Shown in pieces: positions 1-64,000 of a stretch of 64,000 nucleotides of DNA. This DNA is from Candidatus Jorgensenbacteria bacterium GW2011_GWB1_50_10 (GTDB taxonomy: Bacteria > Patescibacteriota > Minisyncoccia > UBA6257 > GWB1-50-10). The DNA lies in assembly GCA_001004105.1 (NCBI GenBank), contig LCQK01000002.1:75419-139418 (forward strand), given 5' to 3'. The notes below the pieces were generated by a model, which was not told where the DNA came from, did no database searches, and saw only the letters and a list, made by a program, of their open reading frames with translations. The position numbers and the translations under genes were made by a program. Each line of letters begins with the position of its first letter. Within the stretch, counting starts at the first letter, position 1.

Positions 1-1430
1 ATTGGTGGTCTCGCGCTGCGCGCGAGAGTGGTAGGAGAGCATTCTTTGCGCGGCGAAGGCGAGCTCGTGAGGGCCGCTGGAGTGCAAAGAAGAGAGAATG
101 TTGGCATGAGTAATCAACAAAGCGCGTGAAAAACGCGCTCCCCGCAAATCCAAGGTTTCCTCCGCAACGCAAATCGACGGAGGGTTAGGCGGCCCTAAGG
201 CGATGGCGAAAGCCGCAGCCGAAGGAGTGCTGGTTAATATTCCAGCCCACCGCTTGGGGGATACAGATGAGGTGACGAAGAAAATAAACTTGAGTGCCTT
301 AATGGTTTGGCATTCTTGCGTTAAGAAACGGCATGCAGGAAAATCCGCGTGTCTGCCTTCAATGGCGATTTTCAGACGAGAGAAGAGGTTTGGTTTTACC
401 GAATCAATTCAAGCGAATAGTCTTCCAAGAAAACCCTCTAATGTGCACCCAAATGGTTCCGTACCGTAAACCGCCACAGGTGGATGAGGCGAGTAGCCTA
501 AGGGGAACGAGTGATTTCTCGCTAAGGAACTCGGCAAAAAAGCGGCCGTAACTTCGGGATAAGGCCTGCTCCGCGCAAGCGGAGCCGCAGCTAAAGTTTC
601 TCTGGCGACTGTTTACCAAAAACACAGCTCCCTGCGAACTCGCAAGAGGATGTATAGGGGGTGACACCTGACCGATGCGAGAAGGTTAACGGCGGGGACG
701 TTATGCAGCAATGCGTAAGGTTCACTGCCCGAAGCCCTCGTCAATGTCAGCGGTAACTATAACCGTTCTAAGGTAGCGCAATTCCTTTCCGGGTAAGTTC
801 CGGAGCGCACGAAAGGTGTAACGACTGGAGAACTGTCTCAGCGAGAAGCTCGATGAAAATGCGATACCCGTGAAGACGCGGGTTACCGGCAGCAAGACGA
901 AAAGACCCCGGAAGCTTTACTGTAGTTTGGTATTGTTATTAACGTTTGGATGCGTAGCGTAGTGGCGAGCCTTCGAAGCGTGGATTTCGGTTCACGTGGA
1001 GGCGACAATGAAACAGCCATCTTTCAAATGTTAGTATCTAACCCGCGCGGCAAAAACGCGCAGGGACAGTGCCTGACGGGCAGTTTAAATGGGGCATTTT
1101 CCTCCTAAAGAGTAACGGAGGAGTCTATTAAGGTCAGCTTGGCGCGGATGGAAATCGCGCCTGACGTGCAAAGGCATAAGCTGGCTTGACTGCAAGGCTG
1201 ACAGGCCGCGCAGGTGCGAAAGCAGAGCTTAGCGACCCGACCGTTCATCATAGAATGGCGGGAGACATCGGATAAAAGTTACTCCGGGGATAACAGGCTA
1301 GTCTGGTCCGAGAGTCCCTATCGACGACCAGGTTCGGCACCTCGATGTCGGCTCACCACATCCCGGGGCTGGAGAAGGTCCCAAGGGTTTGGCTGTTCGC
1401 CAATTAAAGTGGTACGTGAGCTGGGTTCAG

Positions 1431-2090
1431 ACATAACGGTGAAGTCTTAATATTTGATTATTACCGTCGGTCCGGTAATAATTTACTTGAGGACCAAGAG
1501 ACGTTAAGATAATACCGTGGGAAGTCGATCTAAAACTAATTTGGCTTATATTGCTGGATTTCTTGACGGCGATGGGAGTTTGATGCTCCAAATCAAGAAA
1601 CGTAAGAATGGTAATAAATCGAGGAATCGGTTTATGGCGACTATTTGTTTTTACCAGGATTCTCGGCACGAAAAACCGTTGTATTGGATTCGTGACGTTC
1701 TTGGTATCGGTTATATTTCGCGAAGAAGCGATAATATAACGGAACTGCGAATTAACGGCTATAAACAAGTAGAGAGAATACTTAAAGATTTATTGCCTTA
1801 CGTTAAGTTCAGGAAAATCCAGACAAAGATTCTCCTTAATTCTGCTAAATTGCTTCAAAAAGGCAAATTAAGCAGAAATGATTTGCTGAAGTTGGTTAAT
1901 GGTATTCTGAAAATTCAAGCTGAAAACTATGTAACCAAAAGAAAGAAATCTAAAGAAGAACTGCTAAAAATTTTAGGTTTGACCCCGTAACGACTTGTTC
2001 CGCTTTTAGCGGACGGAGTTGGGAAACGCGAAGTTATTGTTTCCCGGCTAATACGCCGAGACCCCACTCTAAAATTTTAGAAGGGTTAAG
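1431..2090 (+). mobile_element. Intron-like insertion in 23S rRNA (likely group I) carrying a LAGLIDADG homing endonuclease ORF. Boundaries are approximate.
   Basis: The conserved 23S block ...GCTGGGTTCAGA is followed by non-rRNA sequence instead of ACGTCGTGAGACAGTTCGG. rRNA similarity resumes only near CGAGAGGACCGG at about 2130. The insertion encloses a LAGLIDADG ORF. Confidence 0.6.
1517..1990 (+). CDS. LAGLIDADG-family homing endonuclease (intron-encoded)
   Basis: N-terminal motif LAYIAGFLDGDGS is the canonical LAGLIDADG motif. Size is 157 aa. Location is inside the 23S rRNA insertion. Confidence 0.85.
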   Translation: MGSRSKTNLAYIAGFLDGDGSLMLQIKKRKNGNKSRNRFMATICFYQDSRHEKPLYWIRDVLGIGYISRRSDNITELRINGYKQVERILKDLLPYVKFRKIQTKILLNSAKLLQKGKLSRNDLLKLVNGILKIQAENYVTKRKKSKEELLKILGLTP

Positions 2091-2205
2091 ATATAGTCTG
2101 CGCACATGGTGACATGTGATTACGTGACGAGAGGACCGGGATGAACGAACCTCTGGTCTACGAGCTGTCCTACCAAGGGCAATGCTCGGTAGCTATGTTC
2201 GGACG

Positions 2206-2239
<34 letters not shown>

Positions 2240-2414
2240 CTCCCAAGATTAGGCGTAGAATTCCTGGAAGACTACCAGGTTGATAGGCCATAGGTGTAAG
2301 TGCGGCAACGCATTTAGCCGAGTGGTACTAATAAATTCGATTTTCGATAAACTTTATTTAAGCGGATCCTGAATTTGTTCAAGAGTTCATCTTCTACTGG
2401 GTTGTTCATAGCGG

Positions 2415-2530
2415 TTTCCCGGTGATTCAGTTTCGCGTGCACCACCTCTTCCCATTCCGAACAGAGAAGTGAAAGCGCGATATGCTGATGATACTTGGTT
2501 TCGGCCTGGGACAGTAGGCTTTGCCGGGAT
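2415..2530 (+). rRNA. rrf: 5S ribosomal RNA
   Basis: CCCATTCCGAACAGAGAAGTGAAAGCGCG matches the 5S core CCCATGCCGAACTCAGAAGTGAAACGCCG. Terminal helix: TCCCGGTG ... TTGCCGGGAT. Confidence 0.85.
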
Positions 2531-2551
2531 ACCGGTGTGAATAACTAAAAA

Positions 2552-2590
2552 CGGCGGCACCTTTTTACGGGTTGCCGCCGTCTCTGTTTT
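2552..2590 (+). terminator. Rho-independent terminator after the rRNA operon
   Basis: Hairpin CGGCGGCACC-ttttacgg-GTTGCCGCCG followed by a T-rich tail. Confidence 0.6.
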
Positions 2591-2604
2591 GCGCTTACTG
2601 CGTT

Positions 2605-3063
2605 TCAGGCCGAAACCAACTGAATCGGCCGAGTGTTTTCAACTGGAACGAACTCGTACTTGAACCGGAGCTCCCAACCGCCGAAGAGAGTCTCGTTCCC
2701 GAACTCTATCGGTTTCGGTTCGAACTCTTTCCATAGGTGGCCATAGTGGTCGTTTGGCCAGAATTGGAGCCGAACTGCTCTCCACCACCGGCGGCCAAGT
2801 TGTTGCTTCGGGTCCCACTCCTTCTTATGGAGTAAAACCCTAGTGCTTGGGCCGTCACGGCTCATGAAGATAGCGGTTCGTAGAAGTCCGCCTTGACCAT
2901 CCGACGTTCCTTCGCCGGTCGGCAAGTAATCTTCTCTGTCGTACACGACGCCAGGATTGCCGATGTGAGCTAGGAAGCATTGGATGGCCCGTTGAGCTTC
3001 GATCTGCGAGTCAGTACGGTAAATCATCTTTCCCCCTTGCGAGCTAAACTCGCGTTGGACCAC
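2605..3063 (-). CDS. Hypothetical protein (152 aa, GC-rich; possibly a cell-wall hydrolase-like protein)
   Basis: ORF with coding-like composition. No motif I can assign with certainty. Higher GC than neighbours. Confidence 0.3.
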   Translation of the reverse strand: MVQREFSSQGGKMIYRTDSQIEAQRAIQCFLAHIGNPGVVYDREDYLPTGEGTSDGQGGLLRTAIFMSRDGPSTRVLLHKKEWDPKQQLGRRWWRAVRLQFWPNDHYGHLWKEFEPKPIEFGNETLFGGWELRFKYEFVPVENTRPIQLVSA

Positions 3064-3147
3064 GATGCCGGAGGCGGCTCGCGGTACGATGAAATTGTAC
3101 TTCAGAACTATCTATAATTATACCACATCTTTACTAAAAAAGTCAAG

Positions 3148-4425
3148 TTAACCCAGCCGGTCGTTTTGGATGAAAACCCGGAGGCCGTGGAGCCAGATTT
3201 TGAGCGCTTTAAACGGGTTCATGATTGATAGAAAATAATTGAGCTCCACAACACCTTTGAAAATCCAGGCGAGCAGTCCCGAAATCACAATCAGGCCGAT
3301 TTTCGCAACCGCATATTTGCCGCCAACCGGAACGATGTAGGGATAATTCATCGGTTTGTAGACATACTGCTTTATTTTTTTGGAAAGGAAATTCTGTTTT
3401 TTAATGTCTTCAATGATGTTTTTGGCGGCGATTTTCCCCTGAGTGATGGCGGCGCGGGCGACCTGCGGCACGGGGAGATTCGTTTTCGGATTTATAATGC
3501 AGGCAGCGTCACCCACGGCGTAAATTTTCCCGTAAATCTTTAAATCCGGACTCTCCGGGATGCACTCCAGTCCACCCATTATTTCTATCCTGCCTCTTTT
3601 TTCTTTTTTGAGGGGCATTTTTTCCGTAAGCGGCACCGCTTTCACGCCGCCCGCCCAGACCAGAATGTCGTAGGCAATTTTTTCGGCGCTCTCCAAAATG
3701 ATGTCTTTCTGGGTTACTTTATCCACCTTCTCGTCCCGGACAATGGCGACACCGATTTTTTTGAGGCGCTTTTCTACTTTTCGGACTACTCGTCCGTCAA
3801 AGCCGGGGAGAATATTTTTGGACCCCTCAATAATCATCACATCAATATTGCAGGATTTGTTCACTTCTTCTTGCAGTTCGCGGGTCCATTCCTTAATTTC
3901 GCTCGCGAGTTCCACACCGGTTGAGCCGCCCCCGCCGATTACAACCCGAAGCCGCTCCGCGCCTTCTTCCGCTCTCCGCCAGATTGCATCCCGCAGCCGA
4001 ATGGCGTCCATGAAGGTTTTGAGTGGGAGGGCGTTCTCTTCCAAGCCAAACATGTTGAAATAGTTCGTTTCCGCGCCGAGAGCTACAACCAAGTATTCAA
4101 ATCTTATTTTTGACTGCTTCAAATGAACGAGCCCCTCCGCCGTATCGATATGAAGAATGACGTCGTTCACAACCCTTATGTTTTTATCCTTGAAGAGTTC
4201 GGCGAAAGGGAAACTGACGAGCGATTTAAGTTCAACGTAATCGGCTAGGTTTTTGGAAGTAGTCGCGGCCTCGTAGAGGAGGGGAGTAAAGGTATGATGC
4301 GGTTCCTTATCCACCAGAATTATTTCGTAATCGTTTTTGACCCGCAGTTTCTTTAATTTTTTCTCCAAAGTGAGAGCAGCTTGCACGCCGCCGAATCCTC
4401 CGCCCAAAATGACAATGTTTTTCAT
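3148..4425 (-). CDS. ndh: Type II NADH dehydrogenase (NDH-2) / FAD-dependent pyridine nucleotide-disulfide oxidoreductase
   Basis: N-terminal Rossmann motif NIVILGGGFGGV. Second dinucleotide-binding motif VVIGGGGSTGVELASE. AVGDAA motif near the C-terminus. About 425 aa. Confidence 0.8.
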   Translation of the reverse strand: MKNIVILGGGFGGVQAALTLEKKLKKLRVKNDYEIILVDKEPHHTFTPLLYEAATTSKNLADYVELKSLVSFPFAELFKDKNIRVVNDVILHIDTAEGLVHLKQSKIRFEYLVVALGAETNYFNMFGLEENALPLKTFMDAIRLRDAIWRRAEEGAERLRVVIGGGGSTGVELASEIKEWTRELQEEVNKSCNIDVMIIEGSKNILPGFDGRVVRKVEKRLKKIGVAIVRDEKVDKVTQKDIILESAEKIAYDILVWAGGVKAVPLTEKMPLKKEKRGRIEIMGGLECIPESPDLKIYGKIYAVGDAACIINPKTNLPVPQVARAAITQGKIAAKNIIEDIKKQNFLSKKIKQYVYKPMNYPYIVPVGGKYAVAKIGLIVISGLLAWIFKGVVELNYFLSIMNPFKALKIWLHGLRVFIQNDRLG

Positions 4426-4438
4426 ATATAATTAACCT

Positions 4439-5551
4439 ATGTCCGTATTTTATCTTAGCAAAACGGATTTGAAAAAAATGCGCGGCAAAACCGCTCTTGT
4501 TCGGGTTGACTTGAATATTGAGCCGGGTGCTGAAAAAAATTCTTTTCGTCTGGAGGCAATTTTGCCGACAATCCGCTTTCTCCTCGCGCGAGGCGCAAAA
4601 GTTGTAATCTTAAGTCACCGCGGCAGGCCCCGCGGCCGCGATAAAAACCTTTCTTTGCGTCCATTTGCCCCGATTCTCCAAAAAGAGTTAAAACAGCGAG
4701 TTGAGTTCATGACGGTGCTACCCCGCATGATAGCACCGCAGAGGGGCAAGGTATTTCTGCTGGGAAATTTGCGTTTTTGGAAAGGTGAGGAGAAAAACGA
4801 CGTCGGTTTCGCCCGCCGGCTCGCCGCACTCGGCGATTTTTATGTGAACGACGCCTTTGCCGTCTCGCACCGCAAGAACGCATCGGTCGTCGCCATCACA
4901 AGATTTTTGCCTTCCTATGCCGGCTTGCTTTTGGAAAAGGAGATTAAAAACCTGGGTGGTATACTTAAGTATACCACCCACCCGTTTACGATAATCTTGG
5001 GCGGCGGCAAGACCTCGGATAAGCTCGGGGTGATGAATTATTTCTGGAACAAAGCCGATAACCTTCTCTTGGGCGGTGCGCCGGCAAACACGGTGTTCGT
5101 CGCTCAAAAGTTGCCGGTAGGAAATTCGTTGATTGACAGAGGTTCAACCTCCCAAATATTGAAGTTAATTCGTAAGGAGGTTGAACCTCGTAAAATTGTG
5201 TTGCCGCTTGATGTCAAAATTGCCGACAAAAAGATTCTGGATATCGGCCCGCAGACGGTTGAGAAGTACAGCAAGATAATTTCTAAATCCAGAACAGTTA
5301 TCTGGAACGGCCCGCCCGGGCTTTTTGAAAAGAAGGGATTTGAAAAAGGAACAATCGGCATCTGGCGTGCCATCTTACGAAATAGGAAAGCGAAAATCAT
5401 TGTCGGCGGCGGCGAAACAACCGCGTCTTTTTCCCTAATTCATAATTCAAAATTCATGATTCCGAAGAATATATTTCTTTCCACCGGCGGCGGCGCCATG
5501 CTGAAATTCTTATCCGGCAGAAAACTGCCCGGGATTGAGGCGTTAAAATAA
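4439..5551 (+). CDS. pgk: Phosphoglycerate kinase
   Basis: VRVDLNIEP...ILPTIRFLLARGAKVVILSHRGRP N-domain signature. IILGGGKTSDKL and C-terminal GGGETTA motifs. Note the 24-nt palindrome at 4955-4978 embedded in-frame. Confidence 0.85.
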   Translation: MSVFYLSKTDLKKMRGKTALVRVDLNIEPGAEKNSFRLEAILPTIRFLLARGAKVVILSHRGRPRGRDKNLSLRPFAPILQKELKQRVEFMTVLPRMIAPQRGKVFLLGNLRFWKGEEKNDVGFARRLAALGDFYVNDAFAVSHRKNASVVAITRFLPSYAGLLLEKEIKNLGGILKYTTHPFTIILGGGKTSDKLGVMNYFWNKADNLLLGGAPANTVFVAQKLPVGNSLIDRGSTSQILKLIRKEVEPRKIVLPLDVKIADKKILDIGPQTVEKYSKIISKSRTVIWNGPPGLFEKKGFEKGTIGIWRAILRNRKAKIIVGGGETTASFSLIHNSKFMIPKNIFLSTGGGAMLKFLSGRKLPGIEALK

Positions 5552-5576
5552 AGAGTAAATATAAATTACATCAAAA

Positions 5577-6479
5577 ATGTCATTTGAAACTTTAGAAAAA
5601 GAAGTAAAAGAATTGCCGAGAGAGTTTGAGGAAACTGGAGATACGTGTTACCTCTTAAAGGATCCAGAGAATGCAGATCGAGAATCAGCGGATGTTCTAG
5701 CAGATGTCATTGAACGCATTGATTTCAAAGCGTTGCAGAATATTTTTGAGAGCATTGCAGCTAAATCAGGCATCGACCCTTCTAAAATGAATTTCGTTGG
5801 TCCCGAAAGGTTTTATGATATGACAAGCATGTGGGATACTTTGGGGCGCTGGAATTCGGAACATAACGTGATAGCATTGAACGGATCGGCATTAAAGAGA
5901 AGTGCCGAACGTGCTGGTGTAGATACAGAACTTAGAGTTTTATCAACCCTTGTCCATGAAGAAGTGCATGCAACCTCGAGGTATAAAAGCGAAATAGTAA
6001 AGACCCAGGCAGGAGATAGAGAGAAAATTACCACTGGTTACGGTAAATATAGAAGAGGTAATCGGAGTAAGGGGTTAAAAGGCGAAGTATTCTTTGATTT
6101 GCTTAATGAAGGCGTGGTAGAACTACTGGCTAGGGAGGTTCTGTTGGAATATATCAGGACAACTGATTTTACGGATAGCCGGAAAGTGAAAGAGTTTATG
6201 GAAGCCCATGAGCAAAAACCTGAAGAAATGTCTGGGTATTGGTTGGCTATTAAATTTGTCGATGTTTTGGTCGATAAAGTAAGTGTCAAAACAGGAACAG
6301 ACAGAAACTCGGTGTGGCGATCATTTGTTAGAGGATTGTATGAAGGTGTTGATTTCGAGACAAAAGAATTTAGTCAGCCGTTTCAAGAATTATTTGGTGA
6401 AAACTTTCTGCAAAAATTATCAAAAGCCAATTTTAGTAAAGATATTGAAGCTCTCATGAAAGAACTTGAAACTCAGTAA
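5577..6479 (+). CDS. Hypothetical protein with HExxH motif (putative zinc metallopeptidase-like)
   Basis: 300-aa ORF containing VHEEVHATS (HExxH). Translationally overlaps the downstream DHH gene. Confidence 0.5.
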   Translation: MSFETLEKEVKELPREFEETGDTCYLLKDPENADRESADVLADVIERIDFKALQNIFESIAAKSGIDPSKMNFVGPERFYDMTSMWDTLGRWNSEHNVIALNGSALKRSAERAGVDTELRVLSTLVHEEVHATSRYKSEIVKTQAGDREKITTGYGKYRRGNRSKGLKGEVFFDLLNEGVVELLAREVLLEYIRTTDFTDSRKVKEFMEAHEQKPEEMSGYWLAIKFVDVLVDKVSVKTGTDRNSVWRSFVRGLYEGVDFETKEFSQPFQELFGENFLQKLSKANFSKDIEALMKELETQ

Positions 6480-6483
6480 GGAT

Positions 6484-7326
6484 ATGAAATCAATCGTTGT
6501 TTTATATCACGCAAATTGTCCCGACGGTTTCGGCGCGGCTTACGCCGCCTGGAAAAAATTCGGCAACAGAGCCGATTATATTGCCGTAAAGCCAGTCAAA
6601 CTTCCGCCGAAACATCTTAGAAACAAAGAGATTTACGTTCTGGACAGCAGTTTAAGTGCAGACGACCTGAAGCGTCTTTTGCAATTAAAGAATAAGGTGA
6701 CTATTATTGACCACCATATAAGCTCTAAGAAAGATGTAGAAAAAGCTCCTAATTACGTCTTTGACATAGAGCATTCCGGAGCGGTTCTCACTTGGAAATA
6801 TTTCCATCATAAGAAAAGAACGCCTAAATTGCTTCAGTATGTTGAAAACGGCGATTTATGGAAATTCCATCTGCCCAACAGCCAACTTTTATTAGCTTAT
6901 GTATATTCTCTGCCATATGACTTTAAGATTTGGGAAAATTTGTGCCGCGGCATGGAGAAAGCGGCCGGCCGGAAGAAATATTTAACCCTTGGTAAAATAA
7001 TTTCTGATTACAACGCCATCATTATAAAAGAAGTTGTTGATAAAGCCGAGCTTGTAAAGTTAGGCAAATATAAGGTTTTGGCAGTGAACCACTCTCTTAG
7101 AAAATTTACCGACAAAGTTGGCCATGAACTTTATCGGCGAAAACCGCCGTTTAGTATTATCTGGCACGTAGGAAAAGAAGGCATTAAAGTTTCTCTGCGT
7201 TCCAATGGTTCAGTTGATGTTTCAAAAATTGCCGCAAGATACGTTGGCGGCGGCGGACACAGGGCAGCTGCGAGCTTTACTTTGCCGAGAAATGCAAAAT
7301 TACCATGGAAAGTTCTAAAAAATTAA
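6484..7326 (+). CDS. DHH-family phosphoesterase (NrnA-like nanoRNase / pAp phosphatase family)
   Basis: HANCPDGFGAA (DHH motif I region), IIDHH (DHH motif III) and GGGGHRAAASF (GGGH motif). Start chosen at the ATG with an AAGGA RBS. The track ORF starts at 6466. Confidence 0.75.
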   Translation: MKSIVVLYHANCPDGFGAAYAAWKKFGNRADYIAVKPVKLPPKHLRNKEIYVLDSSLSADDLKRLLQLKNKVTIIDHHISSKKDVEKAPNYVFDIEHSGAVLTWKYFHHKKRTPKLLQYVENGDLWKFHLPNSQLLLAYVYSLPYDFKIWENLCRGMEKAAGRKKYLTLGKIISDYNAIIIKEVVDKAELVKLGKYKVLAVNHSLRKFTDKVGHELYRRKPPFSIIWHVGKEGIKVSLRSNGSVDVSKIAARYVGGGGHRAAASFTLPRNAKLPWKVLKN

Positions 7327-7718
7327 TTATCTACACCGACGGCGGTGCAAGAGGTAATCCCGGGCCGGCGGCAATTGGCGTTATCGTAGGAAATAAGAAT
7401 TACGGCGAGGCGATAGGAAACACAACGAATAACGTCGCCGAATACAAGGCCGTGATTTTTGCGTTGAAAAAAGCCAAAGCCCTTTTGGGCGGCGACAAGG
7501 CCAAAGAAACGGAACTGGAAATCCGCTCCGACAGCGAACTATTGGTGAGCCAGGTAAAAGGGGAATATAAAATCAAGGACGAAGAACTTCAGCCGCTCTT
7601 CGTGGATGTCTGGAACAAAATGCAGAATTTCAAGAAAGTGAATTTTGTCCTGATTCCGCGCGAGAAAAACAGGGAAGCCGATACTCTTGTAAACCGCGCC
7701 TTGGACATACTTTTTTAA
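7305..7718 (+). CDS. rnhA: Ribonuclease H (RNase HI family)
   Basis: IYTDGGARGNPGPAAIGVI, NNVAEYKA and SDSELLV catalytic-residue contexts of RNase H. 137 aa. Overlaps the upstream gene by 22 nt (operon). Confidence 0.8.
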   Translation: MESSKKLIIYTDGGARGNPGPAAIGVIVGNKNYGEAIGNTTNNVAEYKAVIFALKKAKALLGGDKAKETELEIRSDSELLVSQVKGEYKIKDEELQPLFVDVWNKMQNFKKVNFVLIPREKNREADTLVNRALDILF

Positions 7719-7724
7719 CCAGCT

Positions 7725-7754
7725 TCAATTTACGTCCATATGGACATAAATTGA
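7725..7754. repeat. Near-perfect palindrome TCAATTTACGTCCATATGGACATAAATTGA (family TTCAATTT-N-CCATATGG-N-AAATTGAA)
   Basis: Read directly. Located just after the rnhA stop. Two related copies at 8583-8614 and 34480-34511. Confidence 0.7.
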
Positions 7755-7854
7755 GGCAGTGTTTTGTTTGACAAAATAATATTTTTGTTTTAGATTTTAA
7801 GCTTAACATTGCACCTAAACAACTAAATAGCGGGAAACCGTAAGAGAGGATAAG

Positions 7855-8496
7855 ATGCCGAAGCGGAAAGAGAATTACCTCCAGACTATCTGGAAGCTCA
7901 GAGCCGAGGTTAGGCGGCTAAAAGAGCTTGCTGTCCGCGATGAACTCACCGGACTCTTGAACCGTCGCGGATTCAATGAGTTCGCAGCGCCGTTCCTCAA
8001 AGCGGCAAGAGTGTCGAGAAGCGGCGTAGAACGCAGAAAAAAGCGCGTCGTAAGCGGCTACGCAGTTGTCATATTCGACCTTGACCGCTTCAAGCGCCTG
8101 AACACTACGCATGGCCATCGCGGTGGTGATGCAGTGCTTCAGGCGTTCGCTCACCTTCTCCTTGAGCGGGTAAGTGGAATGGATCTTGTTGCTCGCTGGG
8201 GAGGAGAAGAGTTCGTACTTCTTTTTCCTGGTGCAAGCGCTGAAGATGCTTACCGCATTGCCGAGGAAATAAGGAAGAAGGTGGAGAGAATGTTCGTCGT
8301 TTGGCACGCGAGAAAGAGTAGGGGACGGGGCACGAATTTTACCGTCTCAGCCGGTGTCGCGGACTTCTCAATCGCTTTTGACTTTGATGACGTTCTGGGG
8401 CATGCGGACGGGGCACTCTTCCGAGCGAAAAAGGAAGGCAGAAACTGCGTCGTGGTCTATGGCCGCGACAAGCAATCCTCGCTCCAGCTCGCCTGA
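7855..8496 (+). CDS. GGDEF-domain diguanylate cyclase (minimal, with a short N-terminal coiled coil)
   Basis: RDELTGLLNRRGF, VVIFDLDRFKRLNTTHGHRGGD, GGEEF active-site motif and RAKKEGRN. RBS GAGAGGA upstream. Confidence 0.8.
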   Translation: MPKRKENYLQTIWKLRAEVRRLKELAVRDELTGLLNRRGFNEFAAPFLKAARVSRSGVERRKKRVVSGYAVVIFDLDRFKRLNTTHGHRGGDAVLQAFAHLLLERVSGMDLVARWGGEEFVLLFPGASAEDAYRIAEEIRKKVERMFVVWHARKSRGRGTNFTVSAGVADFSIAFDFDDVLGHADGALFRAKKEGRNCVVVYGRDKQSSLQLA

Positions 8497-8526
8497 CGGG
8501 GTGTGGCGGAGATGTAGTAGAACCGA

Positions 8527-8562
8527 GCCCGGGATCACCGCGATCCCGGGCTGGCTTTTTTA
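8527..8562 (+). terminator. Rho-independent terminator
   Basis: GCCCGGGATC-accg-CGATCCCGGGC hairpin followed by TGGCTTTTTT. Confidence 0.7.
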
Positions 8563-8582
8563 AATTTTAAACAAAAAAACAT

Positions 8583-8614
8583 CTTCAATTTCTCCCATAT
8601 GGGAGAAATTGAAG
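8583..8614. repeat. Perfect 32-nt palindrome CTTCAATTTCTCCCATATGGGAGAAATTGAAG
   Basis: Read directly. Second family member at 34480-34511. Confidence 0.75.
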
Positions 8615-8644
8615 GTTTGATTTTTCTTATAGAAGGTGGTAATA

Positions 8645-9008
8645 TTGCTCTTGGTAAGTTAAGCGATAGCGCTCCGCGCAAGCGGAGTGAGGAAAGTCCG
8701 GACACTCTCTGTCGCAAGACAGATAAACAAGTAGCGGTTAACGACCGTCGTCCGCAAGGATAGAGGTGCGAGCAGTGACGCCTGATTCCGAAAGGAATTG
8801 GGGGACCCCATCCTAAGCTAGTCAGGTCCAACTCTGCGATAAGGATAAAAAAGCAGAGGTGAAACGGCTAAATCCTTACAGGGTGCAAGGCTGTGCTCCG
8901 AGTAATCGGAGAATGCCGCTTGACCCCGAGGGTAACCGAGGGGCTAGAGGAATTATCGCTAGGGTGCGCAAGCGCCCGATACAGAATCCGGCTTATGACT
9001 TACCCTAT
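8645..9008 (+). ncRNA. rnpB: RNase P RNA (bacterial type)
   Basis: P4 strands GAGGAAAGTCCGGAC and ACAGAATCCGGCTTATGAC. GGTGAAACGGC (P10/11-like). P1 pairing GGTAAGT/ACTTACC. Followed by a terminator. Confidence 0.75.
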
Positions 9009-9044
9009 CCCGCCCGTCCAATGGACAGGCGGGATTAGTTTTTA
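9008..9044 (+). terminator. Rho-independent terminator of rnpB
   Basis: CCCGCCCGTCC-aatg-GACAGGCGGG then ATTAGTTTTT. A near-identical terminator module recurs at 9719-9754. Confidence 0.7.
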
Positions 9045-9132
9045 TCAACAGCCACTCTTTCAAAAATCCGGTAATTGTTTTAGATTTCAATCAGTCCTTA
9101 GTGACCTATGACCATTTCGCGGGGAGGGGACG

Positions 9133-9279
9133 ATGAAAGTTTCCAAAGGGAAGGTAGCGGCAACGGCGGGTCTCCTGGCTTTTCTCGCGCTCGCCGCATT
9201 CTGGCTCGCGAGCCAGCCGGAAACCGAGGAGCCGGAGCACGACAGTCAGTCGCTTGCAGAGCGGACAGCGCACACCTGA
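9133..9279 (+). CDS. Small hypothetical secreted/membrane peptide (48 aa)
   Basis: RBS GGGGAGGGGA then ATG. MKVSKGKVAATAGLLAFLALAAFWLAS is signal-peptide-like. Followed by hairpin AAGGCCAGCGGGCACCACCGTTGGCCTT. Below the ORF-track length cutoff. Confidence 0.3.
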   Translation: MKVSKGKVAATAGLLAFLALAAFWLASQPETEEPEHDSQSLAERTAHT

Positions 9280-9390
9280 AGGAGCGGAACCTCAACATAT
9301 TTGTTTGAAGCAAGGCCAGCGGGCACCACCGTTGGCCTTTGTATTTGTTATAATAAAAGCAATAAAGGCCGCAAATAAAAATCAATCAAA

Positions 9391-9699
9391 ATGGCTAAGT
9401 GGGTTATTAAAAAGGGAGATAAAAAGGAACCATTCCGGGCGGCAAAAATTACGAGTGCCATCCGGGGTGCCTGCAAGGACGCACACCTGCCGGCGAAGCG
9501 GACAAAGACCGTTGTGAATAAGGTCTCCCGCGCGGTTTTGAAATTCGCCGCGAAGCGCAAGGTAGTGGTGAGAACTTCTGATTTGCAGAAAGTTGCGTTA
9601 AGGCACTTAGGTGGGATGGAACCGAAAGCGGCGAGAGCTTGGCGGAAGTATGATGCCGCGAGGCGTGCCCGTCGCGCAAGAGCCCGAAGAAGGAGATAA
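9391..9699 (+). CDS. ATP-cone domain protein (standalone)
   Basis: WVIKKGDKKEPFRAAKITSAIRGAC resembles the ATP-cone fold (VIKRDGxxExFxxxKI). Arg-rich C-terminal tail. Other overlapping ORFs in 9098-9722 were judged spurious. Confidence 0.55.
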   Translation: MAKWVIKKGDKKEPFRAAKITSAIRGACKDAHLPAKRTKTVVNKVSRAVLKFAAKRKVVVRTSDLQKVALRHLGGMEPKAARAWRKYDAARRARRARARRRR

Positions 9700-9718
9700 G
9701 TTTTGATGAGATTCACTA

Positions 9719-9754
9719 TCACGCCTGTCCATTAGACAGGCGTGATTAGTTTTT
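9719..9754 (+). terminator. Rho-independent terminator (twin of the rnpB terminator)
   Basis: TCACGCCTGTCC-atta-GACAGGCGTGA then TTAGTTTTT. Confidence 0.7.
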
Positions 9755-9812
9755 GACTATTTTCTTGTTCGCGCGAATGAGAAAACAGTCCTGTTTAAGT
9801 TATAATTTCTTT

Positions 9813-10427
9813 ATGTTGAAACGCCCGGAAGTTTTTAATCAACCGGAGTTTAGAGTTTTTAAAAAATTAAACACGCCAGCCAAGGTTCAGAATTTCATAG
9901 ATCGGATGCCGATGAATTTTTATACGACCTGTCGGTCGCCGCTTACAGTGTTGCGGAAGAACCGTGCTTATTGTATCGAGGCGGCGTTTTTGGCGGCGGC
10001 AATTTTCTGGTATCACGGCAAGCCGCCGCTTGTTTTTTGCCTGCAGACGGTTAAACACGACTTTGACCACGTCCTTGCGCTTTTCAAAGAAGGGAATTAC
10101 TGGGGCGCGATTTCCAAAACCAATCATCCTGTTTTGCGCTATCGCGAACCAGTTTATAAAAACGTCCGCGAACTCGCGATGTCTTATTTCCACGAATATT
10201 TCATGAACAACGGTAAAAAGACAATGCGTGGCTATTCCGAACCGCTGGACTTGCGCAAGTTCGGCACCGACTGGCTAGTTTCCGATAAAAATATCTGGCA
10301 TATAGACGATGCTCTCGCCAAAACCAAATATCACAAGATTTTAGACAGGGGAATGATTCGCAGTTTGCGGCGGGCGGATAAAATCGAAATCAAAGCGACC
10401 AAAACGACGCAGTGGAAAAGAAGTTGA
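9813..10427 (+). CDS. Hypothetical protein (possible transglutaminase-like/cysteine-peptidase fold)
   Basis: 204-aa ORF from internal Met MLKRPEVF. Contains a Cys...His...Asp arrangement (CIEAAF...WYHG...DHV). Not confidently assignable. Confidence 0.4.
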   Translation: MLKRPEVFNQPEFRVFKKLNTPAKVQNFIDRMPMNFYTTCRSPLTVLRKNRAYCIEAAFLAAAIFWYHGKPPLVFCLQTVKHDFDHVLALFKEGNYWGAISKTNHPVLRYREPVYKNVRELAMSYFHEYFMNNGKKTMRGYSEPLDLRKFGTDWLVSDKNIWHIDDALAKTKYHKILDRGMIRSLRRADKIEIKATKTTQWKRS

Positions 10428-10479
10428 CTTTTTATATTAAAATGTTAGAATGAAGTCCTGGGTTGCAGTTTCGCCTAAT

Positions 10480-10670
10480 GCACTTTCATAAATGAGTGGG
10501 GAGCCACACGGTAGGCCGGATTAGATACCCGGCGGAGTAAGTAGAAGTTGTGGATCTGTAAGCTCATTGCGATCTGAAAAAGAGGCGGTTTCATTCCCGT
10601 GGCCGCCGAACCCCACTCAGGTATAGCGCTCGGCCGTCCAAATCAACAGGACGGCCTTGCTATTTTTGAA
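10480..10670 (+). ncRNA. Candidate structured small RNA of unknown class, with its own terminator
   Basis: Closing helix TGAGTGGGG...CCCCACTCA, several internal hairpins, and terminator GGCCGTCC-aaatcaacag-GACGGCC then TTGCTATTTTT at 10632-10668. Contains a 13-nt exact match to the 16S motif GGATTAGATACCC. Confidence 0.3.
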
Positions 10671-10727
10671 CCAGATGGTAGTTTAGTTTTAGTCCCGTAT
10701 TCATGGCTCCCTCCAGCGAGGTGCCCA

Positions 10728-10952
10728 ATGCCGCCATTCACCTTAGTTGACCATTCGCGAGAACTCTGCGGGAAGCCGGACATTCCCGAGGAGACCCCGC
10801 GCGAAGTGGTCGAGAGGAAACCCGCCCACTGTCTCTGCTGCGGCTCTGAGATGTCTCTAGAGGACCCCCCAACCGAAGGGCAGATCATTCGTGGCGAGTA
10901 CCGGTTTGTCTGTCCCGTCTGTCCGAGACCAGCCAACCTCGCCGATTTTTGA
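10728..10952 (+). CDS. Small GC-rich zinc-ribbon-like protein (74 aa)
   Basis: CLCCGSEM ... FVCPVCP cysteine pairs. RBS GAGGTG. The longer track ORF from 10599 reads through the upstream sRNA/terminator and is unlikely. Confidence 0.4.
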   Translation: MPPFTLVDHSRELCGKPDIPEETPREVVERKPAHCLCCGSEMSLEDPPTEGQIIRGEYRFVCPVCPRPANLADF

Positions 10953-10969
10953 AAACCCCCGAGCCCCGC

Positions 10970-11012
10970 CGCCAAAGAAAGCCGCGCTTTCTCCGGCGGC
11001 TTTCTTTTCTCT
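10970..11012 (+). terminator. Rho-independent terminator
   Basis: AAAGAAAGCCGC-gctttctccg-GCGGCTTTCTTT then TCT run. Confidence 0.6.
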
Positions 11013-11100
11013 GGGGGCTTTTTGTGATGGGGTTGGTGGAGTTTTTAATATAAACTGCTTGTATTTTGGTTTAAAGACGGCGCAGTGATAAGATGATTTT

Positions 11101-12282
11101 ATGCTGAACAATGAAAGAAGTTTTTATGGATTGGGAATCGCGCCGGGGATACTCGAGGTTCTCAAAAAACTTGGTTTTAAAGTTCCAACCCCCATCCAGG
11201 AGCAGTCAATTCCCATTGCGATTGAAGGGAAAGATTTGATGGGTATTGCCCAGACCGGCACGGGGAAAACCCTCGCTTTCGGCATCCCTCTCATCCAGAA
11301 TCTGCTCCAGAGGAATGGTTTGGGGCTCGTGGTCGCGCCAACGCGCGAGCTTGCAATGCAGATAGACGAAACGCTCCGCAAGGTGGGCACCTCGCTCAAT
11401 CTCCGAACCGCAGTCATAATCGGCGGAGAATCTATCGGTCGGCAGATCCGCGACTTGCACCGCAACCCGCAGTTAATCATCGGCACACCGGGCAGGATTC
11501 TTGACCATATGGCGCAGAGAACGATTTCTTTGAGTAAGACAACCGTGCTTGTTTTGGATGAAGCTGACCGGATGCTTGATATGGGGTTTGCCCCGCAACT
11601 GAAGCGGATTATTTCCGCCCTGCCGCAGGGGAGACAAACGATGCTTTTTTCGGCGACGATGCCGGAAGAAATTGTAAGAATCGCCAAGGCCTACCTGAAA
11701 CTTCCGATAAGAGTAGAAATCGCCCGGTCGGGCACAACCGTTAAAGAAGTAACCCAGGAATTATTTTTTGTGCCGCAACACGACAAACCCCGCCTCATTG
11801 AAAAAATACTGCAGGAATACAAGGGTTCGGTTTTGGTTTTCGCTCGTACGAAATTCAGCGCGAGAAGGATTGCCGCTCATCTGCGGGCGCTTGGGCACGC
11901 GGCTTCCGAAATTCACGGAAATCGCTCCCTTAGCCAAAGAAAGGAAGCGCTCCAAGGATTTAAAACCGGAAGATTCAGAGTGCTTGTGGCAACCGACATC
12001 GCCGCCCGGGGCATAGACGTTACCAATATTGAACTTGTTTTGAATTACGACCTGCCGCAGAGCGCCGAGGATTACGTGCACCGCATCGGCCGCACGGCCC
12101 GCGCGGGCGCCGGGGGACACGCGATTTCCTTTGCCCGGCCGGACCAGAGGAGAGACGTGATTCAAATCGAGCGGCTTATCCAAAAAGCTCTGCCGGTTTC
12201 AAGAACCCCGGGATTGCCTCTACCTCCGCCGCCGCAAAGAGAGCGTTCTTTCGGAAGGAATAAGTGGAGAGGTCGTCATTAA
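11101..12282 (+). CDS. DEAD-box ATP-dependent RNA helicase
   Basis: Q-motif region, GIAQTGTGKTLAF (motif I), DEAD, SAT, HRIGRTARAG (motif VI). Confidence 0.9.
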   Translation: MLNNERSFYGLGIAPGILEVLKKLGFKVPTPIQEQSIPIAIEGKDLMGIAQTGTGKTLAFGIPLIQNLLQRNGLGLVVAPTRELAMQIDETLRKVGTSLNLRTAVIIGGESIGRQIRDLHRNPQLIIGTPGRILDHMAQRTISLSKTTVLVLDEADRMLDMGFAPQLKRIISALPQGRQTMLFSATMPEEIVRIAKAYLKLPIRVEIARSGTTVKEVTQELFFVPQHDKPRLIEKILQEYKGSVLVFARTKFSARRIAAHLRALGHAASEIHGNRSLSQRKEALQGFKTGRFRVLVATDIAARGIDVTNIELVLNYDLPQSAEDYVHRIGRTARAGAGGHAISFARPDQRRDVIQIERLIQKALPVSRTPGLPLPPPPQRERSFGRNKWRGRH

Positions 12283-12331
12283 TCCGGTTTTGATGGGACG
12301 CCTGGCTATTTAACCGTAATCGTGGTAGAAT

Positions 12332-12760
12332 GTGATTTCTATGGGTTTACTGACTAAAAATAGATTCGACTTGGACAAAAAGTTTAAAAAGGTTTTAAAA
12401 ACACCGGCAAGCTACGCTTTTTTTATCGCTATCCATGATTTTGTCAAATACATAGAGTTGAATCCGGTTCTCTCCGATGGTCTCTCGCAATGCATTAAAA
12501 CGAATCAGGAATCAAATATTGCGACCAAATACGCCAATTTAAAGCAGGTTTATCAGGGAATGGAAGATGTTGCCTCCAGCAGCCGGCCAGGCGGCGACTT
12601 GGGTCATCAAAGATATATGGCTATTCTCGATTTAAACCGGATTCAGAACAAGGAAGTTTCCGAGAATAATTCGTTTTGGAAAAAAAGAGAATTATTCAGA
12701 AAATCAATAGTGGAAATTCAAGAAAGATTGAATCTGCATTTTTCCCGGTCTAAAAGCTAA
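12332..12760 (+). CDS. Hypothetical protein
   Basis: 142-aa ORF followed by terminator AACGCCGTTCC-atttcatcg-GGACGGCGTT TTGGGTTT at 12786-12830. Confidence 0.4.
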   Translation: MISMGLLTKNRFDLDKKFKKVLKTPASYAFFIAIHDFVKYIELNPVLSDGLSQCIKTNQESNIATKYANLKQVYQGMEDVASSSRPGGDLGHQRYMAILDLNRIQNKEVSENNSFWKKRELFRKSIVEIQERLNLHFSRSKS

Positions 12761-12940
12761 GGCCGGTATCCGATTTCAAACTCAACGCCGTTCCATTTCA
12801 TCGGGACGGCGTTTTGGGTTTGTAAATAACTATTGGCTAATTCGCACGAATTAGCCGATGGACTCTTTCACCGTTCCGGGGGCTTTTCGGGATGGGGTTG
12901 TGTTTGGGTGGTTCGGTTTAAGATATGATAAAATGAACTT

Positions 12941-13906
12941 ATGAATCCGAGAATAACCGCGAAAGATTTCTTTTTACATATAGGGACTATTACTCTTCTC
13001 TATGTCGGTACGGTGGCGCTTCTGAACCTCTTATTCAGAGTGATTAACGTAGCCTTCCCTCAGGTTAATCAATACGGGTACTATTCCGGGCCGATAAGTC
13101 TGCCCGTCGCCACGCTCATCGTGGTTTTCCCGCTCTTTCTTTTTTTGGCCAGCATTCTTCGCCGGAGCTACAAAGAGGATCCCAGCCGAAAAGAATATCC
13201 CGTGCGCAAATGGCTTATATATATCAGCCTTTTCGCGGCCGGAGCGGTGCTTGCCGGCGACCTCGTTACCGTCATTTACTACTTCCTGGACGGTCGGGAA
13301 CTCACCACTGGTTTCGTTTTGAAGATTCTGGCCGTGTTCGTGGTGATAGGGGGCATTTTCGGCTACTTCACGGATGACCTTAAAGACCGCCTTACCGGTG
13401 GTCGCCGGAATTTTTGGAGAATAGCGGCTGCCGTTCTTGTTCTAGGTTCCATTGTGGCGGGGTTTACGGTAATCGGGTCCCCTCGCACTCAGCGTTTGCT
13501 CCGCTACGATTCCCAGAAAATTTCTGATCTTCAGGCCATCCAGTGGCAGGTCGTTAACTATTGGCAGCAAAAAGAAACTCTGCCGCCCTCGCTTGCCGCG
13601 CTTGAGAATCCGCTACAAGGGAGCGTAGTCCCCACTGATCCCGAAACCAAAGAGCCGTACGAGTATCGCATCAAAGACATTAGCAATCGTGTTTTCGAAC
13701 TCTGCGCCACTTTTGCCCTGTCTTCGCGCGAGCTTGTGGAGCGCGGCTTGTCAGGGATGGACGGGGAAGTGAGTAAACCCTATCCTGCGTATCCTGCGGG
13801 CAACGGATTCGATGATTCTCCATATTTCAAGCATGAAGCCGGCAGGCAATGCTTCGAACGGACGATTGATCCGGATCTTTTTCCGCCCTTCGAAAAGCGC
13901 CTCTAA
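12941..13906 (+). CDS. Polytopic membrane protein with a C-terminal type-II-secretion pseudopilin (GspG)-like segment
   Basis: Multiple hydrophobic helices. C-terminal QWQVVNYWQQKETLPPSLAAL resembles the GspG/pilin globular-domain motif. Confidence 0.5.
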   Translation: MNPRITAKDFFLHIGTITLLYVGTVALLNLLFRVINVAFPQVNQYGYYSGPISLPVATLIVVFPLFLFLASILRRSYKEDPSRKEYPVRKWLIYISLFAAGAVLAGDLVTVIYYFLDGRELTTGFVLKILAVFVVIGGIFGYFTDDLKDRLTGGRRNFWRIAAAVLVLGSIVAGFTVIGSPRTQRLLRYDSQKISDLQAIQWQVVNYWQQKETLPPSLAALENPLQGSVVPTDPETKEPYEYRIKDISNRVFELCATFALSSRELVERGLSGMDGEVSKPYPAYPAGNGFDDSPYFKHEAGRQCFERTIDPDLFPPFEKRL

Positions 13907-13908
13907 CC

Positions 13909-14376
13909 TTATAGTAGCGGTTCGTATTCAAATCGGTCCTGTTTGGTCATTCCTTGGTTGTAGTAGTACCGGCCGCGAATCTTCTGTCCTGAAAAGACAA
14001 GCGGCAGCCAATCCCTGTCCGCGGCCCACATGCGGTCATATGGCGGATTGCCGATATCGTAAGGTTCGGGAGCGGCCATTTCCTCCGTCTCGCGAAATTC
14101 GCCCCGCCAATTACGGCAGAAAAAAATGTAGCACTCGAAGAGGTGAGTATCTCCCTCGAAGAAGTCAATAACCGCAACTTTTTCCAGGCCTTCTGGGGAA
14201 GTCGTAACGCCGCCTTCTTCGTTCATTTCCCGAACGGCCGTATTTTCAACCGTCGTGTCTCCGGGTTTCTTTTTTCCGCCGTAGCCGTTCAGATACCCTT
14301 TTCCGAAGCCCCGCTTCTTATTGGAAAGAAAAACGCGGCTATCCCGCACGGGAAAACAAATAGTGCTTATTTCCAT
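13909..14376 (-). CDS. Nudix hydrolase (MutT-like)
   Basis: Nudix box GGKKKPGDTTVENTAVREMNEEGG (GX5EX7REUXEEXGU). Confidence 0.7.
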   Translation of the reverse strand: MEISTICFPVRDSRVFLSNKKRGFGKGYLNGYGGKKKPGDTTVENTAVREMNEEGGVTTSPEGLEKVAVIDFFEGDTHLFECYIFFCRNWRGEFRETEEMAAPEPYDIGNPPYDRMWAADRDWLPLVFSGQKIRGRYYYNQGMTKQDRFEYEPLL

Positions 14377-14385
14377 ACCTTTTGG

Positions 14386-15147
14386 TTATAAATACCCGAC
14401 TTTTTTGAGCCAATCCACGTTCTCCCATTCCCAAAGCTTCTTCGCGCCCAAAAACGCCTCAAAGTCCTCCTGCCAGTAGGGGAATTCCTGCAGTTCTATC
14501 CGGCCTTCCACCGGCCCCCATTCGTGAGTGCACGCCTGCATGAAGGCGTTACCCCATTGGGTTTTGATTTTGTCCCGGCCGCCCTTGCTCCGCAATATCG
14601 CCCCGCAGTGGACGCAGGAACGGCTCTGGTCAATCCGCAAAATCCACCGGGTTTCCAGATTTTTCACCGCCTCTTTCATCGCCGCCATGTAAGCCGAGGT
14701 CTGGAGATTGTAGTCGCGGTAGATTTCCTGCGAGGTCTTAATGTCCAAAATGCCGAGCTTGCCGTCAATCAAGGCGATGGCGTCGAGCGTCCCGGCGTAA
14801 CGGTGTTCGTAATTTACCAGCCGTTTTTCAACGAACTGCGGGTCAACTTGAATGTGTTTGGAGAGCATGAATTCCAGGAAGGCCTTTATGGATGGCTGGA
14901 TTTGGGCGGGGATAGCCGGCTTTTCGCCGACCAGAATCTTTTCCACCGCCTCGTGGATCATCGTGCCCTCGGTTGCGGACTTTTGCTTGATTTTTTCGCC
15001 TTCGGCGAAATTATTCATCCCGGCGTAGAAGCGGTAAAGGGCCGGTTTGGACTTGATTTCCACTATTTTTGTGACGCGGGGATACCAGAATCCGTCAATT
15101 TCATAGCCGCAGAGAGATTTAAAATGCTTTTCGTCCTGGTAATACAT
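14386..15147 (-). CDS. PD-(D/E)xK-family nuclease (RecB/Cas4-like fold) with terminal Cys cluster
   Basis: GTLDAIALIDGKLGILDIKTS (D...D/E-x-K). N-terminal Cys plus C-terminal CVHCG...C...H cluster reminiscent of Cas4/AddB-type Fe-S nucleases. Confidence 0.5.
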   Translation of the reverse strand: MYYQDEKHFKSLCGYEIDGFWYPRVTKIVEIKSKPALYRFYAGMNNFAEGEKIKQKSATEGTMIHEAVEKILVGEKPAIPAQIQPSIKAFLEFMLSKHIQVDPQFVEKRLVNYEHRYAGTLDAIALIDGKLGILDIKTSQEIYRDYNLQTSAYMAAMKEAVKNLETRWILRIDQSRSCVHCGAILRSKGGRDKIKTQWGNAFMQACTHEWGPVEGRIELQEFPYWQEDFEAFLGAKKLWEWENVDWLKKVGYL

Positions 15148-15209
15148 TCCGATGACTAATCATAGCAACGGTTTGCCCCCATAACAAGCAGATTTTTCAA
15201 ATGATGTTG

Positions 15210-15245
15210 ACATGGAAATTAAAAAATTGTAATTTATACTCAAGC
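15210..15245 (+). promoter_or_regulatory. Sigma70-like promoter upstream of the GC-rich ORF
   Basis: TTGACA ... TAATTT/TATACT with about 17-nt spacing. RBS AGGAGGG before the ATG at 15328. Confidence 0.4.
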
Positions 15246-15327
15246 TTAAGCTGGGGTCGGACGACCTTTAACAGCTTGAAGCGGCAGCACCTTTCCATAT
15301 CGTGTGCCCGAAACCTAGGAGGGTAAA

Positions 15328-15816
15328 ATGGCACGAAGACTGGAAGGCCGGACATTCTGCGAGTGTCACAACAACGGCGTGACGGCTCTCGCGATGGAAG
15401 AGGCCGTTGCTGAACTCGACCGACTCTTTGAGATCGGGGCAGCAATTTCGACTCTCGGCCAAATTGGTCATGACGAGAGAACCGCAGTCAATCGCGCTCT
15501 CGACCGTCTCCGTCTGCCCATCTTTACTTTCGCCAGAGAAGAACGGGTGAGGGACGAACCGTGGTTCACCGGTGATTTCCGGCTATATCAGGTTCTCTGT
15601 GATTACGTCAGAGATGCGGGCGGTTCCCAGTGGCCGGGGCATTTCTACGTGCCGTTCTCGAACGGCATTGAGATGGGTCACCGTGGTCTTCAGGCGATGT
15701 GCGACGAACTTCAGTTCGTCACGACACGTCAGCAGTTCCGCGACGTTTTCGGAATTTCCTACGACGAGCTCGTGGAGCGCGTTCTGGAGGCCGAGCAAGG
15801 CAGGGGAGCTCCGTAA
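15328..15816 (+). CDS. Hypothetical protein (GC-rich, atypical codon usage)
   Basis: 162-aa ORF with strong RBS. About 57% GC versus about 47% for neighbours. Terminator-like hairpin follows. Confidence 0.4.
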   Translation: MARRLEGRTFCECHNNGVTALAMEEAVAELDRLFEIGAAISTLGQIGHDERTAVNRALDRLRLPIFTFAREERVRDEPWFTGDFRLYQVLCDYVRDAGGSQWPGHFYVPFSNGIEMGHRGLQAMCDELQFVTTRQQFRDVFGISYDELVERVLEAEQGRGAP

Positions 15817-15951
15817 TACGACGCAAGAAGTAGCGCAACAGCCCTGTTCGGTCACCGACCGGCGGGGCTTTTGCTTTTTAGATTTTATAAAATATGTCGT
15901 TTTACCTGCTATCGCTGTTAAAACTGCACATTTTTTTTCGCACGGCAAGCG

Positions 15952-15967
15952 CTATGACATGTCATAG
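15952..15967. repeat. Perfect palindrome CTATGACATGTCATAG
   Basis: Read directly. Shares the TATGAC-N4-GTCATA core with the palindromes at 25690, 27501 and 27926. Confidence 0.7.
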
Positions 15968-15988
15968 TATTTATTAATCGCCATAAAG

Positions 15989-17380
15989 TTATTTTTTGAG
16001 CAATGAATCGGTGTAGTTCACAATATCGCCGGCGCCCATCATTACCACAATAGGGGATAGGTTATAGGTGATAGGTTTTAGGAGTTCTTTAATTTTGGTT
16101 CTGATTATTTTTGGGTTATTCAAGTAAAAAACTTTCAGCGTTTTTGCTCTTTGCGATATGCGCTTTGCGAGGTCAGCCGACGTGTAGCCCCTGTGGGGTT
16201 TGTCGCGGCCAGCGACTTGATAAATCGGCAGCAAGAACAAATAATCGGCCGAATCAAAGGCGGAAATGAAATCTTTGAACAAGTTTTGGGTGCGGTGGGC
16301 CTGGTGTGGCTGGAAGACGCAGATTATTTTCTTTTTGGGGAATTTCTCGCGGAAGGCCTGGAGAGTAGCTTTGATTTCGGTGGGGTGGTGGGCGTAGTCG
16401 TCGTAGACGGGAATTTTAGGTTGTAGGTGATAGGTTGTAGGTGATAGATAACCCCTAAATTCCATTCGGCGCCAGGCGCCGCGGTACGAGCCCAGAGCTT
16501 TCAATATTATCTGCTCTTTAATGCCGAGCGCGCGGGCGAGCGTGAAAACAGCGAGAGCATTGGAAACATTATGTTGCCCTGGGATTTTTAAAACCCTTTT
16601 TATTTTATGGTAGGCGCTATAATTAATTATAGCGCCGTACCAGATTACTTTGAAGTTTTTACGTTTTGCGATTTTTTGGATTTTGGATTTTAAACTGTGG
16701 AGGTTTTTATCATCCCGGTTCGCGATTAAAATGCCGCCGGATTTTATATTCCCGATGAATTTGAGAAATGACTTTTTGACGTTTGCTAAATTTTTGTAAA
16801 CGTCCAAATGCTCCCTATCAATGTTCGTGATGACAGCGTAAGTGGGGGAGTAGTTATGAAAAGAGGCCTTCCATTCGTCCGCTTCAAGGGTGAGGTAGTC
16901 GCTCTTGCCGTTCCGGAAATTGGAATTGCCGAACTCTTTAAGCCGGGTGCCGACGATAACCGTCGGGTCCAGACCGGTTTTCATAAGAACGAGCGAGGTT
17001 AAAGCCGTCGTCGTGCTCTTGCCGTGGGCGCCGGCAACGGCAATGGTTTTATATGCCTTAGTCAAGGCCCCAAGCATTTGGGGATAAGTGAAAGCAGGGA
17101 TGTCCCGGCGCCTCGCTCCCCTTAATTCGGGGTTTTCCGGGGTAATAGCTTGGTTATAGACGACCAAAGCGGTTTTGGGGCTGATATTGGCTTTTTTATG
17201 CCCAATTTTGAGTTTTAAGCCCTTCTTTTGGAGCTTTCGGAGTAAATCACTCGGGGCGATATCAGACCCGGAAATAGCCCAATTTTGGGCTAAAAACCAC
17301 TGCGCCAAAGCGCTAATGCCGATTCCACCCACGCCGATAAAGTGGGCCAAGGGTTTATTTAAAGGGGAGAGGTTTTTCAT
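15989..17380 (-). CDS. murC: UDP-N-acetylmuramate--L-alanine ligase
   Basis: HFIGVGGIGISALAQ, GAHGKSTTTAL, EADEW, DDYAHHPTEI. Contains embedded repeats at 16054-16084, 16415-16460 and 16613-16636. Confidence 0.85.
   Translation of the reverse strand: MKNLSPLNKPLAHFIGVGGIGISALAQWFLAQNWAISGSDIAPSDLLRKLQKKGLKLKIGHKKANISPKTALVVYNQAITPENPELRGARRRDIPAFTYPQMLGALTKAYKTIAVAGAHGKSTTTALTSLVLMKTGLDPTVIVGTRLKEFGNSNFRNGKSDYLTLEADEWKASFHNYSPTYAVITNIDREHLDVYKNLANVKKSFLKFIGNIKSGGILIANRDDKNLHSLKSKIQKIAKRKNFKVIWYGAIINYSAYHKIKRVLKIPGQHNVSNALAVFTLARALGIKEQIILKALGSYRGAWRRMEFRGYLSPTTYHLQPKIPVYDDYAHHPTEIKATLQAFREKFPKKKIICVFQPHQAHRTQNLFKDFISAFDSADYLFLLPIYQVAGRDKPHRGYTSADLAKRISQRAKTLKVFYLNNPKIIRTKIKELLKPITYNLSPIVVMMGAGDIVNYTDSLLKK
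16613..16636. repeat. Perfect 24-nt palindrome GGCGCTATAATTAATTATAGCGCC inside murC (encodes GAIINYSA)
   Basis: Read directly. Identical copy inside murG at 23222-23245. Confidence 0.85.
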
Positions 17381-17514
17381 GGTATTTTCAGAAACTTGTC
17401 CTGACGCATAATAGTTCTTTTACGACGTATATGTTCCTTTAGGAACTATGCGTCGTAAAAGATGGCGTTCGTTTTACAACGGTTTTATCAGCCATCGTAA
17501 AACGAACTTGCCTA

Positions 17515-17790
17515 CTACTTCTTCACTAACTCAATAATCCATTTAATTATCCCGATGAAAAATTCGAATAATGCAACGAGCAAACCGCCGAGCCAGGAGA
17601 CGATCCTCCTTAAATCCAGTCCGAAGCGGTCTTGGAGCCAGTTATTAGCCGTGTTCCAGGCCTCGGTGAGGCCGGTTAAGACGTTCGATGGGAAGAGAAA
17701 ATTCAAAATCGTACTAACGTCAATCCCCTGCCCGTAAGCCAAAATCGGCAGAGAAAATATTATTAAAGTTATTGTGATAATTTTTATCAT
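17515..17790 (-). CDS. Small hypothetical secreted/membrane protein
   Basis: Signal-peptide-like N-terminus IITITLIIFSLPILAYG. Last gene of the minus-strand operon. Confidence 0.35.
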   Translation of the reverse strand: MIKIITITLIIFSLPILAYGQGIDVSTILNFLFPSNVLTGLTEAWNTANNWLQDRFGLDLRRIVSWLGGLLVALFEFFIGIIKWIIELVKK

Positions 17791-19133
17791 TGGACAGTTC
17801 GGCTTACGGCGCCGGCTGGAATATTCGGCAAATAATCCCGCGGATTAATTGTAACACCAACCGGCACCAAACCGGCTGCCGGCGCGATGGATTTCAAACT
17901 CACGCTCGGCGTCCAGTAAAGCGTAAGGTGCAGGTGAGCGCCGTAGGAGTAGCCAGTGTCGCCGGAGTAGCCGATTGTGTCGCCTTTCATAATCCGCTCG
18001 CCTTTCTGGACGATTTGACGCGAGAGATGGGCGTAGATGCTCGTTAAACCGTTGTCGTGTTGAATCAAAACGTATTTGCCGTATTGGTATTTCAACCAAC
18101 GCGAGGTGCCACGGTCGTTGTTATCCACGGCGATGACTGTGCCGGTTTCAACCGCCATAATTGGTGTGCCGATCGGCGCCCGGAAATCAACGCCGTTGTG
18201 TGTCTTACTCCGGTATGCGCGCTGAGCGAAGGCCGTAGGGCCGAAGTCCTGCGTAAGATAGGGATTCTCCACCGGAAAACCGATAACGCCGGGACGTTTT
18301 ATCGGCAGCAAACTCGGGTCGAAAGATTTGCGGAGTTGGTCTTCATATTCGTCCATAATCTTGCTGATTTTCTCCTGCTGTTTGTCCAGTTCCGCGATTT
18401 GGGCTTGGTAGATTTTTTCCTGGTTTTTGGTTTGAGTGAGAACCGTGTTTTTGACGGTTTTCTGGGCCTGGACTATCTGCTGGCGATTCGTTAGATTGAC
18501 TCGTTCTCTTTCTTTCTGCGCCTGTTTTATCTGTTCCTCGCTTAATTTTTCCACCAAGTCCCCCTGATATTTACGGAGTTCTTCAGCGCTCGCGTTTAAA
18601 TCACTATTCAAGGTGGCGATAGATTGGGCTTCCGAGACGCTCTCGGCCAAACTCTGGTTTCGCAGGAAGATTATCAGGAAATTTTCCCGATCTTTTTGCT
18701 GGAGTTCCACCATAAGCCGCCCGATAGTCGCTTTTTTGTTGTCTATACTTTCCTCAATGCCTTTGATGTCGCCGCTTAGCGATTCTATTTCCAGCGCGAG
18801 TTTATCGAGCGTCACCTGATTCGCTTTGATGGAGAGATTAAGTTGACTGATGTTGTAGTCAATGGTTTTTAATTCCTTTTGGAGGGAACTTTTAAGAGAG
18901 CCGGTTTGTTCCAATTGTTCTTCAATCTTGGCGCGTTCCTCCATTAATTGCTGAAGCTCGGCGTTTTTGGCGTCAATCTGCGACCGTAAACTATCAGCCG
19001 TGGCGGCATTGCCGTTCCCACTCCCCTCCTCCGCGGTTTGCGAGAAGATCGGCGACGTTGAAATTAACCCGATTAATAGAATTATGAATAATGAATAACG
19101 AATTAATTTCATACCATCTCTTGAAGATAACAT
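17787..19133 (-). CDS. M23-family metallopeptidase with N-terminal coiled coil (EnvC-like)
   Basis: Long Q/E/K-rich coiled coil followed by LytM motifs: HNGVDF, TSIYAHLS, GAHLHLTL. Confidence 0.8.
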   Translation of the reverse strand: MLSSRDGMKLIRYSLFIILLIGLISTSPIFSQTAEEGSGNGNAATADSLRSQIDAKNAELQQLMEERAKIEEQLEQTGSLKSSLQKELKTIDYNISQLNLSIKANQVTLDKLALEIESLSGDIKGIEESIDNKKATIGRLMVELQQKDRENFLIIFLRNQSLAESVSEAQSIATLNSDLNASAEELRKYQGDLVEKLSEEQIKQAQKERERVNLTNRQQIVQAQKTVKNTVLTQTKNQEKIYQAQIAELDKQQEKISKIMDEYEDQLRKSFDPSLLPIKRPGVIGFPVENPYLTQDFGPTAFAQRAYRSKTHNGVDFRAPIGTPIMAVETGTVIAVDNNDRGTSRWLKYQYGKYVLIQHDNGLTSIYAHLSRQIVQKGERIMKGDTIGYSGDTGYSYGAHLHLTLYWTPSVSLKSIAPAAGLVPVGVTINPRDYLPNIPAGAVSRTVQ

Positions 19134-20794
19134 TTTTCACAGTAAACCGTTGGGAATTCCGATTCGGTATGGACGCTGTCAATTTCGGCGCCGCATTTGC
19201 CGCAGGTCCTCTTATGTAAAACGAGATGGTTGGCGATAAATTTCAGGCGTAAATGGTGCCTTTCAAATGGTGCCTCGCGCGGTATAGGCAGGTCAAACCT
19301 TCTGTAGAAAGCGAGTTCCATTGGTATAATCCGGTACGCCTTATCCGACGTTTCGCCCTTCAGCACCTTTTCAAAAATATCGTTTTTCACGTCGCGGATG
19401 TCATCTGGAATAACGTAATCCGAAAAATCGTATTTTTTGTCCGCTTCATAATCGTTCCAGTTAAATCCCCTCTTTATCGCTTCTTCTTTTGTGAGCGGAA
19501 AGTATTCGCAAGCCACCGTTTCGTTGTAGCCGTAAGGGGAAAGCTCATAAGGGAAAAACTCGCCATATTTGTAAATCCTCTCTCTTCTATCCGTATACGG
19601 TTTTTCGTTCATGTGCGCTATTATTTTCTCCCTTAATTTTTCATATTCTTCTTTGGGATATTGCTTGTTTAGGATGCAGAAGTTTTTGTTTCTCGCATTG
19701 ATGCAGCCAAAACAATCGTTGCAGTTGATGAGTAAGTGGGAATATTCAACGTTCGTTGATTCGCGGATAATGCTCGTTGAAAACTTCATATTGAAGAGTT
19801 TTTCCGAACCGGCCAAGAATTCATAGGCGAGTTCGCACCACCAAACCGAGGTGACGTCCATTGAATCTTTCACTTCCAGAGTAAAGAACATGTATTTTGA
19901 GTCCTCAGTTTTTTCCACGTTCCAGCACTCCTTGCAGTTTTTCGATTCTTTGATTTGGGTGCCGGTTACGTTTACCGATTTTTCGATGAAAGTCGCACGC
20001 TGGGGCTGGGTTTTCCAGAAAGACTCCGTCTGATCTTTGAGTTTTTTGAAATTTTTGTAGGAGCCCAGGCGATTTTCGCTCATGAATTTTTCAAATTCCT
20101 CTTTTGGAACCGGTTTGTTGAATACGTGATATTGTTTGTGCCGCAAGCCGGAGCAGCCGAAAATATTGCTGCAATTTCGGCAGTCAAAGGAAAAATAAGC
20201 GTCGCGGCAGTCGTAACAGAAAATGGAGTTAAAAACCTTGTATCCCCTCTCACTTAGAATTGTTCCGTAAGCGAACTGGCCGTTCATGTGCCAGAAATTG
20301 TCAAAGCAGTCCTTGCATTTCAGGACGTACTGATTGTAAGCGCAATCTTCGTTCAAGTGACCGCCGAAGTTAAGGTAGCAATTTTTATCGTCAAGTTCGT
20401 AATTAATCCAGGGGCTGTTGATTGAATTTTGCTGGAGGAGCGACAAGTGCGGGACGTCTTTTTGAAGTTCTTTCCATTGTTCAAAAAAAGTTTTTGAAAA
20501 ATTATATTCACGTCCATATTTCAAAGGATCCCACCCGTCCGAATAGAAGCAATCCGGGCAGTAGGTTTTGAAAGGCTTATCGGGCGAATACATGGCGATG
20601 ATTTCTTTTTTGCAAAGGTCGCAGGGGCGTTTGTAAAGACTGCGCTCGTTTCTTTGAGTAAATCTTCTCTGAAGCCGGCACTTTGGGCACCAAGTGGGTG
20701 CTGGAACATTGATTTTTTTGTAAAAATCAAAATCTTCCGCTTCTATCGTGAATTGTTGTTTGCAATTCTGACAGGTTTTGGTTTCGGCGTTCAT
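19109..20794 (-). CDS. Cys-rich protein, paralog A of an uncharacterised family (561 aa)
   Basis: N-terminus ETKTCQNCKQQF-IE-EDFDFYKKINVP-PTWCPKCRLQRR is shared with 23917..25677 and 25705..27459. Internal duplicated module C-DC...C-NCFGC-GLR-K-Y...NK-Y-KEEYEK. About 40 Cys. Confidence 0.6.
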   Translation of the reverse strand: MNAETKTCQNCKQQFTIEAEDFDFYKKINVPAPTWCPKCRLQRRFTQRNERSLYKRPCDLCKKEIIAMYSPDKPFKTYCPDCFYSDGWDPLKYGREYNFSKTFFEQWKELQKDVPHLSLLQQNSINSPWINYELDDKNCYLNFGGHLNEDCAYNQYVLKCKDCFDNFWHMNGQFAYGTILSERGYKVFNSIFCYDCRDAYFSFDCRNCSNIFGCSGLRHKQYHVFNKPVPKEEFEKFMSENRLGSYKNFKKLKDQTESFWKTQPQRATFIEKSVNVTGTQIKESKNCKECWNVEKTEDSKYMFFTLEVKDSMDVTSVWWCELAYEFLAGSEKLFNMKFSTSIIRESTNVEYSHLLINCNDCFGCINARNKNFCILNKQYPKEEYEKLREKIIAHMNEKPYTDRRERIYKYGEFFPYELSPYGYNETVACEYFPLTKEEAIKRGFNWNDYEADKKYDFSDYVIPDDIRDVKNDIFEKVLKGETSDKAYRIIPMELAFYRRFDLPIPREAPFERHHLRLKFIANHLVLHKRTCGKCGAEIDSVHTESEFPTVYCEKCYLQEMV

Positions 20795-21366
20795 ATTTTG
20801 TCAATTCTTTCGCCGCGGCCGAGGAGAAGCGCCGGATAGCCGGCATGATTTACCTCCAATGTTCCGCAGCCCAGATTTTTGAGAAAAGCTATCATCTCGT
20901 TCATTATTTCTTTATGGTCGGCGTGGTGCCTATCGCCGTAATATTCAATTTCAACGAAATCACCGAGATTTTTCACCGAATCCATTGCTATCTCGTAGTC
21001 CCTGTATCTCCAAATTTTCCGTTTTTTATCAACAACCGTCACCGGTTTGAAATTGAGATTTTCCAAAATCTTTCGCATTGTATCGATGCTCTCAATTTTC
21101 GTTTCAAATTCATCGGCGTAGAGCCCTCTCCCCTCTTTATCAAAATGCCACCGCTTGTAATTGACCGAATATTTGCCGTTGGAATCGCGGAGACGGAACC
21201 ATTCTTCAATTGGGCGCGGCGAAAGAAAATTGCGGTGAGCGGGCGTGAAATACTCGTCTACTTGATGGTTTTCCGACTCAAATTGCGCCTCTCTTTCCAA
21301 AAAATCCAAAAGCGGCTTGCTGTGCTTAAGTTTCGCCTGCAATTCAATTTCGGTTTCTTTATTCAT
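20791..21366 (-). CDS. CYTH-domain protein (class IV adenylate cyclase CyaB / triphosphatase family)
   Basis: EIE...K, WHFDKEG, YADEFETKI, VVDKKRKIWRY, DFVEIEY. Start assigned to the ATG (MNKETEIE). Confidence 0.55.
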   Translation of the reverse strand: MNKETEIELQAKLKHSKPLLDFLEREAQFESENHQVDEYFTPAHRNFLSPRPIEEWFRLRDSNGKYSVNYKRWHFDKEGRGLYADEFETKIESIDTMRKILENLNFKPVTVVDKKRKIWRYRDYEIAMDSVKNLGDFVEIEYYGDRHHADHKEIMNEMIAFLKNLGCGTLEVNHAGYPALLLGRGERIDKI

Positions 21367-21375
21367 ATCTCTACC

Positions 21376-21403
21376 ACTGAACAATTCGCGCGAATTGTTC
21401 AGT
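21376..21403. repeat. Perfect 28-nt palindrome ACTGAACAATTCGCGCGAATTGTTCAGT
   Basis: Read directly. Lies between the gltX stop and the CYTH gene start. Confidence 0.7.
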
Positions 21404-21407
21404 CATA

Positions 21408-22817
21408 TTAACCCAACTTTTTAATTGCCTTACCTATCCTCTTTAACGATTCTGTCTTGCCGAGGACTTTTAGGATTTCAATCGGTCCTGGTGAGGCGTC
21501 TTGGCCGGAGAGAGCCGCGCGAAGGGGCCATAAAACCTCGCCTCTCCCCTCTTTTTCGGCCAAGGCCAGAATTTCCGGCTCTGGCGAGGCGGAATTTTTG
21601 GTGATGTCGTGGACGGATTTTAAATTAGCCAAAATTCTTTCTTTAGGGGTCTCTTTCCAGATTAAAAGTTTGGCGTCATAGTCGGGCAAGCCAAAAAAGA
21701 AAGCCGCCATATCCTTGAAGCCTTTCAGATTTTTAATCCTTTCTTTTTCGGTTTCTATGATGTTTTGGAGCACTTTCTTTTTTGCGAGCCACGTCTTCGG
21801 CACGAAAGGTTTCAACTTTTCCATAAGTTCTTCAGTTTTCGCGGTTTTGATGTAGTGGGCATTCAGCCAGTTGAGTTTTTCTTCGTTGAAAACCGCGCCG
21901 CCTTTTTGGACGCGTTCCAGCGTAAATTCTTTTACCAAATCTTGCCGATTTATCACTTCCCTGTCCTCTCTGGGGTGCCAGCCGAGGAGGGCCAGGAAAT
22001 TGAGCATCGCCTCCGCCAAGTACCCTTCTTTTTTATAATCGTTCAGGGACGTTTCCAGGCGCCGCTTGGAAAGTTTCTGACGGCCGGTGCCCAAAATTAG
22101 CGGCAGATGGGCGAATTGCGGTCCCTCAAGTCCAAGCGCTTCCTGAATCACAATCTGTTTCGGCGTGTTGGAGATGTGGTCCTCGCCCCTTATTACGTGG
22201 CTAATGTTGGTCAAGACGTCGTCCACCGAGGCGGCGAAATTATAGAGCGGCTCGCGGAGACTCTTGGCGATAATCACGTCGCCCACGAGCGCCATATCAA
22301 ACTCAATTTTGCCTTTCACAAGGTCGTTGAACGACACTTTTTTCTCGGGCATCCGGATGCGAATCACGGCTTTCCCGCTTTTTTTGATTCTCGCATCCGC
22401 CTCGTCCGGCGGAAGATGGCGGCAGCGGCCGCCGTATTTGGGCGCAAATCCTTGGGAGAGCTGGTTTTGTCTTTCTGCTTCCAACTCTTCCGGCGTGCAG
22501 AAACACCAGTAGGCCTTTTTTTCGTTAAGAAGTTTCTGTAAGCTCTCGGCGTAAATTTCCAGGCGTTCGCTCTGCCTTATCGGTTCTTCGTCGGGTTCAA
22601 GCCCGAGCCAAACAAGGCCTTCCAAAATGTCTTTTTCAAATTCTTTTTTGGAGCGTTCTTTGTCGGTATCCTCGATTCTCACGAGGAATTTCCCGCCCTC
22701 GTGTCTGGCGAAAAGCCAGTTGAAAAGCGCCGCCCGGGCGTTCCCCAAGTGGAGCGGGCCGGTCGGTGACGGCGCAAAACGCACCCTAATCTCTCTTTTT
22801 GGACCGGGGTTCATCAC
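21408..22817 (-). CDS. gltX: Glutamate--tRNA ligase
   Basis: VRFAPSPTGPLHLGNARAALFNW (HIGH region). KLSKR (KMSKS). 469 aa. Confidence 0.9.
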   Translation of the reverse strand: MMNPGPKREIRVRFAPSPTGPLHLGNARAALFNWLFARHEGGKFLVRIEDTDKERSKKEFEKDILEGLVWLGLEPDEEPIRQSERLEIYAESLQKLLNEKKAYWCFCTPEELEAERQNQLSQGFAPKYGGRCRHLPPDEADARIKKSGKAVIRIRMPEKKVSFNDLVKGKIEFDMALVGDVIIAKSLREPLYNFAASVDDVLTNISHVIRGEDHISNTPKQIVIQEALGLEGPQFAHLPLILGTGRQKLSKRRLETSLNDYKKEGYLAEAMLNFLALLGWHPREDREVINRQDLVKEFTLERVQKGGAVFNEEKLNWLNAHYIKTAKTEELMEKLKPFVPKTWLAKKKVLQNIIETEKERIKNLKGFKDMAAFFFGLPDYDAKLLIWKETPKERILANLKSVHDITKNSASPEPEILALAEKEGRGEVLWPLRAALSGQDASPGPIEILKVLGKTESLKRIGKAIKKLG

Positions 22818-22837
22818 CCCTAATTATGCAATAAATT

Positions 22838-23920
22838 CTACTCTTTTTGAAGTATTTGGAGCAGTTTTTCGGCGATTGTGGAGGCGGCATCGGGCTTGGC
22901 GAAATTTTTAGCAGCCACACACATTGTTCTGGCGCGTTTTTTGTCCTTCATAATTTTTTCAATTTCGGTTTTCATGGTCGGCCAGTTTAAATTGTTTTCT
23001 TCCACAACGATTGCCGCGCCGGTTGCGGCATATTCGTAGGCATTCGCTTTTTGATGATTACTTGCCGATTCTTCTATCGGAATGAGGATAGAGGGTTTGC
23101 CGAAGGCGGCGATTTCAAAAATAGCGGCGGCCCCAGAGCGAGAAATTACCAAAGCGGTTTCCGAAAGTGCCTGCCCCAATTCCGCCGCGTTCAAAAAAGC
23201 CACCGGCCGGTAGTTTTTGGTGGCGCTATAATTAATTATAGCGCCTGAATTATTCTCTCCGGTTTGATGGATGACTTTACCGAATTTCAACAACTCTTTG
23301 AGGTTCGTGGAAATAAATGAATTGATGCGGGTTGCGCCCTGTGAACCGCCAAGGATAAGAATAGACATTCCAACATTCTTAAGAATGTTGGAATGTTGTG
23401 GGTTTGTTGCTTTCTCTACGAGTTCGGAACGGATGGGGTTGCCGACCACCTCGGTTTTGTTTTTCGGGAAATATTTAGCGGCAGCCGCAAAGGCGAGAAA
23501 TATTTTTTCGGCAAAGACGGCGGAGATGCGGTTGGTAAACCCCGGCACGGCGTCGGAGTCGTGAATCACGACCGGTATGAAAAAGCATTTGGCAGCAAGA
23601 ACGACCGGCAAGGCGCCGGGACCGCCCTTGGAAAAAACCAAACTAGGCTGCAAATAGAAAATATGGGCGATGGACTGCAAAATACTCCAGAAAAATTTGA
23701 AAATATCCGTGAAATTCTCCCAATCAAAATAGCGCCGAAACTTGCTTGAAGCAATCGGGAGAATTTTAATGCCTCTTTTTGCAAATTCGGCGTTCAAAGG
23801 GTGATTCGGACCGATGTAGAATAATTCCACCCCCCCGTTCTTTTGCAGTTCCTCCGCGACCGCAAGGAGCGGAAAAATGTGCCCTCCCGTCCCGCCCCCT
23901 GTTAATACGATTTTTTTCAT
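22838..23920 (-). CDS. murG: UDP-N-acetylglucosamine--N-acetylmuramyl-(pentapeptide) pyrophosphoryl-undecaprenol N-acetylglucosamine transferase
   Basis: N-terminal LTGGGTGGHIFPLLAVAEEL. C-terminal GASELAA-like region. 360 aa. Contains the 24-nt palindrome at 23222-23245. Confidence 0.85.
   Translation of the reverse strand: MKKIVLTGGGTGGHIFPLLAVAEELQKNGGVELFYIGPNHPLNAEFAKRGIKILPIASSKFRRYFDWENFTDIFKFFWSILQSIAHIFYLQPSLVFSKGGPGALPVVLAAKCFFIPVVIHDSDAVPGFTNRISAVFAEKIFLAFAAAAKYFPKNKTEVVGNPIRSELVEKATNPQHSNILKNVGMSILILGGSQGATRINSFISTNLKELLKFGKVIHQTGENNSGAIINYSATKNYRPVAFLNAAELGQALSETALVISRSGAAAIFEIAAFGKPSILIPIEESASNHQKANAYEYAATGAAIVVEENNLNWPTMKTEIEKIMKDKKRARTMCVAAKNFAKPDAASTIAEKLLQILQKE
23222..23245. 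repeat. Perfect 24-nt palindrome GGCGCTATAATTAATTATAGCGCC inside murG (encodes GAIINYSA)
   Basis: Identical to 16613-16636. Confidence 0.85.
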
Positions 23921-25677
23921 ACTACTTCTGCGTTATAACACTGCTCGCAGTAAATGATATCCGGCCGCTCTGGAGCATAGGAGGTTTCAAATTTATTGGG
24001 ACAATAACCCTCTTCATGAGAGTGTTTTACGGTGTTCTTGTATATGCCGTTTTCCGAGGTATCTCCTGCACATTGGCACACTCGTGCATACAACTTCGCC
24101 CGGTTTCTTTGACTGATGCGGCTCCAGTGGCGACAGTCAACGCACGTTCGAGGCGCAGGAACGCTATTTTGTTTTAAGAATTGGATCTCCTGAGGAATGA
24201 TTCGGTATGCACGGCCGCACTCCGCGCATTTTATGACTTCCTTGCTGATTTCATCAGAGATATCGGCTATGGCATCAGGTAGATCAGTTGCATTCATCGT
24301 GGTTTGGTACTCGGTGGGGCTGGGATTACTCCATCTGAAACCTTGGGCCGCCGCTTCTTCTTTTGTAAGTGGGAAATGTTCCGGCGTAATTGTTTGATCG
24401 TAGGCAAATGGAGAGAATTCCGGCGGGAAGAATTCTCCGTAGCGATATTCCCTGCCCATAGCATCTTTGTATGGCATCACATTCATATGGGCGATAATTT
24501 TTTCCCGTAAGACGAAATAATCTTCTCTCGAATATTGTTTGTTTAAAATGCAATATTTTTTATTTCGCATACCGGCGCAGCCGAAAAGATTTGAGGACGA
24601 CTTGCAAAACATGCAATATTCAAGATCGTAAGCGTTTGACCAGCATTCGAAACAAAACTTTAAACGACCTCCCTGCCAGCCGCACACAGAGCCTTCGTAA
24701 ATAAGGTCCATGCCCCAGCCAGCGATGCTTGCATCGTACGAATCTTTTCCCGGAGGCACCTGAATATATTGGCAATATTTCAAATCTTCGCCCTCGCGCA
24801 CAAGATAGCTGTTCTTCGTATTTTTTGAGTGGGTGATAAATTCACCGCTCACATTCGTGTTTTGAATGCCTTGCAAGAATTTATTCGGAAATTGAATCCA
24901 AAAACTCCGCGCTTCAAGAGAGACCCTTGAGAAACCGCTCCACGTACTAAGATTCATCGCTTTGAGTTTCGTTTCGTACTCTTCCTTCGAATACTGCACA
25001 TTGAAGATGCGGTATTTTTGCATTCTAAGATTCACGCACCCGAAGCAATCACTGCATCCCCGGCAATCTCTGGAGAACCAGACATCATTACAATCCTCGC
25101 AGCGAGACGAGAAATGGGTTTCGTAGCACTTCGTAAGCCAAAACGAACCATAACACCGTTCGCATTTCTGGAGGTGCGAGTTGTCCACGCAACTTTTACA
25201 GCTGTCTATTGCGTTCCCATAGGCGCTGTCTTCGGTGTGATTGGAATTAAACAGAAGATAACAATTTTTGAGTTCAGCCGCATTCGCTGAATATTCGCTG
25301 TTCACCATATTCAGCACGCTTGCATGTGCCTTCGGAACTTTCTTATTTAGTTCATGGAGCTGGGCCAAGAACGGACGCGAGAAATCGACTTCCTGACCGT
25401 ATTTCGCCGGATCCCAAACGTCAGTATTCCATTCCTCGTCTTTATACAGAGTATAGCCGGCTTCAGGAGGATACAAGGTCAGGATATTTTCCTGAGATAA
25501 CGCGCTTTTTCCCCGAAAGAGCTTTCTTTCGTTTCTAAATATCGCGCGCCGTTGGAACCTGCACTCCGGGCACCATGTCGGTGGAGGGACATTGATTTTT
25601 TTATAAAAATTAAAATCCTCCGGCTCTATTATGAATTGATTCTTGCAGTTCTGACAGGTTTTAGTCTCGGTATTCAT
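23917..25677 (-). CDS. Cys-rich protein, paralog B (586 aa)
   Basis: Shares the N-terminal ETKTCQNCK...CPECRFQRR and C-terminal ...YCEQCYNAEVV with paralog C. Confidence 0.6.
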   Translation of the reverse strand: MNTETKTCQNCKNQFIIEPEDFNFYKKINVPPPTWCPECRFQRRAIFRNERKLFRGKSALSQENILTLYPPEAGYTLYKDEEWNTDVWDPAKYGQEVDFSRPFLAQLHELNKKVPKAHASVLNMVNSEYSANAAELKNCYLLFNSNHTEDSAYGNAIDSCKSCVDNSHLQKCERCYGSFWLTKCYETHFSSRCEDCNDVWFSRDCRGCSDCFGCVNLRMQKYRIFNVQYSKEEYETKLKAMNLSTWSGFSRVSLEARSFWIQFPNKFLQGIQNTNVSGEFITHSKNTKNSYLVREGEDLKYCQYIQVPPGKDSYDASIAGWGMDLIYEGSVCGWQGGRLKFCFECWSNAYDLEYCMFCKSSSNLFGCAGMRNKKYCILNKQYSREDYFVLREKIIAHMNVMPYKDAMGREYRYGEFFPPEFSPFAYDQTITPEHFPLTKEEAAAQGFRWSNPSPTEYQTTMNATDLPDAIADISDEISKEVIKCAECGRAYRIIPQEIQFLKQNSVPAPRTCVDCRHWSRISQRNRAKLYARVCQCAGDTSENGIYKNTVKHSHEEGYCPNKFETSYAPERPDIIYCEQCYNAEVV

Positions 25678-25689
25678 CGTCTCAATTTT

Positions 25690-25713
25690 GGGTGGTATGA
25701 CATGTCATACCAC
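25690..25713. repeat. Perfect 24-nt palindrome GGTGGTATGACATGTCATACCACC between Cys-rich paralogs C and B
   Basis: Read directly. Hybrid of the GGTGGTAT...ATACCACC arms and the TATGACATGTCATA core. Confidence 0.8.
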
Positions 25714-27459
25714 CTCGGCATTGTAACATTGTTCACAGTACACAATTTCCGGCCTTTCGGGAGAGTAGCTTGTTTCGAATTCGTTAGGACACGCCTCCGT
25801 TCCGTGAAAATGAAAAGCGGTGTTTTGGTAAACTCCTTTTCCCGATTTTTCTCCGGCACAGGTGCATTTGCGGTGCCAGAGTTTTCTGGGATTGCGCATT
25901 GAAAAACGGTCGGTCCGACGGCACGGAAAACACTTTGCCGGTACCGGGACGCGGAGCTTTCGATATAGATCGAGTTCCAGAGGAATAAGCTTAAAAGCCG
26001 TCGCACACAACGGGTGGGTCTTCTTTTCTCCTTCGGAGTCCTGCGTTGCGCATTTGATGACTTGATTCAATATAGAGTCATCGGTTTCAGAAATTTTTTG
26101 CGGCACTTCAGAGGCACGCATTGTGGATTGGTATTCTCTCTCAGTGCGGTCATGCCAGGGTAATCCTTGTTTTTTAGCTTCGTCACGCATCAATGGGAAA
26201 AAATCTTGGGTTACCGATTCATTGTAGGCAAACGGAGATGTATTGGCTGGAAAATATTCACCCCATTCCCCCGTTTTCTTCATATGCTCAATGATTTTAT
26301 CTTTGAGTTTGAAATACTCATCTTTTGTATATTGTTTATTCAAAATACAAAATCCTTTTTGCCTTACGCCAAAACAACCGAAACAATCACTGCTTGAAAA
26401 GCACATATCGCAATAATAGCTGTCGGTCATTGTCCAGGAGCTGCGAATTGCCATGCAATTTCGCAAATAGGCGCACCCTTGAAGCTCATGGCAACGCTCA
26501 GCTTCCAATATTTCAGTTGAATCAAAACAATCCGTCATTTTCCAGGCGTCTTGGAGATAAGCGGTTTCTTTATTCTCGCGACAGTTGAAATCAAAACGGG
26601 CGCGCTCAGTGTTTTCCAGATAATCGCCAGTGGAATTATAAGATTTTGCGCCGTGATAGAATTTGCGCGGCATTGTAAGAGCAAATTTAGCCGTCTCCTG
26701 ACGAGCAGTGATTATAGCGTTACGGCTCCAATCGAATTCCCTCAAACGTTTTTCGTACTCTTCTTTTGAGAGCTGCTTGTTCAGCCAAAAATATTGTTTG
26801 TTGCGAAGACCAACGCAACCGAAACAATTGTTGCAACCGCGAAGGTCGATGCAGAACGACAATTCCACTGAATCAAAACAGTCCTGACACCACACGCATC
26901 GGGAGCAACGGCCGCAGTTAATGCACTCGTAGCATAATTCGCTTTTTTCGATCATGTAGCAATCAGCCGAGAAGTAGCTGCCCGGCTGAAACCAATTGCC
27001 GTACATGCATTTCTCGCTGCCGCCCGTAGCCGAGCACATATAACAATCCTTGTTGTCCTGCGATTGATTTGTGTACTCGCTATTGACGCTGTTGGAATTC
27101 ACTAAAGCAAGGTGAGGCACTACGCGGCGGAGATTCTCGTATTGTTCAAAAAATGGCCGGTTGAAATCAAAATCCCGGCTGTAAGACAAGGGATCCCACG
27201 CGTCCGATTTCCATACCTCCTGTTTATATACCGGGAATGGCGCGTCCGGACGATAAATAGAGACAATGGTTTCACCGGTAAAATTACATTTCCTCTGGTA
27301 TAAACTCCACTCATTCCTATCTAATAATCTCCTTCGATAGCGGCAATCCGGACAGAATGTCGGCGGCGGGACGTTGATTTTCTTGTAAAAATCGAAATCT
27401 TCCGGTTCGATTACAAAGTTTTGTTTGCAGTTTTGGCAGGTTTTGGTTTCTGAACTCAT
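25705..27459 (-). CDS. Cys-rich protein, paralog C (about 584 aa from MSSETKTC)
   Basis: Start moved to the Met homologous to paralogs A/B (MSSETKTCQNCKQNF). The track ORF extends to 27486. Confidence 0.6.
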   Translation of the reverse strand: MSSETKTCQNCKQNFVIEPEDFDFYKKINVPPPTFCPDCRYRRRLLDRNEWSLYQRKCNFTGETIVSIYRPDAPFPVYKQEVWKSDAWDPLSYSRDFDFNRPFFEQYENLRRVVPHLALVNSNSVNSEYTNQSQDNKDCYMCSATGGSEKCMYGNWFQPGSYFSADCYMIEKSELCYECINCGRCSRCVWCQDCFDSVELSFCIDLRGCNNCFGCVGLRNKQYFWLNKQLSKEEYEKRLREFDWSRNAIITARQETAKFALTMPRKFYHGAKSYNSTGDYLENTERARFDFNCRENKETAYLQDAWKMTDCFDSTEILEAERCHELQGCAYLRNCMAIRSSWTMTDSYYCDMCFSSSDCFGCFGVRQKGFCILNKQYTKDEYFKLKDKIIEHMKKTGEWGEYFPANTSPFAYNESVTQDFFPLMRDEAKKQGLPWHDRTEREYQSTMRASEVPQKISETDDSILNQVIKCATQDSEGEKKTHPLCATAFKLIPLELDLYRKLRVPVPAKCFPCRRTDRFSMRNPRKLWHRKCTCAGEKSGKGVYQNTAFHFHGTEACPNEFETSYSPERPEIVYCEQCYNAEVV

Positions 27460-27500
27460 TTTATTTATTGAAATTATACCACCCAATGTTAATAACCGAT

Positions 27501-27524
27501 GGTGATATGACGCGTCATATCACC
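27501..27524. repeat. Perfect 24-nt palindrome GGTGATATGACGCGTCATATCACC
   Basis: Lies between the HTH gene stop and the paralog C start. Confidence 0.8.
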
Positions 27525-27907
27525 TAATAATGATGCATGTAGACTTTTCCGTATTTAGTGCGGCGGTAGTATCTGTAAGGTTTCTTTTTTGAGGGATGAC
27601 TGCCGTATATTTTCTTTTTCCGCTCTGTCTTGCTCCTCTCCCGGTAACTTCTGTAATCGCCCTCTCTCAAAGCTTTTTTGATGCTGCTTACAGTTTGAAG
27701 CGAGAGTCCCATTTCCCTGGCAATTTGTCTGAATCTTTTCCCTGAGTTAATTCCCTCTCTTACCGCGGCTCGCATCACTAAGTTATGGCGTTCATAAGAG
27801 GTGACTAAGGACTTTAATAGAGTTTTTGATTTTAGCATTTCCTGCCAGCAAGCGGTTTCCCATTCTTTACGGGAAGAAAAACGGTTAAGAGACGGTAATT
27901 TAAACAT
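27524..27907 (-). CDS. Small basic helix-turn-helix protein (putative DNA-binding regulator)
   Basis: GKRFRQIAREMGLSLQTVSSIKKALRE is a resolvase/sigma-r4-type HTH. Basic K/R/Y-rich tail. Confidence 0.5.
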   Translation of the reverse strand: MFKLPSLNRFSSRKEWETACWQEMLKSKTLLKSLVTSYERHNLVMRAAVREGINSGKRFRQIAREMGLSLQTVSSIKKALREGDYRSYRERSKTERKKKIYGSHPSKKKPYRYYRRTKYGKVYMHHY

Positions 27908-27925
27908 TTATTAAGTTTAACATAT

Positions 27926-27953
27926 CTGCTGATATGACGCGTCATATCAGCAG
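27926..27953. repeat. Perfect 28-nt palindrome CTGCTGATATGACGCGTCATATCAGCAG upstream of the HTH gene
   Basis: Read directly. About 19 nt upstream of the HTH start. Confidence 0.8.
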
Positions 27954-27975
27954 ATGGAGAGTGTAAATATTTAAG

Positions 27976-28218
27976 TTAATTGGAGTTATGTAAATCTGAA
28001 AAGATGTCTCGGAGGGATACTAAAAACCAGATGCCGTTTAATACAGTAAAAGGAATACTGGAGAGCAATATTGCATAAGCTATAAGTAGCCCGGAGCCAA
28101 TGAGGTTTAGTATGTCGAATTTTATACTGTCTCGATCTAATTTATGCGATTGGTTAAGAAAGAAAGCAATTAGTATTATTGCCGCGCCAGCCGAGCCGAT
28201 TAAAGTAGTTACCTCCAT
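27976..28218 (-). CDS. Small hypothetical membrane protein (2 predicted TM helices)
   Basis: 80-aa hydrophobic ORF immediately downstream of ftsW. Confidence 0.3.
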   Translation of the reverse strand: MEVTTLIGSAGAAIILIAFFLNQSHKLDRDSIKFDILNLIGSGLLIAYAILLSSIPFTVLNGIWFLVSLRDIFSDLHNSN

Positions 28219-28220
28219 TT

Positions 28221-29324
28221 TTATCTCCTATATCTCGACACATTCACTATAATCCCGCTCATGGTGAGAAATACAGCAAGCGCGGTGCCGCCGAAGCTGA
28301 TGAGGGGCAAGGGCACGCCGGTGAAAGGAATAAGACCGGAAACGGAGGCGACGTTGATGAATGCTTGGATGCCGATTAGCGATACGAAGCCGGTGACCAG
28401 GAGCCGGCCGAAAGAATCCGGCGCGTGTCTCGCAAGCGCAAGTCCTCTTAATATCAGAACGCCGAAAGCCGCGATAAGCAGGCCGCCGCCAACGAATCCC
28501 AGCTCTTCGGCGATAACCGCGAAGATGGAATCCCCTATTGGTTCCGGCAGATATCGGAGTTTCGTGGTGGAGTTGCCGTAGCCCACGCCGAACAAGCCAC
28601 CGGAACCGATGGCCATTTGCGACTGGTTCACGTGGTAGCCGGAAGAGAGTTCGTTCGCTTCAGGGTTTATGAAAGTAAGGATTCTCTCCAGTCGGTAAGG
28701 CGTGAAATAGACGACAACCGAAAGACCGAGTGCCGCCAAAAGAACAGCGCCCACGAGAAATCGAAGCCTTGCGCCGGCCGCAAAATAAGTGACGAGCGAT
28801 GAGGCAAAAATAATGAGGGCGGTGGTTGTTGAGGGTTGAATGATGATTAAAGCCATTACGATGCCGACGAGAATTAAAAAAGGCAGAAATCCTTCACCGA
28901 CGCTTCTGCTTCTTTTTTCGTTCTTGGAAAGCCAGGCGGCAAGATAAAGGAGGAAAGTGAGTTTCAAAATTTCTGCCGGCTGGACGGTGAAAACGCCGAA
29001 ATCAATCCAGCGGGAAGCACCCTTAGCGGCAAATTTCAGGGGTGAAAAGATGAGAAGCATAAGAATGATGGTGATAATAAGAAGGGGCAGAGCCATTTTT
29101 TCCCACCGGCGGTAGTAAGTAAAAAACCCGAAAAGAAACCCGACTGCGCCCAAAACAAGCCCGTGGAGCAGTTGATTGTTCAGGTAATGAAAACTGTTGC
29201 TGAATCTGTCCCTCGCGAGGTCGGAGGAGGCGCTTGCGAGCATCACCAAGCCGAATATCGTGAGGATGACGACGAGGCCCACAATGACGTAATCCGGCGA
29301 GGAAGTGCTTTTAGGGGCTCGCAT
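28221..29324 (-). CDS. ftsW: SEDS-family peptidoglycan glycosyltransferase FtsW/RodA
   Basis: Polytopic membrane protein with characteristic FtsW/RodA conserved blocks (…IGSGGLFGVGYGNS…, …PEPIGDSIFAVIAEELG…). Confidence 0.85.
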   Translation of the reverse strand: MRAPKSTSSPDYVIVGLVVILTIFGLVMLASASSDLARDRFSNSFHYLNNQLLHGLVLGAVGFLFGFFTYYRRWEKMALPLLIITIILMLLIFSPLKFAAKGASRWIDFGVFTVQPAEILKLTFLLYLAAWLSKNEKRSRSVGEGFLPFLILVGIVMALIIIQPSTTTALIIFASSLVTYFAAGARLRFLVGAVLLAALGLSVVVYFTPYRLERILTFINPEANELSSGYHVNQSQMAIGSGGLFGVGYGNSTTKLRYLPEPIGDSIFAVIAEELGFVGGGLLIAAFGVLILRGLALARHAPDSFGRLLVTGFVSLIGIQAFINVASVSGLIPFTGVPLPLISFGGTALAVFLTMSGIIVNVSRYRR

Positions 29325-29328
29325 TGCT

Positions 29329-30792
29329 TTAATCCGAGCGGAGGACGCTGCCGCTCAAGCTTTTCGTCGCGACGCCGTCGGCTAAGGCGATTTTGCCGTT
29401 TACAACCACGTCTTTAACTTTTAAGTCGCGCAGAACAACGATATCGGCAAAGTAATCTTCCTTGATAAGCCCCCGCTTTTTGATTTTAAATTTGGCCGCC
29501 GGACCGGAAGTCATTTTGGCGATGGCTTGCTCCAGAGGCATTTTGTTTTTATTCGCCCAACCGAGAAAGTTCGCGAAAATGCCGTTTTGCCCCGTATCGC
29601 CCGAGGAAATGAAGGAAGCGGGAGAGGCCAGGAACTCGGCCATGATTTTTTCATCAACCGTTTTTAAAAGAACCGTCGCTCGGAGGCGGGAGAGGTGCAT
29701 TAGGCGAAAAAGCGCTTCTTCTTTTTTAAGTTCGTGGCTTGCGGCAAATTCAACGAGTGTCCGGCCGTTCAGGAATTGAAGCGGCGGCGGGGCATAGGAA
29801 ATGGTAATTTCATCGGAAACAACTTTTTTCAAGTGCTCCAGAATTTCTTTTTCAAGGTGCGCTTCTTTGATTGATTCATTCATGGTTTCCAAATTTCCTC
29901 TCTTCAGGTTTGGCGGCAGAAGCTGATAAATCGGTGCGCCGAGAATTCCGTCGGAGTTGCAGTCGAAATTAATGTGCGTGACGGCGGTTTCAGCCTCAAT
30001 TGCACCTCTCGCTTTGATATATTTTTCCCGGAAACCCAGAACGGGCTCAAAATGGTTTATCTCCAAACTCGCGGCCGAATCCCTGGCGAGTTTTATGATT
30101 TCCCCGACCGCCACATCCAAACCATCAGTGGAATCGCGGAGGTGAACGGCGACCGGTTTTTGGAACTGCGCCGCAATCTTTGCGACCTCTATTAGTTCGC
30201 GGTAAGGCGTCATTTTGGCGTGAACGTATTCCAAGCCGAAAGAGAGGCCGAAGGCGCCGTCTTTCAAGGCCTCCCCAATAATTTCTTTCATCGCCGCCAT
30301 TTCGCGGTCGGTTAGGTCGCGAAAATCTTCGCCCAAAAGCCCGCGTCTAACCGTGCCGTGGCCGACAAGCGTTCCAAAGTTAACTCCCAGGCCGCGCCGC
30401 TCCAGGATTTTGAGCAGTTCCGGGAGCTTGTGCCAGCCGACGTTGATTTTGGAGAAATCAGTCCATTTGCGGAGCGAGAGGAGAGAGTTGCCAAAAACCG
30501 GCGCGAGCGACGAGCCGCAATTGCCGCCCAAAATCGTGGTGATGCCGGCCCGAATGAGCGACTCGCCGCTCGGCTCGTTGAAAACACCGAGATAGTGGTC
30601 AAAAGACGAATTTATGTCAATAAAACCGGGAGTGACGGTCGCGCCTGCGGCGTCAATCACGACATCGGCGTGTTTTTTCGGGAAAGAGCCGAGGCGGGCA
30701 ACATGGCCGCGCCTTATGAGAATGTCTTTTTTGAGAGCCGGCTCACCCGAGCCGTCATAAGTCAACCCGTTTTTAATTAAGATAATCGGCAC
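29329..30792 (-). CDS. Amidohydrolase-family protein (N-acyl-D-amino-acid deacylase / D-aminoacylase-like)
   Basis: N-terminal ILIKNGLTYDGSG pattern and metal-binding His/Asp arrangement typical of the amidohydrolase superfamily. Confidence 0.55.
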   Translation of the reverse strand: MPIILIKNGLTYDGSGEPALKKDILIRRGHVARLGSFPKKHADVVIDAAGATVTPGFIDINSSFDHYLGVFNEPSGESLIRAGITTILGGNCGSSLAPVFGNSLLSLRKWTDFSKINVGWHKLPELLKILERRGLGVNFGTLVGHGTVRRGLLGEDFRDLTDREMAAMKEIIGEALKDGAFGLSFGLEYVHAKMTPYRELIEVAKIAAQFQKPVAVHLRDSTDGLDVAVGEIIKLARDSAASLEINHFEPVLGFREKYIKARGAIEAETAVTHINFDCNSDGILGAPIYQLLPPNLKRGNLETMNESIKEAHLEKEILEHLKKVVSDEITISYAPPPLQFLNGRTLVEFAASHELKKEEALFRLMHLSRLRATVLLKTVDEKIMAEFLASPASFISSGDTGQNGIFANFLGWANKNKMPLEQAIAKMTSGPAAKFKIKKRGLIKEDYFADIVVLRDLKVKDVVVNGKIALADGVATKSLSGSVLRSD

Positions 30793-30814
30793 ATCTTAAT
30801 TATAGCAAGGAATT

Positions 30815-31891
30815 TTAAGCGAAACGGGCGAGGAAAAACAAAACTAAGCCGAGGGTAGTGGCTACCGCCGAGATTATCCAGAAACGCATGGTGATTTGGC
30901 TCTCGGGCCAGCCCAAGCCCTGGAAGTGATGGTGAATGGGAGCGGAGAGAAAAACTTTTTTCCCGCGGAATTTTTTGCTCAAGACCTGGATGATGACCGA
31001 GAGTGATTCGCCGACTAAAATAAGGCCGAAAAACGGAAGAAAAAGAGCGGTATTGGTGAGCATTGCCATCACGCCCAAGGTGATGCCGAGCGACATGGAG
31101 CCGGTGTCGCCCATGAAAAATCGCGCCGGGTGGATGTTAAACCAAAGAAACGCCAAGAGCGCTCCCAAAATTGCCGCATTCATCGCCGCCAAATCAAACC
31201 GGCCGAGCACGAAAGCGACGACCGCCATCGCTCCAAAAGCGAAAAAAAGCGTCCCGGCGGCGAGACCGTCCAAGCCATCGGTTTCGTTGGCGGAAAAAGC
31301 CGTCGCCACGATTATAAAAATAAAAAATGGAATGTACCAGGCGCCGATTACGATATTGCCCAGGAAAGGAACGTAGAGCACATCCCAGCCGAGTTTAAAG
31401 AAGAACCACCAGGCGCCAACGGCCGCGACTGCGGTGTAGAGGAGAAGTTTCCGTTTTACCGTTAGTCCCCCGCCATGCGGACCCTTTCCTAAAATACCGA
31501 ACATATCGTCAATCAAGCCGACTATCGCCGTAAAAAGAAGCGTTGCGAGCGGCAGATAGGTTTCGGGGCGAGAGACGAAATCAAAATAATTCGCGAATCC
31601 GTCGAAAATCAATCGCAAAACAAAAAAGCAAAAAGCGAGGCCTAAAACCGTCGCCCAAATAATGATGCCGCCCATAGTCGGCGTCCCCGACTTGTCCTTG
31701 TGGAACTGGTAAAAAACCGGCGCGGTTTCGGCACTGCGGATATTTACTTTGTGGAGATTAAATTTTTGGAGAAAGCGAAAAACAAAAGGCGTGATTATTA
31801 GCGCGACGACGAAAGCGAGCGCAAAAATTATCAAAACCCGGACTGCTTCAAAAATCATCATGACGGGAACGTATAGGCGCGACCGATCCAA
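30815..31891 (-). CDS. mraY: Phospho-N-acetylmuramoyl-pentapeptide-transferase
   Basis: GTPTMGGIII, DDMFGILG, NAAILGAL...N..D.LDGLA motifs. About 10 TM helices. Confidence 0.9.
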   Translation of the reverse strand: MDRSRLYVPVMMIFEAVRVLIIFALAFVVALIITPFVFRFLQKFNLHKVNIRSAETAPVFYQFHKDKSGTPTMGGIIIWATVLGLAFCFFVLRLIFDGFANYFDFVSRPETYLPLATLLFTAIVGLIDDMFGILGKGPHGGGLTVKRKLLLYTAVAAVGAWWFFFKLGWDVLYVPFLGNIVIGAWYIPFFIFIIVATAFSANETDGLDGLAAGTLFFAFGAMAVVAFVLGRFDLAAMNAAILGALLAFLWFNIHPARFFMGDTGSMSLGITLGVMAMLTNTALFLPFFGLILVGESLSVIIQVLSKKFRGKKVFLSAPIHHHFQGLGWPESQITMRFWIISAVATTLGLVLFFLARFA

Positions 31892-32823
31892 TCCAAAAGA
31901 TTTTTTATTTCTTTGTCGCGGTCAGAGCTTCCTAAAATTATAAGGATTAATCTTTCTCCGCCCGAAGAAAAAATTGCAACCTCGTTTTGTCTGGCTTTGT
32001 CCGAGGTGCCGGTTTTGCCGCCCAAGAACCCGGTCTCGTCCACCATGCCGTTGATGTTCAAGATCGTCCGGCTCGTGGCGTCATTTAACGGCTGGATGAG
32101 CTGGCTTTTCTGGCGCGTCCAATTAAAAATCTGCGGTTCGTTCTCCAGAATATATTTTACAAGACGGAGGATGTCGCTTGCTGTTCCTACGTTTTCGTCC
32201 TCTAAACCGGAGGCGCCGTAAACTTTGGTCTGCGTAAGCCCTAGCTCGCGCAACTTTTCGTTCATTAATTTTACAAATTCGTCGCGCCCCAGATAATTTT
32301 CAAACGCAGCGGCAGCGTCGTTGGAAGAAGTAAGAAGCATGACTTTCAAAAGGTCGCGGGCGGTGTAAACCTCACCGCTTTTCAAGTTCCCCGCCTCGCC
32401 CTCGGTCGCGACCGCCGTTTCGTCCACGACCACTTTTTTGTTTTCGCCGATATTTTCTATGACCACGACGGCGGCCAAGAGCTTGGTTAGTGATGCCAGT
32501 GGCCAGGATTTATAGGTGTTAAGGTGGAAAAAAGGAAAATCGCCGTCTAGGGACTGGATTAAAACCGCCGCCGCGCCGAGAGTTGGGTCCAAAACCTCCC
32601 AGTTGCGTTCCGGCGCTTTTTTGACCTCGTATTGGCTCAAATTCGGGGCGCTTGCCGCAAAAAGCGAAGCCCGTTCAAAAGAAAGGCCTTCCGAAACTTT
32701 CGGCGGCGCCGATTTTTCCTCTGAAGGAGAGGTATTTTTTGATTCACTGCCGCCGATGTTCGCCGCGGCAACGGAGATGACGATAAGAACGGCTAAAATC
32801 AGAGCTTGGAATTTCGTGGTCAT
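31858..32823 (-). CDS. D-alanyl-D-alanine carboxypeptidase (serine-type, PBP5 family)
   Basis: SxxK (ASLTKLL), SxN (SSND) and KTG (GKTGTS) motifs. Confidence 0.8.
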   Translation of the reverse strand: MTTKFQALILAVLIVISVAAANIGGSESKNTSPSEEKSAPPKVSEGLSFERASLFAASAPNLSQYEVKKAPERNWEVLDPTLGAAAVLIQSLDGDFPFFHLNTYKSWPLASLTKLLAAVVVIENIGENKKVVVDETAVATEGEAGNLKSGEVYTARDLLKVMLLTSSNDAAAAFENYLGRDEFVKLMNEKLRELGLTQTKVYGASGLEDENVGTASDILRLVKYILENEPQIFNWTRQKSQLIQPLNDATSRTILNINGMVDETGFLGGKTGTSDKARQNEVAIFSSGGERLILIILGSSDRDKEIKNLLDWIGRAYTFPS

Positions 32824-33377
32824 GGGTTTTCTTGAGGCGTTTCAAAGCTTGTTAGAATATTGCGGTATTTTTCGAACTCCGGCAACTCTTCTTTGGCGTT
32901 TAACCCGAGGTGCTTCAAAAATTCCAAGCTCACGCGGTATTCGTAGACGTTTTTCCGTTTCTCGCTTGTTTCCCTTTCAACCAATCCCCGCACGAGCAAA
33001 CTCCGCAAAATAAAGCTGGAGTTTACGCCTCTCACATAATCAATGGTGGAACGCGGCGCGGGCCCCAAATAAGCCACGACGGAGAGTGTTTCCTGCGCCG
33101 CCGGCGAGAGTTCTTCGCGGAACTCCTCCCTAATCAAGGTTTCGTTTATTTTTTGGAGCTCCGGCTTGGTGGCGAGCTGGATTGTTTCACCGTCTTTCAA
33201 AAGCGTGAGACCGCGAGCATCACCTGCCAAGCTTGCCGTGAGCTCATTTACCAGATCGGAGGCGGCGTTTTCTTTCAATTTCATGATTTTGGCGATTTTT
33301 TTGATTTCAATAGGTTCGCCGTAAGTGAAAAGCAACGCCTCCAGCTCGGCCAAATTTTTGGAATTTTCTTCGCTCAT
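32820..33377 (-). CDS. scpB: Segregation and condensation protein B
   Basis: LEALLFTYGEPI ... winged-helix blocks typical of ScpB. Operon with scpA. Confidence 0.8.
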   Translation of the reverse strand: MSEENSKNLAELEALLFTYGEPIEIKKIAKIMKLKENAASDLVNELTASLAGDARGLTLLKDGETIQLATKPELQKINETLIREEFREELSPAAQETLSVVAYLGPAPRSTIDYVRGVNSSFILRSLLVRGLVERETSEKRKNVYEYRVSLEFLKHLGLNAKEELPEFEKYRNILTSFETPQENP

Positions 33378-33380
33378 AAT

Positions 33381-34082
33381 CTATTTTCTTGCAATTTGAA
33401 TTTCGGCAAAGTGGGTTTCCTGCTCAACATAAATCAATTCTTCTTTAATCAAATGGAGAATAGCAAGGAAAATCACCACTAGTTCGTCCCGCGAGCCCTT
33501 CTGCCGGAGGTCGCGCATTTTTTTTGGCGTTTCCGAGATTTTTTTCAGGATTTCCTCAATTTTGGCCTTAAGATTGATGATTTCTATTTTGATGGTTTGG
33601 ACCGGTTTCATGAATCGCTCCAGTTCCGCGAGAATCCGCTCCAAGGAACGAGCCATATCTCCTCTTTTGACCTTTTGGGGCGGGTAAAAAGCCGAAGCCA
33701 CTCCGCTCAAGAATTCTTTGGTTGCCATTTTCGGATAATCGCTCCAGAGATTTTTGATGTGTTTTTGGGCATTTTTGAGCTCGGCGTAGATTTTGAGCCG
33801 CGCTTCAAGATTTCTAATGTCCGTTTCTTCCTCGGTCGTGAGGAGAAGGGACGGCAAGAGGACTTTTGATTTGATGAGAATGAGGCGCGAAGCGACGGAG
33901 AGAAAATCGGCAATGAGTCCGTGGTTCATTTTTTCGGCCTCCAGTTTTTTCAAATATTTCAGAAAATCGGCCGTCACTTCCGCCAAACTGATTTGAGTGA
34001 TTTCCAGTTTTTTCTCTTCCACAAGCTCAAGAAGCTTGTCCAGGGGACCCTTATACCCGTTCAAAGCCAATTCATAAGTCAT
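33381..34082 (-). CDS. scpA: Segregation and condensation protein A
   Basis: GPLDKLLELVEEKKLEITQISLAEVTADFLKYL N-terminal ScpA signature. Confidence 0.8.
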   Translation of the reverse strand: MTYELALNGYKGPLDKLLELVEEKKLEITQISLAEVTADFLKYLKKLEAEKMNHGLIADFLSVASRLILIKSKVLLPSLLLTTEEETDIRNLEARLKIYAELKNAQKHIKNLWSDYPKMATKEFLSGVASAFYPPQKVKRGDMARSLERILAELERFMKPVQTIKIEIINLKAKIEEILKKISETPKKMRDLRQKGSRDELVVIFLAILHLIKEELIYVEQETHFAEIQIARK

Positions 34083-34105
34083 TGTTGTTATATAATGATT
34101 TTAAC

Positions 34106-34468
34106 ATGTTTCGAATAAGAAATCTGAACTTCAAACCTATTCTCGCCCTGCGTTTGGGGCTGGGGTTGGTGCTCGTCTACGCCGGCATCGGAATGTTCGC
34201 TAATCCCGAAAGTTGGGTCGGCTACGTGCCGGCGTGGCTCGGGGAAATTATCGCGCCGGAAACTTTTCTCGCCGTTCACGGCGTATTTGAACTGATATTG
34301 GGCGTTTTAATCATCACCGGATTTTTCCTGCCACTTGCTTCACTTCTTTTGTTTTTGGATATGGGCTCGATTCTTTTGTTCTACGGCGTGGACGACGTCA
34401 CTTTCCGCGACTTCGGGCTTATGATGAGCGCCCTTGCGCTTTTTCTCATGACGGCTAAAAAGGACTGA
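34106..34468 (+). CDS. Hypothetical small membrane protein (DoxX-like)
   Basis: Four hydrophobic segments. Start assigned to an internal ATG. Confidence 0.35.
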   Translation: MFRIRNLNFKPILALRLGLGLVLVYAGIGMFANPESWVGYVPAWLGEIIAPETFLAVHGVFELILGVLIITGFFLPLASLLLFLDMGSILLFYGVDDVTFRDFGLMMSALALFLMTAKKD

Positions 34469-34479
34469 AAATCTTATTG

Positions 34480-34511
34480 CTTCAATTTATCCCATATGGG
34501 ACAAATTGAAG
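34480..34511. repeat. Near-perfect palindrome CTTCAATTTATCCCATATGGGACAAATTGAAG between convergent genes
   Basis: Same family as 8583-8614 and 7725-7754. Confidence 0.75.
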
Positions 34512-34526
34512 ATATTTGAATTTACC

Positions 34527-35537
34527 TTATCCGTGGCGAACAACAATAACGTCACCGTCCTGAACTTCATAATCCTTACCCTCTAAGCGGAGCCATCCCT
34601 TTTGCTTCGCTTCGTTCCAGCCGCCGGCTTCCACTAATTTTTCGTATTTCACCACTTCGGCGCGGATGAATTTTTCCTGAAAATCGCTGTGAATGACGCC
34701 GGCGGCCTGCGGCGCTTTAGTTCCCGCTAAGCAGGTCCAGGCCCGGCTTTCGTCCTCGCCAGTCGTGAAAAAACTGATTAAATTCAAAACCTCATAGGCC
34801 TTTCTTATCAGTTCCGGAATCGTTTCGGCAGATGACAGGTCTGCCACGACGTAGCCCGCACCAGTTTCTTTTATTTCCGTAATAAGTTCCGACGGCACGT
34901 CTTCTTCGCGGCCATTTAAGAGATACAGCTGCGGTTTGGCGGTTAAAAGATTCAGTTCTTTTAGAATTTTCCAATGCAAGCTGTCTTCTTTTGGTATAGT
35001 CGTGAGCATTTTTCCTTCTTCGAGCCACGCTTTTATTTCTTCCAGAGCGTCTTTTAAGTCCACGAATTCTTTATTGCCGCTCCGGGCATCCGCTTCGGCT
35101 TTTTCTAATCTTTTTTGGACCGTCTCCAAATCTTTCAGTGCAAGCTCGGTTTTTATCGTTTCCACGTCGCGGAGCGGATTTACACCGCCTTCCACGTGGA
35201 TTATTTCGCTTTCTTTAAAACAGCGAACAACTTGGAGAACGGCGTTCACTTCCCGAATGTGAGTGAGAAATTGGTTGCCCAAGCCCTCGCCTTTGTGAGC
35301 GCCTTTCACGAGACCGGCGATATCATAGAATTCCACGACAGCCGGCACGGTTTTCTTGGAACGGCTAAGTTCCGTAAGCTTTTGGAGGCGTTCATCGGGA
35401 ACTGGAACTACGCCGATGTTCGGATCAATAGTGGCGAATGGATAATTCGCAATATTTACTTCTTGTTTAGTGATAATTTTGAATAGCGTGGACTTGCCCA
35501 CATTAGGCAAACCGACAATGCCGATAGATAATTTCAT
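34527..35537 (-). CDS. ychF: Ribosome-binding ATPase YchF
   Basis: GIVGLPNVGKSTLF P-loop, YPFATIDPN, and a C-terminal TGS domain. Confidence 0.9.
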   Translation of the reverse strand: MKLSIGIVGLPNVGKSTLFKIITKQEVNIANYPFATIDPNIGVVPVPDERLQKLTELSRSKKTVPAVVEFYDIAGLVKGAHKGEGLGNQFLTHIREVNAVLQVVRCFKESEIIHVEGGVNPLRDVETIKTELALKDLETVQKRLEKAEADARSGNKEFVDLKDALEEIKAWLEEGKMLTTIPKEDSLHWKILKELNLLTAKPQLYLLNGREEDVPSELITEIKETGAGYVVADLSSAETIPELIRKAYEVLNLISFFTTGEDESRAWTCLAGTKAPQAAGVIHSDFQEKFIRAEVVKYEKLVEAGGWNEAKQKGWLRLEGKDYEVQDGDVIVVRHG

Positions 35538-35619
35538 ACGCTTATTACAATAATAGATTCTGAAAACAAAAGGAAACCGCGTTGGCGGTTTCCCGTTGCT
35601 TTTGCTGATTCACTCCCTG

Positions 35620-36165
35620 TTACCCGTCTGTGAGAGGATGGATATAACGTTGGTGCCTAGGATTCCGTCTCTTCCGCTCTCGGTGCTTGTGGCCGTTATT
35701 CCGGGGTTCTGCGCCATAGGGTTCGAAATACTCTCTTCCTTCCCTGTCTTGCCAACCATGGCCGTGAACGATGAATACACAGACCAACTGGTTCACAAAA
35801 CTCTGGAGCCGCCGCAGGCAGTGCGCGCCGTCCACTTGGAGGGTGAGTATGCCGTTCCCGTTGCTTACGGGTTTGAGTGACAGTCCGCTCCCCGGCTTGT
35901 CTTCAATGATGAGTACCCGCAACTTCCCCTGAGGTTCTTGAGGTTTTCTTGTAGTGAGCGTAACCTGAGCCCATCTTTTTCCGTGGAGCAAGACCTCTCC
36001 TGTGCGGAACTCGTTGTCCGACTTGCTGAATATCCTTGGGTGGCGGGTCAGTCGCTGCGCTGCCGGATTAGCAATCTCCCCAAGGAGCCGCCGGCCGAAT
36101 TTACCGCTTGCGCAGATCAGGTCCACTGCCTGATTCCCCGGCACTACCAGCTTGTCTTCTGACAC
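35620..36165 (-). CDS. Hypothetical protein (GC-rich island; GTG start)
   Basis: RBS GAGGAGAG before the GTG. TTGACA-like -35 upstream. Bidirectional hairpin AAAAACCTCCC-ttgc-GGGGAGGTTTTT at 36270-36300. About 57% GC. Confidence 0.35.
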   Translation of the reverse strand: MSEDKLVVPGNQAVDLICASGKFGRRLLGEIANPAAQRLTRHPRIFSKSDNEFRTGEVLLHGKRWAQVTLTTRKPQEPQGKLRVLIIEDKPGSGLSLKPVSNGNGILTLQVDGAHCLRRLQSFVNQLVCVFIVHGHGWQDREGREYFEPYGAEPRNNGHKHRERKRRNPRHQRYIHPLTDG

Positions 36166-36428
36166 GGTTCTCTCCTCTTCGCTAAAGGTGAGAATGGATT
36201 GATTTATGTCAATGAGCTGAAAATTAGTTATCTCCTTTTGAGCTCGCCAATTTTCAGACCACCGGCATCAAAAAACCTCCCTTGCGGGGAGGTTTTTGTC
36301 ATTATTTTGATTAGTTATTCTCTCTACTTATAAACCGAACCTCCCCGCCTTTGAGCAGTAATAAAGAGATTAATAAAGAGGTAGCTGTGGTTTGTATTCA
36401 TTGTGTAAATGTGAGTATAAGGTCTCGC

Positions 36429-36989
36429 TTATTTTTCGTCAAGCGGGCTGTGGATAAAGAAACGGTAGTGTTTTTTGGACCAAATCGGTCCAGCGTAATC
36501 AACGCCTATTCTTTTGCTCTTTTTGATTTTGAATCCTCCCGCTCCGAATTTCTTTCGGAGCGAGGCTCGCCCCTCCGGGGCGGCAATCCACAGTCCGGTC
36601 TTGCGGCTCGCAGGCTTCCCGTTAAAATTCCTGTCTATTTTGAAAAATTTCGTAACCCTCGCTGGGCCGTTTACACCTTCCACGCCGCGGATTAAAATCG
36701 CGGCTGGGTATCCCCTTCTGCCCGTCACGATGTTCAGCATCCAGTGCATGCCGTAGGTGAAATAAACGTACCAATACCCGGCTGGGCCGAACATTACTTT
36801 CGTGCGGGGTGTAAGTCCCCGCGAGGCGTGCGAGGCCTTGTCCCTGAAACCGTCGTAGGCCTCAACTTCGGTGATCATCGCTCGGATGATTTTGCCGCGA
36901 TAGCGGCGGCACAAATATTTGCCCAAAAGCGATTTCGCGACCAAAACCGTTGGTCGCGCAAAAAATCTGTCAGATAAAATTCTGCTCAT
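36429..36989 (-). CDS. DNA-3-methyladenine glycosylase (Mpg/AAG family)
   Basis: ITEVEAY, HASRG-TPRT-VMFGPAGYWYVYFTYGMHWMLN blocks. Confidence 0.8.
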   Translation of the reverse strand: MSRILSDRFFARPTVLVAKSLLGKYLCRRYRGKIIRAMITEVEAYDGFRDKASHASRGLTPRTKVMFGPAGYWYVYFTYGMHWMLNIVTGRRGYPAAILIRGVEGVNGPARVTKFFKIDRNFNGKPASRKTGLWIAAPEGRASLRKKFGAGGFKIKKSKRIGVDYAGPIWSKKHYRFFIHSPLDEK

Positions 36990-37018
36990 TATTTTTTAAA
37001 AACGTTGCCAAAACTTCA

Positions 37019-37042
37019 GGTGGTATACTTAAGTATACCACC
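37019..37042. repeat. Perfect 24-nt palindrome GGTGGTATACTTAAGTATACCACC (intergenic copy)
   Basis: Identical to 4955-4978 (inside pgk) and 63714-63737. Confidence 0.85.
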
Positions 37043-37048
37043 CCTGAT

Positions 37049-37366
37049 TTATAATAATCTTCTTACTTCTTCTATAATTTCCGCCGGAATCGGGTCGCGT
37101 TCGGGAGATTTTCCCGGGTAGCGCCAAGCGGTGATTATGCGGAGTTTTGGTTTCCGAACGGCGTACATCACCCAAATTTCTTGATAGCGCTTGGTGCCGG
37201 CTGGCTGCATCACCGCCACTGTATCCGGCACTATCCCCTCCTCTGTTCTTTTTGGAAATCTGATTATGCGCTTAATGCGGCTCTCGGAGATGCCGTACTC
37301 GCGCATTTTTCCGAACGAATGCGTTGTCCAGGAATAACGGGTATCTTCCTTCGGCGTTTTCCACAT
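37049..37366 (-). CDS. Hypothetical small protein (DUF4258/toxin-like?)
   Basis: 105-aa ORF. Weak resemblance only. Confidence 0.35.
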   Translation of the reverse strand: MWKTPKEDTRYSWTTHSFGKMREYGISESRIKRIIRFPKRTEEGIVPDTVAVMQPAGTKRYQEIWVMYAVRKPKLRIITAWRYPGKSPERDPIPAEIIEEVRRLL

Positions 37367-37965
37367 TATTTCCGCTGATACAAACCGATAAGAGTCCCCT
37401 CTGCAAGCACGTGGCCTTCCATTGCTTTCGTAAGTTCCGTTTTGCCTTCGCCCTCCATGAGGCCGAGCATGATGTTCAGAGCATAAACCTTGAACATATA
37501 GCGATGCTGTTTGCTGCCTCTCGGCGGACAGGGACCGCCGTAGCTCGATTTGCCGAAACTGGTTTTGCCTTCAATCGCGCCTTGCGGCAAATTGTCCTCC
37601 TCGATGTAATTTGTCTGCGGGTTGATGTTCCAGACAAGCCAGTGGTCCCAAGTGACGCCGCCTGTCGCGTCCGGGTCGTCCATCACGAGTGCCAAGCTTT
37701 TCGCTTCCTTGGGGACGTTTAAAATCTCAATCAGAGGATTGACGTTATCGCCGTCGCAGGTATATTTGGCCGGAATTGGGTCGTTATTCTTGAAAGCGGA
37801 ACTTTTGATAGTGAGTGTGCCCATGGTTTTAGTTGAAACTGCTTGCGGTTGCTCTGATGGCGCTTTCATGAAGAGCGGACCGGCGTTCTGGAAAATCAGG
37901 TAGAAAACGCCGATTACCACGAAAAGCACTACAAACGTTATCAAAAATGGTTTAAGTTCTTCCAT
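37366..37965 (-). CDS. YbhB/YbcL-family (PEBP / Raf-kinase-inhibitor-like) protein with N-terminal TM anchor
   Basis: YTCDGDNVNPLIEI, LALVMDDPDA and WDHWLVWNI blocks typical of bacterial PEBP. Confidence 0.75.
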   Translation of the reverse strand: MEELKPFLITFVVLFVVIGVFYLIFQNAGPLFMKAPSEQPQAVSTKTMGTLTIKSSAFKNNDPIPAKYTCDGDNVNPLIEILNVPKEAKSLALVMDDPDATGGVTWDHWLVWNINPQTNYIEEDNLPQGAIEGKTSFGKSSYGGPCPPRGSKQHRYMFKVYALNIMLGLMEGEGKTELTKAMEGHVLAEGTLIGLYQRK

Positions 37966-37981
37966 TTTACTTCAAAAATCG

Positions 37982-39178
37982 CTATTCGGGAAGCAGGGCT
38001 CGGCGGTCGTAGACGTTTGAAGCGTTCCAAAGCATAAAGCCGTTTAAGAGACCCGGCGTGGAACTCGCTGCATCGTAGACGGCTCGGATTTCTTTTTGCA
38101 CCATCTCCGGCGTATAGACCGCGCCTAAATCAAAGGCCTGAAGCCAGGGACGGAGCTTTGCCGTTGAAGTGGAATTCCGTAATCGCTGGAATGCCTCATC
38201 TATAGAATATTTTATCACTTCGTAAGGATAAGCGGCGGGATTGCCGAGATTCAGAAAACTCGCCACATAATGCGAGGGGTAGACCATCGGCGAGACGTAG
38301 TCAAAACTTTCGTAGGCGTCTTCAATTAACTGGCCGATGCCCAAATCGTCGTAACTCACCGTTGACTGGCCGAACAAATCCGCCGATAATTTCGCCTCCG
38401 GCAATTCTTTGCGCAGATACCGGTAAAAAGCGGCGACGACTTCGTGTTTCTTGGTGATGCCGTCCCAGAAAGGATATTGAAGCACGTCCAGATTGCCGTC
38501 CGAAGGGAAGCGGATGTAATCAAAATTAATTTCGTCAAAGCCGTGGGATAAAATATCGCGGACAATGGCGATGTTGTAGTCCCAGACGATTTTACTGCCT
38601 GGGTCCATCCAGCTCAAACCCTTGTTGTCCCGCCAAACCTCGCCCGTGCGGGAATCTTTAACCGCCAAATCGGGACGGGCAAGGGCCAGGCGCGGGTCCT
38701 GGAAAATCGTCACCCGGGCGATCACGTAAATCCCCTTCTCGTGAAGTTTGCGGACCAGTGAATCAACGTTTCCAATCCTAATTTCTTCGGCTTCGTAATC
38801 TTTCACTTCGGCGAGGCCCGTATCGTAGCCGACAAACCCCGAATAATCCTTGATATCAATCACAATGGCGTTTAGTTCCGTGCCGGCAATCAAGCTCATA
38901 AGGTAATTCAGTTTTGAGGGGGTGCCGGCCGACCAGTTGGTGGCATAAATCGCTTTAATCACGCTCGGCGGATTTTCGAGCGGTTCGGGCGGCGGGAGCG
39001 GTTCCGGTTCTTTTACCTCTTCCTTTACGGCGAGGTCGCCGTCCACCGCATTTACCGCCTGCGGATTCACCTCAAATCTGCGCTGGTAGGTGAAAAACGC
39101 GAAACCGGCCGCTGTCAAAGAGGCGATAAAAAGTCCGGCAATCAATATCCTCATCATGCTTTTGTTTTTCATTAACAA
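37982..39178 (-). CDS. Putative glycoside-hydrolase-like protein (DUF4015-like TIM barrel) with N-terminal TM
   Basis: IYATNWSAG...NAIVIDIKD...FDEINFDYIRFP pattern. Confidence 0.45.
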   Translation of the reverse strand: MLMKNKSMMRILIAGLFIASLTAAGFAFFTYQRRFEVNPQAVNAVDGDLAVKEEVKEPEPLPPPEPLENPPSVIKAIYATNWSAGTPSKLNYLMSLIAGTELNAIVIDIKDYSGFVGYDTGLAEVKDYEAEEIRIGNVDSLVRKLHEKGIYVIARVTIFQDPRLALARPDLAVKDSRTGEVWRDNKGLSWMDPGSKIVWDYNIAIVRDILSHGFDEINFDYIRFPSDGNLDVLQYPFWDGITKKHEVVAAFYRYLRKELPEAKLSADLFGQSTVSYDDLGIGQLIEDAYESFDYVSPMVYPSHYVASFLNLGNPAAYPYEVIKYSIDEAFQRLRNSTSTAKLRPWLQAFDLGAVYTPEMVQKEIRAVYDAASSTPGLLNGFMLWNASNVYDRRALLPE

Positions 39179-39196
39179 TAATATATTATTGAGGTA

Positions 39197-40312
39197 ATGT
39201 TAGCTATTTATAGAAAATATCGGCCGACCACCTTTGACGATGTTCTGGGACAGGATTTGGTGGTAAAGACCTTGAAAGAAGCGGCGCGGCGCGACCGGCT
39301 GGCTCACGCTTATCTCCTCTCCGGTCCGCGCGGCACGGGGAAGACCACGACCGCCCGGCTCATCGCCAAAATCGCCAACTGCGAGACGCGGGAGAAAGAC
39401 GCGGCCTTCCGGGCCAAAGGCGAACCCTGCAATGTCTGCAACGCCTGCAAGGACATCAATTCCGGCCGGGCAATTGACGTCGTGGAGATCGACGCCGCTT
39501 CAAATCGCGGCATAGACGACATCCGAAATTTGAAAGAAATCGTCGCGACCGCGCCCGGGTTTTTTAAGCAGAAAATTTTCATAATCGACGAAGCGCACAT
39601 GCTGACCAAAGAGGCCTTCAACGCCCTTTTAAAGACCCTGGAGGAACCGCCGCCTTACGTCATTCTCATTTTGGCCACCACCGAGGCGGAGAAGATTCCG
39701 GCAACCATTTCTTCCCGCACCCAGCAATTTTATTTTAAACGCGTTTCGGTGGATAAAATCATCGGCAAACTGAAAGACATCGCCGGAACGGAAAAAATAA
39801 GAATTTCGGCCGAAGCTCTGGAGCTTATCGCCGCTTCCGCCGAGGGCAGTTTTCGGGACGCCGAATCCCTTCTCGACCAGCTTCATTCTTTCGGCAGCGA
39901 GGAAATAAAATTGGAAGACGTGGAGATAACGCTCGGCAAAGTCGGTTTTGATAAGCTCTCCCAAATCGCCGGCTTTTTGCTGGAAAATAACCTGGATAGG
40001 TCTTTAGAAACACTCTCGGACATTGAAGACCACGGCTTTAATCTTGCTCAGTTTACCAAGGATTTAATCCAGTATCTCCGCCGGACAGCGGTCCTGAAAT
40101 ATAATCCGGAAATGAACGAAGCATTTAAAGGCGAGTTGATGAACGAGCATTTGGAAAAACTCGTCGCCCATGCCCGAATTTTTAAAGATGGACACGTTAA
40201 TCTGATTAAAACCCTGATTAACGCTTACAGCCAAATGCGCTACAGCGAGTTCCCGATTATTCCCCTGGAAGTGGCTTTAGTTGAATCTTTGAAAAACACT
40301 AATAAGCACTAA
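39197..40312 (+). CDS. dnaX: DNA polymerase III subunit gamma/tau (short form)
   Basis: YRPTTFDDVLGQ, GPRGTGKTTTARL, Zn module CNVCNAC, IIDEAHML, SRTQ (sensor). Confidence 0.85.
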   Translation: MLAIYRKYRPTTFDDVLGQDLVVKTLKEAARRDRLAHAYLLSGPRGTGKTTTARLIAKIANCETREKDAAFRAKGEPCNVCNACKDINSGRAIDVVEIDAASNRGIDDIRNLKEIVATAPGFFKQKIFIIDEAHMLTKEAFNALLKTLEEPPPYVILILATTEAEKIPATISSRTQQFYFKRVSVDKIIGKLKDIAGTEKIRISAEALELIAASAEGSFRDAESLLDQLHSFGSEEIKLEDVEITLGKVGFDKLSQIAGFLLENNLDRSLETLSDIEDHGFNLAQFTKDLIQYLRRTAVLKYNPEMNEAFKGELMNEHLEKLVAHARIFKDGHVNLIKTLINAYSQMRYSEFPIIPLEVALVESLKNTNKH

Positions 40313-40382
40313 TAAAAACACAAATGACACGAATTAATATTCTTGGATTCGTGTCATTCGTGATAAATCCGTGGAATTCGTG

Positions 40383-40853
40383 TTATCTCGAAACCGAAAT
40401 TATGTCGCCGAGTTCGGCCGAAGGAGCGTTTACCGTTACCCTCCCCGTCGTCTCGTCGCGGGATACGAAGTAACCCGTGTCGTAATCCGAGGTAGAGTTG
40501 AAAACCGCTGCGACGTCGCTTGGGTCAAACGGCATTGCTTCGATGTAAGTCGGTACCAGGCACGGCCCGATGTCATAGGTGCTTGTCGCCATCCGCGTCG
40601 TTGACGTCGGAATCGCGCCAGCCGCGCAACCCGTCTGAAATATACCTCTATTATCAGTCATGCGCTGACCGATGACGTTTATAATCTTGTTCACGTTACT
40701 CCAACGCTGAGTGTTCCGCGCCTGCGCGAATAGCCGAGGCGGGTTCAAGGTGACGATGACAACTGTCGCTAAAATTGCGATGACACCGATGACAACTAGA
40801 AGTTCAACAAGTGTAAAGCCAGCTCTGTTGCCTGAAAAAATTTTTTCTTTCAT
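40383..40853 (-). CDS. Type IV pilin (major pilin candidate)
   Basis: Class III signal / N-methylation site GFTLVELLVVIGVIAILA. Confidence 0.75.
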   Translation of the reverse strand: MKEKIFSGNRAGFTLVELLVVIGVIAILATVVIVTLNPPRLFAQARNTQRWSNVNKIINVIGQRMTDNRGIFQTGCAAGAIPTSTTRMATSTYDIGPCLVPTYIEAMPFDPSDVAAVFNSTSDYDTGYFVSRDETTGRVTVNAPSAELGDIISVSR

Positions 40854-40906
40854 TAATTACTTTGTTTTTAACTTTAGCATATCCCCTATTCTCTAGATCC
40901 ACAGGA

Positions 40907-41341
40907 TTAAAAATCGGCGACCTCTTCCAAAGAAACGGTGTTAAGTGATGAGTCAATAGTGAGGCGCAAATTGGTTGTTTTATTATCAACCGTCGCTTTA
41001 GATTTGATGATTTTATTGCTGCCGCTTGTTTCAATAGGCAGAACGGTGCAAGTATAGGTTCCAATACTTACGTCTTCATTGCCGCTGTAGGAACCGAGTT
41101 TCATTTTCAATTTGGCGTGTTCTAAGCAACCTTGAGCAACCTTTTTTGAGACAACCTTCATTTCCAGGGCGCTTGTATCAAACCGCCCCAAATAATTGCT
41201 GCTCGAGAAGACCAAAGCGATTACAATGACGATAGCGGTCGTAATTACCGCCGAGATGATGGCGATGTAACCCTGCCTGCCGCCTGCTTGCCCGTGCCTA
41301 CCGGCAGGCAGGCCTCTTTCTTTTTTAACGGGGTAAGACAT
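40907..41341 (-). CDS. Hypothetical pilus-cluster membrane protein with N-terminal RHGQAG motif
   Basis: N-terminus ...LPAGRHGQAGGRQG followed by a TM helix. The motif is encoded by the hairpin element at 41282-41313. Confidence 0.4.
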   Translation of the reverse strand: MSYPVKKERGLPAGRHGQAGGRQGYIAIISAVITTAIVIVIALVFSSSNYLGRFDTSALEMKVVSKKVAQGCLEHAKLKMKLGSYSGNEDVSIGTYTCTVLPIETSGSNKIIKSKATVDNKTTNLRLTIDSSLNTVSLEEVADF

Positions 41342-41831
41342 AAAACAAGGTAGTAGTTGCGACGATGTTCGGGTAGATATTGCTCTCTAACGAAAGATAA
41401 ATCCTCAATTGGGGCGGCGAGCTGGAAGCGGAGATGTGTTGAACATTGAAGCCCGTGACTTTTATCCTCTCGCTTGTAATGGGAACGGAGGATGCGTTCG
41501 CGAGCGATAAATTTACCGCGGGGCCGTTTAGAAAAAAAACGGCTGGGCTTGAGCTCGCATCACTCAAGTTCATTTTGAGCTCCGTGGAAGTGGCGTCGGC
41601 GGCGGGGATGACGACGTCGGTGGCGATACCGGTTAGCCAGTTGAGTTTGCCTCCCACGAATTCTGCATTAGCCAGAAGTTCGTTTCTTTCCAGAAGATTG
41701 TCGGTGGTGCCCAAAATGCTTGCAATGAAAGCGAAGGCCGCGCCTAAAAAAATGGCCAGTATCACTGAATAAATTAAAACCTCAAGCAGAGTAAAACCAG
41801 CCCGAGCTTTTAGTTTGCTTGTTAAACGCAT
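41325..41831 (-). CDS. Prepilin-type N-terminal cleavage/methylation domain protein (minor pilin)
   Basis: AGFTLLEVLIYSVILAIF. Confidence 0.65.
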   Translation of the reverse strand: MRLTSKLKARAGFTLLEVLIYSVILAIFLGAAFAFIASILGTTDNLLERNELLANAEFVGGKLNWLTGIATDVVIPAADATSTELKMNLSDASSSPAVFFLNGPAVNLSLANASSVPITSERIKVTGFNVQHISASSSPPQLRIYLSLESNIYPNIVATTTLFYVLPR

Positions 41832-43255
41832 TAAGGCGGCGAAGTGATGATTCTTAAAGCGTCGTTCGACCGGACGGCCACGTAGACCAGGTTGTTCTCG
41901 TAATCAATGCCGGTTGCGACCTGCGGGAAGTTGAAAGAACTCCAAAGAGTCGGGTTGGTGCTCGAAGCGATACTTACAACCTGAAATTCTCGGTTGCTGT
42001 TTGAGGAAGCGATAAAAGCCAAATTGCCGCGCGAGGCAATATCATTTACAACATCGCCGATGCTTAAAGTGCCGAGCGTGATTATATCGGAAGGGTTGCT
42101 TGCTTCAACGATATAAATATCTTGAGCTGGTCCCAGTAGAAGCACGGCTGGATTCTCAACATAAACGGCATTGGTATCAACCGAATATTTCTGACCCAGA
42201 AGGGTAATTTCCGCCGGATTTGAGACATTAAGAACCATCAAACCGGCATTGCCCAAATCAGTGGCTAAATAGGCCTTGTTGTCTCTCACGTAGATGTCGT
42301 TGATATTGTCGTTCACTTCATAAGAACCTAAATTAGTTGGGCTCGCAGGATTAGAGACATCGATAATGTGGAATTCTGGACCAATCACTTTATTCAGACC
42401 AAGATATACTTTATCGCCGGAATAAAAAATTGTTTCACCGCGCGAGGAGCCGGAGACGCCGGGCGCAGCGTAAGAAGCGATAAGGGTGGGATTTAGAAGA
42501 TTGCTGATGTCGATAATTTGAAGCTCGGCGTCGGCTTGCCGGTTTGCAACATAAGCGTAATTTACTGTTGCATCAATAGCGTTAAGAGAAGGGCCGGTGT
42601 TCAGACTTGAAACAATGAAGGGATTTTGACCGTTAGTCGCATCAATTATAAAGAAATCAGGTTTTGCCGTTGCTGCAGCTTCGGCTGACATGTAAATAAT
42701 ACTGCTGATGACATCCAGGTCGGTCGCTGAATTGCCCGGTCCCAAATCCACCGAACCAAGCGTCTGCGGATTCTGCCAGTCGCCCGAAGTGCCGCCGCTA
42801 CCCGTATCGCCCGGGTCGGGCGGCGGCGTCGCGTTTTCCCAATTAGTAAGGAATGTTACTAACTCCACGTTTAAGGTCCGCAAAGGGTCCGGGATCCAGG
42901 TTGTTTTACTTTCAACTTTTTTGGTGTTTTCGTCCTGGGTGGTAATGACGATTTTTCGCGTGAAAAAGCCGTCGGTATCTGATGAACTGCTGAAGGCCCA
43001 GGAGCTTGTTCCGAAAACAAGACCGTGTTCGCCATCCGTAAGTTCGCTCCAGTCGCGTTCGCGGATAGACCGCGCAGCATCCAATCCTTCTTCGGCCAGA
43101 TTTCTCGCTTGAATGGCGTTGCCGCGGTCAATCAAAATTTTTTGGCCGCCGAAAACAAGAATAGTCGCAGAACCAATGCCCAAAACAATGAGCGCGAGGC
43201 CTATCATTATTTCCACAAGCGACTGGCCGCTTCTACCAGTTAATCGTTCCTTCAT
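41831..43255 (-). CDS. Pilin-like protein with LVIVD-type beta-propeller repeats
   Basis: N-terminal GQSLVEIMIGLALIV (pilin-like). C-terminal repeated ...YV.....L.IIDVSNP... units. Confidence 0.55.
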   Translation of the reverse strand: MKERLTGRSGQSLVEIMIGLALIVLGIGSATILVFGGQKILIDRGNAIQARNLAEEGLDAARSIRERDWSELTDGEHGLVFGTSSWAFSSSSDTDGFFTRKIVITTQDENTKKVESKTTWIPDPLRTLNVELVTFLTNWENATPPPDPGDTGSGGTSGDWQNPQTLGSVDLGPGNSATDLDVISSIIYMSAEAAATAKPDFFIIDATNGQNPFIVSSLNTGPSLNAIDATVNYAYVANRQADAELQIIDISNLLNPTLIASYAAPGVSGSSRGETIFYSGDKVYLGLNKVIGPEFHIIDVSNPASPTNLGSYEVNDNINDIYVRDNKAYLATDLGNAGLMVLNVSNPAEITLLGQKYSVDTNAVYVENPAVLLLGPAQDIYIVEASNPSDIITLGTLSIGDVVNDIASRGNLAFIASSNSNREFQVVSIASSTNPTLWSSFNFPQVATGIDYENNLVYVAVRSNDALRIITSPP

Positions 43256-43661
43256 TATTCACAGAGATTGTTTGCGACCTCAATTCATTGCTCAAAACTA
43301 TCGTCGCGCTTGCGTTCGGTTTCCCGGATATTTGCGCGAAGACAATTTCCACTACGCCGCTTACCGTGACCGTTCCCGACTTCAGATACTCTTCGTCGTA
43401 AGCCGCGGTGCGGCCCGCGTAAGACGGTCCTTGAAAAAGAACAAACTGGTCGGATTGAATGGCAACGCCATGGGCGCTCTTGTTTTTGTTTGCAAAGGCA
43501 TTGGTTTCCGCCCGCCGGATAATACTTAGGAGATTTCTTGTTTCGGCAGTAAGGAGATAGTTGCGGTAAGCGTCCAATCCTATCGGCCAACCGAGAATGA
43601 GAAACAAACTGAATAAGGCAGTCACTATTATCACCTCTATGATAGTAAAACCGCTTTGCAT
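43233..43661 (-). CDS. Pseudopilin (GspH/FimT-like)
   Basis: MQSGFTIIEVIIVTALFSL prepilin signal. Start moved to this Met. Confidence 0.6.
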   Translation of the reverse strand: MQSGFTIIEVIIVTALFSLFLILGWPIGLDAYRNYLLTAETRNLLSIIRRAETNAFANKNKSAHGVAIQSDQFVLFQGPSYAGRTAAYDEEYLKSGTVTVSGVVEIVFAQISGKPNASATIVLSNELRSQTISVNNEGTINW

Positions 43662-43671
43662 ATTATCTGGT

Positions 43672-44814
43672 TTAATATCCTTGGGTGATTTTGTAAATCG
43701 GCGTGATAATGGAAAGCGCGATGAAGCCGACAACGAGTCCCATGAAAAGAAGAAGCACAGGTTCCAAAATGGAAGTCAGGTTTTTTACGATTTCGTCCAC
43801 CTCCGATTCGTAGTATTCGGAGAGGTAAAGAAGATTCTGCTCTAAATTGCCGGTTGATTCCCCCACCTGAATCATACCGGTTAGCATCGGCGGGAAAAGA
43901 CGAGGTCGGGTTGCCAGATACCTTGCAATTGATTCGCCTTTTTTCACGGAATTCACTATTTTCTCTACTTCGCCGCGATAATACTTGTTATGAAATGTCC
44001 CCTTGGCAACTTTTAAGGCCTCTACGATGTCCATGCCGCTTTTCAAGAGTACGCTCAAAGAACGCGTGAAGCTGGTCATAGTTAGATTCGTGAGAATTTT
44101 GGAAATAAAAGGCACGCTCAAAAGCGCCCGGTCGAAAACAAAGTGGATTTTCTCCACCGAAAGAACAAGGCGAACAGCAACGACAAAAACAATAACGCCG
44201 CCAAAACCAACGAGTCCGTAGCGGCTAAGAAAAGTTAGGAACTGAATGACGAGACGAGTGGTGAAAGGCAGCTGGATGCCTAAACCCAAAAAAATTGGAA
44301 GAATCTTCGGGAAGATGAAAAGGGTGAGAAAAAGAGTGATGGCGACCGTGACGACAAGAATCACCGCCGGATAAATCAGGGCGCCGTGAATGCGCTGATT
44401 CACTGCTCTCTGTTTTTTGAGTTCGGCGGAAAGGTGAAGAAGAGTTTCCGACAGATTGCCGCTCGTCTCCCCTACTTTCACCAAATTGATGAAAAGATCG
44501 CCGAAAATATGATTATATTTTTGGAGTGCTTGAGCCAGAAATTGGCCGTTTTCAATGTCTTTAATAATACTCTCTATTATTTTCCCAAGCATTTTTGAAG
44601 AGGCCTGGGTTTTGATGAGTCTTAGGGCTTCCAAAATCGGCAGACCGCTTTTTATCGTAATGGAGAGGTGCCGGGCAAAGTTAATCCGCTCCTGCAAGGG
44701 AACGGATTGAAAAATTCTTAAGAAAAATAGAGGTTTTTTGCTATTCATAAATAATGCGGAGCACCTCTTCAATGGTCGTGACGCCCGCTCGCGCTTTCTC
44801 CAGTCCATCTTCAA
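43672..44814 (-). CDS. pilC: Type IV pilus assembly platform protein PilC / GspF family
   Basis: Two GspF repeats (…SGLPILEALRL…, …SGMDIVEALKV…). Polytopic. Confidence 0.8.
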   Translation of the reverse strand: MKMDWRKRERASRPLKRCSALFMNSKKPLFFLRIFQSVPLQERINFARHLSITIKSGLPILEALRLIKTQASSKMLGKIIESIIKDIENGQFLAQALQKYNHIFGDLFINLVKVGETSGNLSETLLHLSAELKKQRAVNQRIHGALIYPAVILVVTVAITLFLTLFIFPKILPIFLGLGIQLPFTTRLVIQFLTFLSRYGLVGFGGVIVFVVAVRLVLSVEKIHFVFDRALLSVPFISKILTNLTMTSFTRSLSVLLKSGMDIVEALKVAKGTFHNKYYRGEVEKIVNSVKKGESIARYLATRPRLFPPMLTGMIQVGESTGNLEQNLLYLSEYYESEVDEIVKNLTSILEPVLLLFMGLVVGFIALSIITPIYKITQGY

Positions 44815-45982
44815 TCATCGGCGCCATGCCGCGCTTCACGGCGAGCTGTTTAATCTGGGTAGCGTCCGCCCGACCGACAATAAGAGAGCGGATTTCGTCG
44901 TCAACTTCCAAAACCTCGTGGATGCCGATGCGGCTCTTGTAGCCTGTGCCGCCGCACTCGGCGCATCCCGGACCCACGGTGTAAACTTTATCGGAAGTCA
45001 TTTTCTCGGCGATGCCGCCAAAACTTTTGATTTCGGCGATGGACAGAATTCTTTGTTTCCGGCAATTCGGACAGGCAATACGAACTAATCTTTGGGCAAG
45101 GGCGACGTTTAAAGTAGAGGCAACCAGAAACGGCGGCACGCCCATATCAATCAAGCGCGGAAAAGTGGTGGCGGCGTCATTGGTGTGGAGCGTGGAGAGC
45201 ATCAAGTGGCCGGTTAGGGCGGCGTTCACCGCAATGTTTGCCGTTTCCGAATCGCGGATTTCGCCGACCATGATGACGTTCGGGTCTTGCCGGAGAATAG
45301 AACGCAAGCCGTTCGCGAAAGTTAATCCGGCGCCGACCGCAACCGGCATCTGGGTAATGCCTTCAATGGAATATTCAATCGGGTCTTCAATGGTGATGAT
45401 GGAAATTTCGCGGGTGTTCAGTTTTTTAATGAAGGCGTAGAGGGTGGTAGTTTTGCCGGAACCGGTCGGACCATTGCAGAGAATCATGCCATAAGGCTTT
45501 CTGATGGCTTTCTCCAGAATTACCAGCTGTTCTTTGTTGAAGCCCAATTGTTCCAAAGCGAAGCTCTGGGCCGCCTCGGCCAAAATCCGGAGCACGGAAT
45601 TTTCGCCGTAGTAAGTCGGGGCAACGGAAACGCGGATATCTACTTCGCCCATTTCTTTTTCTCCCGCTCCCTCAATCTTGGCCTTAAAACGGCCGTCCTG
45701 GGGGATGTGGTGAATATCGGTTTTGAGACCCGAGAGAACCTTGATGCGGCTTATCACCTCGTCTTGGAATTCTTTGGAAAAATTCAGCGTATCGTGAAGA
45801 ATGCCGTCAATCCGCAGGCGCACCGCCACCTTTTCATCAGCCGGTTCAATGTGAATGTCGGAAGCTCGGGAGCTGTAAGCGTACTCAACAAACAAATCAA
45901 CGAGTTCGATAATGGAAACATCGGTCGGCGGGGCGGCAAGTTGCTTTTCAATCGCGGATTTGAGGATTTTTATCGTTCGCAT
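44741..45982 (-). CDS. pilB: Type IV pilus assembly ATPase PilB / GspE family
   Basis: Walker A GPTGSGKTTTLYA, Asp box, Walker B IMVGEIRD, His box, C4 Zn motif CPNC...CAEC. Confidence 0.85.
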   Translation of the reverse strand: MRTIKILKSAIEKQLAAPPTDVSIIELVDLFVEYAYSSRASDIHIEPADEKVAVRLRIDGILHDTLNFSKEFQDEVISRIKVLSGLKTDIHHIPQDGRFKAKIEGAGEKEMGEVDIRVSVAPTYYGENSVLRILAEAAQSFALEQLGFNKEQLVILEKAIRKPYGMILCNGPTGSGKTTTLYAFIKKLNTREISIITIEDPIEYSIEGITQMPVAVGAGLTFANGLRSILRQDPNVIMVGEIRDSETANIAVNAALTGHLMLSTLHTNDAATTFPRLIDMGVPPFLVASTLNVALAQRLVRIACPNCRKQRILSIAEIKSFGGIAEKMTSDKVYTVGPGCAECGGTGYKSRIGIHEVLEVDDEIRSLIVGRADATQIKQLAVKRGMAPMIEDGLEKARAGVTTIEEVLRIIYE

Positions 45983-46017
45983 TGATTAAATTATATCATT
46001 TTTATAAGATTGGATTT

Positions 46018-46091
46018 GTTGGGGGGTCGTCTAACGGTAGGACATCGCCCTTTGGAGGCGAGTATCGGGGTTCGAATCCCTGCCCCCCAGC
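46018..46091 (+). tRNA. tRNA-Gln (anticodon TTG)
   Basis: Manual fold: acceptor TGGGGGG/CCCCCCA (U1-A72), D-arm GTC/GAC, anticodon arm TCGCC-CTTTGGA-GGCGA, T-arm CGGGG-TTCGAAT-CCCTG, discriminator G, encoded CCA. Confidence 0.8.
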
Positions 46092-46193
46092 CAACTAGTG
46101 CGCGGTATCGTGAGACCGGGAGATGTAGATTTTACCGGAATTTTTTCGGAGTCAGTTCTAAGACCGAGACCCGTACCCTTCCCGGAATTAGAA

Positions 46194-48866
46194 CTAGGGT
46201 TTCTTGAATACGGTTCTGGCCAAAAGTTTTCTTGCCTCTTCAAGCAAAAGGATTGAGGCTGCTATCGACACCGCGTAGACCCACTCCCAGGCGGTAAGCG
46301 GTACCGTATGCAGAAATCGCTGCATAAAAGGATGGTACACGGCCAACAACTGGAGTCCGATAACTATAATTGTCGCACCGACCAAAAACACGTTCCTGAA
46401 AGGATTGATGGAGAAAACGGATTTGTTTTCACTCTTGCAGTTCCACGCGTTGAACCACTGGAAAACAGCAAGTGTGGTCAGAGTCATGGTAAGCGCCTTT
46501 TCCAGATTGCCGTCGAGGTACTGCATGAACATAAACAGAGCTCCGAGAGCGATGATAATTCCCATAAATATCATTCTCTTCATTGCAAACGAATCAAGAA
46601 TATATCTAGCGGGCTTTGCATAGCGGCTGCCGAGCAAACCATCCTCCCGCGGCTCCATCGCAAGCGAGACGTCGAGGAAACCGTCGGTGACAAAGTTCAG
46701 CCAGATAATCTGAGCCGGCAAGAGGGGCAAGGGAAATCCAAGGAACATCGCGCCGGAAATGGTAAGCACCTCCCCGATACTGGTCGAGAAGAGATAGAGA
46801 ACAACCTTCTTAATGGTCTTGTAGATGCTCCGGCCCTCTTCGACTGCTGAAATGATGCTTCCGAAATTGTCGTCTAAGAGCACAAGGTCGGCCGCTTCCT
46901 TGGCTACCTCGGTGCCGATTTTTCCCATCGCCACGCCGAGATCTGCAGCCGCGAGGGATGGTGCATCGTTTACGCCGTCGCCGGTCATGGCAACCACCTC
47001 GCCTCGTTTTCTGAAGAGCTCGATAATCCGCAGTTTATGTTCGGGGGTCACGCGCGCAAACACGTTGCAGGTTCCAAATTTTTCCGACAATTCTTCGTCC
47101 GACAATTTTTCCAGCTCTTCCCCGGTGATAACGCCGTCTTTCCCGTCCGCAAGCCCCGCTTCTTCCGCAATCGCACGAGCGGTGATCTTATGGTCTCCGG
47201 TGATCATCACAACCCGGATACCTGCTTGTTTGGCTTTCTCGATGGCGGCTTTCACTTCCTCGCGCAACGGATCTTTCATGCCGAAAAAGCCGCCGAAAAT
47301 AAGCGGTGGCAAATTTCCGTTTATCACGGTATTTTCCGCATCCGGATTGACCGCGAACCCAAGCACCCGGAAACCGCGCCGGGACATATTGAAAAATACC
47401 AATTCAAGTTCGTCTTTTTCGGCTTTGGAGAGTTTTTCCGATTTTTTCGCCCGCCAGACACGATCGCAAAGTTCAAGAATTTTTTCCGGAGCACCGATAG
47501 CAGTCAGAAAGTTCTTATTTTCAAATTTGTGAATCGTAAGGTGATACTTCGTAAGGTAATCAAACGGCAGTTCGAATATCTTGGGCGATTCCCACTCGCC
47601 ATCCCTGAAACCGATCTTGTGGCCGAACACTCCGAGAGCCGCCTCGGTCGGATCTCCAGATACCTTCCAGATGTTTTTTTCTTCTACATACATCGCTTGG
47701 GCATTGGAGCAGAACGAAGCGACTCTCCCCGCAAGAACGAGTTCCGGATGATCCAGCGGCTCCACGGACACTCCCTCAAGGAGCGTTCTTCCCTTTGGTT
47801 CATAGCCTTGTCCTTCGATATCGAAAGTTTTTCCATCAATATATACTTTCTCAAGCGCCATTTCGTTTTTTGTGAGTGTCCCGGTCTTATCGACCGCGAT
47901 GATCTTTGCCTGCCCGAGTGCCTCGACTGCCTGCAGCTTTTTGACCAGCACATTGCGTTTAGTCATGCGCCACACCCCCGAAGCCAAAACCAGGGTCATA
48001 ACGATTGGCAGGCCTTCCGGAATAATTGAAACCGCGAGAGACACTACCGTTGCGAACATTTGCCTCAACGATTCTCCTGTGGCAAGCCCGAAGATCATAA
48101 TAACGGTCCCTATTGAAAATACGGTAATAATGATGAGGCGGGAAAGGAAACGAATATTCTTCTTGAGAGGAATTTCCGTGTCAATTGCGGCTATCGCTTT
48201 GGAGATTTTTCCGATTTCCGTCGCGAGACCAGTTGCAATAACAACCGCCTTGCCGTTGCCGCTTACGATATTGGTCCCCTTGAAAACCATGTTTTTTTGG
48301 TCGGCCGCAGGGATCTGGATATGACCCAACGTATCGATGGTTTTTACAGCCGGAACGGATTCTCCGGTAAGACTTGCCTCGTTGGCTCTGAGAGAGTTTA
48401 CGGAGATAAGTCGTGCATCGGCAGGAATTTTATCGCCCTCCTGGAGAATAATGACATCGCCGGGAACGATCTCCTTATCGGGCACAATCATAATTTTGCC
48501 ATCCCGCAGCACCGAAGCGGGGGTCTCCACGAATTTCCTGAGCGCAAGAAGCGTATGTTGGGCTTTTCCTTCCTGGATTGTTCCCACGATCGCGTTGAAT
48601 ACGAGAATGAGGAAAATAATGACTGCATCGGCGGTCTCCCCCATAAAGAGCACGACTGCCGTGGCAGCTATTAGGATATAGATGAGTGGGCTTAAAAACT
48701 GCGAAAAGAATATGGAAAACGTACCGGCTACTTTTAGTTCCGGGAGAGAGTTGAGGCCGTGCTCGATAAGACGCTTGTGGGCTTCTTCCGAACTTAACCC
48801 AGATTCGTCAGAACTGAACTCTTCAAATATCTCGGAGGGTTGTTTTGCGTACCATCGAATATTCAC
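46194..48866 (-). CDS. P-type cation-transporting ATPase (type II, Ca2+/Mg2+-type)
   Basis: DKTGTLT phosphorylation site, TGES, TGDGVNDAPSL hinge motif. 10 TM. 890 aa. Confidence 0.9.
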   Translation of the reverse strand: MNIRWYAKQPSEIFEEFSSDESGLSSEEAHKRLIEHGLNSLPELKVAGTFSIFFSQFLSPLIYILIAATAVVLFMGETADAVIIFLILVFNAIVGTIQEGKAQHTLLALRKFVETPASVLRDGKIMIVPDKEIVPGDVIILQEGDKIPADARLISVNSLRANEASLTGESVPAVKTIDTLGHIQIPAADQKNMVFKGTNIVSGNGKAVVIATGLATEIGKISKAIAAIDTEIPLKKNIRFLSRLIIITVFSIGTVIMIFGLATGESLRQMFATVVSLAVSIIPEGLPIVMTLVLASGVWRMTKRNVLVKKLQAVEALGQAKIIAVDKTGTLTKNEMALEKVYIDGKTFDIEGQGYEPKGRTLLEGVSVEPLDHPELVLAGRVASFCSNAQAMYVEEKNIWKVSGDPTEAALGVFGHKIGFRDGEWESPKIFELPFDYLTKYHLTIHKFENKNFLTAIGAPEKILELCDRVWRAKKSEKLSKAEKDELELVFFNMSRRGFRVLGFAVNPDAENTVINGNLPPLIFGGFFGMKDPLREEVKAAIEKAKQAGIRVVMITGDHKITARAIAEEAGLADGKDGVITGEELEKLSDEELSEKFGTCNVFARVTPEHKLRIIELFRKRGEVVAMTGDGVNDAPSLAAADLGVAMGKIGTEVAKEAADLVLLDDNFGSIISAVEEGRSIYKTIKKVVLYLFSTSIGEVLTISGAMFLGFPLPLLPAQIIWLNFVTDGFLDVSLAMEPREDGLLGSRYAKPARYILDSFAMKRMIFMGIIIALGALFMFMQYLDGNLEKALTMTLTTLAVFQWFNAWNCKSENKSVFSINPFRNVFLVGATIIVIGLQLLAVYHPFMQRFLHTVPLTAWEWVYAVSIAASILLLEEARKLLARTVFKKP

Positions 48867-49018
48867 TCTTCAATTTTATCAGAAAATCTAATAAATTATG
48901 CGTCTGCGGGTATTTTCTACAGACCCGTCCGGGATTCGAACCGAGGTGGTAAAATAAAAAGCGAGGATTTATCGATTCTAATCCGGGACGGTTCGAATCG
49001 CGTCTCGGCAGTAAGTAT

Positions 49019-49570
49019 ATGCGTGAAATCGAAGTGAAAATAAGGGCGGAGAACTTGAAAGAAGTTGAAAAAAAACTGCTGGATTTGGGTTGTAAGCTTT
49101 CTGAGCCTATCCGTCAGGAAGATGTCATTTATTCCTACGGCAATAGCACCTCCGAGTGGGAAGAATCAAAGGAGGGCCACATTGTTTTGCGACTGCGCCG
49201 CGAGAAAGGAAAAGCAATGTTCAACATGAAACAGCAGCGCTCGAACGAACTGGATAACATTGAGTATGAAACAGAAGTGAAAGACCCCGAAGCAATTCAT
49301 CAGATACTTTTAATCCTGGGCTATACGCCCAAAGTGGAAGTGAAGAAAAACCGCCGGAAAGGGAAATTCCATGGGTACGAAATTTGCCTGGATGAAGTTG
49401 AAAAACTAGGTTCATTCGTGGAGTTGGAAAAACTCACGGAAGACAGCGCTGACCCGGCCGAGGTACAGGAAGAACTTTTCCAAACGCTTGAATCACTTGG
49501 TCTTTCACGAAAAAACCAGGAAACGAGAGGATATGATACGCAGATGTATCAGCTCGAGCATAAGAAATAG
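49019..49570 (+). CDS. CYTH-domain protein (CyaB/triphosphatase-like), second copy in window
   Basis: MREIEVKIRA..., ...YETEV..., GSFVELE. Confidence 0.55.
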   Translation: MREIEVKIRAENLKEVEKKLLDLGCKLSEPIRQEDVIYSYGNSTSEWEESKEGHIVLRLRREKGKAMFNMKQQRSNELDNIEYETEVKDPEAIHQILLILGYTPKVEVKKNRRKGKFHGYEICLDEVEKLGSFVELEKLTEDSADPAEVQEELFQTLESLGLSRKNQETRGYDTQMYQLEHKK

Positions 49571-49626
49571 AACCGAATTGAAAGTAGTAGAATGTAGATA
49601 AGGAAGATCGGAAAATAACTAACAAT

Positions 49627-50394
49627 ATGTTTAACTTAAAAAATAAAGTGGCACTGGTCACGGGTGCGCGGCGCGGTATGGGCCGGGCGCACGCACTAGC
49701 ACTGGCCAAACAAGGTGCGAAAGTAGCGGTGACGGACGTTGATTTAAACGAATGTGCGGCCGCGGCGGAAGAAATCAAAAAAGCCGGCGGTGAAGCGCTG
49801 TGCTTCAAAATGGACGTGACAAATGCGGCGGAAGTGGACCAGGTTTTCAGCGAAGTTGTGAAGCAATTCGGCCGACTGGACATCTTAGTGAATAACGCCG
49901 GCATCTTCATTCCAAAACCAGCGCTGGAAATGACGGAAACTGAATGGGACAAGATGATTGATATCAACCTGAAAGGAGAGTTTTTGTGCGCCGTGAGGGC
50001 GGCCAAGGAAATGATGAAAAATAAATGGGGGCGGATTATTAATATCGCTTCCATTGCTTCGGGCGGGGTGGGTATCGGTTTTGCGGGAGCGGCTCATTAC
50101 GCCGCTTCCAAAGGCGGGATAATCGGGATGTCGGAGACACTCGCGGCCGAGTGGGCGCCGCACGGCATCACCGTAAACGTCATCGGGCCGGGGGCGATAG
50201 ACACGCCAATGGTCCGCGAACCGGGAAAAGAAATCTCCAAGGAGTTAATGGAAGAAATAATGGCGCGAGTGCCCTTGAAGAGAGTAGGCCGGCCGGAAGA
50301 GATTTCGGCGATGGTCGTATTCCTCGCCTCCGAAGAATCCAGTTACGTGACCGGCGCCACTTTCTACGTGGACGGCGGGTGGCTCGCGGCGTGA
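49627..50394 (+). CDS. SDR-family oxidoreductase (FabG-like 3-oxoacyl-ACP reductase family)
   Basis: TGARRGMGRA (TGxxxGxG), NNAG, YAASK catalytic triad context. Confidence 0.85.
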   Translation: MFNLKNKVALVTGARRGMGRAHALALAKQGAKVAVTDVDLNECAAAAEEIKKAGGEALCFKMDVTNAAEVDQVFSEVVKQFGRLDILVNNAGIFIPKPALEMTETEWDKMIDINLKGEFLCAVRAAKEMMKNKWGRIINIASIASGGVGIGFAGAAHYAASKGGIIGMSETLAAEWAPHGITVNVIGPGAIDTPMVREPGKEISKELMEEIMARVPLKRVGRPEEISAMVVFLASEESSYVTGATFYVDGGWLAA

Positions 50395-50396
50395 AA

Positions 50397-50819
50397 TTAC
50401 GATTTCGCTTGATGAATGACCCGCTGAGGGAAGGGAATCTCAATACCTTCCTTGTCAAAGGCGGTTTTTATCCTCTTGCGCAGTTCTCCGGTTACATCCC
50501 ATTGCTTGAGCGGCTTGGTTTCGCCGTGCGGAACGTGGTGCACGACCCCGTCCAAATCCCTCAATGTGGTCATGCGCAAGCTGATGTCTTCAATCAGGCC
50601 GCAAGTGCCGTCAAAACAGACGACATCGCCGACTCGATATTGATTTTCCATTACGATGAAAAGTCCGCTGATGATGTCGCGGATAAGGTATTGTCCGCCA
50701 AAACCAAATGCCAGCCCCGCGATGCCGGCCGCGGCAAGGAGAATAACAAGAATTTTTATGCCGTGGCTCGCAAGCCAAGGAACGGTGTTTTGAGAAATTT
50801 TTTCTATAAAGGCGACCAT
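50397..50819 (-). CDS. Small mechanosensitive-channel (MscS) family protein, short form
   Basis: TM helix followed by YRVGDVVCFDGTCGLIEDISLRMTTLRDLDG beta-domain signature. Confidence 0.55.
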   Translation of the reverse strand: MVAFIEKISQNTVPWLASHGIKILVILLAAAGIAGLAFGFGGQYLIRDIISGLFIVMENQYRVGDVVCFDGTCGLIEDISLRMTTLRDLDGVVHHVPHGETKPLKQWDVTGELRKRIKTAFDKEGIEIPFPQRVIHQAKS

Positions 50820-50834
50820 AATGGTATTTTAATC

Positions 50835-52079
50835 TTAAACCAGTTCTTTGAAAAGCCGAAGATAATCCCGCAGCAATCTCGGTATGAGGAATTTTTCCCG
50901 GACGGTGGTTTTCGCCGCCTCGCCGATTTTTTTGGCGAGGTCGGGATTTTCAATCAATTCCACGATACGCGAGGCCGCTTCTTTGGAATTGGAGGCGAAG
51001 AAACCGTTTTTTCCGTCCTCAATTTGAAGTTTGATGCCGCCGACCTCCCCGGCCACGACCGGTTTTTCTTTCCACATTGCTTCGGCCACCGTCATTCCGA
51101 ACCCCTCCCGGACCGATTTCTGCAGAATCACGTCGGCGGCGGTCTGGACGGTGCCGACGAAAACGTCTATCGCCAAACTGCCGAGTTTGGTGATGTCGGC
51201 AAAAAGAAAAATATCAGGGTCTTTTTCCGCTTTTTTTCTGACTCGCCGGTAAATTCTCTCGGCTTCAGGGTCGTCCTGGGCCACGATGAACCCGACGAGC
51301 GCCAATTGCAGGTCGGGAATTTTCTTCTTTGCCAATTGGTAGGCCTCTATCACTCCCAGCGGGTTTTTCCAGGGGTCAAACCTCGAAATCTGGGCGATGA
51401 GAGGTTTGTCGGGGTTGATGCCGAAACTCCGGAGCGTTTCATTGGCGCTCTCCAGAGGCAATAGCTGATTTTTGGCGCTCAAGGGGTCGATTGCCGGCTG
51501 GAAAACGACCGCGCTGTCTTTTATCTCCTTTTTGACGAATTCGGGGGAACTTACGATGACTTTGTCGTAACTTGCAAGGAATGAGGACACGAATTCCCAA
51601 ACCTCGTGGTTCGGTGAAGTGAGATCGATGTGGATGCGGGAAATCGACGGATAAAACTGGGGGAGGAACATGGCGACGCCAGCCGGCTGGGGGTCGTGAA
51701 TCACCCAAACGTCCGGTTTCATCTCCCTCATCAACTCGGCGGTACGGGCCACGTGGAGCATATATTTCTTTCTGGCCGCAAAGGGAAATTCGTATTCCTT
51801 TCCCTGCAGGGCGTTGTGCATTTTCTTGGTGATTTCGAAAAAACCGTTGTGAGGCGGGATGGTGTACCATTCGGCTTCCAATCCCAGTCCTTTCATGAGC
51901 GGCACCAGACTTTTCAATATTTCGGCCACTCCTCCTCCCCGGGGCGCGGAATTGACGTGAAAAACCCGTCTGCCGCGGCACCCCTCCGCCAGATTTTTAA
52001 TTTCTTCAAAAAGTTCGCCGGAGATGAAACTTCTGTATTGTTCCAGTTCTTGGGGGCGAGTTTCAACGATGGGGAGCAT
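50835..52079 (-). CDS. Glycosyltransferase family 4 (trehalose-synthase/TreT-like architecture)
   Basis: C-terminal EGFGMTVAEAMWKEKPVVAGEVGGI (E-x7-E GT4 motif). Confidence 0.7.
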   Translation of the reverse strand: MLPIVETRPQELEQYRSFISGELFEEIKNLAEGCRGRRVFHVNSAPRGGGVAEILKSLVPLMKGLGLEAEWYTIPPHNGFFEITKKMHNALQGKEYEFPFAARKKYMLHVARTAELMREMKPDVWVIHDPQPAGVAMFLPQFYPSISRIHIDLTSPNHEVWEFVSSFLASYDKVIVSSPEFVKKEIKDSAVVFQPAIDPLSAKNQLLPLESANETLRSFGINPDKPLIAQISRFDPWKNPLGVIEAYQLAKKKIPDLQLALVGFIVAQDDPEAERIYRRVRKKAEKDPDIFLFADITKLGSLAIDVFVGTVQTAADVILQKSVREGFGMTVAEAMWKEKPVVAGEVGGIKLQIEDGKNGFFASNSKEAASRIVELIENPDLAKKIGEAAKTTVREKFLIPRLLRDYLRLFKELV

Positions 52080-52107
52080 ATTTGTATTTTAACATCTGTA
52101 AAAATCA

Positions 52108-52135
52108 AAAACCCGGCTGTTAGGCCGGGTTTTTG
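52108..52135. terminator. Bidirectional terminator hairpin
   Basis: AAAAACCCGGC-tgtta-GGCCGGGTTTTT. Confidence 0.65.
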
Positions 52136-52400
52136 ACATAAATTTATTACTGCGACGATTGAGGCGCCTGGGGCTCCGTTGGCTGCTGGGGCTCCGAAGG
52201 CTGTTCTGGCTGCGGTTGCTGAGGTTCAGCAGTACCACCATCCGTCATCTCTACCATCGGGACTTTGGATTCCATCATAATAGTATGGGTGTTGGTTTTT
52301 CGAACGGCTTGCGACTATTACCGCATTTTTAACGTCCCTGAAGTCAATAAAGACCAGGGTTTTTTAATTTATCACATTACTGATATAATGTCCATAATTC

Positions 52401-53342
52401 ATGCGTTTCCTTTTAATCTCCCTGGTATTTGCTATCGGCGCTCTTTTTATTTTCTTTGCGTTTTCAACGGAAACCGAATCGCCGGCGGTTTCTCCCTCGG
52501 AGACGGCTTCGCTCTCGATGCCCGCGCCGGGCGCGCCGCCGGAACCCGAAATGGAAAAACCGGAAACGCCGGCGGCCGAAATGAACGTTATAAATCCGGC
52601 GGTCCAGACCGGCGAAACCTTGATAGTCCAGTTCAACAAAGAACCGAGAAGCGCAATTCTTAACGGCAAAACAATCGCCGTCTTTCCTTATCAGAATGAT
52701 TTCCGCGCGATTGTTCCGATACCGCTCGGCACGAAAACCGGCACATCGAGTATAGCGGCTGAGTTCGCAAATGGCGGTCATTTTGAAAAAACAATTGCCG
52801 TGAAAAGCGGCAAAGCAAAAACAATCGTTCTGCCCCCGCCGCCGAAACTGGGCATGACCGACAAGCAAATCGTCCAGAATCTCGCCACCGTGAACCAAGT
52901 GGTGCGAAAAACGGTTGAGGAAGCGGCGGACATCACCCGTTTCAACGAGCCGTTCGGCCTGCCTCTCTACGACAACCGGAAGATTTCCTCCGCCTTCGGC
53001 GAAGTGCGGCAAACCGGCAGCGAACGGATCACCCATCTGGGCGTGGATTTCGACAATCCCAAAGGGAGGATGGTCGCGGCCATCAACGCCGGCCTGGTGA
53101 AAAGCGCTTACCTGGATCCGATTTACGGCAACACCGTCATTGTTGACCACGGTCGCGGCGTTTATTCACTCTACATGCATATGAACACAATGAAAGTGAA
53201 GGACGGCGATATCGTGAAAAAAGGAACGATTTTGGGCACCGTGGGCGACACCGGCCTCGCGAGCGCCCCGCATCTCCACTTATCAATCAAAATAAACGGC
53301 GTTTCGGTGGACCCGATTCAGTTCGTCTCGGCGTTTAGATAG
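52401..53342 (+). CDS. M23-family metallopeptidase (LytM domain) with signal/TM anchor
   Basis: ITHLGVDFD, SLYMHMN, APHLHLSI. Confidence 0.8.
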   Translation: MRFLLISLVFAIGALFIFFAFSTETESPAVSPSETASLSMPAPGAPPEPEMEKPETPAAEMNVINPAVQTGETLIVQFNKEPRSAILNGKTIAVFPYQNDFRAIVPIPLGTKTGTSSIAAEFANGGHFEKTIAVKSGKAKTIVLPPPPKLGMTDKQIVQNLATVNQVVRKTVEEAADITRFNEPFGLPLYDNRKISSAFGEVRQTGSERITHLGVDFDNPKGRMVAAINAGLVKSAYLDPIYGNTVIVDHGRGVYSLYMHMNTMKVKDGDIVKKGTILGTVGDTGLASAPHLHLSIKINGVSVDPIQFVSAFR

Positions 53343-53381
53343 GAGCGCCATATCAAACAAACAAAACTTCAATATATTTCA

Positions 53382-53405
53382 GGTGGTATACATATGTATA
53401 CCACC
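53382..53405. repeat. Perfect 24-nt palindrome GGTGGTATACATATGTATACCACC (variant with CATATG centre)
   Basis: Differs from the 4955/37019/63714 copies only in the central 4 nt. Confidence 0.8.
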
Positions 53406-53459
53406 AGGGATAAAATAACTTCCTTATGCTGCGGTAAAGAATTTCTTATTTACACTTGT

Positions 53460-53891
53460 TTATACTTGCGGGTTCGTTTCGCTGCTTCTCCGCCATTTTT
53501 CGTCCAGGGACCAAGGACCGGGGCCGGCGGCCGAAAGATAAAGCCATACAAAAGCGAAAAATACCGCAGGCATTCCGCCGTTCAAGACCGTCCAGAAACC
53601 CTGCGGATAGTGGCCGATAAAGTAGGCAACCGCCATCTCGCCCGCGAGGATGAAAGCCACCGGTCTCGTGAAAAGCCCGAGGAGCATTAAGGCGCCGCCC
53701 ACGACTTCTAAAAATCCGGCGAGGCCAAACAGCGAAAAGAGTTCCACCGTGCCGCCTGATGGGGGTAAGCCGGCCGGGAAAGCGAAGAGCTTCATTGCGC
53801 CCGGCTGGATGAACATGAATGCGGCGACGATGCGGAGTATACTCCGCAGATAAGGCGACCAAGATTTCCACCGAAAGATTAAATTTTTCAT
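53460..53891 (-). CDS. DoxX-family membrane protein
   Basis: Four TM segments. ILRIVAAFMFIQPGAMKLF pattern. Start set to the internal Met. Confidence 0.55.
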   Translation of the reverse strand: MKNLIFRWKSWSPYLRSILRIVAAFMFIQPGAMKLFAFPAGLPPSGGTVELFSLFGLAGFLEVVGGALMLLGLFTRPVAFILAGEMAVAYFIGHYPQGFWTVLNGGMPAVFFAFVWLYLSAAGPGPWSLDEKWRRSSETNPQV

Positions 53892-53959
53892 AAGGGTTAT
53901 TATAACAAATTTATCTTTACACTCCCCCAAGCGGGTGGTAGTGTGAGAGGTATAAAAAT

Positions 53960-54328
53960 ATGCTCAAAGGAGTCAATTCTGTTCTCTACTACGCAAGTGA
54001 TTTAGGAAAAACCGCTCAATTCTACGAAGAACTCGGCTTTGAGGTGGAAAAATCCGGCGATACGGTGAAGGCGAGGTTGGGCGACTTTGCTCTCGCGTTT
54101 GTAGACAAAAACAAATCGGTAATTCAAAAAGAAGCTCAATTTGAACCCAAAGGAATGGGCGTCTTTGTTTACGTTGAGGTAGATGATGTAGACGATTATT
54201 TCAAATCACTAAAAGAAAATGGTATCAAAACCTCCAGCGAGCCGCGCGACTGGCCGTGGGGCAAAAGAGAATTTGCAGTGAAGGACCCGGACGGTTATAA
54301 GCTGATATTTTATCAACCGATAAAATAA
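53960..54328 (+). CDS. VOC-family (glyoxalase/bleomycin-resistance) protein
   Basis: 122 aa. VLYYASDLGKTAQFYEELGF ... DPDGYKLIFY. Confidence 0.7.
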   Translation: MLKGVNSVLYYASDLGKTAQFYEELGFEVEKSGDTVKARLGDFALAFVDKNKSVIQKEAQFEPKGMGVFVYVEVDDVDDYFKSLKENGIKTSSEPRDWPWGKREFAVKDPDGYKLIFYQPIK

Positions 54329-54332
54329 TCCC

Positions 54333-54917
54333 ATGCCCCGCGTAATCATAGTTCACGGTTGGGATGGGTATCCGGAAGAAGGGTGGTTTCCGTGGCTCAA
54401 GCGAGAACTAGAGAAAAAAGGATTTGAGGTGCAGGTGCCGGCGATGCCGAATCCGGCCGAGCCAAAAATTGAGACGTGGGTCCCTCACCTCGCTAAAATC
54501 GTCGGCGAACCGGACGAAGACCTATTTCTAGTCGGCCACAGTATCGGTTGCCAAACAATTTTGAGGTATTTGGAGAGTTTGCACGCTGATAAGAAAATCG
54601 GCGGAGCAGTTCTTGTGGCGGGTTTTTTCAAACTCATCTTAGGTACCAATGAAGAGGAAGAAACCGCAAAACCTTGGCTTGAAACTCCGATAGATTTCGG
54701 AAAAGTAAAAAGCCATTCAAATAATTTTACGGCCGTGTTCTCCGACAACGACCCGTTCGTATCATTGGAAAACAAGAAATTATTTGAGGAGAATCTCGGC
54801 GCTAAAACAATCGTTCTGAGCAACAAGGGCCATTTCAGTGGCGGAATGGATAAGTGTTTTGAACTGCCGATAGCGCTGGAAAGTGTCTTGGAACTGACTC
54901 AATATGGAAAACAATGA
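54333..54917 (+). CDS. Alpha/beta hydrolase (YdeN/RBBP9-like serine hydrolase)
   Basis: VIIVHGWDG, GHSIG nucleophile elbow, C-terminal D/H. Confidence 0.7.
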   Translation: MPRVIIVHGWDGYPEEGWFPWLKRELEKKGFEVQVPAMPNPAEPKIETWVPHLAKIVGEPDEDLFLVGHSIGCQTILRYLESLHADKKIGGAVLVAGFFKLILGTNEEEETAKPWLETPIDFGKVKSHSNNFTAVFSDNDPFVSLENKKLFEENLGAKTIVLSNKGHFSGGMDKCFELPIALESVLELTQYGKQ

Positions 54918-55338
54918 GATAAAACTTCAGGTGGGAGTAAAAATACTGCTCAAAAATAAGGACGGCAGATATTTGCTATTGCGCCGTTCGCTCACAAAAT
55001 ATCCCGAAATTGTTGGAAGATGGGACATTGTCGGCGGAAGAATTGAGCCCGGTAAGAATCTTATTGAAAATTTGAAGCGCGAGATGAAAGAAGAAACCGG
55101 CCTTGAACTTACAGGTGAACCGAAGCTTATTGCGGCGCAGGACATTATGCGGGATAACAATCATCACGTTGTCCGTTTGACCTACCTCGGCGAAACGGAT
55201 GGCGAAGTGGTTTTGGATACAAGCGAAAATGATGCCTATAAGTGGTATAGCTGGGAAGAACTAGTGAGATTGGAAAATGTAGATATGTATTTTAGAGAGG
55301 TGTTAGAAGACAAAAATCAATTTCTATCTTATAATTGA
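54904..55338 (+). CDS. Nudix hydrolase
   Basis: GGRIEPGKNLIENLKREMKEETGLEL Nudix box. Confidence 0.75.
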   Translation: MENNEIKLQVGVKILLKNKDGRYLLLRRSLTKYPEIVGRWDIVGGRIEPGKNLIENLKREMKEETGLELTGEPKLIAAQDIMRDNNHHVVRLTYLGETDGEVVLDTSENDAYKWYSWEELVRLENVDMYFREVLEDKNQFLSYN

Positions 55339-55341
55339 TTT

Positions 55342-55722
55342 ATGAAAATCATCAGATTTTTCGACAAACTGGAGGACAAAATCCGGCAGGCATTAAGCAA
55401 GCACCCGCTGGTTTATGCGCTTATTGGTGGAACGGCGATTGTGCTTTTTTGGCGCGGCGTCTGGCACTTGGCCGACGACATGGGTCTTTCAACCGAGGCG
55501 TCGCTCATAATCAGTATTCTCATAATGCTTTTGACGGGTACTTTTGTTTCCTTCTTCATCGGTGAACGCTTGCTCCTCTCCGGCCTCAAAAAAGAGAAAC
55601 GGCTTGATGAGCAAACCTTGGAGGAAGTGGAAAAAGAGGAAAGCCAAGTTAAAGAAATGCATCGGCACCTCATCGAAATCAGGAAGGAACTGGCCGAGAT
55701 AAAGAAAAAACTAGGGCATTAA
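55342..55722 (+). CDS. Hypothetical membrane protein with C-terminal coiled coil
   Basis: ORF with two TM segments and an E/K-rich tail. Confidence 0.4.
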   Translation: MKIIRFFDKLEDKIRQALSKHPLVYALIGGTAIVLFWRGVWHLADDMGLSTEASLIISILIMLLTGTFVSFFIGERLLLSGLKKEKRLDEQTLEEVEKEESQVKEMHRHLIEIRKELAEIKKKLGH

Positions 55723-55723
55723 A

Positions 55724-56230
55724 ATGTTCTTAATCCCCCACTCCAAGAAATTCTTTGAAATTCTTGTAAGAAACCTGATTTTCGGCGCCGAGGATAGTTT
55801 GGTTTCCACGGTCGGGATGCTCTCCGGCATCGCTTTGGCCGGCGTCGGGCGCGCCGACCTAATTCTTGCCGGCGTCGTTCTTATCTTCGTTGAGGCCTTC
55901 TCCATGGCCGCCGGAAGTTTCCTTTCCGAACGCTCCACTGAAGAATACGTGGACGGCCGGGACCTGCCTCTGCGTTATCCCCTTTTAGGAGGACTCATTA
56001 TGTTCGTTTCTTACTTTATTTCCGGTTTTATACCGCTTTTCCCTTATTTTATCGTTGAAATCTCTTCCGCTTTCCAGACCTCCGTCGTTTTGTCCTTGAT
56101 TGCTCTTTTCCTCCTTGGTGCCATAAGCGCCAAGCGCTTCAACGCCAAACCCGTCCGGAGTGGGATGCGGATGCTCATTATCGGCGGTCTGGCCGTCGCT
56201 TTGGGAATTTTAGTCGGCAATATCTTTTAA
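55724..56230 (+). CDS. VIT1/CCC1-family protein (putative iron/manganese transporter)
   Basis: FGAEDSLVSTVGMLSGIALAG matches the VIT-family G-x-x-D-G-L-V-S signature. Confidence 0.65.
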   Translation: MFLIPHSKKFFEILVRNLIFGAEDSLVSTVGMLSGIALAGVGRADLILAGVVLIFVEAFSMAAGSFLSERSTEEYVDGRDLPLRYPLLGGLIMFVSYFISGFIPLFPYFIVEISSAFQTSVVLSLIALFLLGAISAKRFNAKPVRSGMRMLIIGGLAVALGILVGNIF

Positions 56231-56295
56231 AAACAAAAAGAAGAAGCCCCGCGGTGTTAGCCGCAGGGCTTGTTTGGTACGTTTGGGTGTTGACT

Positions 56296-56685
56296 TCATC
56301 GGATGACGAAGTCCGCGGCCCGGAATTCAAACTCGGCGACCCGATCGGTGGTGATCCATCGCGATTTGACTCGCGACATCAGCTCGAGCTTCGCACTCCA
56401 GACGCTCACGAACACTTCTCCCTGCTCCGTGTAATATGGGCTGGAGTAGTACTGGTTTCGCGTCTGAATACGAACCCGATACTGCCGGGTTGGCACTTCA
56501 TCGGAGAGTTTCACTTCCTGGGCCTCACCGTTTACGTAGACCGTGAGCTCGTCGTCCTGGATGATCTTCGTTACGAGCACGGTCACTTCACCACAGTTCG
56601 GTCCGAAGACCTCGCAGGGGTCGTTCCAGCACCCCGTTGCTCCGCCCGCAAGCGCGAGCAGAACGAAGAGTTTCAGCGTTTTCAT
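56296..56685 (-). CDS. Hypothetical lipoprotein (GC-rich island)
   Basis: Signal peptide with lipobox-like LAGGATGC. Confidence 0.4.
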   Translation of the reverse strand: MKTLKLFVLLALAGGATGCWNDPCEVFGPNCGEVTVLVTKIIQDDELTVYVNGEAQEVKLSDEVPTRQYRVRIQTRNQYYSSPYYTEQGEVFVSVWSAKLELMSRVKSRWITTDRVAEFEFRAADFVIR

Positions 56686-56827
56686 GCATCCTCCAAGTTG
56701 TCAAAAGGTCAGTATTCGCAGTTTCGCTATCTTTAATGTTAGCATATTTTTATCAAAATGTCAAGCAAAAGAAAAGACCGTAAGCTTGGTTGCCTGCGGT
56801 CTTCTTTCGCTCCCGCGGATGCGGGCT

Positions 56828-57250
56828 TCAGCTGAGTTTCATGGCTGTACGGTCGTCTAAGTCGATCTCGTAGACGTCGCCGTCCTCAACGGAGATTTCG
56901 TCACTGAAGTAAGCCTGCAGCAACGCTTCGAAGTGAGGGCTGTGTCCGACGAAAATAGCAGCAGGCGATTCCATGCCCTTGAGCAATGGGAACATTTCCT
57001 TCAGAAAATCGCCGAGGTAAACGGCGTCCAGCCAGCCGACGATTGCGATGCCCTGAAAACCGCAGACTTCTTTCACGACCTCCGCGGTCTGGAGCGCCCC
57101 CTGCTTAGGCGAGGAAAAGAGCGGCGTTTCCTCACCGAGACCCAATTTCTGGAGAATAGCGCCAGCTTTGTAGGCCCGCTCCCTGCCGACCCGTATGAGG
57201 TCAGCGTTAACATTATCTCTCGCTCCGGGGCGAATCGTATAAATCTTCAC
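56828..57250 (-). CDS. Histidine-phosphatase-superfamily protein (SixA-like) with RPG in place of the catalytic RHG
   Basis: IYTIRPGARDN (vs RHGEA), FVGHSPHFEAL (GHxP). Confidence 0.5.
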   Translation of the reverse strand: MKIYTIRPGARDNVNADLIRVGRERAYKAGAILQKLGLGEETPLFSSPKQGALQTAEVVKEVCGFQGIAIVGWLDAVYLGDFLKEMFPLLKGMESPAAIFVGHSPHFEALLQAYFSDEISVEDGDVYEIDLDDRTAMKLS

Positions 57251-57317
57251 TGGTAGCTCCGTAGTTAAAGGTCCGGAGAAAAAGATATAATAAAATAACT
57301 AAATTGTCAAGATATTG

Positions 57318-57388
57318 TGCGGGATACGGGAATTGAACTCGTGCCTCAACCTTGGGAAGGTCGCGTTCTGCCACTAAACTAATCCCGC
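57318..57388 (-). tRNA. tRNA-Gly (anticodon CCC)
   Basis: Reverse complement folds: acceptor GCGGGAT/ATCCCGC, D-arm GTTT-AGTGGCA-GAAC, anticodon arm CGACC-TTCCCAA-GGTTG, T-loop TTCAATT. One A:C mismatch in the T-stem. No encoded CCA. Confidence 0.65.
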
Positions 57389-57691
57389 CTATTGCCCTGT
57401 GCTTGTTGCGCCCCTGTCTGCCGGTGAGGCAGAGGGGACGATGATAATGAGCTTCTCCCCCTCTTCGCGGTAATTGAACTGGGACTTAATCTCTTTTACC
57501 AAATTGGCCGGATTCTTAAAATATTCGATTTTGGCCGCCAAATCCTTATTTTCCTCGGCGAGGGATTCAAATTCGGCCCGCACTTCTTTCACTTCATTCC
57601 CTAACTGGCTTTTTTCCTGAAGAAGTTTAAAAAGACCGAATCCGAGAACGACGAGAAGCACCAAAACAACCAATTTTCTCCCCCAGTTCAT
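57389..57691 (-). CDS. Septum-formation initiator family protein (FtsB/DivIC-like)
   Basis: Single N-terminal TM followed by coiled coil (LQEKSQLGNEVKEVRAEFESLAEENKDLAAKIEY). Confidence 0.5.
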   Translation of the reverse strand: MNWGRKLVVLVLLVVLGFGLFKLLQEKSQLGNEVKEVRAEFESLAEENKDLAAKIEYFKNPANLVKEIKSQFNYREEGEKLIIIVPSASPADRGATSTGQ

Positions 57692-57704
57692 AATAGAAAT
57701 GATA

Positions 57705-59552
57705 CTACTTTTTCAAGAGCTCGCGGAAGACCTCGGGCGAAACCCGTACTTCGGCTCTCTGCTTCAGGAGTTTTTTGCCCCGCTTCTGCTTCTGCCAAAG
57801 TTTCATTTTTCTCGTCCGGTCGCCGCCATATAAATAGCCCGTCACGTCTTTTTTCAAGGCCGGGATGTCCTCGCGGGCAATGATTCTTCCCAGGGCGCTC
57901 GCCTGGATGCTTTGGGCGAATTGTTTCCGCGGCAGGAGTTTTTTCAGCCGCTCGGTCATAAGCCGTGCCTCCCTTTCGTAAGTGCCCCTCGGGTAAAAGC
58001 GAGAGAGGCCCGGCACCGGCTCGCCCGCAAGGAGAATTTCAACCCGTACTATATCGGCCCTGACGTATTCGGCCGGTTCGTAGCTGAAAGAAGCGTAGCC
58101 CTCGGTGAGTGATTTCAATTTGTCGTCAAAATCGCTTACCAAGTCAAAAAGCGGCATTTTGGCGGTAATTTCCATTTTGTCCTGAATTAATTCAGTTTTC
58201 ACGCCGCTCATCCGAAAAATCTGCTGCAGCGGGTAAAAATCTTTTAGGAACCGCGGCGGCATTATTATTTCAACACTCACCGTCGGCTCCCAAATCTCCT
58301 CAAACTCGGCGGGTAAATCTTCCGGCTTTATTATTTCTTCAAAACCTTTCTTGGTCTTGACCCGGTACAAAACCGAAGGGAAAGTGTTCGTCGTTAAAAC
58401 ATTGAATTCCCGCTTTAATCTTTCAGCTGTAATCTCGAAATGAAGCCGACCGAGAAATCCGACTTTGAAGCCACGGCCCAAGACCGCGTTTTGGTCCGGC
58501 CCGATGGCGAGCGCCGAATCGTTGAGCTTCAGTTTTTCCAAGCTTTTGCCCAGGAGTTCGTGATCGTCGGCGTCTTCCGGGTAAAACGAAACGAAAACCA
58601 CCGGCTTCGGCTCTTTATAGCCCACAAGGGCTAAATCACTAATGCTCACTAATTTCCCACTAATCTCACTAATGCTTCCATTTGTAATATTCGTGTTCAA
58701 AAATTTGTGCTTATTAGTGATTAAGGTGTCGCCGATTTTGATTTTGTTCGGGTCCTTGATGCCAGTCGCAATGTAACCGATTTCCCCGGCGCGCAAAACT
58801 CCGCTTGGCTTGAATTGAGGCATAAAAAATCCCAGTTCTTTCATTTTCGATTCAGTCTCGGTCGCGATAAGGTGAATGGTGTCTTCTCTTTTGATTTCAC
58901 CATCAAAAACCCGAAGAGACGCCACTACGCCCTTGTGGTCGTCGTAAAAAGAATCAAAGATGAGGGCCCGGCTGACTTCGGCTGTCGGGTCGCCCAAGGG
59001 TCGCGGCACTCTTTCTATCACGGCCGCCAAAAGCTCCTCCGCGCCTTGCCCTGTTTTCCCGGAAACATAATAAATCTCTTCAAGCGGCGCCCCAACGAGC
59101 GCTGCCACGTTCTTCCTCAAATTTTCCAGTTCGCCCATCCGATTTTGAAAAATATCGATTTTGTTCACGGCACCGATGATTTTAAGGCCCGCGTTTTTCG
59201 CCGCCCGTAAATTCGCGAGTGTCTGGGCTTGTATCCCTTGGGTTGCGTCAACGAGAAGTATCGCCCCCTCCACTGCCGCGAGTGCCCGCGAAACTTCGTA
59301 GGAAAAATCGCTGTGGCCGGGAGTGTCAATCAGATTTAGGGTATAGGTTTTAGGTGATAGGTTATAGGACATGCGGACGGGGGCCATTTTAATGGTGATT
59401 CCCCGCTCCCGTTCCAGTTCCAATTGGTCCAGATACTGGGCTTTCATTTGGCGCTTCGGCACCGTCCCGGTAATTTCAAGAAACCGGTCGGCAAGCGTTG
59501 ACTTGCCGTGGTCAATGTGGGCAATAATGCAAAAATTCCGGATATCCTGCAT
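57705..59552 (-). CDS. lepA: Elongation factor 4 (LepA)
   Basis: NFCIIAHIDHGKSTLADR, LIDTPGHSDF, NKID, LepA-specific C-terminal domain. Contains a 10-bp tandem repeat insertion at 58636-58676 and heptad repeats at 59333-59368. Confidence 0.9.
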   Translation of the reverse strand: MQDIRNFCIIAHIDHGKSTLADRFLEITGTVPKRQMKAQYLDQLELERERGITIKMAPVRMSYNLSPKTYTLNLIDTPGHSDFSYEVSRALAAVEGAILLVDATQGIQAQTLANLRAAKNAGLKIIGAVNKIDIFQNRMGELENLRKNVAALVGAPLEEIYYVSGKTGQGAEELLAAVIERVPRPLGDPTAEVSRALIFDSFYDDHKGVVASLRVFDGEIKREDTIHLIATETESKMKELGFFMPQFKPSGVLRAGEIGYIATGIKDPNKIKIGDTLITNKHKFLNTNITNGSISEISGKLVSISDLALVGYKEPKPVVFVSFYPEDADDHELLGKSLEKLKLNDSALAIGPDQNAVLGRGFKVGFLGRLHFEITAERLKREFNVLTTNTFPSVLYRVKTKKGFEEIIKPEDLPAEFEEIWEPTVSVEIIMPPRFLKDFYPLQQIFRMSGVKTELIQDKMEITAKMPLFDLVSDFDDKLKSLTEGYASFSYEPAEYVRADIVRVEILLAGEPVPGLSRFYPRGTYEREARLMTERLKKLLPRKQFAQSIQASALGRIIAREDIPALKKDVTGYLYGGDRTRKMKLWQKQKRGKKLLKQRAEVRVSPEVFRELLKK

Positions 59553-59553
59553 G

Positions 59554-61701
59554 TTAATCGTTCTTTGCGAGCGTCAAATCAACGATTGTTCTTGCGTCAG
59601 GATCATTATCCTCGTAAACGAAGGCCGGTGAACCCGACTCAACCCAGTGGTAACCGATAGGCGCGCTGACCGTCACACGCAAATCATTTTGGACTCCGGA
59701 TTGGCGCTCGAATATGAACCGGAATTGACTCCCTTCGCCAAGAACGAAATTCCCCGGGCGAGGCGTCTGATAGCTCAAAGACAGAGTGCGGCTCTTGCCG
59801 GAGGGCACGTTAAACCAGGTCGCAAAAACGTTCTTGCCGAACGCTTCCATGCTCCAGGCATCATAGCCCGAGAGCGTTACCTTGGTGCTTTCAATTTTCT
59901 CCAAATCAGCATTCGTTTCGTAAGTTTTGTCATAAACCGGCTTTCCAAATTTCTTTACGTCATTGCCCTTCAATGAAACGAGCGTGGAGCCGGGATTGGC
60001 GAAAACCTGCAGATAATTCTGATTGGTCGCTCTCCACCAAGGGTCCTTTTGGGTATTGCCTTCGTGCTTCCTGGTCAATTCTAAATCGGTAAAAACGCCG
60101 CCGTCAATATCAATGTCAATTCTCACTTCAGCCGTTTCTTTAATGAAGGCGTCGCTCTTGCCGCCGGCAATGTTCGAGTTTACAACCGCGAGATAAGTTC
60201 CCCAGAAATTATTGGGCAATTCGAAAACGGAGCCGTCCAAACCGATGGATTTGAAAAACGAGGCAAGATTCGCCTCTTTCGCGTAAATCATGATGTCTTT
60301 CTTCTCAAAATGGGCTTTAACGGCATCGGCGAGCGCCACCCTTTCCGTCTCGCTGATACTTCCCAATTTTTCCAAAATAATCGGCGTAATAACGCTCAAA
60401 ATTTTCTTGGGATTCTCACCCGGCTTTTTGTCCCGGCCGATCTCCACTTCTCGCTGGATTTCCATAAGGAAATTATCGGCGCTGATTTTCAAATTATAAT
60501 CGGGAATGTCAATCGGTCCGAGAACCCGGAGGAGCGTTTCCATGACCCGAATATTCAAGGCAAAGACGGCGTCAAAAATCACGTTTTGGTCCTTATATAT
60601 TTTGGAGCTCTCAAGTATCGAAGCGACGGTGCGGGCCGAAGTTGGAAAATCGAAAAACCAATTTCCGTCCCGCGCTCCCCAATCCTTGGTCACGGCCTGG
60701 AGCGGCTCCGGCGGAATGAGTTTCAAATTAAAATTCATCGGGTGGTCAGGCCAGTAAATGTCCTGCACCTGTAAATTAACCATCTGTCCTTCTTTCACGG
60801 TTAAATCGCCGTAGCTGCCCAAGAAACCGCCGGCCGGCCGGATTTCGGCCGGGTTCTGGAAAAGCAGGAGGATGTGCTTTTCTTCCGGCGCACCGAAAAG
60901 GACGGTGAGTCCCTCCATGAATCGCTCCAAATTTCGGAGGTCAGCGCTGTATTTCAAGTATTCGCCGCCAATCATTGCTTCGGCATCAGCAAAGAAAGGC
61001 GAAACCGATTTAAGTGAGGAAGCGGAATTGCGGGCCGATTCAATCTCATGGGAGGTGTTACTCACGATGTTTTTCACTTCCACGAATTTTTGAAGGAGTT
61101 TCCTGCCGTCATTTTGGAAATAATGGAAACCGTAGAGTTCCAAATCGTAAAGTGCCTCGGAAAGCTCCAAGAAATTCAAATTCAAGGCGGTGACGTTGTT
61201 CAGGAAACCGCCGGCGTTCTTTAACGCCGGCACCACGCCGCCCAAAACGGCGAGAACCGTCTTCGTGCCCGGTTTTCCAATCAAAGCGTTCAAACCGGAA
61301 AGCTCTCTGGAGTTTTCCGCAAGCGCCGAACTCGCTTCCCCTGGCTTCAGGTCCTTCAAAAAATTCAAAGACGATACGAAATTGCTTATCACCAAACCGC
61401 TTTTTTGGAGCACCACCGTTTTAACTTCCTTTAAATTAAAGAGCGCAAGGACGGAGATGACGCCGAAAACCAAAACCAAAGAAATCAAAGACCAGCCGAT
61501 GAGTTTAATGTAAACCGGCTTTTTCAAAGGAATCCGGCGGGGCACGCGCCCTGCCTGCCCGTGCCTATTGGCAGGCAGGCGATAGGCATGGCTCAAATTC
61601 AGCTTAGGTTGTTTAACAAGAATCGCTTTGTAGTTAAAACCCGGTTTCCGGACGTCCACCAAGACCGGGTCTATATTCTTGATTGGTACTTTTTTCCTCA
61701 T
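59554..61701 (-). CDS. Large membrane-anchored protein, DUF4012-like, with N-terminal RHGQAG motif
   Basis: N-terminal cytoplasmic segment ...LPANRHGQAGR..., single TM, about 600-aa extracytoplasmic domain. Adjacent to glycosyltransferase/sugar-transferase genes. Confidence 0.45.
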   Translation of the reverse strand: MRKKVPIKNIDPVLVDVRKPGFNYKAILVKQPKLNLSHAYRLPANRHGQAGRVPRRIPLKKPVYIKLIGWSLISLVLVFGVISVLALFNLKEVKTVVLQKSGLVISNFVSSLNFLKDLKPGEASSALAENSRELSGLNALIGKPGTKTVLAVLGGVVPALKNAGGFLNNVTALNLNFLELSEALYDLELYGFHYFQNDGRKLLQKFVEVKNIVSNTSHEIESARNSASSLKSVSPFFADAEAMIGGEYLKYSADLRNLERFMEGLTVLFGAPEEKHILLLFQNPAEIRPAGGFLGSYGDLTVKEGQMVNLQVQDIYWPDHPMNFNLKLIPPEPLQAVTKDWGARDGNWFFDFPTSARTVASILESSKIYKDQNVIFDAVFALNIRVMETLLRVLGPIDIPDYNLKISADNFLMEIQREVEIGRDKKPGENPKKILSVITPIILEKLGSISETERVALADAVKAHFEKKDIMIYAKEANLASFFKSIGLDGSVFELPNNFWGTYLAVVNSNIAGGKSDAFIKETAEVRIDIDIDGGVFTDLELTRKHEGNTQKDPWWRATNQNYLQVFANPGSTLVSLKGNDVKKFGKPVYDKTYETNADLEKIESTKVTLSGYDAWSMEAFGKNVFATWFNVPSGKSRTLSLSYQTPRPGNFVLGEGSQFRFIFERQSGVQNDLRVTVSAPIGYHWVESGSPAFVYEDNDPDARTIVDLTLAKND

Positions 61702-62798
61702 ATTTCGTAGCCGGCGTTTCTTACGATTTCCCTAATTTCCTTCTTAAAAACTTCTTTTGAAAAACGCTTGGCGCGGCGGGCGATGAACTTCCGATCGAAA
61801 TGATTGGCTTCAAATTCACGGACGGCGGCGACAATCGCCGGCACCGACTGATGTTCGTTGAAAAGAATGCCCGTCGTCTTATGCTCCACGATTTCCCGAC
61901 TGCCGCCCTGATTATAGGCAATAACGGGCAAGCCGCAAGCCTGGGCCTCGGCCGCAACGAGGCCGAAGTCTTCAATCTGCGGAAAAATCAGCGCCTTGGC
62001 ACTATTGTATACTTCACGAAGTTCCTCGTCGCTCAAAAACGGAGCGAACTCTATATATTTCTGATCGGCGATTAACTTTAGTTTTCTGGCCTCGGGACCC
62101 ACGCCCACAACTTTGAGCGGTTTTTTCAAAAAATTAAAGGCCTTAATGCCTAAATCAAACCCCTTGTAATAAAGCAGGCGGCCGGCCATGAGGTAATATT
62201 CCTTTTTGCCGCTTGTTTTTGTCGGGTAGAAAACTGCCGTATCCACCGGCGGATAAACCACCTGGGAATCGCGGCCGTAATAGGAACGGATTTTATCGGC
62301 GATGTATTTGGAATTAGCGATAAAAAGATTGACGCCTTTGGCGGCTTCTTTATCCCAATTGCGCAGCCATTTGGCGACCGGATGGAGAACGTCTTTGTGA
62401 AGCGGCCAGGGCGAGAACCGGAGGTTCTTCAGATAATCGATTTCCCAGGCGTAACGGAGCGGGCTGTGGCAGTAGGAAATGTGGCAAGCGCTGCCCGTCG
62501 GTATCCCTTTCGCGTAGCCGGCCGTTGAAGAAATCACCAAATCGTAATTGTTCTTTAGCCGCAGGGCTTTGGCGGCAAACGGCATCAAAGGAATGAATGC
62601 CCGGTGCTTTTTGCGGACAAGCGGAATGTCCAAAAAGCTCGTTTTTTTGAGGTTTTCCCGGAAAAATCCGAAGGTTTTATTGTCGTCGTAGAGAAGCGTA
62701 TAGAGATCGGCTTTCGGGAAGATTTCTAAGAGCGCCATAAGTACTCTTTCGGCACCGCCAAACTGGTTCAGATAATCGTGCAAAATCGCAACTTTCAC
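61698..62798 (-). CDS. Glycosyltransferase family 4
   Basis: GT4 C-terminal block EDFGLVAAEAQACGLPVIAYNQGGSREIV. Confidence 0.8.
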   Translation of the reverse strand: MKVAILHDYLNQFGGAERVLMALLEIFPKADLYTLLYDDNKTFGFFRENLKKTSFLDIPLVRKKHRAFIPLMPFAAKALRLKNNYDLVISSTAGYAKGIPTGSACHISYCHSPLRYAWEIDYLKNLRFSPWPLHKDVLHPVAKWLRNWDKEAAKGVNLFIANSKYIADKIRSYYGRDSQVVYPPVDTAVFYPTKTSGKKEYYLMAGRLLYYKGFDLGIKAFNFLKKPLKVVGVGPEARKLKLIADQKYIEFAPFLSDEELREVYNSAKALIFPQIEDFGLVAAEAQACGLPVIAYNQGGSREIVEHKTTGILFNEHQSVPAIVAAVREFEANHFDRKFIARRAKRFSKEVFKKEIREIVRNAGYEI

Positions 62799-62834
62799 AA
62801 GTTTAATTTTAAGGCTTTTTAAGAGATAAATAAA

Positions 62835-63422
62835 CTAAACTCCGGTGGGGTCGGAGAAAAAAATCCAGACAGTCTTCGCCAAAATTTTCAAATCAAACCA
62901 AAAAGATTGGTGCTCCACGTAGTAAATGTCTAACTCCAGTTCTTTCCGAAAAGGTAAGCCGGAGGCGCCGGAAACTTGGGATAAGCCAGTGAGACCGGCT
63001 TTTACAAAATACAATCCCTTGAATTCCGTGGGGTATTTTTCCATTTCCGCCGGCTCATGCGGACGGGGCCCCACGAGTGTCAAATCGCCCCTCAAAACAT
63101 TCAGAAACTGTGGGAATTCATCTAGCCGCAGTTTCCTAAGCCATTTCCCCACTCTCGTGAGCCGCGGGTCGTTTTTAATCTTAAAAAAGGGGCCATCCTT
63201 GCGTTCATTCAATCCGGCCAAGTCGCTTTTCTTGCTGTGTGCATCCTGCACCATTGTCCGAAACTTATAAACTTTGATTATTTTTCCGTTTGAAACCCTG
63301 TCCAATCTTACGAAGACCGGCAAACCCGACTCCAAAACAATCGCCAAAGCAATAAAGGGTGTGAAAGGCAGAATAAACAAAAGACCAAAAACTGACCCTA
63401 TAATATCCGAGGTGCGTTTCAT
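62835..63422 (-). CDS. Undecaprenyl-phosphate sugar phosphotransferase (bacterial sugar transferase family, WbaP/WcaJ C-domain type)
   Basis: KRTSDIIGSVFGLLFILPF, KFRTM, LDEFPQFLNVLRGDLTLVGPRP. Confidence 0.85.
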   Translation of the reverse strand: MKRTSDIIGSVFGLLFILPFTPFIALAIVLESGLPVFVRLDRVSNGKIIKVYKFRTMVQDAHSKKSDLAGLNERKDGPFFKIKNDPRLTRVGKWLRKLRLDEFPQFLNVLRGDLTLVGPRPHEPAEMEKYPTEFKGLYFVKAGLTGLSQVSGASGLPFRKELELDIYYVEHQSFWFDLKILAKTVWIFFSDPTGV

Positions 63423-63691
63423 GCTATCTCAAAATCCTTGTAAAACTTAAGCTCATCGGAATATTCCACTTCAATCTTTGTAACCTTAGCCATTTCCGGT
63501 CCGCGGCGGCACCAGTCAATGAGTTTTTTAAGATTTTCTTCGTTACCTTCGGCTTCAATACAGACCGCGCCGTCCGGTTCATTCCTAGCAAAACCATTGA
63601 GCCCAAGCTTCAAGGCCTCCTGCCGAGCCGACTCGCGGAAAAACACTCCCTGCACTTCACCGTAAACCTTAATTGTTGCGAGTTTAACCAC
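63419..63691 (-). CDS. acyP: Acylphosphatase
   Basis: VYGEVQGVFFRESARQEALKLGLNGFARN (V-x-G-x-V-Q-G-V-x-F-R signature). Confidence 0.8.
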   Translation of the reverse strand: MVKLATIKVYGEVQGVFFRESARQEALKLGLNGFARNEPDGAVCIEAEGNEENLKKLIDWCRRGPEMAKVTKIEVEYSDELKFYKDFEIA

Positions 63692-63713
63692 AAGAATTAT
63701 TTATAAAAATTGA

Positions 63714-63737
63714 GGTGGTATACTTAAGTATACCACC
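63714..63737. repeat. Perfect 24-nt palindrome GGTGGTATACTTAAGTATACCACC (intergenic copy)
   Basis: Identical to 4955-4978 and 37019-37042. Confidence 0.85.
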
Positions 63738-63743
63738 TGATCT

Positions 63744-64000
63744 TCACGGAATTATTAGGACAAATTCGCCTCTTTTACGTTCGCCGGTGAAATGCTCCGC
63801 AGCGTCTTTTAAACTGCCTTTCCATATTTCCTCGTGAATTTTGGTGAGCTCCCGGCCGACCACGATTTCGTAATCCGGACCGAAAACTTGGGAGAGCGAG
63901 GCAAGGGCTTTAAGAACCCGGTAGGGCGACTCGTACAAAACAACCGGCCTAATTTTTAGACCCTCCAGCGAGCGAAAGAACTTTTCTCGGCCTTTCTTGT
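63744..64000 (-). CDS. rsmI: 16S rRNA (cytidine1402-2'-O)-methyltransferase RsmI, C-terminal part (gene continues beyond window)
   Basis: LYESPYRV...GRELTKIHEE...ERKRGEFVLII matches the RsmI C-terminal region. Reading frame stays open to the window edge. Confidence 0.65.
   Translation of the reverse strand, partial: KKGREKFFRSLEGLKIRPVVLYESPYRVLKALASLSQVFGPDYEIVVGRELTKIHEEIWKGSLKDAAEHFTGERKRGEFVLIIP

Follow-up and report, generated by a model that had tools for sequence, protein, structure and literature searches.

The 64-kb window (the whole stretch of DNA that was analysed) from Candidatus Jorgensenbacteria, a tiny bacterium from groundwater, carries 12 perfect palindromes that lack a loop and span 24 nt or more, whereas approximately none are expected. 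The genome holds dozens of perfect palindromes of 24-32 nt, some of them translated within pgk, murC and murG, and their density is about one per 5-8 kb. One 24-mer, GGTGGTATACTTAAGTATACCACC, occurs identically at 4955-4978, 37019-37042 and 63714-63737, with a CATATG-centred variant at 53382-53405, and another, GGCGCTATAATTAATTATAGCGCC, occurs identically at 16613-16636 and 23222-23245. Neither is matched in dinucleotide-preserving shuffles, and the identical copies are not due to chance, as the original prediction had argued. Its 24-mers are present where it placed them, except that the TGACATGTCA variant lies at 25691-25714 rather than 25690-25713, and it listed seven loci, not the eight it announced. 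Palindromes that it lacked are found at 8583-8614, 21376-21403, 23365-23396 (the second in murG), 27501-27524 and 27924-27955. Its concern that the copies might be assembly artefacts is ruled out by three concordant independent assemblies (ENA ERZ909589, ENA ERZ27254728 and NCBI GCA_001003655.1), which are 99.9-100% identical across the palindromes. Every reading frame of the host genes is open.

These palindromes fall into families. The S1 superfamily, GGnGnTATAnTTAAnTATAnCnCC, encompasses both of the families previously regarded as separate plus two intermediates, and these prove to be the ends of one series in which each step is a single symmetric base-pair change. Family-1 copies are located within pgk (4953-4980, perfect over 28 nt with its core at 4955-4978), between a DUF4258-like gene (37049-37366) and a 3-methyladenine glycosylase gene (36429-36989) at 37019-37042, in an intergenic region at 63713-63738 (26 nt, perfect) and, in the form with the CATATG centre, in a spacer of convergent genes at 53382-53405. 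The family-2 copies reside in murC (16613-16636) and murG (23222-23245). Families 1 and 2 are present side by side in the genome and hybrid arms are absent, which would call for two regulators or else for a constraint that ties both arms together. The S2 superfamily has the core TATGAC-NN-GTCATA, and its copies at 27501-27524 and 27924-27955 flank a gene described below; a 16-nt palindrome with the S2 core (CTATGACATGTCATAG, 15952-15967) is present downstream of murC. The TGACATGTCA variant had been placed in the S1 series, but is a member of another family, and the window contains the probable regulator gene of that family. Specifically, the palindrome at 25691-25714 joins S1 outer arms to an S2 core (GGTGGTATGACATGTCATACCACC) and is positioned 13 nt upstream of the ATG of a zinc-ribbon paralog (23917-25677). 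The S3 family has two copies in the window, namely a 32-nt palindrome between a GGDEF-gene terminator and the rnpB promoter (8583-8614) and a slightly imperfect match to it in a convergent-gene spacer (34480-34511). A 28-nt palindrome separates gltX from a lineage-specific cyaB/CYTH gene (21376-21403).

The copies have GGTGG or GGCGC heads, and the only preference seen in the flanks is a purine at -1 with a pyrimidine at +1. No direct repeats or target-site duplications were found flanking the copies, which sets them apart from MITEs with their terminal inverted repeats and duplicated target sites. The palindromes are perfectly extended in a locus-specific manner, up to 44 nt. Copies in the window lack the T-run that follows the GC-rich stem-loop of an intrinsic terminator; true GC-rich terminators with ordinary loops form a separate class. 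Gene-internal copies account for 4 of the 12 in the window and for 17 of the 79 family copies overall. Convergent-gene spacers hold a quarter of the intergenic copies, with 13 in convergent spacers versus 5 in divergent ones.

The frames and peptides originally assigned to the in-gene copies are correct: the palindrome encodes GGILKYTT in pgk and GAIINYSA in both murC (a minus-strand gene) and murG. The absence of a length change at PGK is likewise borne out, as the site aligns without gaps to PGK structures in the PDB and its length is shared by 119 of 120 relatives, such that eight codons have been replaced by the palindrome. Across lineages, this one site is occupied by all four variants (family 1, family 2, family 3-like or family 4), and its left arm resembles the ancestral codons while its right arm is derived. 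MurC is no longer than its homologs at the palindrome, and the orthologous murC site carries a variant with a diverged centre in L041, a decayed family-1 copy in L042 and family 1 in L005. The murG site shows no indel relative to orthologs, where L046 carries a family-1-like quasi-palindrome and L044 carries none. A second, family-less palindrome of 32 nt is also in frame in murG (23365-23396), and in relatives, the orthologous hairpin has changed on both arms in a compensated manner. The sites in pgk, murC and murG are kept across lineages, but the variant at each one switches in a genome-specific manner. At the intergenic site at 37019, where the gene arrangement is kept in five genomes, L041 and L042 carry family 2.

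Elsewhere, in-frame insertions are observed. MurD gains approximately 6 to 8 residues by insertion of a bare 24-nt unit, TsaD gains 6 and a glycosylase gains 18, and pgk itself carries an inserted element 'B' on the plus strand (5139-5198) composed of two GAGGTTnAACCTC hairpins around CAAATATTGA.... Thus, the Rickettsia-like in-frame insertion raised by the original prediction holds at MurD, TsaD, the glycosylase and element B, but not at the pgk, murC and murG sites for which it was raised. The copies in L168 and L169 are decaying via synonymous changes only, and other palindromes are absent from 21 kb of each.

In more than 12 genomes, palindromes flank both sides of small genes for helix-turn-helix (HTH) proteins of the Trp-repressor/YerC type, among them the ORF at 27524-27907 (minus strand) in the window. 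When ORFs near palindromes were clustered without bias, PF01371 proteins emerged from 10 loci whose sole selection criterion was the presence of a palindrome; the scores of these S1-associated proteins are 36.8 and 30.0 bits, above the Pfam Trp_repressor cut-off of 27. The palindrome ends 1 nt 5′ of the ATG in six loci, and a second copy is present 3′ of the stop codon in seven. The ORF in the window encodes a 127-amino-acid protein that is the candidate partner of S2. Its Trp_repressor score of 23.3 bits falls below the cut-off, but most of its homologs do carry PF01371, a profile search against the PDB returns 3kor (E = 1e-4), and the top Foldseek matches to its AF2 model (pLDDT 78) are TrpR-like with probabilities of 0.8-0.95. 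Directly 3′ of its stop codon is the S2 palindrome GGTGATATGACGCGTCATATCACC (27501-27524), and on the upstream side a 32-nt S2 palindrome (27924-27955) abuts the leaderless promoter (TGtTAAACT) and the ATG. These two palindromes share the core TGATATGACGCGTCATATCA, and a leaderless -10 element immediately downstream of the palindrome recurs in L086 and L173. In a blind test, the homologs L172 (63% identity) and L173 (59%) were found to be bracketed in the same way by palindromes of the same core. Moreover, the recognition helix differs with each palindrome variant and is identical for the same variant, a co-variation part of which could reflect plain shared ancestry. No regulator gene for S1 is present within the window.

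The arms of S1 also have a promoter identity. Each matches a near-consensus extended -10 promoter of the host, such that the half-site fits T-R-T-G-n-TAtaaT at all informative positions but -17. The sequence TGnTATAAT is observed 8 times versus 1.25 expected, and four of these end 7-12 nt upstream of a start codon. The rnpB promoter GGTGGTAATAT (8635-8645, plus strand) is of the S1-arm sequence type and ends about 6 nt before the 5′ end of RNase P RNA, and a solitary half-site with an extended -10 promoter (ggGTGGTATAAT, 27473-27481, minus strand) is located 13 nt before the ATG of the paralog at 25705-27459. In six genomes, the distance from the -10 element of the arm to the ATG of the regulator is 14 nt. 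The key T at -7 is missing from the CATATG variant and from the S2 core.

We hypothesize, with a probability of roughly 60%, that the palindromes are operator-type sites for dimeric TrpR-family proteins encoded in the same genomes, and that these sites have multiplied genome-wide. Among the three options of the original prediction, a protein-binding signal thus appears to be the best supported, given the bracketing of TrpR/YerC HTH genes by the same palindromes. The putative binders would be small homodimer-type proteins of at least two subfamilies, one for each of S1 and S2. Each regulator gene has its palindrome at its own promoter, a layout that is classic for autoregulation, and another copy just past its stop codon. 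Because the S1 arm is a near-consensus extended -10 element, a bound dimer would mask promoter-like sequence on each strand. The copies may have spread from this regulator core, mostly to intergenic regions and in some cases to loops of essential proteins that tolerate them and in which they are translated. Perfect symmetry could be maintained jointly by dimer binding and by template switching between the arms as the DNA is replicated, and in-gene copies could be kept by selection for binding or renewed via copying.

Proteins of the TrpR family recognize palindromes of about 20 bp whose consensus is lineage-specific (PMC9413887). Like the TrpR/HisR (YerC) repressors, the system described here combines a small PF01371 HTH protein with a dyad-symmetric site of 20-24 bp that has a TTAA-type centre, overlaps the -10 region of a promoter and follows a lineage-specific consensus. 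Unlike them, it has dozens of perfect copies per genome rather than a handful, a regulator bracketed on both sides, and copies that are translated in essential genes and that arise by insertion or by overwriting of codons. Nor is an amino-acid biosynthesis regulon evident. Indeed, the sites do not delineate any small, metabolically related regulon, as they occur in or near unrelated genes (pgk, murC, murD, murG, a glycosylase and the zinc-ribbon paralogs) and between convergent genes, where it is not obvious what an operator would control. A repressor also does not explain the 44-nt extension, the compensated 32-nt palindrome in murG or the bare 24-nt insertion in MurD.

Might the palindromes instead be selfish miniature hairpin repeats of the REP/REPIN or Rickettsia type, copied by an unseen enzyme acting on single-stranded DNA hairpins, with the HTH gene as a passenger or remnant? 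We regard this as unlikely. It would accommodate the in-frame insertions in MurD, TsaD, the glycosylase and pgk, the excess of convergent over divergent spacers, the genome-specific variants even at orthologous sites and the single-stranded hairpins, which are stable at -8 to -13 kcal/mol; a regulator between two palindromes also recalls a gene between inverted terminal repeats. However, the 64-kb window and the syntenic loci yielded no RAYT, IS200/IS605 or other transposase, the copies have neither a GTAG/CGTC head nor target-site duplications, the PGK, MurC and MurG sites add no length, the symmetry continues across the centre in a way that a hairpin does not need, and the palindrome-flanked HTH protein has no catalytic domain. 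Rickettsia palindromic elements, reportedly described by Ogata and colleagues in 2000, are said to sit in frame in protein-coding genes at tolerant sites. Like these elements, which have been reviewed elsewhere (PMC10969869), our palindromic repeats are in frame within coding genes. Unlike them (about 100-150 bp and imperfect), ours are perfect palindromes of 24-34 nt in units of 24-60 nt with unrelated sequence, several are zero-length replacements, and a DNA-binding protein family can be identified. REP/REPIN repeats are linked to a single-copy gene that they flank (PMC3116915, PMC3733652) and are similarly short, dispersed, biased toward gene 3′ ends and species-specific in consensus even at orthologous sites, but the palindromes described here are loop-less and perfect, are not strictly extragenic, and flank a gene for an HTH regulator rather than a Y1 transposase.

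Template switching is known to make and maintain perfect hairpins by homogenizing arms, introducing paired 'compensatory' changes in one event, growing outward and overwriting sequence without a change in length (PMC8794818, PMC8604942). The palindromes could accordingly be structural RNA or DNA hairpins that serve as bidirectional terminators or 3′-end protectors, perfected by this process with no sequence-specific protein. The compensated changes in murG, the ancestral-like left arm and derived right arm at PGK, and the A-run...T-run extended palindromes that embed some copies in other genomes are all consistent with this proposal. Nevertheless, template switching copies only locally, and alone could not place the same 24-mer at many loci; hairpins of this kind are quite improbable given the identical 24-mers across many loci and many genomes, the tight link to a TrpR-like gene, the promoter-grade arms, and the lack of T-runs in window copies when true GC-rich terminators are a separate class. 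The match of the half-site to an extended -10 element and the 14-nt spacing to the regulator ATG could mean that the palindromes are compact bidirectional promoters, composed of two face-to-face elements whose symmetry is a by-product. This is very improbable, since 13 copies reside in convergent spacers and 17 within genes, the CATATG variant and S2 core lack the key T, and non-critical arm positions would not stay identical through promoter function alone. We attach hardly any credence to DNA-uptake signals, homing-endonuclease or restriction targets, or an assembly artefact. Uptake sequences of Neisseria and Haemophilus are 9-12 nt long and mostly solitary. They share with the palindromes genome-specific 'dialects', inverted pairs at gene ends and permissive in-gene frames, but they are about ten times denser, and the half-site GGTGGTATAC is found only within full palindromes and never alone. 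The 10-N4-10 layout is similar to that of a LAGLIDADG homodimer target, and L042 has a free-standing LAGLIDADG gene; however, endonuclease and restriction-modification genes are absent nearby, viral contigs gave a single match, and the assemblies agree. The uptake and restriction-modification links of the original prediction are unsupported.

Bacteria of the Candidate Phyla Radiation are uncultivated and have very few regulators, and to our knowledge almost nothing is known about gene control in this group. A protein-site pair that is legible from sequence offers a biochemical handle that can be tested with purified protein. The sites in pgk, murC, murD and murG track the palindrome variant of their genome and thereby alter amino acids, which shows that, in essential enzymes, a DNA-level constraint overrides protein sequence. 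Peptides that recur, such as GGILKYTT and GAIINYSA, should be annotated with caution, as they are footprints of a DNA motif and not protein motifs. The palindromes can also serve as a lineage marker that distinguishes an active system (perfect copies) from one that has been lost (synonymous decay). More speculatively, and we consider this unlikely, the TrpR-like protein and its palindromic site may constitute a self-propagating protein-DNA pair in Parcubacteria, in which the site is actively introduced at further positions, also within essential coding sequences, through insertion or overwriting in place, and all copies are renewed jointly as the specificity of the protein drifts. If true, such a pair could represent a new type of selfish element, or a genome-wide system for organizing the chromosome or insulating transcription that is peculiar to these ultra-small bacteria.

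The 24-nt palindromes named in the original prediction are all present in the window. The sequence GGTGGTATACTTAAGTATACCACC occurs at 4955, 37019 and 63714, a CATATG-centred variant lies at 53382, and GGCGCTATAATTAATTATAGCGCC is found at 16613 and 23222. The TGACATGTCA variant is also present, but its coordinates had been placed one base off (correctly 25691-25714). Shuffled versions of the sequence yielded no match. The encoded peptides had likewise been read correctly: GGILKYTT in pgk (4439-5551, + strand), and GAIINYSA in both murC (15989-17380, - strand) and murG (22838-23920, - strand). A census of the 64 kb yields 12 perfect palindromes that have no loop and span 24 nt or more, where approximately zero are expected, including a previously unnoticed second palindrome in murG (23365-23396). 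Approximately 16 ordinary stem-loops with non-palindromic loops constitute a separate class, part of which are true terminators that are GC-rich and carry A/T runs. An AT-only 16-nt palindrome, CAATAATATATTATTG, is located at 39176-39191, exactly between the divergent DUF4015 gene (37982-39178) and dnaX (39197-40312).

The window comes from what is essentially Candidatus Jorgensenbacteria GW2011_GWC1_48_8, to judge by a PGK identity of 99%. The palindromes recur, at 99.9-100% identity, in three independent assemblies, which rules out the assembly artefact that had been raised as a concern. A near-identical strain (locus L171) shows zero variation at the palindromes, and therefore offers no view of the mutational event. 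L171 and L048, both other assemblies of this organism, carry ~115 extra nt at 1432/1433, inside the 23S rRNA gene (1-1494), that are absent from the window; either the rRNA is polymorphic for an insertion or the assemblies differ here.

A metagenome scan in which three variable pairs were left free defines four dispersed families whose flanks differ at every copy. Specifically, fam1 (GGTGGTATACTTAAGTATACCACC), fam4 (GGTGGTATAATTAATTATACCACC), fam3 (GGTGCTATAATTAATTATAGCACC) and fam2 (GGCGCTATAATTAATTATAGCGCC) form a series with one symmetric pair change per step. Because these single-pair steps connect them, the two families originally regarded as separate are really the two ends of one superfamily, which we term S1. 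The scan serves only to define this series: 51 of its 119 matches are symmetric versus 1 in 64 expected, but covariation was dropped as evidence since the count is confounded by a general hairpin background and two unrelated single-locus groups, a gut-bacterium terminator and a soil promoter. The core of a second superfamily, S2, is TATGAC-NN-GTCATA (sites at 15952, 25691, 27501 and 27924), and a third, S3, has one copy at 8583 and another, imperfect, at 34480. A promoter-like locus of the form TTGCAC...GGTGTTATAGTTAACTATATCACC-ATATG is conserved among soil bacteria (GC 0.5-0.6; L055, L060, L065 and 23 other metagenome loci). This locus has neither a downstream protein gene nor an Rfam match, and so may drive transcription of an undescribed RNA.

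When one genome per species is scanned, GGTGGTATAC-N4-GTATACCACC is found at 40 loci, nearly all in Patescibacteria MAGs from different studies. The half-site GGTGGTATAC, which is one S1 arm, has zero occurrences outside full palindromes. Many copies extend outward, with flanks that are locus-specific yet perfectly palindromic, up to 44 nt. Viral contigs gave a single match and hence no phage link, and the palindromes hit no Rfam family, whether gathering or permissive thresholds are applied. Literature matches to GGTGGTATAC are unrelated primers, and none of the papers searched links palindromes to CPR/Patescibacteria.

The arms of these palindromes match promoter sequence. Solitary copies of TGnTATAAT number 8 versus 1.25 expected, and four of them (30799-30807, 45990-45998, 52381-52389 and 53899-53907) end 7-12 nt upstream of start codons, the geometry of a leaderless extended -10 promoter. 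The organism appears to use extended -10 promoters and leaderless or very short-leader mRNAs. In addition, GGTGGTAATAT precedes the bacterial class A RNase P RNA (8651-9010, + strand; Rfam 96.9 bits against a gathering threshold of 100, E=4e-30), ending ~6 nt ahead of its 5' end, and GGGTGGTATAAT sits 13 nt upstream of the ATG of the gene at 25705-27459. The RNase P RNA stretch is 90-98% identical to that of the syntenic locus L041, whereas neighbouring genes are 75-80% identical. The promoter consensus from 78 loci is T-R-T-G-n-TAtaaT. Within the S1 half-site, the positions that never vary map to G-14, T-12, A-11 and T-7, and the variable ones to -15, -13 and -8. The 53 intergenic copies reside in 35 tandem, 13 convergent and 5 divergent spacers. 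Despite their promoter-type arms, the palindromes are more than simple promoters.

A candidate protein partner emerged when all ORFs near palindromes were clustered without prior expectation. Clustering gave a small protein family that adjoins a palindrome in every case and belongs to Trp_repressor (PF01371), with scores of 36.8 and 30.0 bits where the cut-off is 27. It is carried by 10 loci whose sole selection criterion was palindrome content. The S1 palindrome stops 1 nt upstream of the regulator ATG in six loci, and in most a second copy lies 3' of the stop codon. The recognition helix is identical in the four loci carrying fam1 with a TTAA centre, and differs wherever the palindrome variant differs.

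The window itself carries a related subfamily member, the 127-aa ORF 27524-27907 (- strand), bracketed by S2 palindromes at 27924-27955 and 27501-27524. Its Pfam score of 23.3 bits is below the cut-off, but most of its homologs contain PF01371, and some are named 'Trp family regulator' or 'YerC' by their sources. By profile search it matches 3kor, a TrpR-like structure, at E=1e-4, and the best matches of its AlphaFold model (pLDDT 78) are TrpR-like structures, with weak E-values. For an unbiased test of the bracketing, two homologs were picked by identity and contig span alone, and same-core palindromes bracket both. In L173, TTTCGCTATGACATGTCATAGCGAAA lies 31 nt upstream of the ATG and TATGACGCGTCATA 5 nt past the stop codon; in L172, the gene is flanked by three copies of a TATGAGG-N-CTCATA variant. 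The known targets of TrpR-family proteins are ~20-bp palindromes whose consensus is lineage-specific, as validated in vitro for HisR/YerC (PMC9413887).

Variants switch at orthologous positions. The murC site holds fam2 in the window, a fam2 variant with a diverged centre in L041, a decayed fam1 in L042 and fam1 in L005. At the murG site, the window, L041 and L042 have fam2, L046 is fam1-like and L044 has none, while the site upstream of a glycosylase gene is fam1 in the window and fam2 in L041 and L042. The pgk site hosts all four variants in different lineages, and most relatives have unrelated sequence there (e.g. GGVMKNPRH). Its left arm (GGIL) is ancestral-like and its right arm (KYTT) derived. 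Both arms of the murG 32-nt palindrome show paired changes in L046 and L044 that alter the encoded amino acids.

Copies in the window are all-or-none, but this was abandoned as a generalisation because L041, L042, L168 and L169 hold decayed copies. The PGK palindrome has three substitutions in L168 and one in L169, all synonymous, and neither 21-kb locus contains another palindrome of at least 16 nt. Lineages with an inactive system conserve the peptide alone, whereas the lineage of the window conserves the DNA itself. Among decayed copies, G-U outnumber A-C changes six to three, which is not significant, and so this asymmetry does not separate RNA-level from DNA-level constraint.

Whether palindromes are inserted into host genes or replace existing sequence had been left undecided; both modes occur, depending on the site. 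As originally proposed, PGK shows no length change: its alignment to solved structures across GGILKYTT is gap-free, and the length at this site is identical in 119 of 120 Parcubacteria PGKs. GAIINYSA creates no indel in MurG relative to orthologs, and the homologs of MurC are, if anything, longer than MurC at its site. In-frame insertion is seen in MurD (L012; ~6-8 extra residues) and TsaD (L086; six residues from a 34-nt palindrome), and the L041 glycosylase has an 18-codon insertion with fam2 that two orthologs are without. A second dispersed hairpin element, element B, comprises a GAGGTTnAACCTC hairpin pair (mutual reverse complements containing TAAGGAGGT) around CAAATATTGA. The window pgk contains it as an in-frame insertion (5139-5198; peptide GSTSQILKLIRKEVEPR) that shares 85% identity with a relative's intergenic copy. 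It is patchily present in other PGKs, with copies also at L042 8172-8231 and L007 1766-1814.

Several other genes are of note. Three ~600-aa paralogs (19109-20794, 23917-25677 and 25705-27459, all - strand) have treble-clef zinc ribbons at both ends. This family has 24 members in 12 loci, frequently in tandem arrays, and is missing at the same positions of L041. Its genes frequently begin 13-25 nt past a palindrome. It has no Pfam or PDB profile match, and its AlphaFold model (pLDDT 33) is unusable. The conserved 253-aa ORF 14386-15147 (- strand) has only a sub-threshold PD-(D/E)XK nuclease match; in L041 (16113-17120) one and the same palindrome, TTATAAAAGATTAATCTTTTATAA, stands on either side of it, and in L042 a 38-nt palindrome comes after it (16948-16985). 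Of two CYTH/class IV adenylate cyclase-like genes (20791-21366, - strand; 49019-49570, + strand), the former is a lineage-specific insertion relative to L041, between gltX and the next gene, and is bounded by a 28-nt palindrome at 21376. L042 carries a free-standing single-domain LAGLIDADG endonuclease gene (14237-14734) between an M23 peptidase gene and murC. The idea that palindromes are LAGLIDADG targets was rejected, given this single gene and none in the window.

The best-supported interpretation casts the S1 and S2 palindromes as putative operator-type sites of dimeric TrpR/YerC-family proteins, which would overlap promoter-grade sequence and would have been multiplied through the genome. 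This accounts for the through-centre symmetry, the promoter-like arms, the skeleton conserved across distant lineages, the genome-specific variants, the autoregulatory layout and the decay in some lineages. It leaves unexplained the way copies arise, their placement in coding sequence, the perfect arm extension past the core or the family-less palindromes. For these last two features only, the most economical addition may be template switching during replication, which homogenises arms and overwrites flanking sequence with length unchanged (PMC8794818, PMC8604942). A selfish mechanism like that of REP or RPE elements is live but unsupported, because searches of the window and the syntenic loci turned up no transposase, RAYT or nuclease.

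Each component is of a known kind, namely a TrpR-family operator, in-frame palindromic insertions and template switching. The papers searched contain nothing about such palindromes in CPR bacteria. The combination appears to be new: operator-type perfect palindromes in dozens of copies, translated inside essential genes, with variants at orthologous sites that follow the genome and a link to a small regulator, in ultra-small bacteria.

Follow-up and report, generated by a model that had tools for sequence, protein, structure and literature searches.

Heptanucleotide arrays in loops of murC and lepA of a Jorgensenbacteria genome, and their probable origin by slippage and short-patch conversion

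We analyzed a 64-kb stretch of DNA (64,000 nt; hereafter the window, by which we mean the whole stretch) from a groundwater (Rifle) metagenome and found three TNNTAGG runs on its plus strand. Two lie in murC and the third in lepA, and each is what an imperfect (CCTAnnA)x5 array, carried in frame within coding sequence, looks like when read antisense. These arrays belong to a lineage-wide class of arrays with 7-nt units in Jorgensenbacteria/Paceibacteria (CPR). As to how they arose, we consider it probable that slippage seeds heptanucleotide arrays, that short-patch conversion spreads or overwrites them and that selection filters the outcome, and we set out below the evidence for each of these steps together with the readings that compete with them.

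Results

Three five-unit arrays share one heptad

The original prediction had placed the runs inside two unrelated essential genes, and the Pfam domains of the products bear out both identities (Table 1). The window MurC protein is identical on 14 contigs, and the window LepA has 100% identity to EF4 of Candidatus Jorgensenbacteria bacterium GW2011_GWA1_48_13 (CPR/Patescibacteria). The three plus-strand runs are real and had been rightly described, and the peptides quoted for MurC and LepA are correct on translation, but some of the starts had been set 1-2 nt off, and the end given for the second site (16460) lies ~12 nt too far. Each site holds five units in which 5 of the 7 unit positions are fixed, and the sense-strand consensus of all three arrays is (CCTAnnA)5, the TAGGTNN heptads of the plus strand being antisense to coding. 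TRF reported periods of 7 and 14 over the three sites, with a 14-nt period at 100% matches on murC array 2.

The three sites have in common a 25-mer, TAGGTTNTAGGTGATAGGTTNTAGG, with 23 of 25 positions fixed and a 13-mer core that is exact in all three. Matches to the four-unit pattern TAGGTNNTAGGTNNTAGGTNNTAGG, with up to 3 mismatches, were confined to the three sites (0 in 100 dinucleotide shuffles), and a three-unit pattern with one mismatch allowed gave 9 matches, every one of them within these sites, against a shuffle expectation of 0.01. We found no weaker copies of TNNTAGG arrays elsewhere in the 64-kb window, and no shared flanks, termini or target duplications among its three arrays.

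Table 1. Positions in the window of the heptad arrays and of the genes that carry them.
Feature	Position	Strand	Plus-strand units	Sense-strand units	Product, location and encoded peptide
murC	15989-17380	minus			463 aa; Pfam Mur_ligase, Mur_ligase_M, Mur_ligase_C; carries arrays 1 and 2
murC array 1	16048-16082	minus (sense)	CAATAGG GGATAGG TTATAGG TGATAGG TTTTAGG	CCTAAAA CCTATCA CCTATAA CCTATCC CCTATTG	C-terminal loop; LKPITYNLSPI, about residues 434-444
murC array 2	16414-16448	minus (sense)	TTTTAGG TTGTAGG TGATAGG TTGTAGG TGATAGA	TCTATCA CCTACAA CCTATCA CCTACAA CCTAAAA	loop before DDYAHHP; (Y)LSPTTYHLQPK, about residues 311-322
lepA (EF4)	57705-59552	minus			615 aa; Pfam GTP_EFTU, LepA_C; carries the third array
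lepA array	59334-59368	minus (sense)	ATTTAGG GTATAGG TTTTAGG TGATAGG TTATAGG	CCTATAA CCTATCA CCTAAAA CCTATAC CCTAAAT	G-domain beta-hairpin between RGITIK and DTPGH; (S)YNLSPKTYTLN, about residues 62-74
pgk	4439-5551				host of the AATTCnn-unit array at 5431-5461
Fourth array (different family), in pgk	5431-5461	plus		CTAATTC ATAATTC AAAATTC ATGATTC	loop between GGGET and STGGGA; SLIHNSKFMI
Fifth array	19075-19108	minus		TTAATTC GTTATTC ATTATTC ATAATTC	residues 2-12 (KLIRYSLFIIL) of an M23 peptidase, whose start at 19112 is taken from the gene call in L001
Weak heptad-like stretch in murC	16674-16691	minus		(AAAATCC)x2.6	
Weak heptad-like stretch in murC	16143-16168	minus			

Period 7 is in excess in the window and in its relatives

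A simple autocorrelation scan of periods 4 to 15, with local shuffles as the null, returned, in the 64-kb window, 9 arrays with a period of 7 nt and 5 with one of 14 nt, against 0-2 at each other period from 4-15; the sole enriched non-triplet period is 7, with its harmonic at 14. Local shuffles of the window gave 0.5 period-7 arrays, and a control region of E. coli (50 kb, with the dcw cluster) gave 0. In the loci of eight relatives (84 kb) we counted 21 period-7 arrays. Across the clade sample of 148 kb, made up of 64 kb of the window genome and ~84 kb from the eight relatives' loci, 22 of the 29 arrays lie within ORFs of at least 160 aa. The window arrays resemble heptanucleotide LSSRs in having at least 3 head-to-tail copies and in being over-represented relative both to chance and to other unit lengths.

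An enrichment of TNNTAGG runs beyond the three sites, which the original prediction had made a test of its claim, did not appear for the exact motif within the window, but heptad arrays of other sequence are present there in pgk, in the M23 peptidase gene and in murC (Table 1). The heptad repertoire is narrow, consisting of A-rich units with two or three pyrimidines in a CCTA and an AATTC family, and the same families are found again across genomes. When a generic four-heptad pattern was searched against genome contigs, the matches listed were chiefly perfect heptamer microsatellites of cyanobacteria, Bacteroidota and others, among which TAGGTNN microsatellites are widespread across genomes; the few CPR contigs among the matches listed have theirs in ORFs or just upstream. 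Generic (TAGGTGA)n arrays likewise dominate among the matches listed for TAGGTNNTAGGTGATAGGTNNTAGG against metagenome contigs, and other sites of the window genome are absent among these.

The arrays occupy permissive loops and turn over between orthologs

In an AlphaFold2 model of the window MurC (pLDDT 93), both arrays fall in coil loops, at residues 434-443 for array 1 and 313-322 for array 2, and nowhere else in the protein is the model confidence as low. The region of array 1 is modeled as a coil loop between helix 423-433 and strand 444-449, with a pLDDT dip to 72, and that of array 2 as a beta-hairpin tip between strands 307-312 and 323-328 (pLDDT 74), so that, as modeled, the MurC arrays sit in structurally permissive, flexible loops.

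Alignment of 120 MurC homologs (54-75% identity) identified both array positions as hypervariable indel loops, and many of these homologs have a 7-residue peptide period. Both the number and the sequence of the units differ between orthologs, some of which lack an array altogether; four orthologs (P0007, P0012, P0047 and P0057) have no insert in the loops, which amounts to a presence/absence polymorphism at orthologous sites. In a 75%-identical MurC ortholog, loop 2 is occupied by a perfect array, (AATTCAA)4, and the C-terminal loop has CCTAnnn units; five further orthologs carry heptad arrays in both loops, of the types CCTA, CTNAAAA, CGCTTAG and CTCAAAA. Within the window population itself, six independent assemblies are identical, with no length or sequence variation in the arrays, and a 99%-identical variant (P0001) differs solely at residues 92-109.

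In LepA the hairpin has the length that is standard in the clade (Y-x6-Y-x-LNL), and the array replaces an equal length of sequence. An 81%-identical LepA ortholog has (GAATTAK)4 in this hairpin with the loop length unchanged; another, 82% identical, retains the array seen in the window and carries a further CCTA array in the linker between domains II and III. The PGK loop, for its part, holds three different heptads in three genomes (the window genome and two relatives). Heptad-derived peptides, defined as at least 8 of 9 residues of a perfect-heptad translation, occur in 39 of the 120 MurC and 11 of the 120 LepA homologs (shuffles, 0 and 1, respectively), and they concentrate at MurC ~310 and ~430 and at LepA ~63 and ~279.

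These comparisons bear on two points raised by the original prediction. Its suggestion that the arrays entail no net length change relative to E. coli holds on alignment, but length is not constant within the clade, where MurC loops differ by insertions and deletions and some orthologs are without the sequence. It had also proposed comparing orthologs for the possibility that amino-acid conservation alone preserves the codons; the loop peptides are not conserved among orthologs, and the heptad found at a given loop differs as well (AATTCAA in MurC, GAATTAK in LepA).

Arrays adjoin native codon pairs and, in a relative, have been copied between loops

In MurC orthologs with 59-75% identity, the C-terminal CCTAnnn arrays adjoin a conserved Pro-Ile 'CCT ATY'. 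A native 'AAA ATY CCC' likewise closes the (AAAATTC)n arrays. We infer that slipped-strand duplication of a 7-nt unit beside a native codon pair could seed an array locally, as might have happened at the conserved Pro-Ile 'CCT ATY' that opens the strand after the MurC C-terminal loop.

Evidence of copying comes from the relatives. In one of them (L251) the two MurC loops contain identical copies of an imperfect array, 37 nt long, each with the flank 'CCT ATT GTT', and because this flank is native to the C-terminal loop only, that loop was the donor; the pair shows ectopic copying between the MurC loops of this relative. Between the window murC and that of a second relative (L127), 78 aligned nt around loop 2 contain 1 mismatch, against a gene-wide identity of 69%, and the patch runs past the array into DDYAHHPTE, like a short recombination tract. 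A 23-nt identity links MurC array 1 of the window to the second LepA loop of a third relative (L249), and within one protein the heptads of the two loops resemble each other more closely than do heptads of different proteins (p = 0.03, n = 9). One of the drivers put forward by the original prediction, gene conversion from a dispersed repeat, gains direct support from the 37-nt pair and the 78-nt patch. By short-patch template switching or gene conversion of the kind seen in the relative, arrays of the window genome may likewise have been copied or overwritten, across lineages too.

The same observations could be read as the work of a dedicated mobile or dispersed cassette of ~25-37 nt, which a specific mechanism would actively insert into loop-coding DNA or put in its place, and which would have parallels in cyanobacterial small dispersed repeats or in-frame Rickettsia palindromic elements. 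The identical 37-nt pair of L251, the 23-nt identity between non-homologous loops of different genomes, the 23 of 25 positions common to the three window arrays, the equal-length substitution in LepA and an array size that is always about 4-5 units would all suit such an element. We nevertheless judge it unlikely, as the three copies have no common flanks, termini or target duplications, many unrelated heptads (including the perfect, local (AATTCAA)4) occupy the same loops, the arrays adjoin native codons that resemble seeds, and the 25-mer had 0 matches in viral contigs, giving no sign of a phage link. The 23/25 identity in particular was down-weighted as proof of a common cassette: the stop-free unit alphabet is small (AA, TC, TA, CA), so the identity is largely expected, and since few stop-free variants exist per codon phase it is moderately likely within one heptad family.

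Synonymous sites of shared arrays are conserved

Where arrays are shared between lineages, their synonymous sites are more conserved than those of the rest of the gene: 12 of 12 third positions in the shared MurC array, and 11 of 12 in the shared LepA array against 56% gene-wide. This conservation could mean nucleotide-level constraint and not recent conversion, and we therefore weighed whether the arrays are selected cis-elements, either phased DNA or mRNA binding sites for a heptad-reading protein (cold-shock/OB-fold, S1-like or nucleoid) or rare-codon translational pause sites at domain boundaries. Consistent with such a role are also the return of arrays to the same loops across 59-82%-identical orthologs, the restricted heptad repertoire, the concentration of the rare codon CTA in arrays (see below) and a report, as cited in PMC4679880, that CspB binds heptamer repeats with one protein per unit. 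However, the heptad at a given loop is wholly different between close relatives (CCTAnnA, AATTCAA, GAATTAK) and some orthologs are without an array, so no single motif is conserved; the conserved patches run beyond the arrays into ordinary coding sequence, a better fit to recombination; and no structure is predicted for the arrays. A selected cis-element is thus doubtful in our view, and nothing in the analysis shows either the protein-binding sites or the recombination signals that the original prediction had offered as drivers.

Three further candidates were rejected. Two of them, mimicry of the anti-Shine-Dalgarno sequence (AUCACCU in the mRNA) and a function for the antisense stop codons in three frames, were set aside on the ground that relatives carry unrelated heptads in the same loops, and the third, a phase-variation contingency locus, on the ground that the repeats are imperfect, lie in essential housekeeping genes and are invariant in the population.

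Codon phase and stop codons determine strand and unit variants

The CCTA cores are read in codon phases 3,1,2,3,1 in murC array 1, in phases 1,2,3,1 in murC array 2 and in phases 2,3,1,2,3 in the lepA array, all 14 cores together cycling through phases 1, 2 and 3, and translation of the shared 25-mer differs accordingly among the sites, giving PTTYHLQP, YNLSPKTY and LKPITYNL. In the long ORFs of the window no Leu codon is rarer than CTA, at 4%, and CCT makes up 15% of the Pro codons; yet arrays contain 4/4 of the CTA codons of murC and 2/3 of those of lepA (6/7 over both genes). Since the cores fall in all codon phases and use the genome's rarest Leu codon, the similarity lies at the DNA level, as had been originally predicted, and does not reflect protein convergence, a conclusion with which the lack of conservation of the loop peptides among orthologs agrees.

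That selection for similar YxLxP-type hairpin peptides in MurC and LepA gave similar codons is accordingly very improbable: the peptides are indeed similar (YNLSP, YHLQP), and the LepA hairpin natively has Y-x6-Y-x-L-N, but the shared DNA is read in three frames as different peptides, the codon choice opposes genomic usage, the same loops of orthologs contain unrelated peptides, and selection on amino acids cannot yield a 7-nt period.

On the TAGG strand of the arrays TAG occurs in all three frames, which is why all three arrays are antisense-TAGG and which fully accounts for their strand bias in the window. Strand bias, relative to replication, is also a mark of oriented genomic oligomers such as uptake sequences, Chi and KOPS, each of which is a single fixed 8-12-mer present in hundreds of copies per genome. 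The variable 'nn' positions of each unit are likewise explained by the codon phase in which the unit is read: in phase 2, A or G at n1 would give TAA or TAG, and in phase 3 the variants 'TA' and 'TG' would give TAA or TGA. Selection, on this evidence, acts as a filter that leaves only the stop-free orientation as the sense strand; the survivors are arrays whose total length preserves the frame and whose unit variants avoid TAA in their own phase, and survival is limited to permissive loops, gene termini or spacers.

The telomere-like appearance is superficial

The original prediction had also noted a resemblance to telomere-like TTTAGGG repeats, but a structural role as telomere-like or G-quadruplex G-strand repeats, such as GGGNATC of Xanthomonas and Nostoc, is scarcely credible: GG tracts do stand 7 nt apart on the non-coding strand in at least four units, about the number preferred in known G4 heptamers (PMC4692102), and a single unit is TTTAGGG, but the tracts have two Gs only, neither a G-quadruplex nor a hairpin is predicted on the G-rich strand (ViennaRNA model with G-quadruplex folding on and DNA parameters; MFE between 0 and -0.8 kcal/mol, less stable than shuffles), relatives have heptads without G runs in these loops, e.g. 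AATTCAA, and the arrays are 35-nt stretches within murC and lepA, not long one-unit arrays at the ends of a linear replicon. We therefore rejected both a telomere-type repeat and a G4-forming heptamer of the GGGNATC type as candidates.

Discussion

We favor slippage seeding, short-patch conversion and selective filtering as the probable origin of the arrays. Under this explanation the translated peptides would be tolerated by-products, a dedicated DNA- or RNA-level function would not be needed to explain the arrays, and those in the window genome would be degenerate and fixed. Several points speak against it. The arrays are invariant in six assemblies, with no sign of ongoing instability, the heptad families are restricted and recurring, which pure local seeding does not predict, and the synonymous-site conservation described above admits a second reading. 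The explanation also gives no account of why the unit is 7 nt long.

A bolder possibility is that the arrays, far from being passive microsatellites, would be an undescribed CPR system, in which short heptad cassettes are actively copied, in equal length and in frame, into specific surface loops of housekeeping proteins, or are kept as phased sites for a heptad-reading nucleic-acid-binding protein. We hold this to be improbable, but if it were true, a DNA-level process would be writing the loop sequences of essential enzymes, with turnover between lineages.

The arrays are of interest for several reasons. They show that 7-nt SSRs, generally considered intergenic and avoided in coding sequence, can persist in essential genes when they are open in all three frames and lie in a permissive loop, and that in one CPR lineage heptad arrays repeatedly give rise to variation in the loops of MurC, LepA and PGK. 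They offer a system in which to ask why heptanucleotide units dominate long bacterial SSRs (polymerase footprint or slippage), and in which to study how short-patch ectopic conversion proceeds in minimal genomes. A practical consequence follows as well: because array segments share ancestry at the DNA level and have no protein homology, alignments, phylogenies and tests for selection that use CPR marker proteins can be led astray by them.

Comparison with known systems

A search of the literature on heptanucleotide repeats in coding sequences of Patescibacteria/CPR found no report of heptad arrays in loops of housekeeping genes, and the nearest parallels come from other groups. Rickettsia palindromic elements are palindromes of 100-150 nt that lie in frame in protein genes; the likeness is that in-frame repeat DNA is tolerated in loops of conserved proteins, the arrays described here being tandem and of 7-nt units. 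The STRR heptamers and small dispersed repeats of cyanobacteria are reportedly dispersed sequences of 21-27 nt associated with heptameric repeats, and the small dispersed repeats are said to spread by copying without target duplication and to be mostly intergenic, in hundreds of near-identical copies. In contrast, we see no such copy number, and no master sequence, in the 64 kb of genome considered here.

Among simple repeats, as relayed for the earlier survey (Mrazek 2007 via PMC4679880; PMC4692102), the long SSRs of prokaryotes have heptanucleotide units more often than units of any other length, polymerase slippage being the proposed origin; the known heptanucleotide LSSRs are described there as mostly intergenic and often perfect, and non-triplet units as avoided in coding regions. 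The arrays resemble these LSSRs in their tandem 7-nt units, in being over-represented relative to other unit lengths and in having slippage as a proposed origin, but they differ in that those of the window lie in frame in essential genes, are imperfect, have ~5 units, recur at loop hot spots and differ between orthologs.

The best-described heptamer families are TAACTGA (PMC4679880) and GGGNATC (PMC4692102). Like the TAACTGA repeats of marine Beggiatoaceae, cyanobacteria and Bacteroidetes, the arrays form dispersed sets of 2-6 heptamer copies, one family to a genome, and have a coding orientation set by stop codons; a minority of TAACTGA sets also lie inside ORFs (PMC4679880). TAACTGA repeats, however, are a single conserved heptamer that stands for the most part immediately before start codons and for which a role in translation has been proposed (PMC4679880), whereas the arrays here comprise several heptad families and are mostly within ORFs. 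With GGGNATC of Xanthomonas and Nostoc they share a unit of seven bases, a tendency to come in about four units, and a G-rich strand that is more often the non-coding one (PMC4692102), but the arrays here have GG tracts only, are not predicted to form G4 and are coding. A last likeness is to the tandem repeats of Borgs, rapidly evolving nucleotide repeats in ORFs that add flexible segments to proteins (PMC9879509). The repeat units of Borgs within ORFs are multiples of three (PMC9879509), whereas the units here are 7 nt, so that successive units of one array are read in different frames.

A probable recombination patch and evidence for ectopic conversion within murC

We compared the second murC heptad array with that of a relative (contig L127) and found that window positions 16414-16490 and L127:1594-1680 share a 78-nt stretch in which the only differences are one base and a 6-nt indel. 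This stretch spans array 2 plus KIPVYDDYAHHPTE, although over their full length the two genes reach no more than 69% identity; it resembles a short patch of recombination between lineages. In the MurC ortholog P0106, the two loops carry identical copies of an imperfect heptad array of 37 nt (contig L251, 5874-5915 and 6244-6278), and this pair provides evidence for ectopic conversion inside the gene, with the C-terminal loop as donor and loop 2 as recipient.

In two relatives, a free-standing LAGLIDADG ORF lies directly upstream of murC (L127:106-612; L128:9448-9945). The window has a LAGLIDADG ORF of its own, between the 23S and 5S rRNA genes.

Features of the rRNA region of the window
Feature	Position	Remark
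23S rRNA, 3' part	1-1494	
LAGLIDADG homing-endonuclease ORF	1517-1990	between 23S rRNA and 5S rRNA
5S rRNA	2418-2529	

A domain insert at the LepA array position

The LepA homologs P0141 and P0148 contain an in-frame insert of ~160 aa with a PF13366 domain (PD-(D/E)XK, GxxExxY-type), located at exactly the G-domain hairpin in which the window has its heptad array (the equivalent of 59334-59368); the hairpin loop thus tolerates insertions of whole domains.

Heptad repeats elsewhere

Metagenomes over a wide G+C range commonly contain generic microsatellites of the (TAGGTGA)n or (TAGGTGN)n type (L058, L167, L206 and many of the loci L129-L247), often with an inverted copy close by, and this frequent pairing accounts for the 'VLGV/VVGG' translations that recur upstream. 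Their arrangement suggests intergenic elements that form hairpins and have no relation to the arrays in coding sequence.

Two relatives have AAATCCT-type heptad arrays, oriented oppositely to each other, in the spacer that separates Bac_transf from GT4 (L248:6685-6711 and L250:6704-6759). The window's orthologous spacer (62799-62834) is too short for such an array. At window positions 53506-53531, a weak GC-rich stretch (GGGACCA AGGACCG GGGCCGG) shows a 7-nt periodicity that may be due to chance; the longest open frame across it is a stop-to-stop frame of 167 codons on the minus strand.

At L113:5904-5928 and L155:1146-1170, type IV pilin-like proteins have leader peptides, MQNLKPKTYNLKPNKGFTLIE and MPYHLSPTTYHLRRRRSGFTLI, that are encoded by TAGGTNN-type heptad arrays. 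Other CPR-like contigs have arrays immediately 5' of start codons (in L228 before MCGIAGIF, and in L030 before the TrxB-like N-terminus).

Follow-up and report, generated by a model that had tools for sequence, protein, structure and literature searches.

The three cysteine-rich proteins (paralogs A, B and C) encoded in the window (the whole 64-kb stretch of DNA analysed) are best explained, as far as sequence allows, as zinc-stabilised, T4CP-linked scaffolds, and the small helix-turn-helix (HTH) gene beside two of them as part of a separate module, composed of a TrpR-like autorepressor and its palindromic sites. We give this joint explanation a probability of about 0.55. The genes concerned are:

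19109 to 20794, minus strand: paralog A, 561 aa, 29 Cys
22838 to 23920, minus strand: murG, with Glyco_transf_28 N- and C-terminal domains (Pfam)
23917 to 25677, minus strand: paralog B, 586 aa, 33 Cys
25705 to 27459, minus strand: paralog C, 584 aa from ATG 27459, 39 Cys
27524 to 27907, minus strand: HTH gene, 127 aa, pI 10.5, TrpR-like

The three Cys-rich ORFs and the HTH ORF announced by an earlier, sequence-only reading of this DNA are all present, the Cys-rich ones on the minus strand and with small corrections only, and Pfam upholds the identities of the neighbour genes. ATG 27459 is preferred as the start of paralog C, because the alternative TTG (27486, a mechanical call) runs through the gene's own extended -10 box. 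The HTH unit is placed between ftsW and the Cys-rich pair C/B. The stop codon of paralog B (100% identical to a Jorgensenbacteria hypothetical protein) overlaps the murG start in an ATGA (23917-23920), the layout earlier described as coupling, so that murG could possibly be translationally coupled to paralog B. Paralog A lies, as had been described, between a CYTH gene (4-nt overlap upstream) and an M23 peptidase gene (25-nt overlap downstream), both supported by Pfam.

The paralogs share 35-40% pairwise identity, an N-terminal motif (ETKTCQNCK..F.IE.EDF.FYKKINVP.PT.CP.CR..RR), a module (..FGC.G.R.K.Y...NKQY.KEEY) and a C-terminal end (YCE.CY..E(V/M)V), all of them recognised previously; the duplication proposed for the module is backed statistically by hhalign (residues 124-240 versus 275-393, probability 99.4%, E 1e-21), which also relates Zn finger 4-52 to 480-528 (probability 98.5%). 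The earlier figure of about 40 Cys per protein was too general and gives way to the counts listed above. A, B and C are ancient paralogs in a very large CPR-wide family of cytoplasmic proteins of ~560-600 aa, with at least 7,938 matches (4,973 clusters at 50% identity) throughout Patescibacteria. Copies from the same locus are 33-48% identical, and the identity to the best match in another organism has a median of 57%. In agreement with the statement that they fit no named family, searches of Pfam, NCBIfam, PADLOC and PDB sequences gave no family matching the paralogs, the PADLOC anti-phage defence models gave zero matches for A, B or C, and neither the Cys-rich nor the HTH family was found in the viral contigs searched.

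AlphaFold combined with profile comparison predicts, in this order, a treble-clef finger, a helical linker, two Cys-ladder beta-helix modules, an alpha/beta region, a second treble-clef finger and a C-terminal ribbon; the two beta-helix modules are homologous to each other, and so are the two fingers. This Zn-finger/beta-helix architecture, which corresponds to no characterised family, comes from an AF2 model of paralog B (pLDDT 85.7, pTM 0.86) whose lowest-confidence part is formed by the beta-helix modules (pLDDT ~70). In the conserved-Cys map, C8, C11, C36 and C39 are invariant in the first finger, which taken in isolation scores 21.9 bits against PF13451 (below the cut-off of 24). The family resembles zf_Tbcl and zf_Tbcl_2 (PF13451, PF23477) in the CxxC...F.I...D/E..FY.K....P..C..CR motif and the predicted hairpin-helix-helix fold, and its C-terminal ribbon resembles the zf_Tbcl_2 domain carried by T4CP-like ATPases; the zf_Tbcl ("probable treble clef") domain itself has no established function. 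However, the zf_Tbcl members seen are 66-aa small proteins or C-terminal ATPase tags, whereas here two finger copies cap a ~480-aa double beta-helix. The likeness to Cys-rich insect antifreeze beta-helices and left-handed beta-helix proteins is at the level of the fold only (~100 residues aligned, 2-9% identity, every Foldseek E-value >0.5), and the Cys-rich proteins contain neither the Thr ice-binding ladders nor the hexapeptide repeats (Pfam Hexapep signature) of those proteins. Disulfides are unlikely because the proteins are, as predicted, cytoplasmic.

The family typically forms arrays in which from 2 up to 12 or more old paralogs share one strand: such arrays have 2-8 copies in 51 of 80 loci, six in L147 and at least 12 in L146; many members are solo genes amid housekeeping genes. 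Among genes of other families, those found most often beside it encode orphan soluble T4CP-like (TrwB/TraG/VirD4) ATPases, present in 22 of the 80 loci with scores above the Pfam cut-offs, and the same pattern appears in L003, L146 and L147. Their Walker A motif is located at residues 34-72 and they are therefore devoid of an N-terminal membrane domain, and the long form carries a C-terminal Zn-ribbon motif (CxxC..F.P...RP.YC..C) like the Cys-rich C-terminus. The 64-kb window has no T4CP-like gene, the T4CP link being a property of the family overall and not of this locus.

Bactofilins form beta-helical polymers and serve to position cell-wall enzymes, and the sequence-only reading had proposed an envelope or division function for the paralogs; bactofilin-like scaffolds organising peptidoglycan synthesis would fit the predicted beta-helix fold, and the numerous conserved paralogs would suit a heteropolymer. 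The window itself has B overlapping murG in a coupling layout and A next to an EnvC-like M23 peptidase gene, murG again adjoins Cys-rich genes in L100 (order FtsW-Cys-Cys-MurG-GltX-M23, without HTH gene), L104 and L147, MreB is a neighbour in 5/80 loci and SecDF in 4/80, and FtsW also recurs a few times. We nevertheless consider this function unlikely: the embedding in cell-wall genes, true in the window, proved to be local when the phyletic distribution and synteny of this Patescibacteria-wide family were surveyed (~4 of ~85 loci, ~95% having no cell-wall neighbour), T4CP-like ATPases are ~5 times commoner as neighbours, Pfam gives no bactofilin match, and the translations have no evident membrane-targeting sequence. 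That the proteins are Fe-S or redox proteins, or high-capacity metal stores, seems quite improbable. Their 29-39 Cys, arranged in CxxC ladders (period ~12 residues) and a CxxCxxCxxC run, would suit such a role, as would CutA1 neighbours (8/80 loci) and the thioredoxin-reductase-like, DsbA-like, glutaredoxin and peroxiredoxin genes of L001, but the best-kept Cys fall into classic C4 sets of the treble-clef and Zn-ribbon kinds, several Cys of the ladder are kept at only 29-60%, Pfam and NCBIfam give no match to Fe-S families, and the strong conservation of non-Cys residues (55-67% identity across classes) is unlike that of metallothioneins. The redox role earlier suggested gained no support from anything tested, and the proteins are probably not redox enzymes. 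The invariant acidic and Tyr residues E149, Y153, E328 and Y354 could point to catalytic beta-helix modules (divergent left-handed beta-helix acyltransferases or gamma-carbonic anhydrases), an extremely improbable reading given the missing hexapeptide-repeat match and a structural similarity that, at the values given above, is generic among beta-solenoids. We prefer to regard the Cys-rich proteins as zinc-stabilised, probably hetero-oligomeric scaffolds or adaptors, whose basic Zn fingers would bind nucleic acid or a partner protein and which would act with T4CP-like ATPases at the cell envelope.

The 127-aa protein is predicted to be a TrpR-family HTH protein (recognition helix 70-82) extended by a basic arm (83-112, including Arg89) and a C-terminal beta-hairpin. 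Most of its 169 homologs, and most of those at 53-74% identity, carry precomputed PF01371 matches, the family profile finds PDB chain 3kor ("possible Trp repressor", E 1.8e-4), and the model has a TrpR-like helical fold with a helix-turn-helix. For proteins of the TrpR/HisR family, binding to 20-bp palindromes is known and autoregulation is frequent (PMC9413887). The likeness to this family (E. coli TrpR; HisR/YerC of Firmicutes; PF01371) extends to a ~20-bp palindromic operator with lineage-specific variants, placed inside the regulator's own promoter, where it would lead to autoregulation. Unlike TrpR proteins (<100 aa), those described here have 127-150 aa, with the hairpin and an added arm that bears the putative specificity residue; their palindromes reach 42 nt without a mismatch, and most loci have a second one after the stop codon. 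The score of the window protein against PF01371 (23.3 bits) is under the Pfam cut-off of 27. There is also no sign of a co-repressor, and no amino-acid biosynthesis regulon: the neighbours of the homologs are mostly unrelated genes (UvrD, ThrRS, LTD, MurC), and no amino-acid biosynthesis genes are found among them. The window contains the following palindromes and promoter boxes:

27924 to 27955: O1, 32-nt perfect palindrome ATCTGCTGATATGACGCGTCATATCAGCAGAT, centred near -32 of the HTH promoter
27914 to 27922, minus strand: extended -10 box of the HTH gene (TGtTAAACT), read directly, 6 nt before the HTH ATG
27501 to 27524: O2, 24-nt perfect palindrome GGTGATATGACGCGTCATATCACC, centred at about -46 of the paralog C promoter
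27473 to 27481, minus strand: extended -10 box of paralog C, TGGTATAAT, 13 nt before the paralog C ATG
25691 to 25714: O3, 24-nt perfect palindrome GGTGGTATGACATGTCATACCACC, ending 13 nt before the B ATG
15952 to 15967: O4, CTATGACATGTCATAG, 22 nt past the murC stop, between convergent genes

The palindromes are perfect, as had been claimed, O1 covering 32 nt where only the inner 28 had been given; the one in the gap between C and B is real, but had been placed one base off its true position. O4, after murC, is a fourth copy, additional to the three reported before. TATGACNNGTCATA occurs four times in the window, against 0.01 expected. O2 starts with a G that is also the final base of the HTH stop codon, and it is located upstream of the paralog C promoter core; the left arm of O3 codes for the V-V-stop of paralog C, whose TGA is inside O3; and O4 closes the run of same-strand genes from B to murC. 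Given the short distance from the HTH -10 box to the ATG, a leaderless mRNA is predicted.

In related loci, a CTATG..CATAG-type palindrome is present upstream of the HTH gene in 45 of 57 cases and on both sides in 34, and the core CTATG is kept across dozens of genomes. Two signals, both possibly inflated by shared ancestry, relate the protein and its promoter to these palindromes: residue 89 and the central dinucleotide have the highest mutual information (1.59 bits, reached by none of 300 permutations), with Arg in 22/22 'AC' sites and Leu in 13/21 'CT' sites, and an extended -10 box lies exactly at +16 from the palindrome centre in 20 of 58 upstream palindromes and in none of 42 downstream ones. 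The extended -10 architecture in general is like that of the HTH promoter in 20-25 of the 58, the box being at +21 from the O1 centre in the window, not at +16. The HTH protein is predicted to recognise GGTGnTATGAC-NN-GTCATAnCACC palindromes as its cognate sites, the invariant recognition helix reading the invariant CTATG half-site and the arm residue (Arg89 here) the central bases. The half-length is at least 13 nt in 37 of 100 palindromes and at least 18 nt in 12, and the outer arms differ between the two palindromes of one gene, each being still self-complementary; because they are so long and variable in their arms, a transcription factor footprint alone is insufficient, and a hairpin or cruciform role is indicated.

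O1 overlaps the -35/spacer region of the extended -10 leaderless promoter, and the HTH protein bound there would repress its own gene. The autoregulatory operator layout described earlier recurs in those 45 loci and, together with the covariation and the fixed -10 spacing, supports autorepression as a prediction. O2, O3 and O4 are most likely not promoter elements and would work as protein-bound roadblocks and/or hairpin terminators, punctuating three transcription units, [HTH], [C] and [B-murG-gltX-CYTH-A-M23-murC]. The association of the palindromes with Cys-rich genes, also put forward by the sequence-only reading, holds in a few loci, but the HTH/palindrome unit is mostly independent: a Cys-rich gene is directly beside the HTH gene in ~6 of 57 HTH loci (L016, L021, L026, L030, L043 and L041), HTH-type palindromes are found at the ends of Cys-rich genes in L100, L108 and L091, and none of the 80 other Cys-rich loci has an HTH gene. 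The HTH gene and its palindromes appear to be a self-contained module, and control of Cys-rich genes by the HTH protein is plausible as a property local to a sub-clade.

It is rather unlikely that the palindromes are mere RNA hairpins (terminators or stabilisers) recognised by no specific protein and only incidentally adjacent to the HTH gene. As RNA, those of the window fold at -14 to -20.5 kcal/mol (z-scores -4 to -5.6), three of the four come after a stop codon, with O4 between convergent genes, downstream copies have no adjacent promoter, and the length of many palindromes exceeds that of any transcription factor footprint, with complementarity kept while the arm sequence varies. Nevertheless, no U-tract accompanies any of them, the centres are self-complementary (unneeded for an RNA loop) and covary with one protein residue, the conserved core is found in ~10-kb loci of other genomes only beside HTH genes, and the upstream palindromes, phased 16 nt from the -10 box, therefore lie outside the HTH transcript. 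A mobile or selfish cassette landed by chance beside the Cys-rich genes, similar to REP/RAYT or IS200/IS605 elements in having a small gene bracketed by hairpin-capable palindromes with occasional solo copies (O3, O4, L100, L108, L091), is very unlikely. The bracketed unit does occur in the unrelated contexts named above, some MAGs have 2-4 copies, syntenic L100 is without the unit, and the protein weakly matches HTH domains of transposases and invertases. However, it lacks a catalytic domain, HUH/Y1 included (Pfam, NCBIfam and PHROGs match the HTH only, and AF2 gives an HTH plus the basic tail); the palindromes are not dispersed in bulk (4 in 64 kb), and the upstream one is phased with the promoter; copies in the same genome are 38-60% identical, often with different site classes, which argues against recent transposition; and neither family was found in the viral contigs searched, nor are target-site duplications apparent in the flanks read. 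An autorepressor with its own palindromic sites is the reading that we retain for the HTH unit.

For the Cys-rich family, a more far-reaching and doubtful proposal is that the arrays and the orphan soluble T4CP-like ATPases constitute a previously unrecognised, CPR-specific, envelope-associated machine. In it, the ancient paralogs would build a beta-helical filament or hetero-oligomer stabilised by zinc, and the ATPases would load or remodel this assembly, or use it as an adaptor in the traffic of DNA or protein. CutA1, a DUF8128-like membrane protein and, in some cases, MurG or MreB could be further parts. Patescibacteria have 5,713 VirD4-like T4CPs, of which only 148 are near virB4 (PMC12102498). 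If it exists, such a machine would explain the thousands of Patescibacteria T4CPs that are encoded apart from any type IV secretion system.

The sequence-only reading had claimed three Cys-rich ORFs (A, B and C), an HTH ORF (a 127-aa protein) and perfect palindromes flanking them, and all of these are real when the ORFs and the sequence are read. The claimed value of about 40 cysteines does not hold for all three proteins, and the coordinates that it gave for O3, a perfect palindrome as claimed, were off by one base. The features are the following:

19109-20794, minus strand: Cys-rich paralog A, 561 aa, 29 Cys
23917-25677, minus strand: Cys-rich paralog B, 586 aa, 33 Cys
start ATG at 27459, minus strand: Cys-rich paralog C, 584 aa, 39 Cys
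27524-27907, minus strand: TrpR-like HTH protein, 127 aa
27914-27922: extended -10 box of the HTH gene (TGtTAAACT), 6 nt before the ATG and at +21 from the palindrome centre
27924-27955: palindrome O1, 32 nt, perfect
27501-27524: palindrome O2, 24 nt, perfect, abutting the stop codon of the HTH gene
25691-25714: palindrome O3, 24 nt, perfect, holding the stop codon of C
15952-15967: palindrome O4, a fourth copy, 3' of murC

The start of C was placed at ATG 27459 because its N-terminus then matches the MNxETKTC of A and B, and because space remains upstream for its own extended -10 box. The three proteins share 35-40% pairwise identity, have pI values of 6.5-7.1 with two basic Zn fingers (+4 and +7), and have translations in which neither an N-terminal signal nor a hydrophobic stretch is obvious. 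At 100% identity, B matches a Candidatus Jorgensenbacteria GW2011_GWA1 protein annotated as hypothetical. Pfam confirms the neighbours in the window (CYTH, M23, GltX, MurG, FtsW, MurC and MraY).

The palindromes are conserved, covary with one residue of the HTH protein and are phased with a promoter. HTH homologs (n=169) come without exception from Patescibacteria MAGs and most carry PF01371; compared with TrpR, the HTH protein adds a conserved basic arm (Y-R-S-Y-x-E-R-G/S-K-T-E-R-K-K) and a C-terminal beta-hairpin (R-T-K-Y-G). The 57 usable loci have unrelated contexts, with immediate neighbours that are mostly singletons and a downstream gene that is convergent in 21 of 53. A perfect palindrome of the CTATG...CATAG type is nevertheless present 1-250 nt (mostly 1-60 nt) 5' of the HTH gene in 45/57 loci, and another one is found from -6 to +76 nt past its stop codon in 34/57. 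The sequence TATGACNNGTCATA occurs four times in the window, for a chance expectation of 0.01, and within the ~10-kb loci it is confined to the flanks of the HTH gene. Sites fall into the classes TATGAC, TATGCT, TATGCC, TGTGAT and TTTGAT. Of all protein columns, the one that contains Arg89 of the window protein shares the most information with the central dinucleotide (mutual information 1.59 bits; 1.01 for the runner-up), a value reached by none of 300 permutations; its residue is Arg in 22/22 'AC' loci and Leu in 13/21 'CT' loci. The recognition helix (SPQTISSIKK) hardly varies, and neither does the outer CTATG half-site.

At 20/58 upstream palindromes, an extended -10 box (TGnTAnnnT) directed into the gene starts exactly 16 nt from the palindrome centre, and at 25/58 it falls within +14 to +18; none of the 42 downstream palindromes has such a box. 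With this spacing the operator covers the -35/spacer region, at about -28, and because the ATG follows only 6-10 nt past the -10 box, the mRNAs are predicted to be leaderless. Scans of the region for sigma-70 promoters and intrinsic terminators performed no better than on shuffled sequence and did not pick up the extended -10 boxes. TrpR and HisR proteins recognize 20-bp palindromes and are often autoregulating (PMC9413887). This precedent, the covariation of the site classes and the promoter phasing are three independent lines that give good support to the proposal that the HTH protein binds the palindromes directly and acts as a repressor at its own promoter, which is leaderless and of the extended -10 type. 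Among TrpR/HisR regulators it stands apart by its added arm and hairpin, by palindromes that bracket the gene and are longer than a footprint, and by the proposed one-residue specificity switch.

Half-lengths reach at least 13 nt in 37 of 100 palindromes and at least 18 nt in 12, and the outer arms of two copies at one gene are unlike each other, each being perfectly self-complementary. Palindromes flanking HTH genes are often perfect over 28-44 nt (L008-L064; 42 nt in L040, L057 and L060; 40-44 nt in L059). Such lengths and variable outer arms are unexplained by a transcription factor footprint; divergent arms that stay self-complementary suggest selection for a hairpin or cruciform beyond it. 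Folded as RNA, the palindromes yield -14 to -20.5 kcal/mol and U-tracts are absent. This folding, added to the excess length, leads us to infer that the downstream copies may also act as hairpins, roadblocks or insulators. They are not a known RNA family, since Rfam finds only rRNA and tRNA over the window.

Other palindromes are also present in the window. A second perfect class, GGTGGTATAC-(TTAA or ATAT)-GTATACCACC, is found at 4953-4980, 37019-37042, 53382-53405 and 63713-63738; its half-site is similar to that of the HTH operator, GGTGnTATGAC, and one copy lies in frame within pgk, coding LGGILKYTTH, the other three being intergenic. An identical 24-nt perfect palindrome, GGCGCTATAATTAATTATAGCGCC, is found inside murC (16613-16636) and murG (23222-23245), where it codes GAIINYSA in both cases (SAVTRHSA at the same position in L047 MurC). 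It is length-neutral with respect to orthologs and contains TATAAT in both directions; it may serve as a binding site or an internal promoter, or have arisen by gene conversion. Insertion was ruled out for the in-gene palindromes of pgk, murC and murG, as ortholog alignments are gap-free there. The window also contains the 3' part of a 23S rRNA gene (1-1494), a 5S rRNA gene (2418-2529) and tRNA genes at 46020-46090 and 57318-57388.

A, B and C belong to a large family with a defined architecture, internal duplications and a tendency to form arrays. A word-indexed search with B gave at least 7,938 significant matches among 8,000 candidates, and when profiles were searched exhaustively, 4,973 representative clusters at 50% identity were matched, 2,124 of them with E 1e-30 or better. 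Full-length relatives, 53-67% identical, are labelled Jorgensen-, Lipton-, Giovannoni-, Sung-, Curtiss-, Nomura- and Gracilibacteria or Paceibacterota; every one is annotated as hypothetical and lacks Pfam domains. No family was assigned to A, B or C by Pfam, NCBIfam, PADLOC, PHROGs or PDB sequence searches, and the libraries gave only a zf_Tbcl hit below cut-off and a hit to phrog_15341 (unknown function, E 2.8e-4). A PDB sequence-profile search gave only noise, Foldseek of the model against PDB gave no match with E < 0.5, and nothing relevant was found in the literature on the family and PF13451. Beyond its domain folds the family has no known counterpart; its members are already in databases as hypothetical proteins. 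The AlphaFold model, built from 65 sequences, is confident (pLDDT 85.7, pTM 0.86). It predicts a hairpin-helix-helix Zn finger at residues 1-45, with invariant C8, C11, C36 and C39 (21.9 bits against zf_Tbcl, whose cut-off is 24), a second finger at 480-528 homologous to the first (hhalign probability 98.5%) and a C-terminal Zn ribbon at 529-586 (C534, C536, H552, H554, C559, C577 and C580). Between the fingers, modules 124-240 and 275-393 are homologous to each other (hhalign probability 99.4%, E 1e-21), and rich in coil and strand (pLDDT about 70), with a CxxC ladder that repeats every ~12 residues.

Among 80 metagenomic Cys-rich loci, 51 contain 2-8 copies, which share one strand in every case and usually abut. 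L091 (1-11087) contains eight and L147 (6537-17137) six, and in L146 (1-21779) at least 12 consecutive paralogs extend over more than 21 kb, with CutA1 and a T4CP-like ATPase as the sole interruptions. Paralogs of one locus share 33-48% identity (median 41.8%), less than with their best match in another organism (median 57%), so that the arrays are old paralog sets rather than recent amplifications. Further members are single genes amid housekeeping genes or adjoin thiol-redox genes. The sole frequent non-self neighbour is a TrwB/TraG/VirD4-like (T4CP-like) ATPase, above Pfam cut-offs in 22/80 loci and often on both flanks of the array. Its Walker A motif is located at residues 34-72, which leaves no N-terminal membrane domain, and at the end of the long form is a CxxC..F.P...RP.YC..C ribbon (zf_Tbcl_2 in precomputed Pfam) like the Cys-rich C-terminus. 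These soluble ATPases are long (~600-730 aa, with the zf_Tbcl_2-type ribbon) or short (~490 aa), and the two often sandwich Cys-rich genes (L147 1579-6411; L068, L072, L098 and L141), with murG between them in L147. A 2025 survey counted 5,713 VirD4-like T4CPs in Patescibacteria, just 148 of them near virB4, and remarked that they may be exapted to other functions (PMC12102498). Rarer neighbours are CutA1 (8 loci), a DUF8128-like membrane protein (7), a Sigma70_r4+HARE-HTH protein (5), MreB (5), SecDF (4) and PGK (4); the window contains no T4CP, DUF8128 or CutA relatives. HicA toxin and DUF7387-like gene pairs are found in two unrelated loci (L001 7588-8008, L006 11510-11933), directly 5' of Cys-rich genes or near HTH modules. 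Both the Cys-rich and the HTH families are absent from the viral contigs searched.

The HTH gene is found in none of the 80 Cys-rich loci. Among the 57 HTH loci, a Cys-rich gene directly adjoins the HTH gene in L016 (as a tandem pair), L021, L026, L030, L041 and L043, all of the TATGAC class; this is about ten times the expectation if the Cys-rich family represents ~0.5-1% of genes, itself a rough estimate. HTH-type palindromes also occur at the ends of Cys-rich genes with no HTH gene nearby (L091, L100 and L108). In the window and L108 the left arm GAG-GTG-GTA-TGA doubles as the conserved C-terminal E-V-V-stop codons, and in L100, which is syntenic with the window, the palindrome sits between two Cys-rich genes. 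In L100 no HTH gene separates FtsW from the first Cys-rich gene, which argues that the HTH module was added in the lineage of the window. An 80-aa CBU_0592-family membrane protein (27976-28218; NCBIfam, 44.5 bits), encoded between ftsW and the HTH module, is also missing from L100. No second or decayed HTH paralog was found beside the solo palindrome 3' of murC. In the window, the four sites mark off [HTH], [C] and [B-murG-gltX-CYTH-A-M23-x-murC]; the proposal that transcription into C and the B-to-murC string is punctuated or throttled at O2-O4 has moderate support. The centre of O2 is at about -46 from the TGGTATAAT box of C, so that the sign of any effect on C is unpredictable.

The Cys-rich proteins might tentatively be regarded as zinc-stabilised scaffold or adaptor proteins, possibly hetero-oligomeric, working with orphan T4CP-like ATPases. 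They may instead be scaffolds of envelope synthesis. Outside the window, its cell-wall context was seen again only at L100 (FtsW-Cys-Cys-MurG-GltX-M23), L104 (MraY-FtsW-MurG-Cys x3) and L147 (T4CP-MurG-T4CP-Cys x6), and the cell-wall and redox function that had been read from this particular locus is unsupported. Fe-S or metal roles are a further possibility for the Cys-rich proteins.

The TrpR-like module makes the structure of promoters and operators in uncultivated CPR bacteria accessible to computation, which is rare (extended -10 box, leaderless mRNAs, operator at -28), and it provides a candidate specificity code of one residue and one dinucleotide. Patescibacteria genomes are tiny, yet some spend 10-20 kb or more (>1-2% of the genome) on Cys-rich arrays that are highly conserved and lack an assigned function, a Pfam family or a solved structure. 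The pairing of these arrays with orphan T4CPs makes the role of the ~5,500 Patescibacteria T4CPs located away from virB4 (PMC12102498) directly testable.
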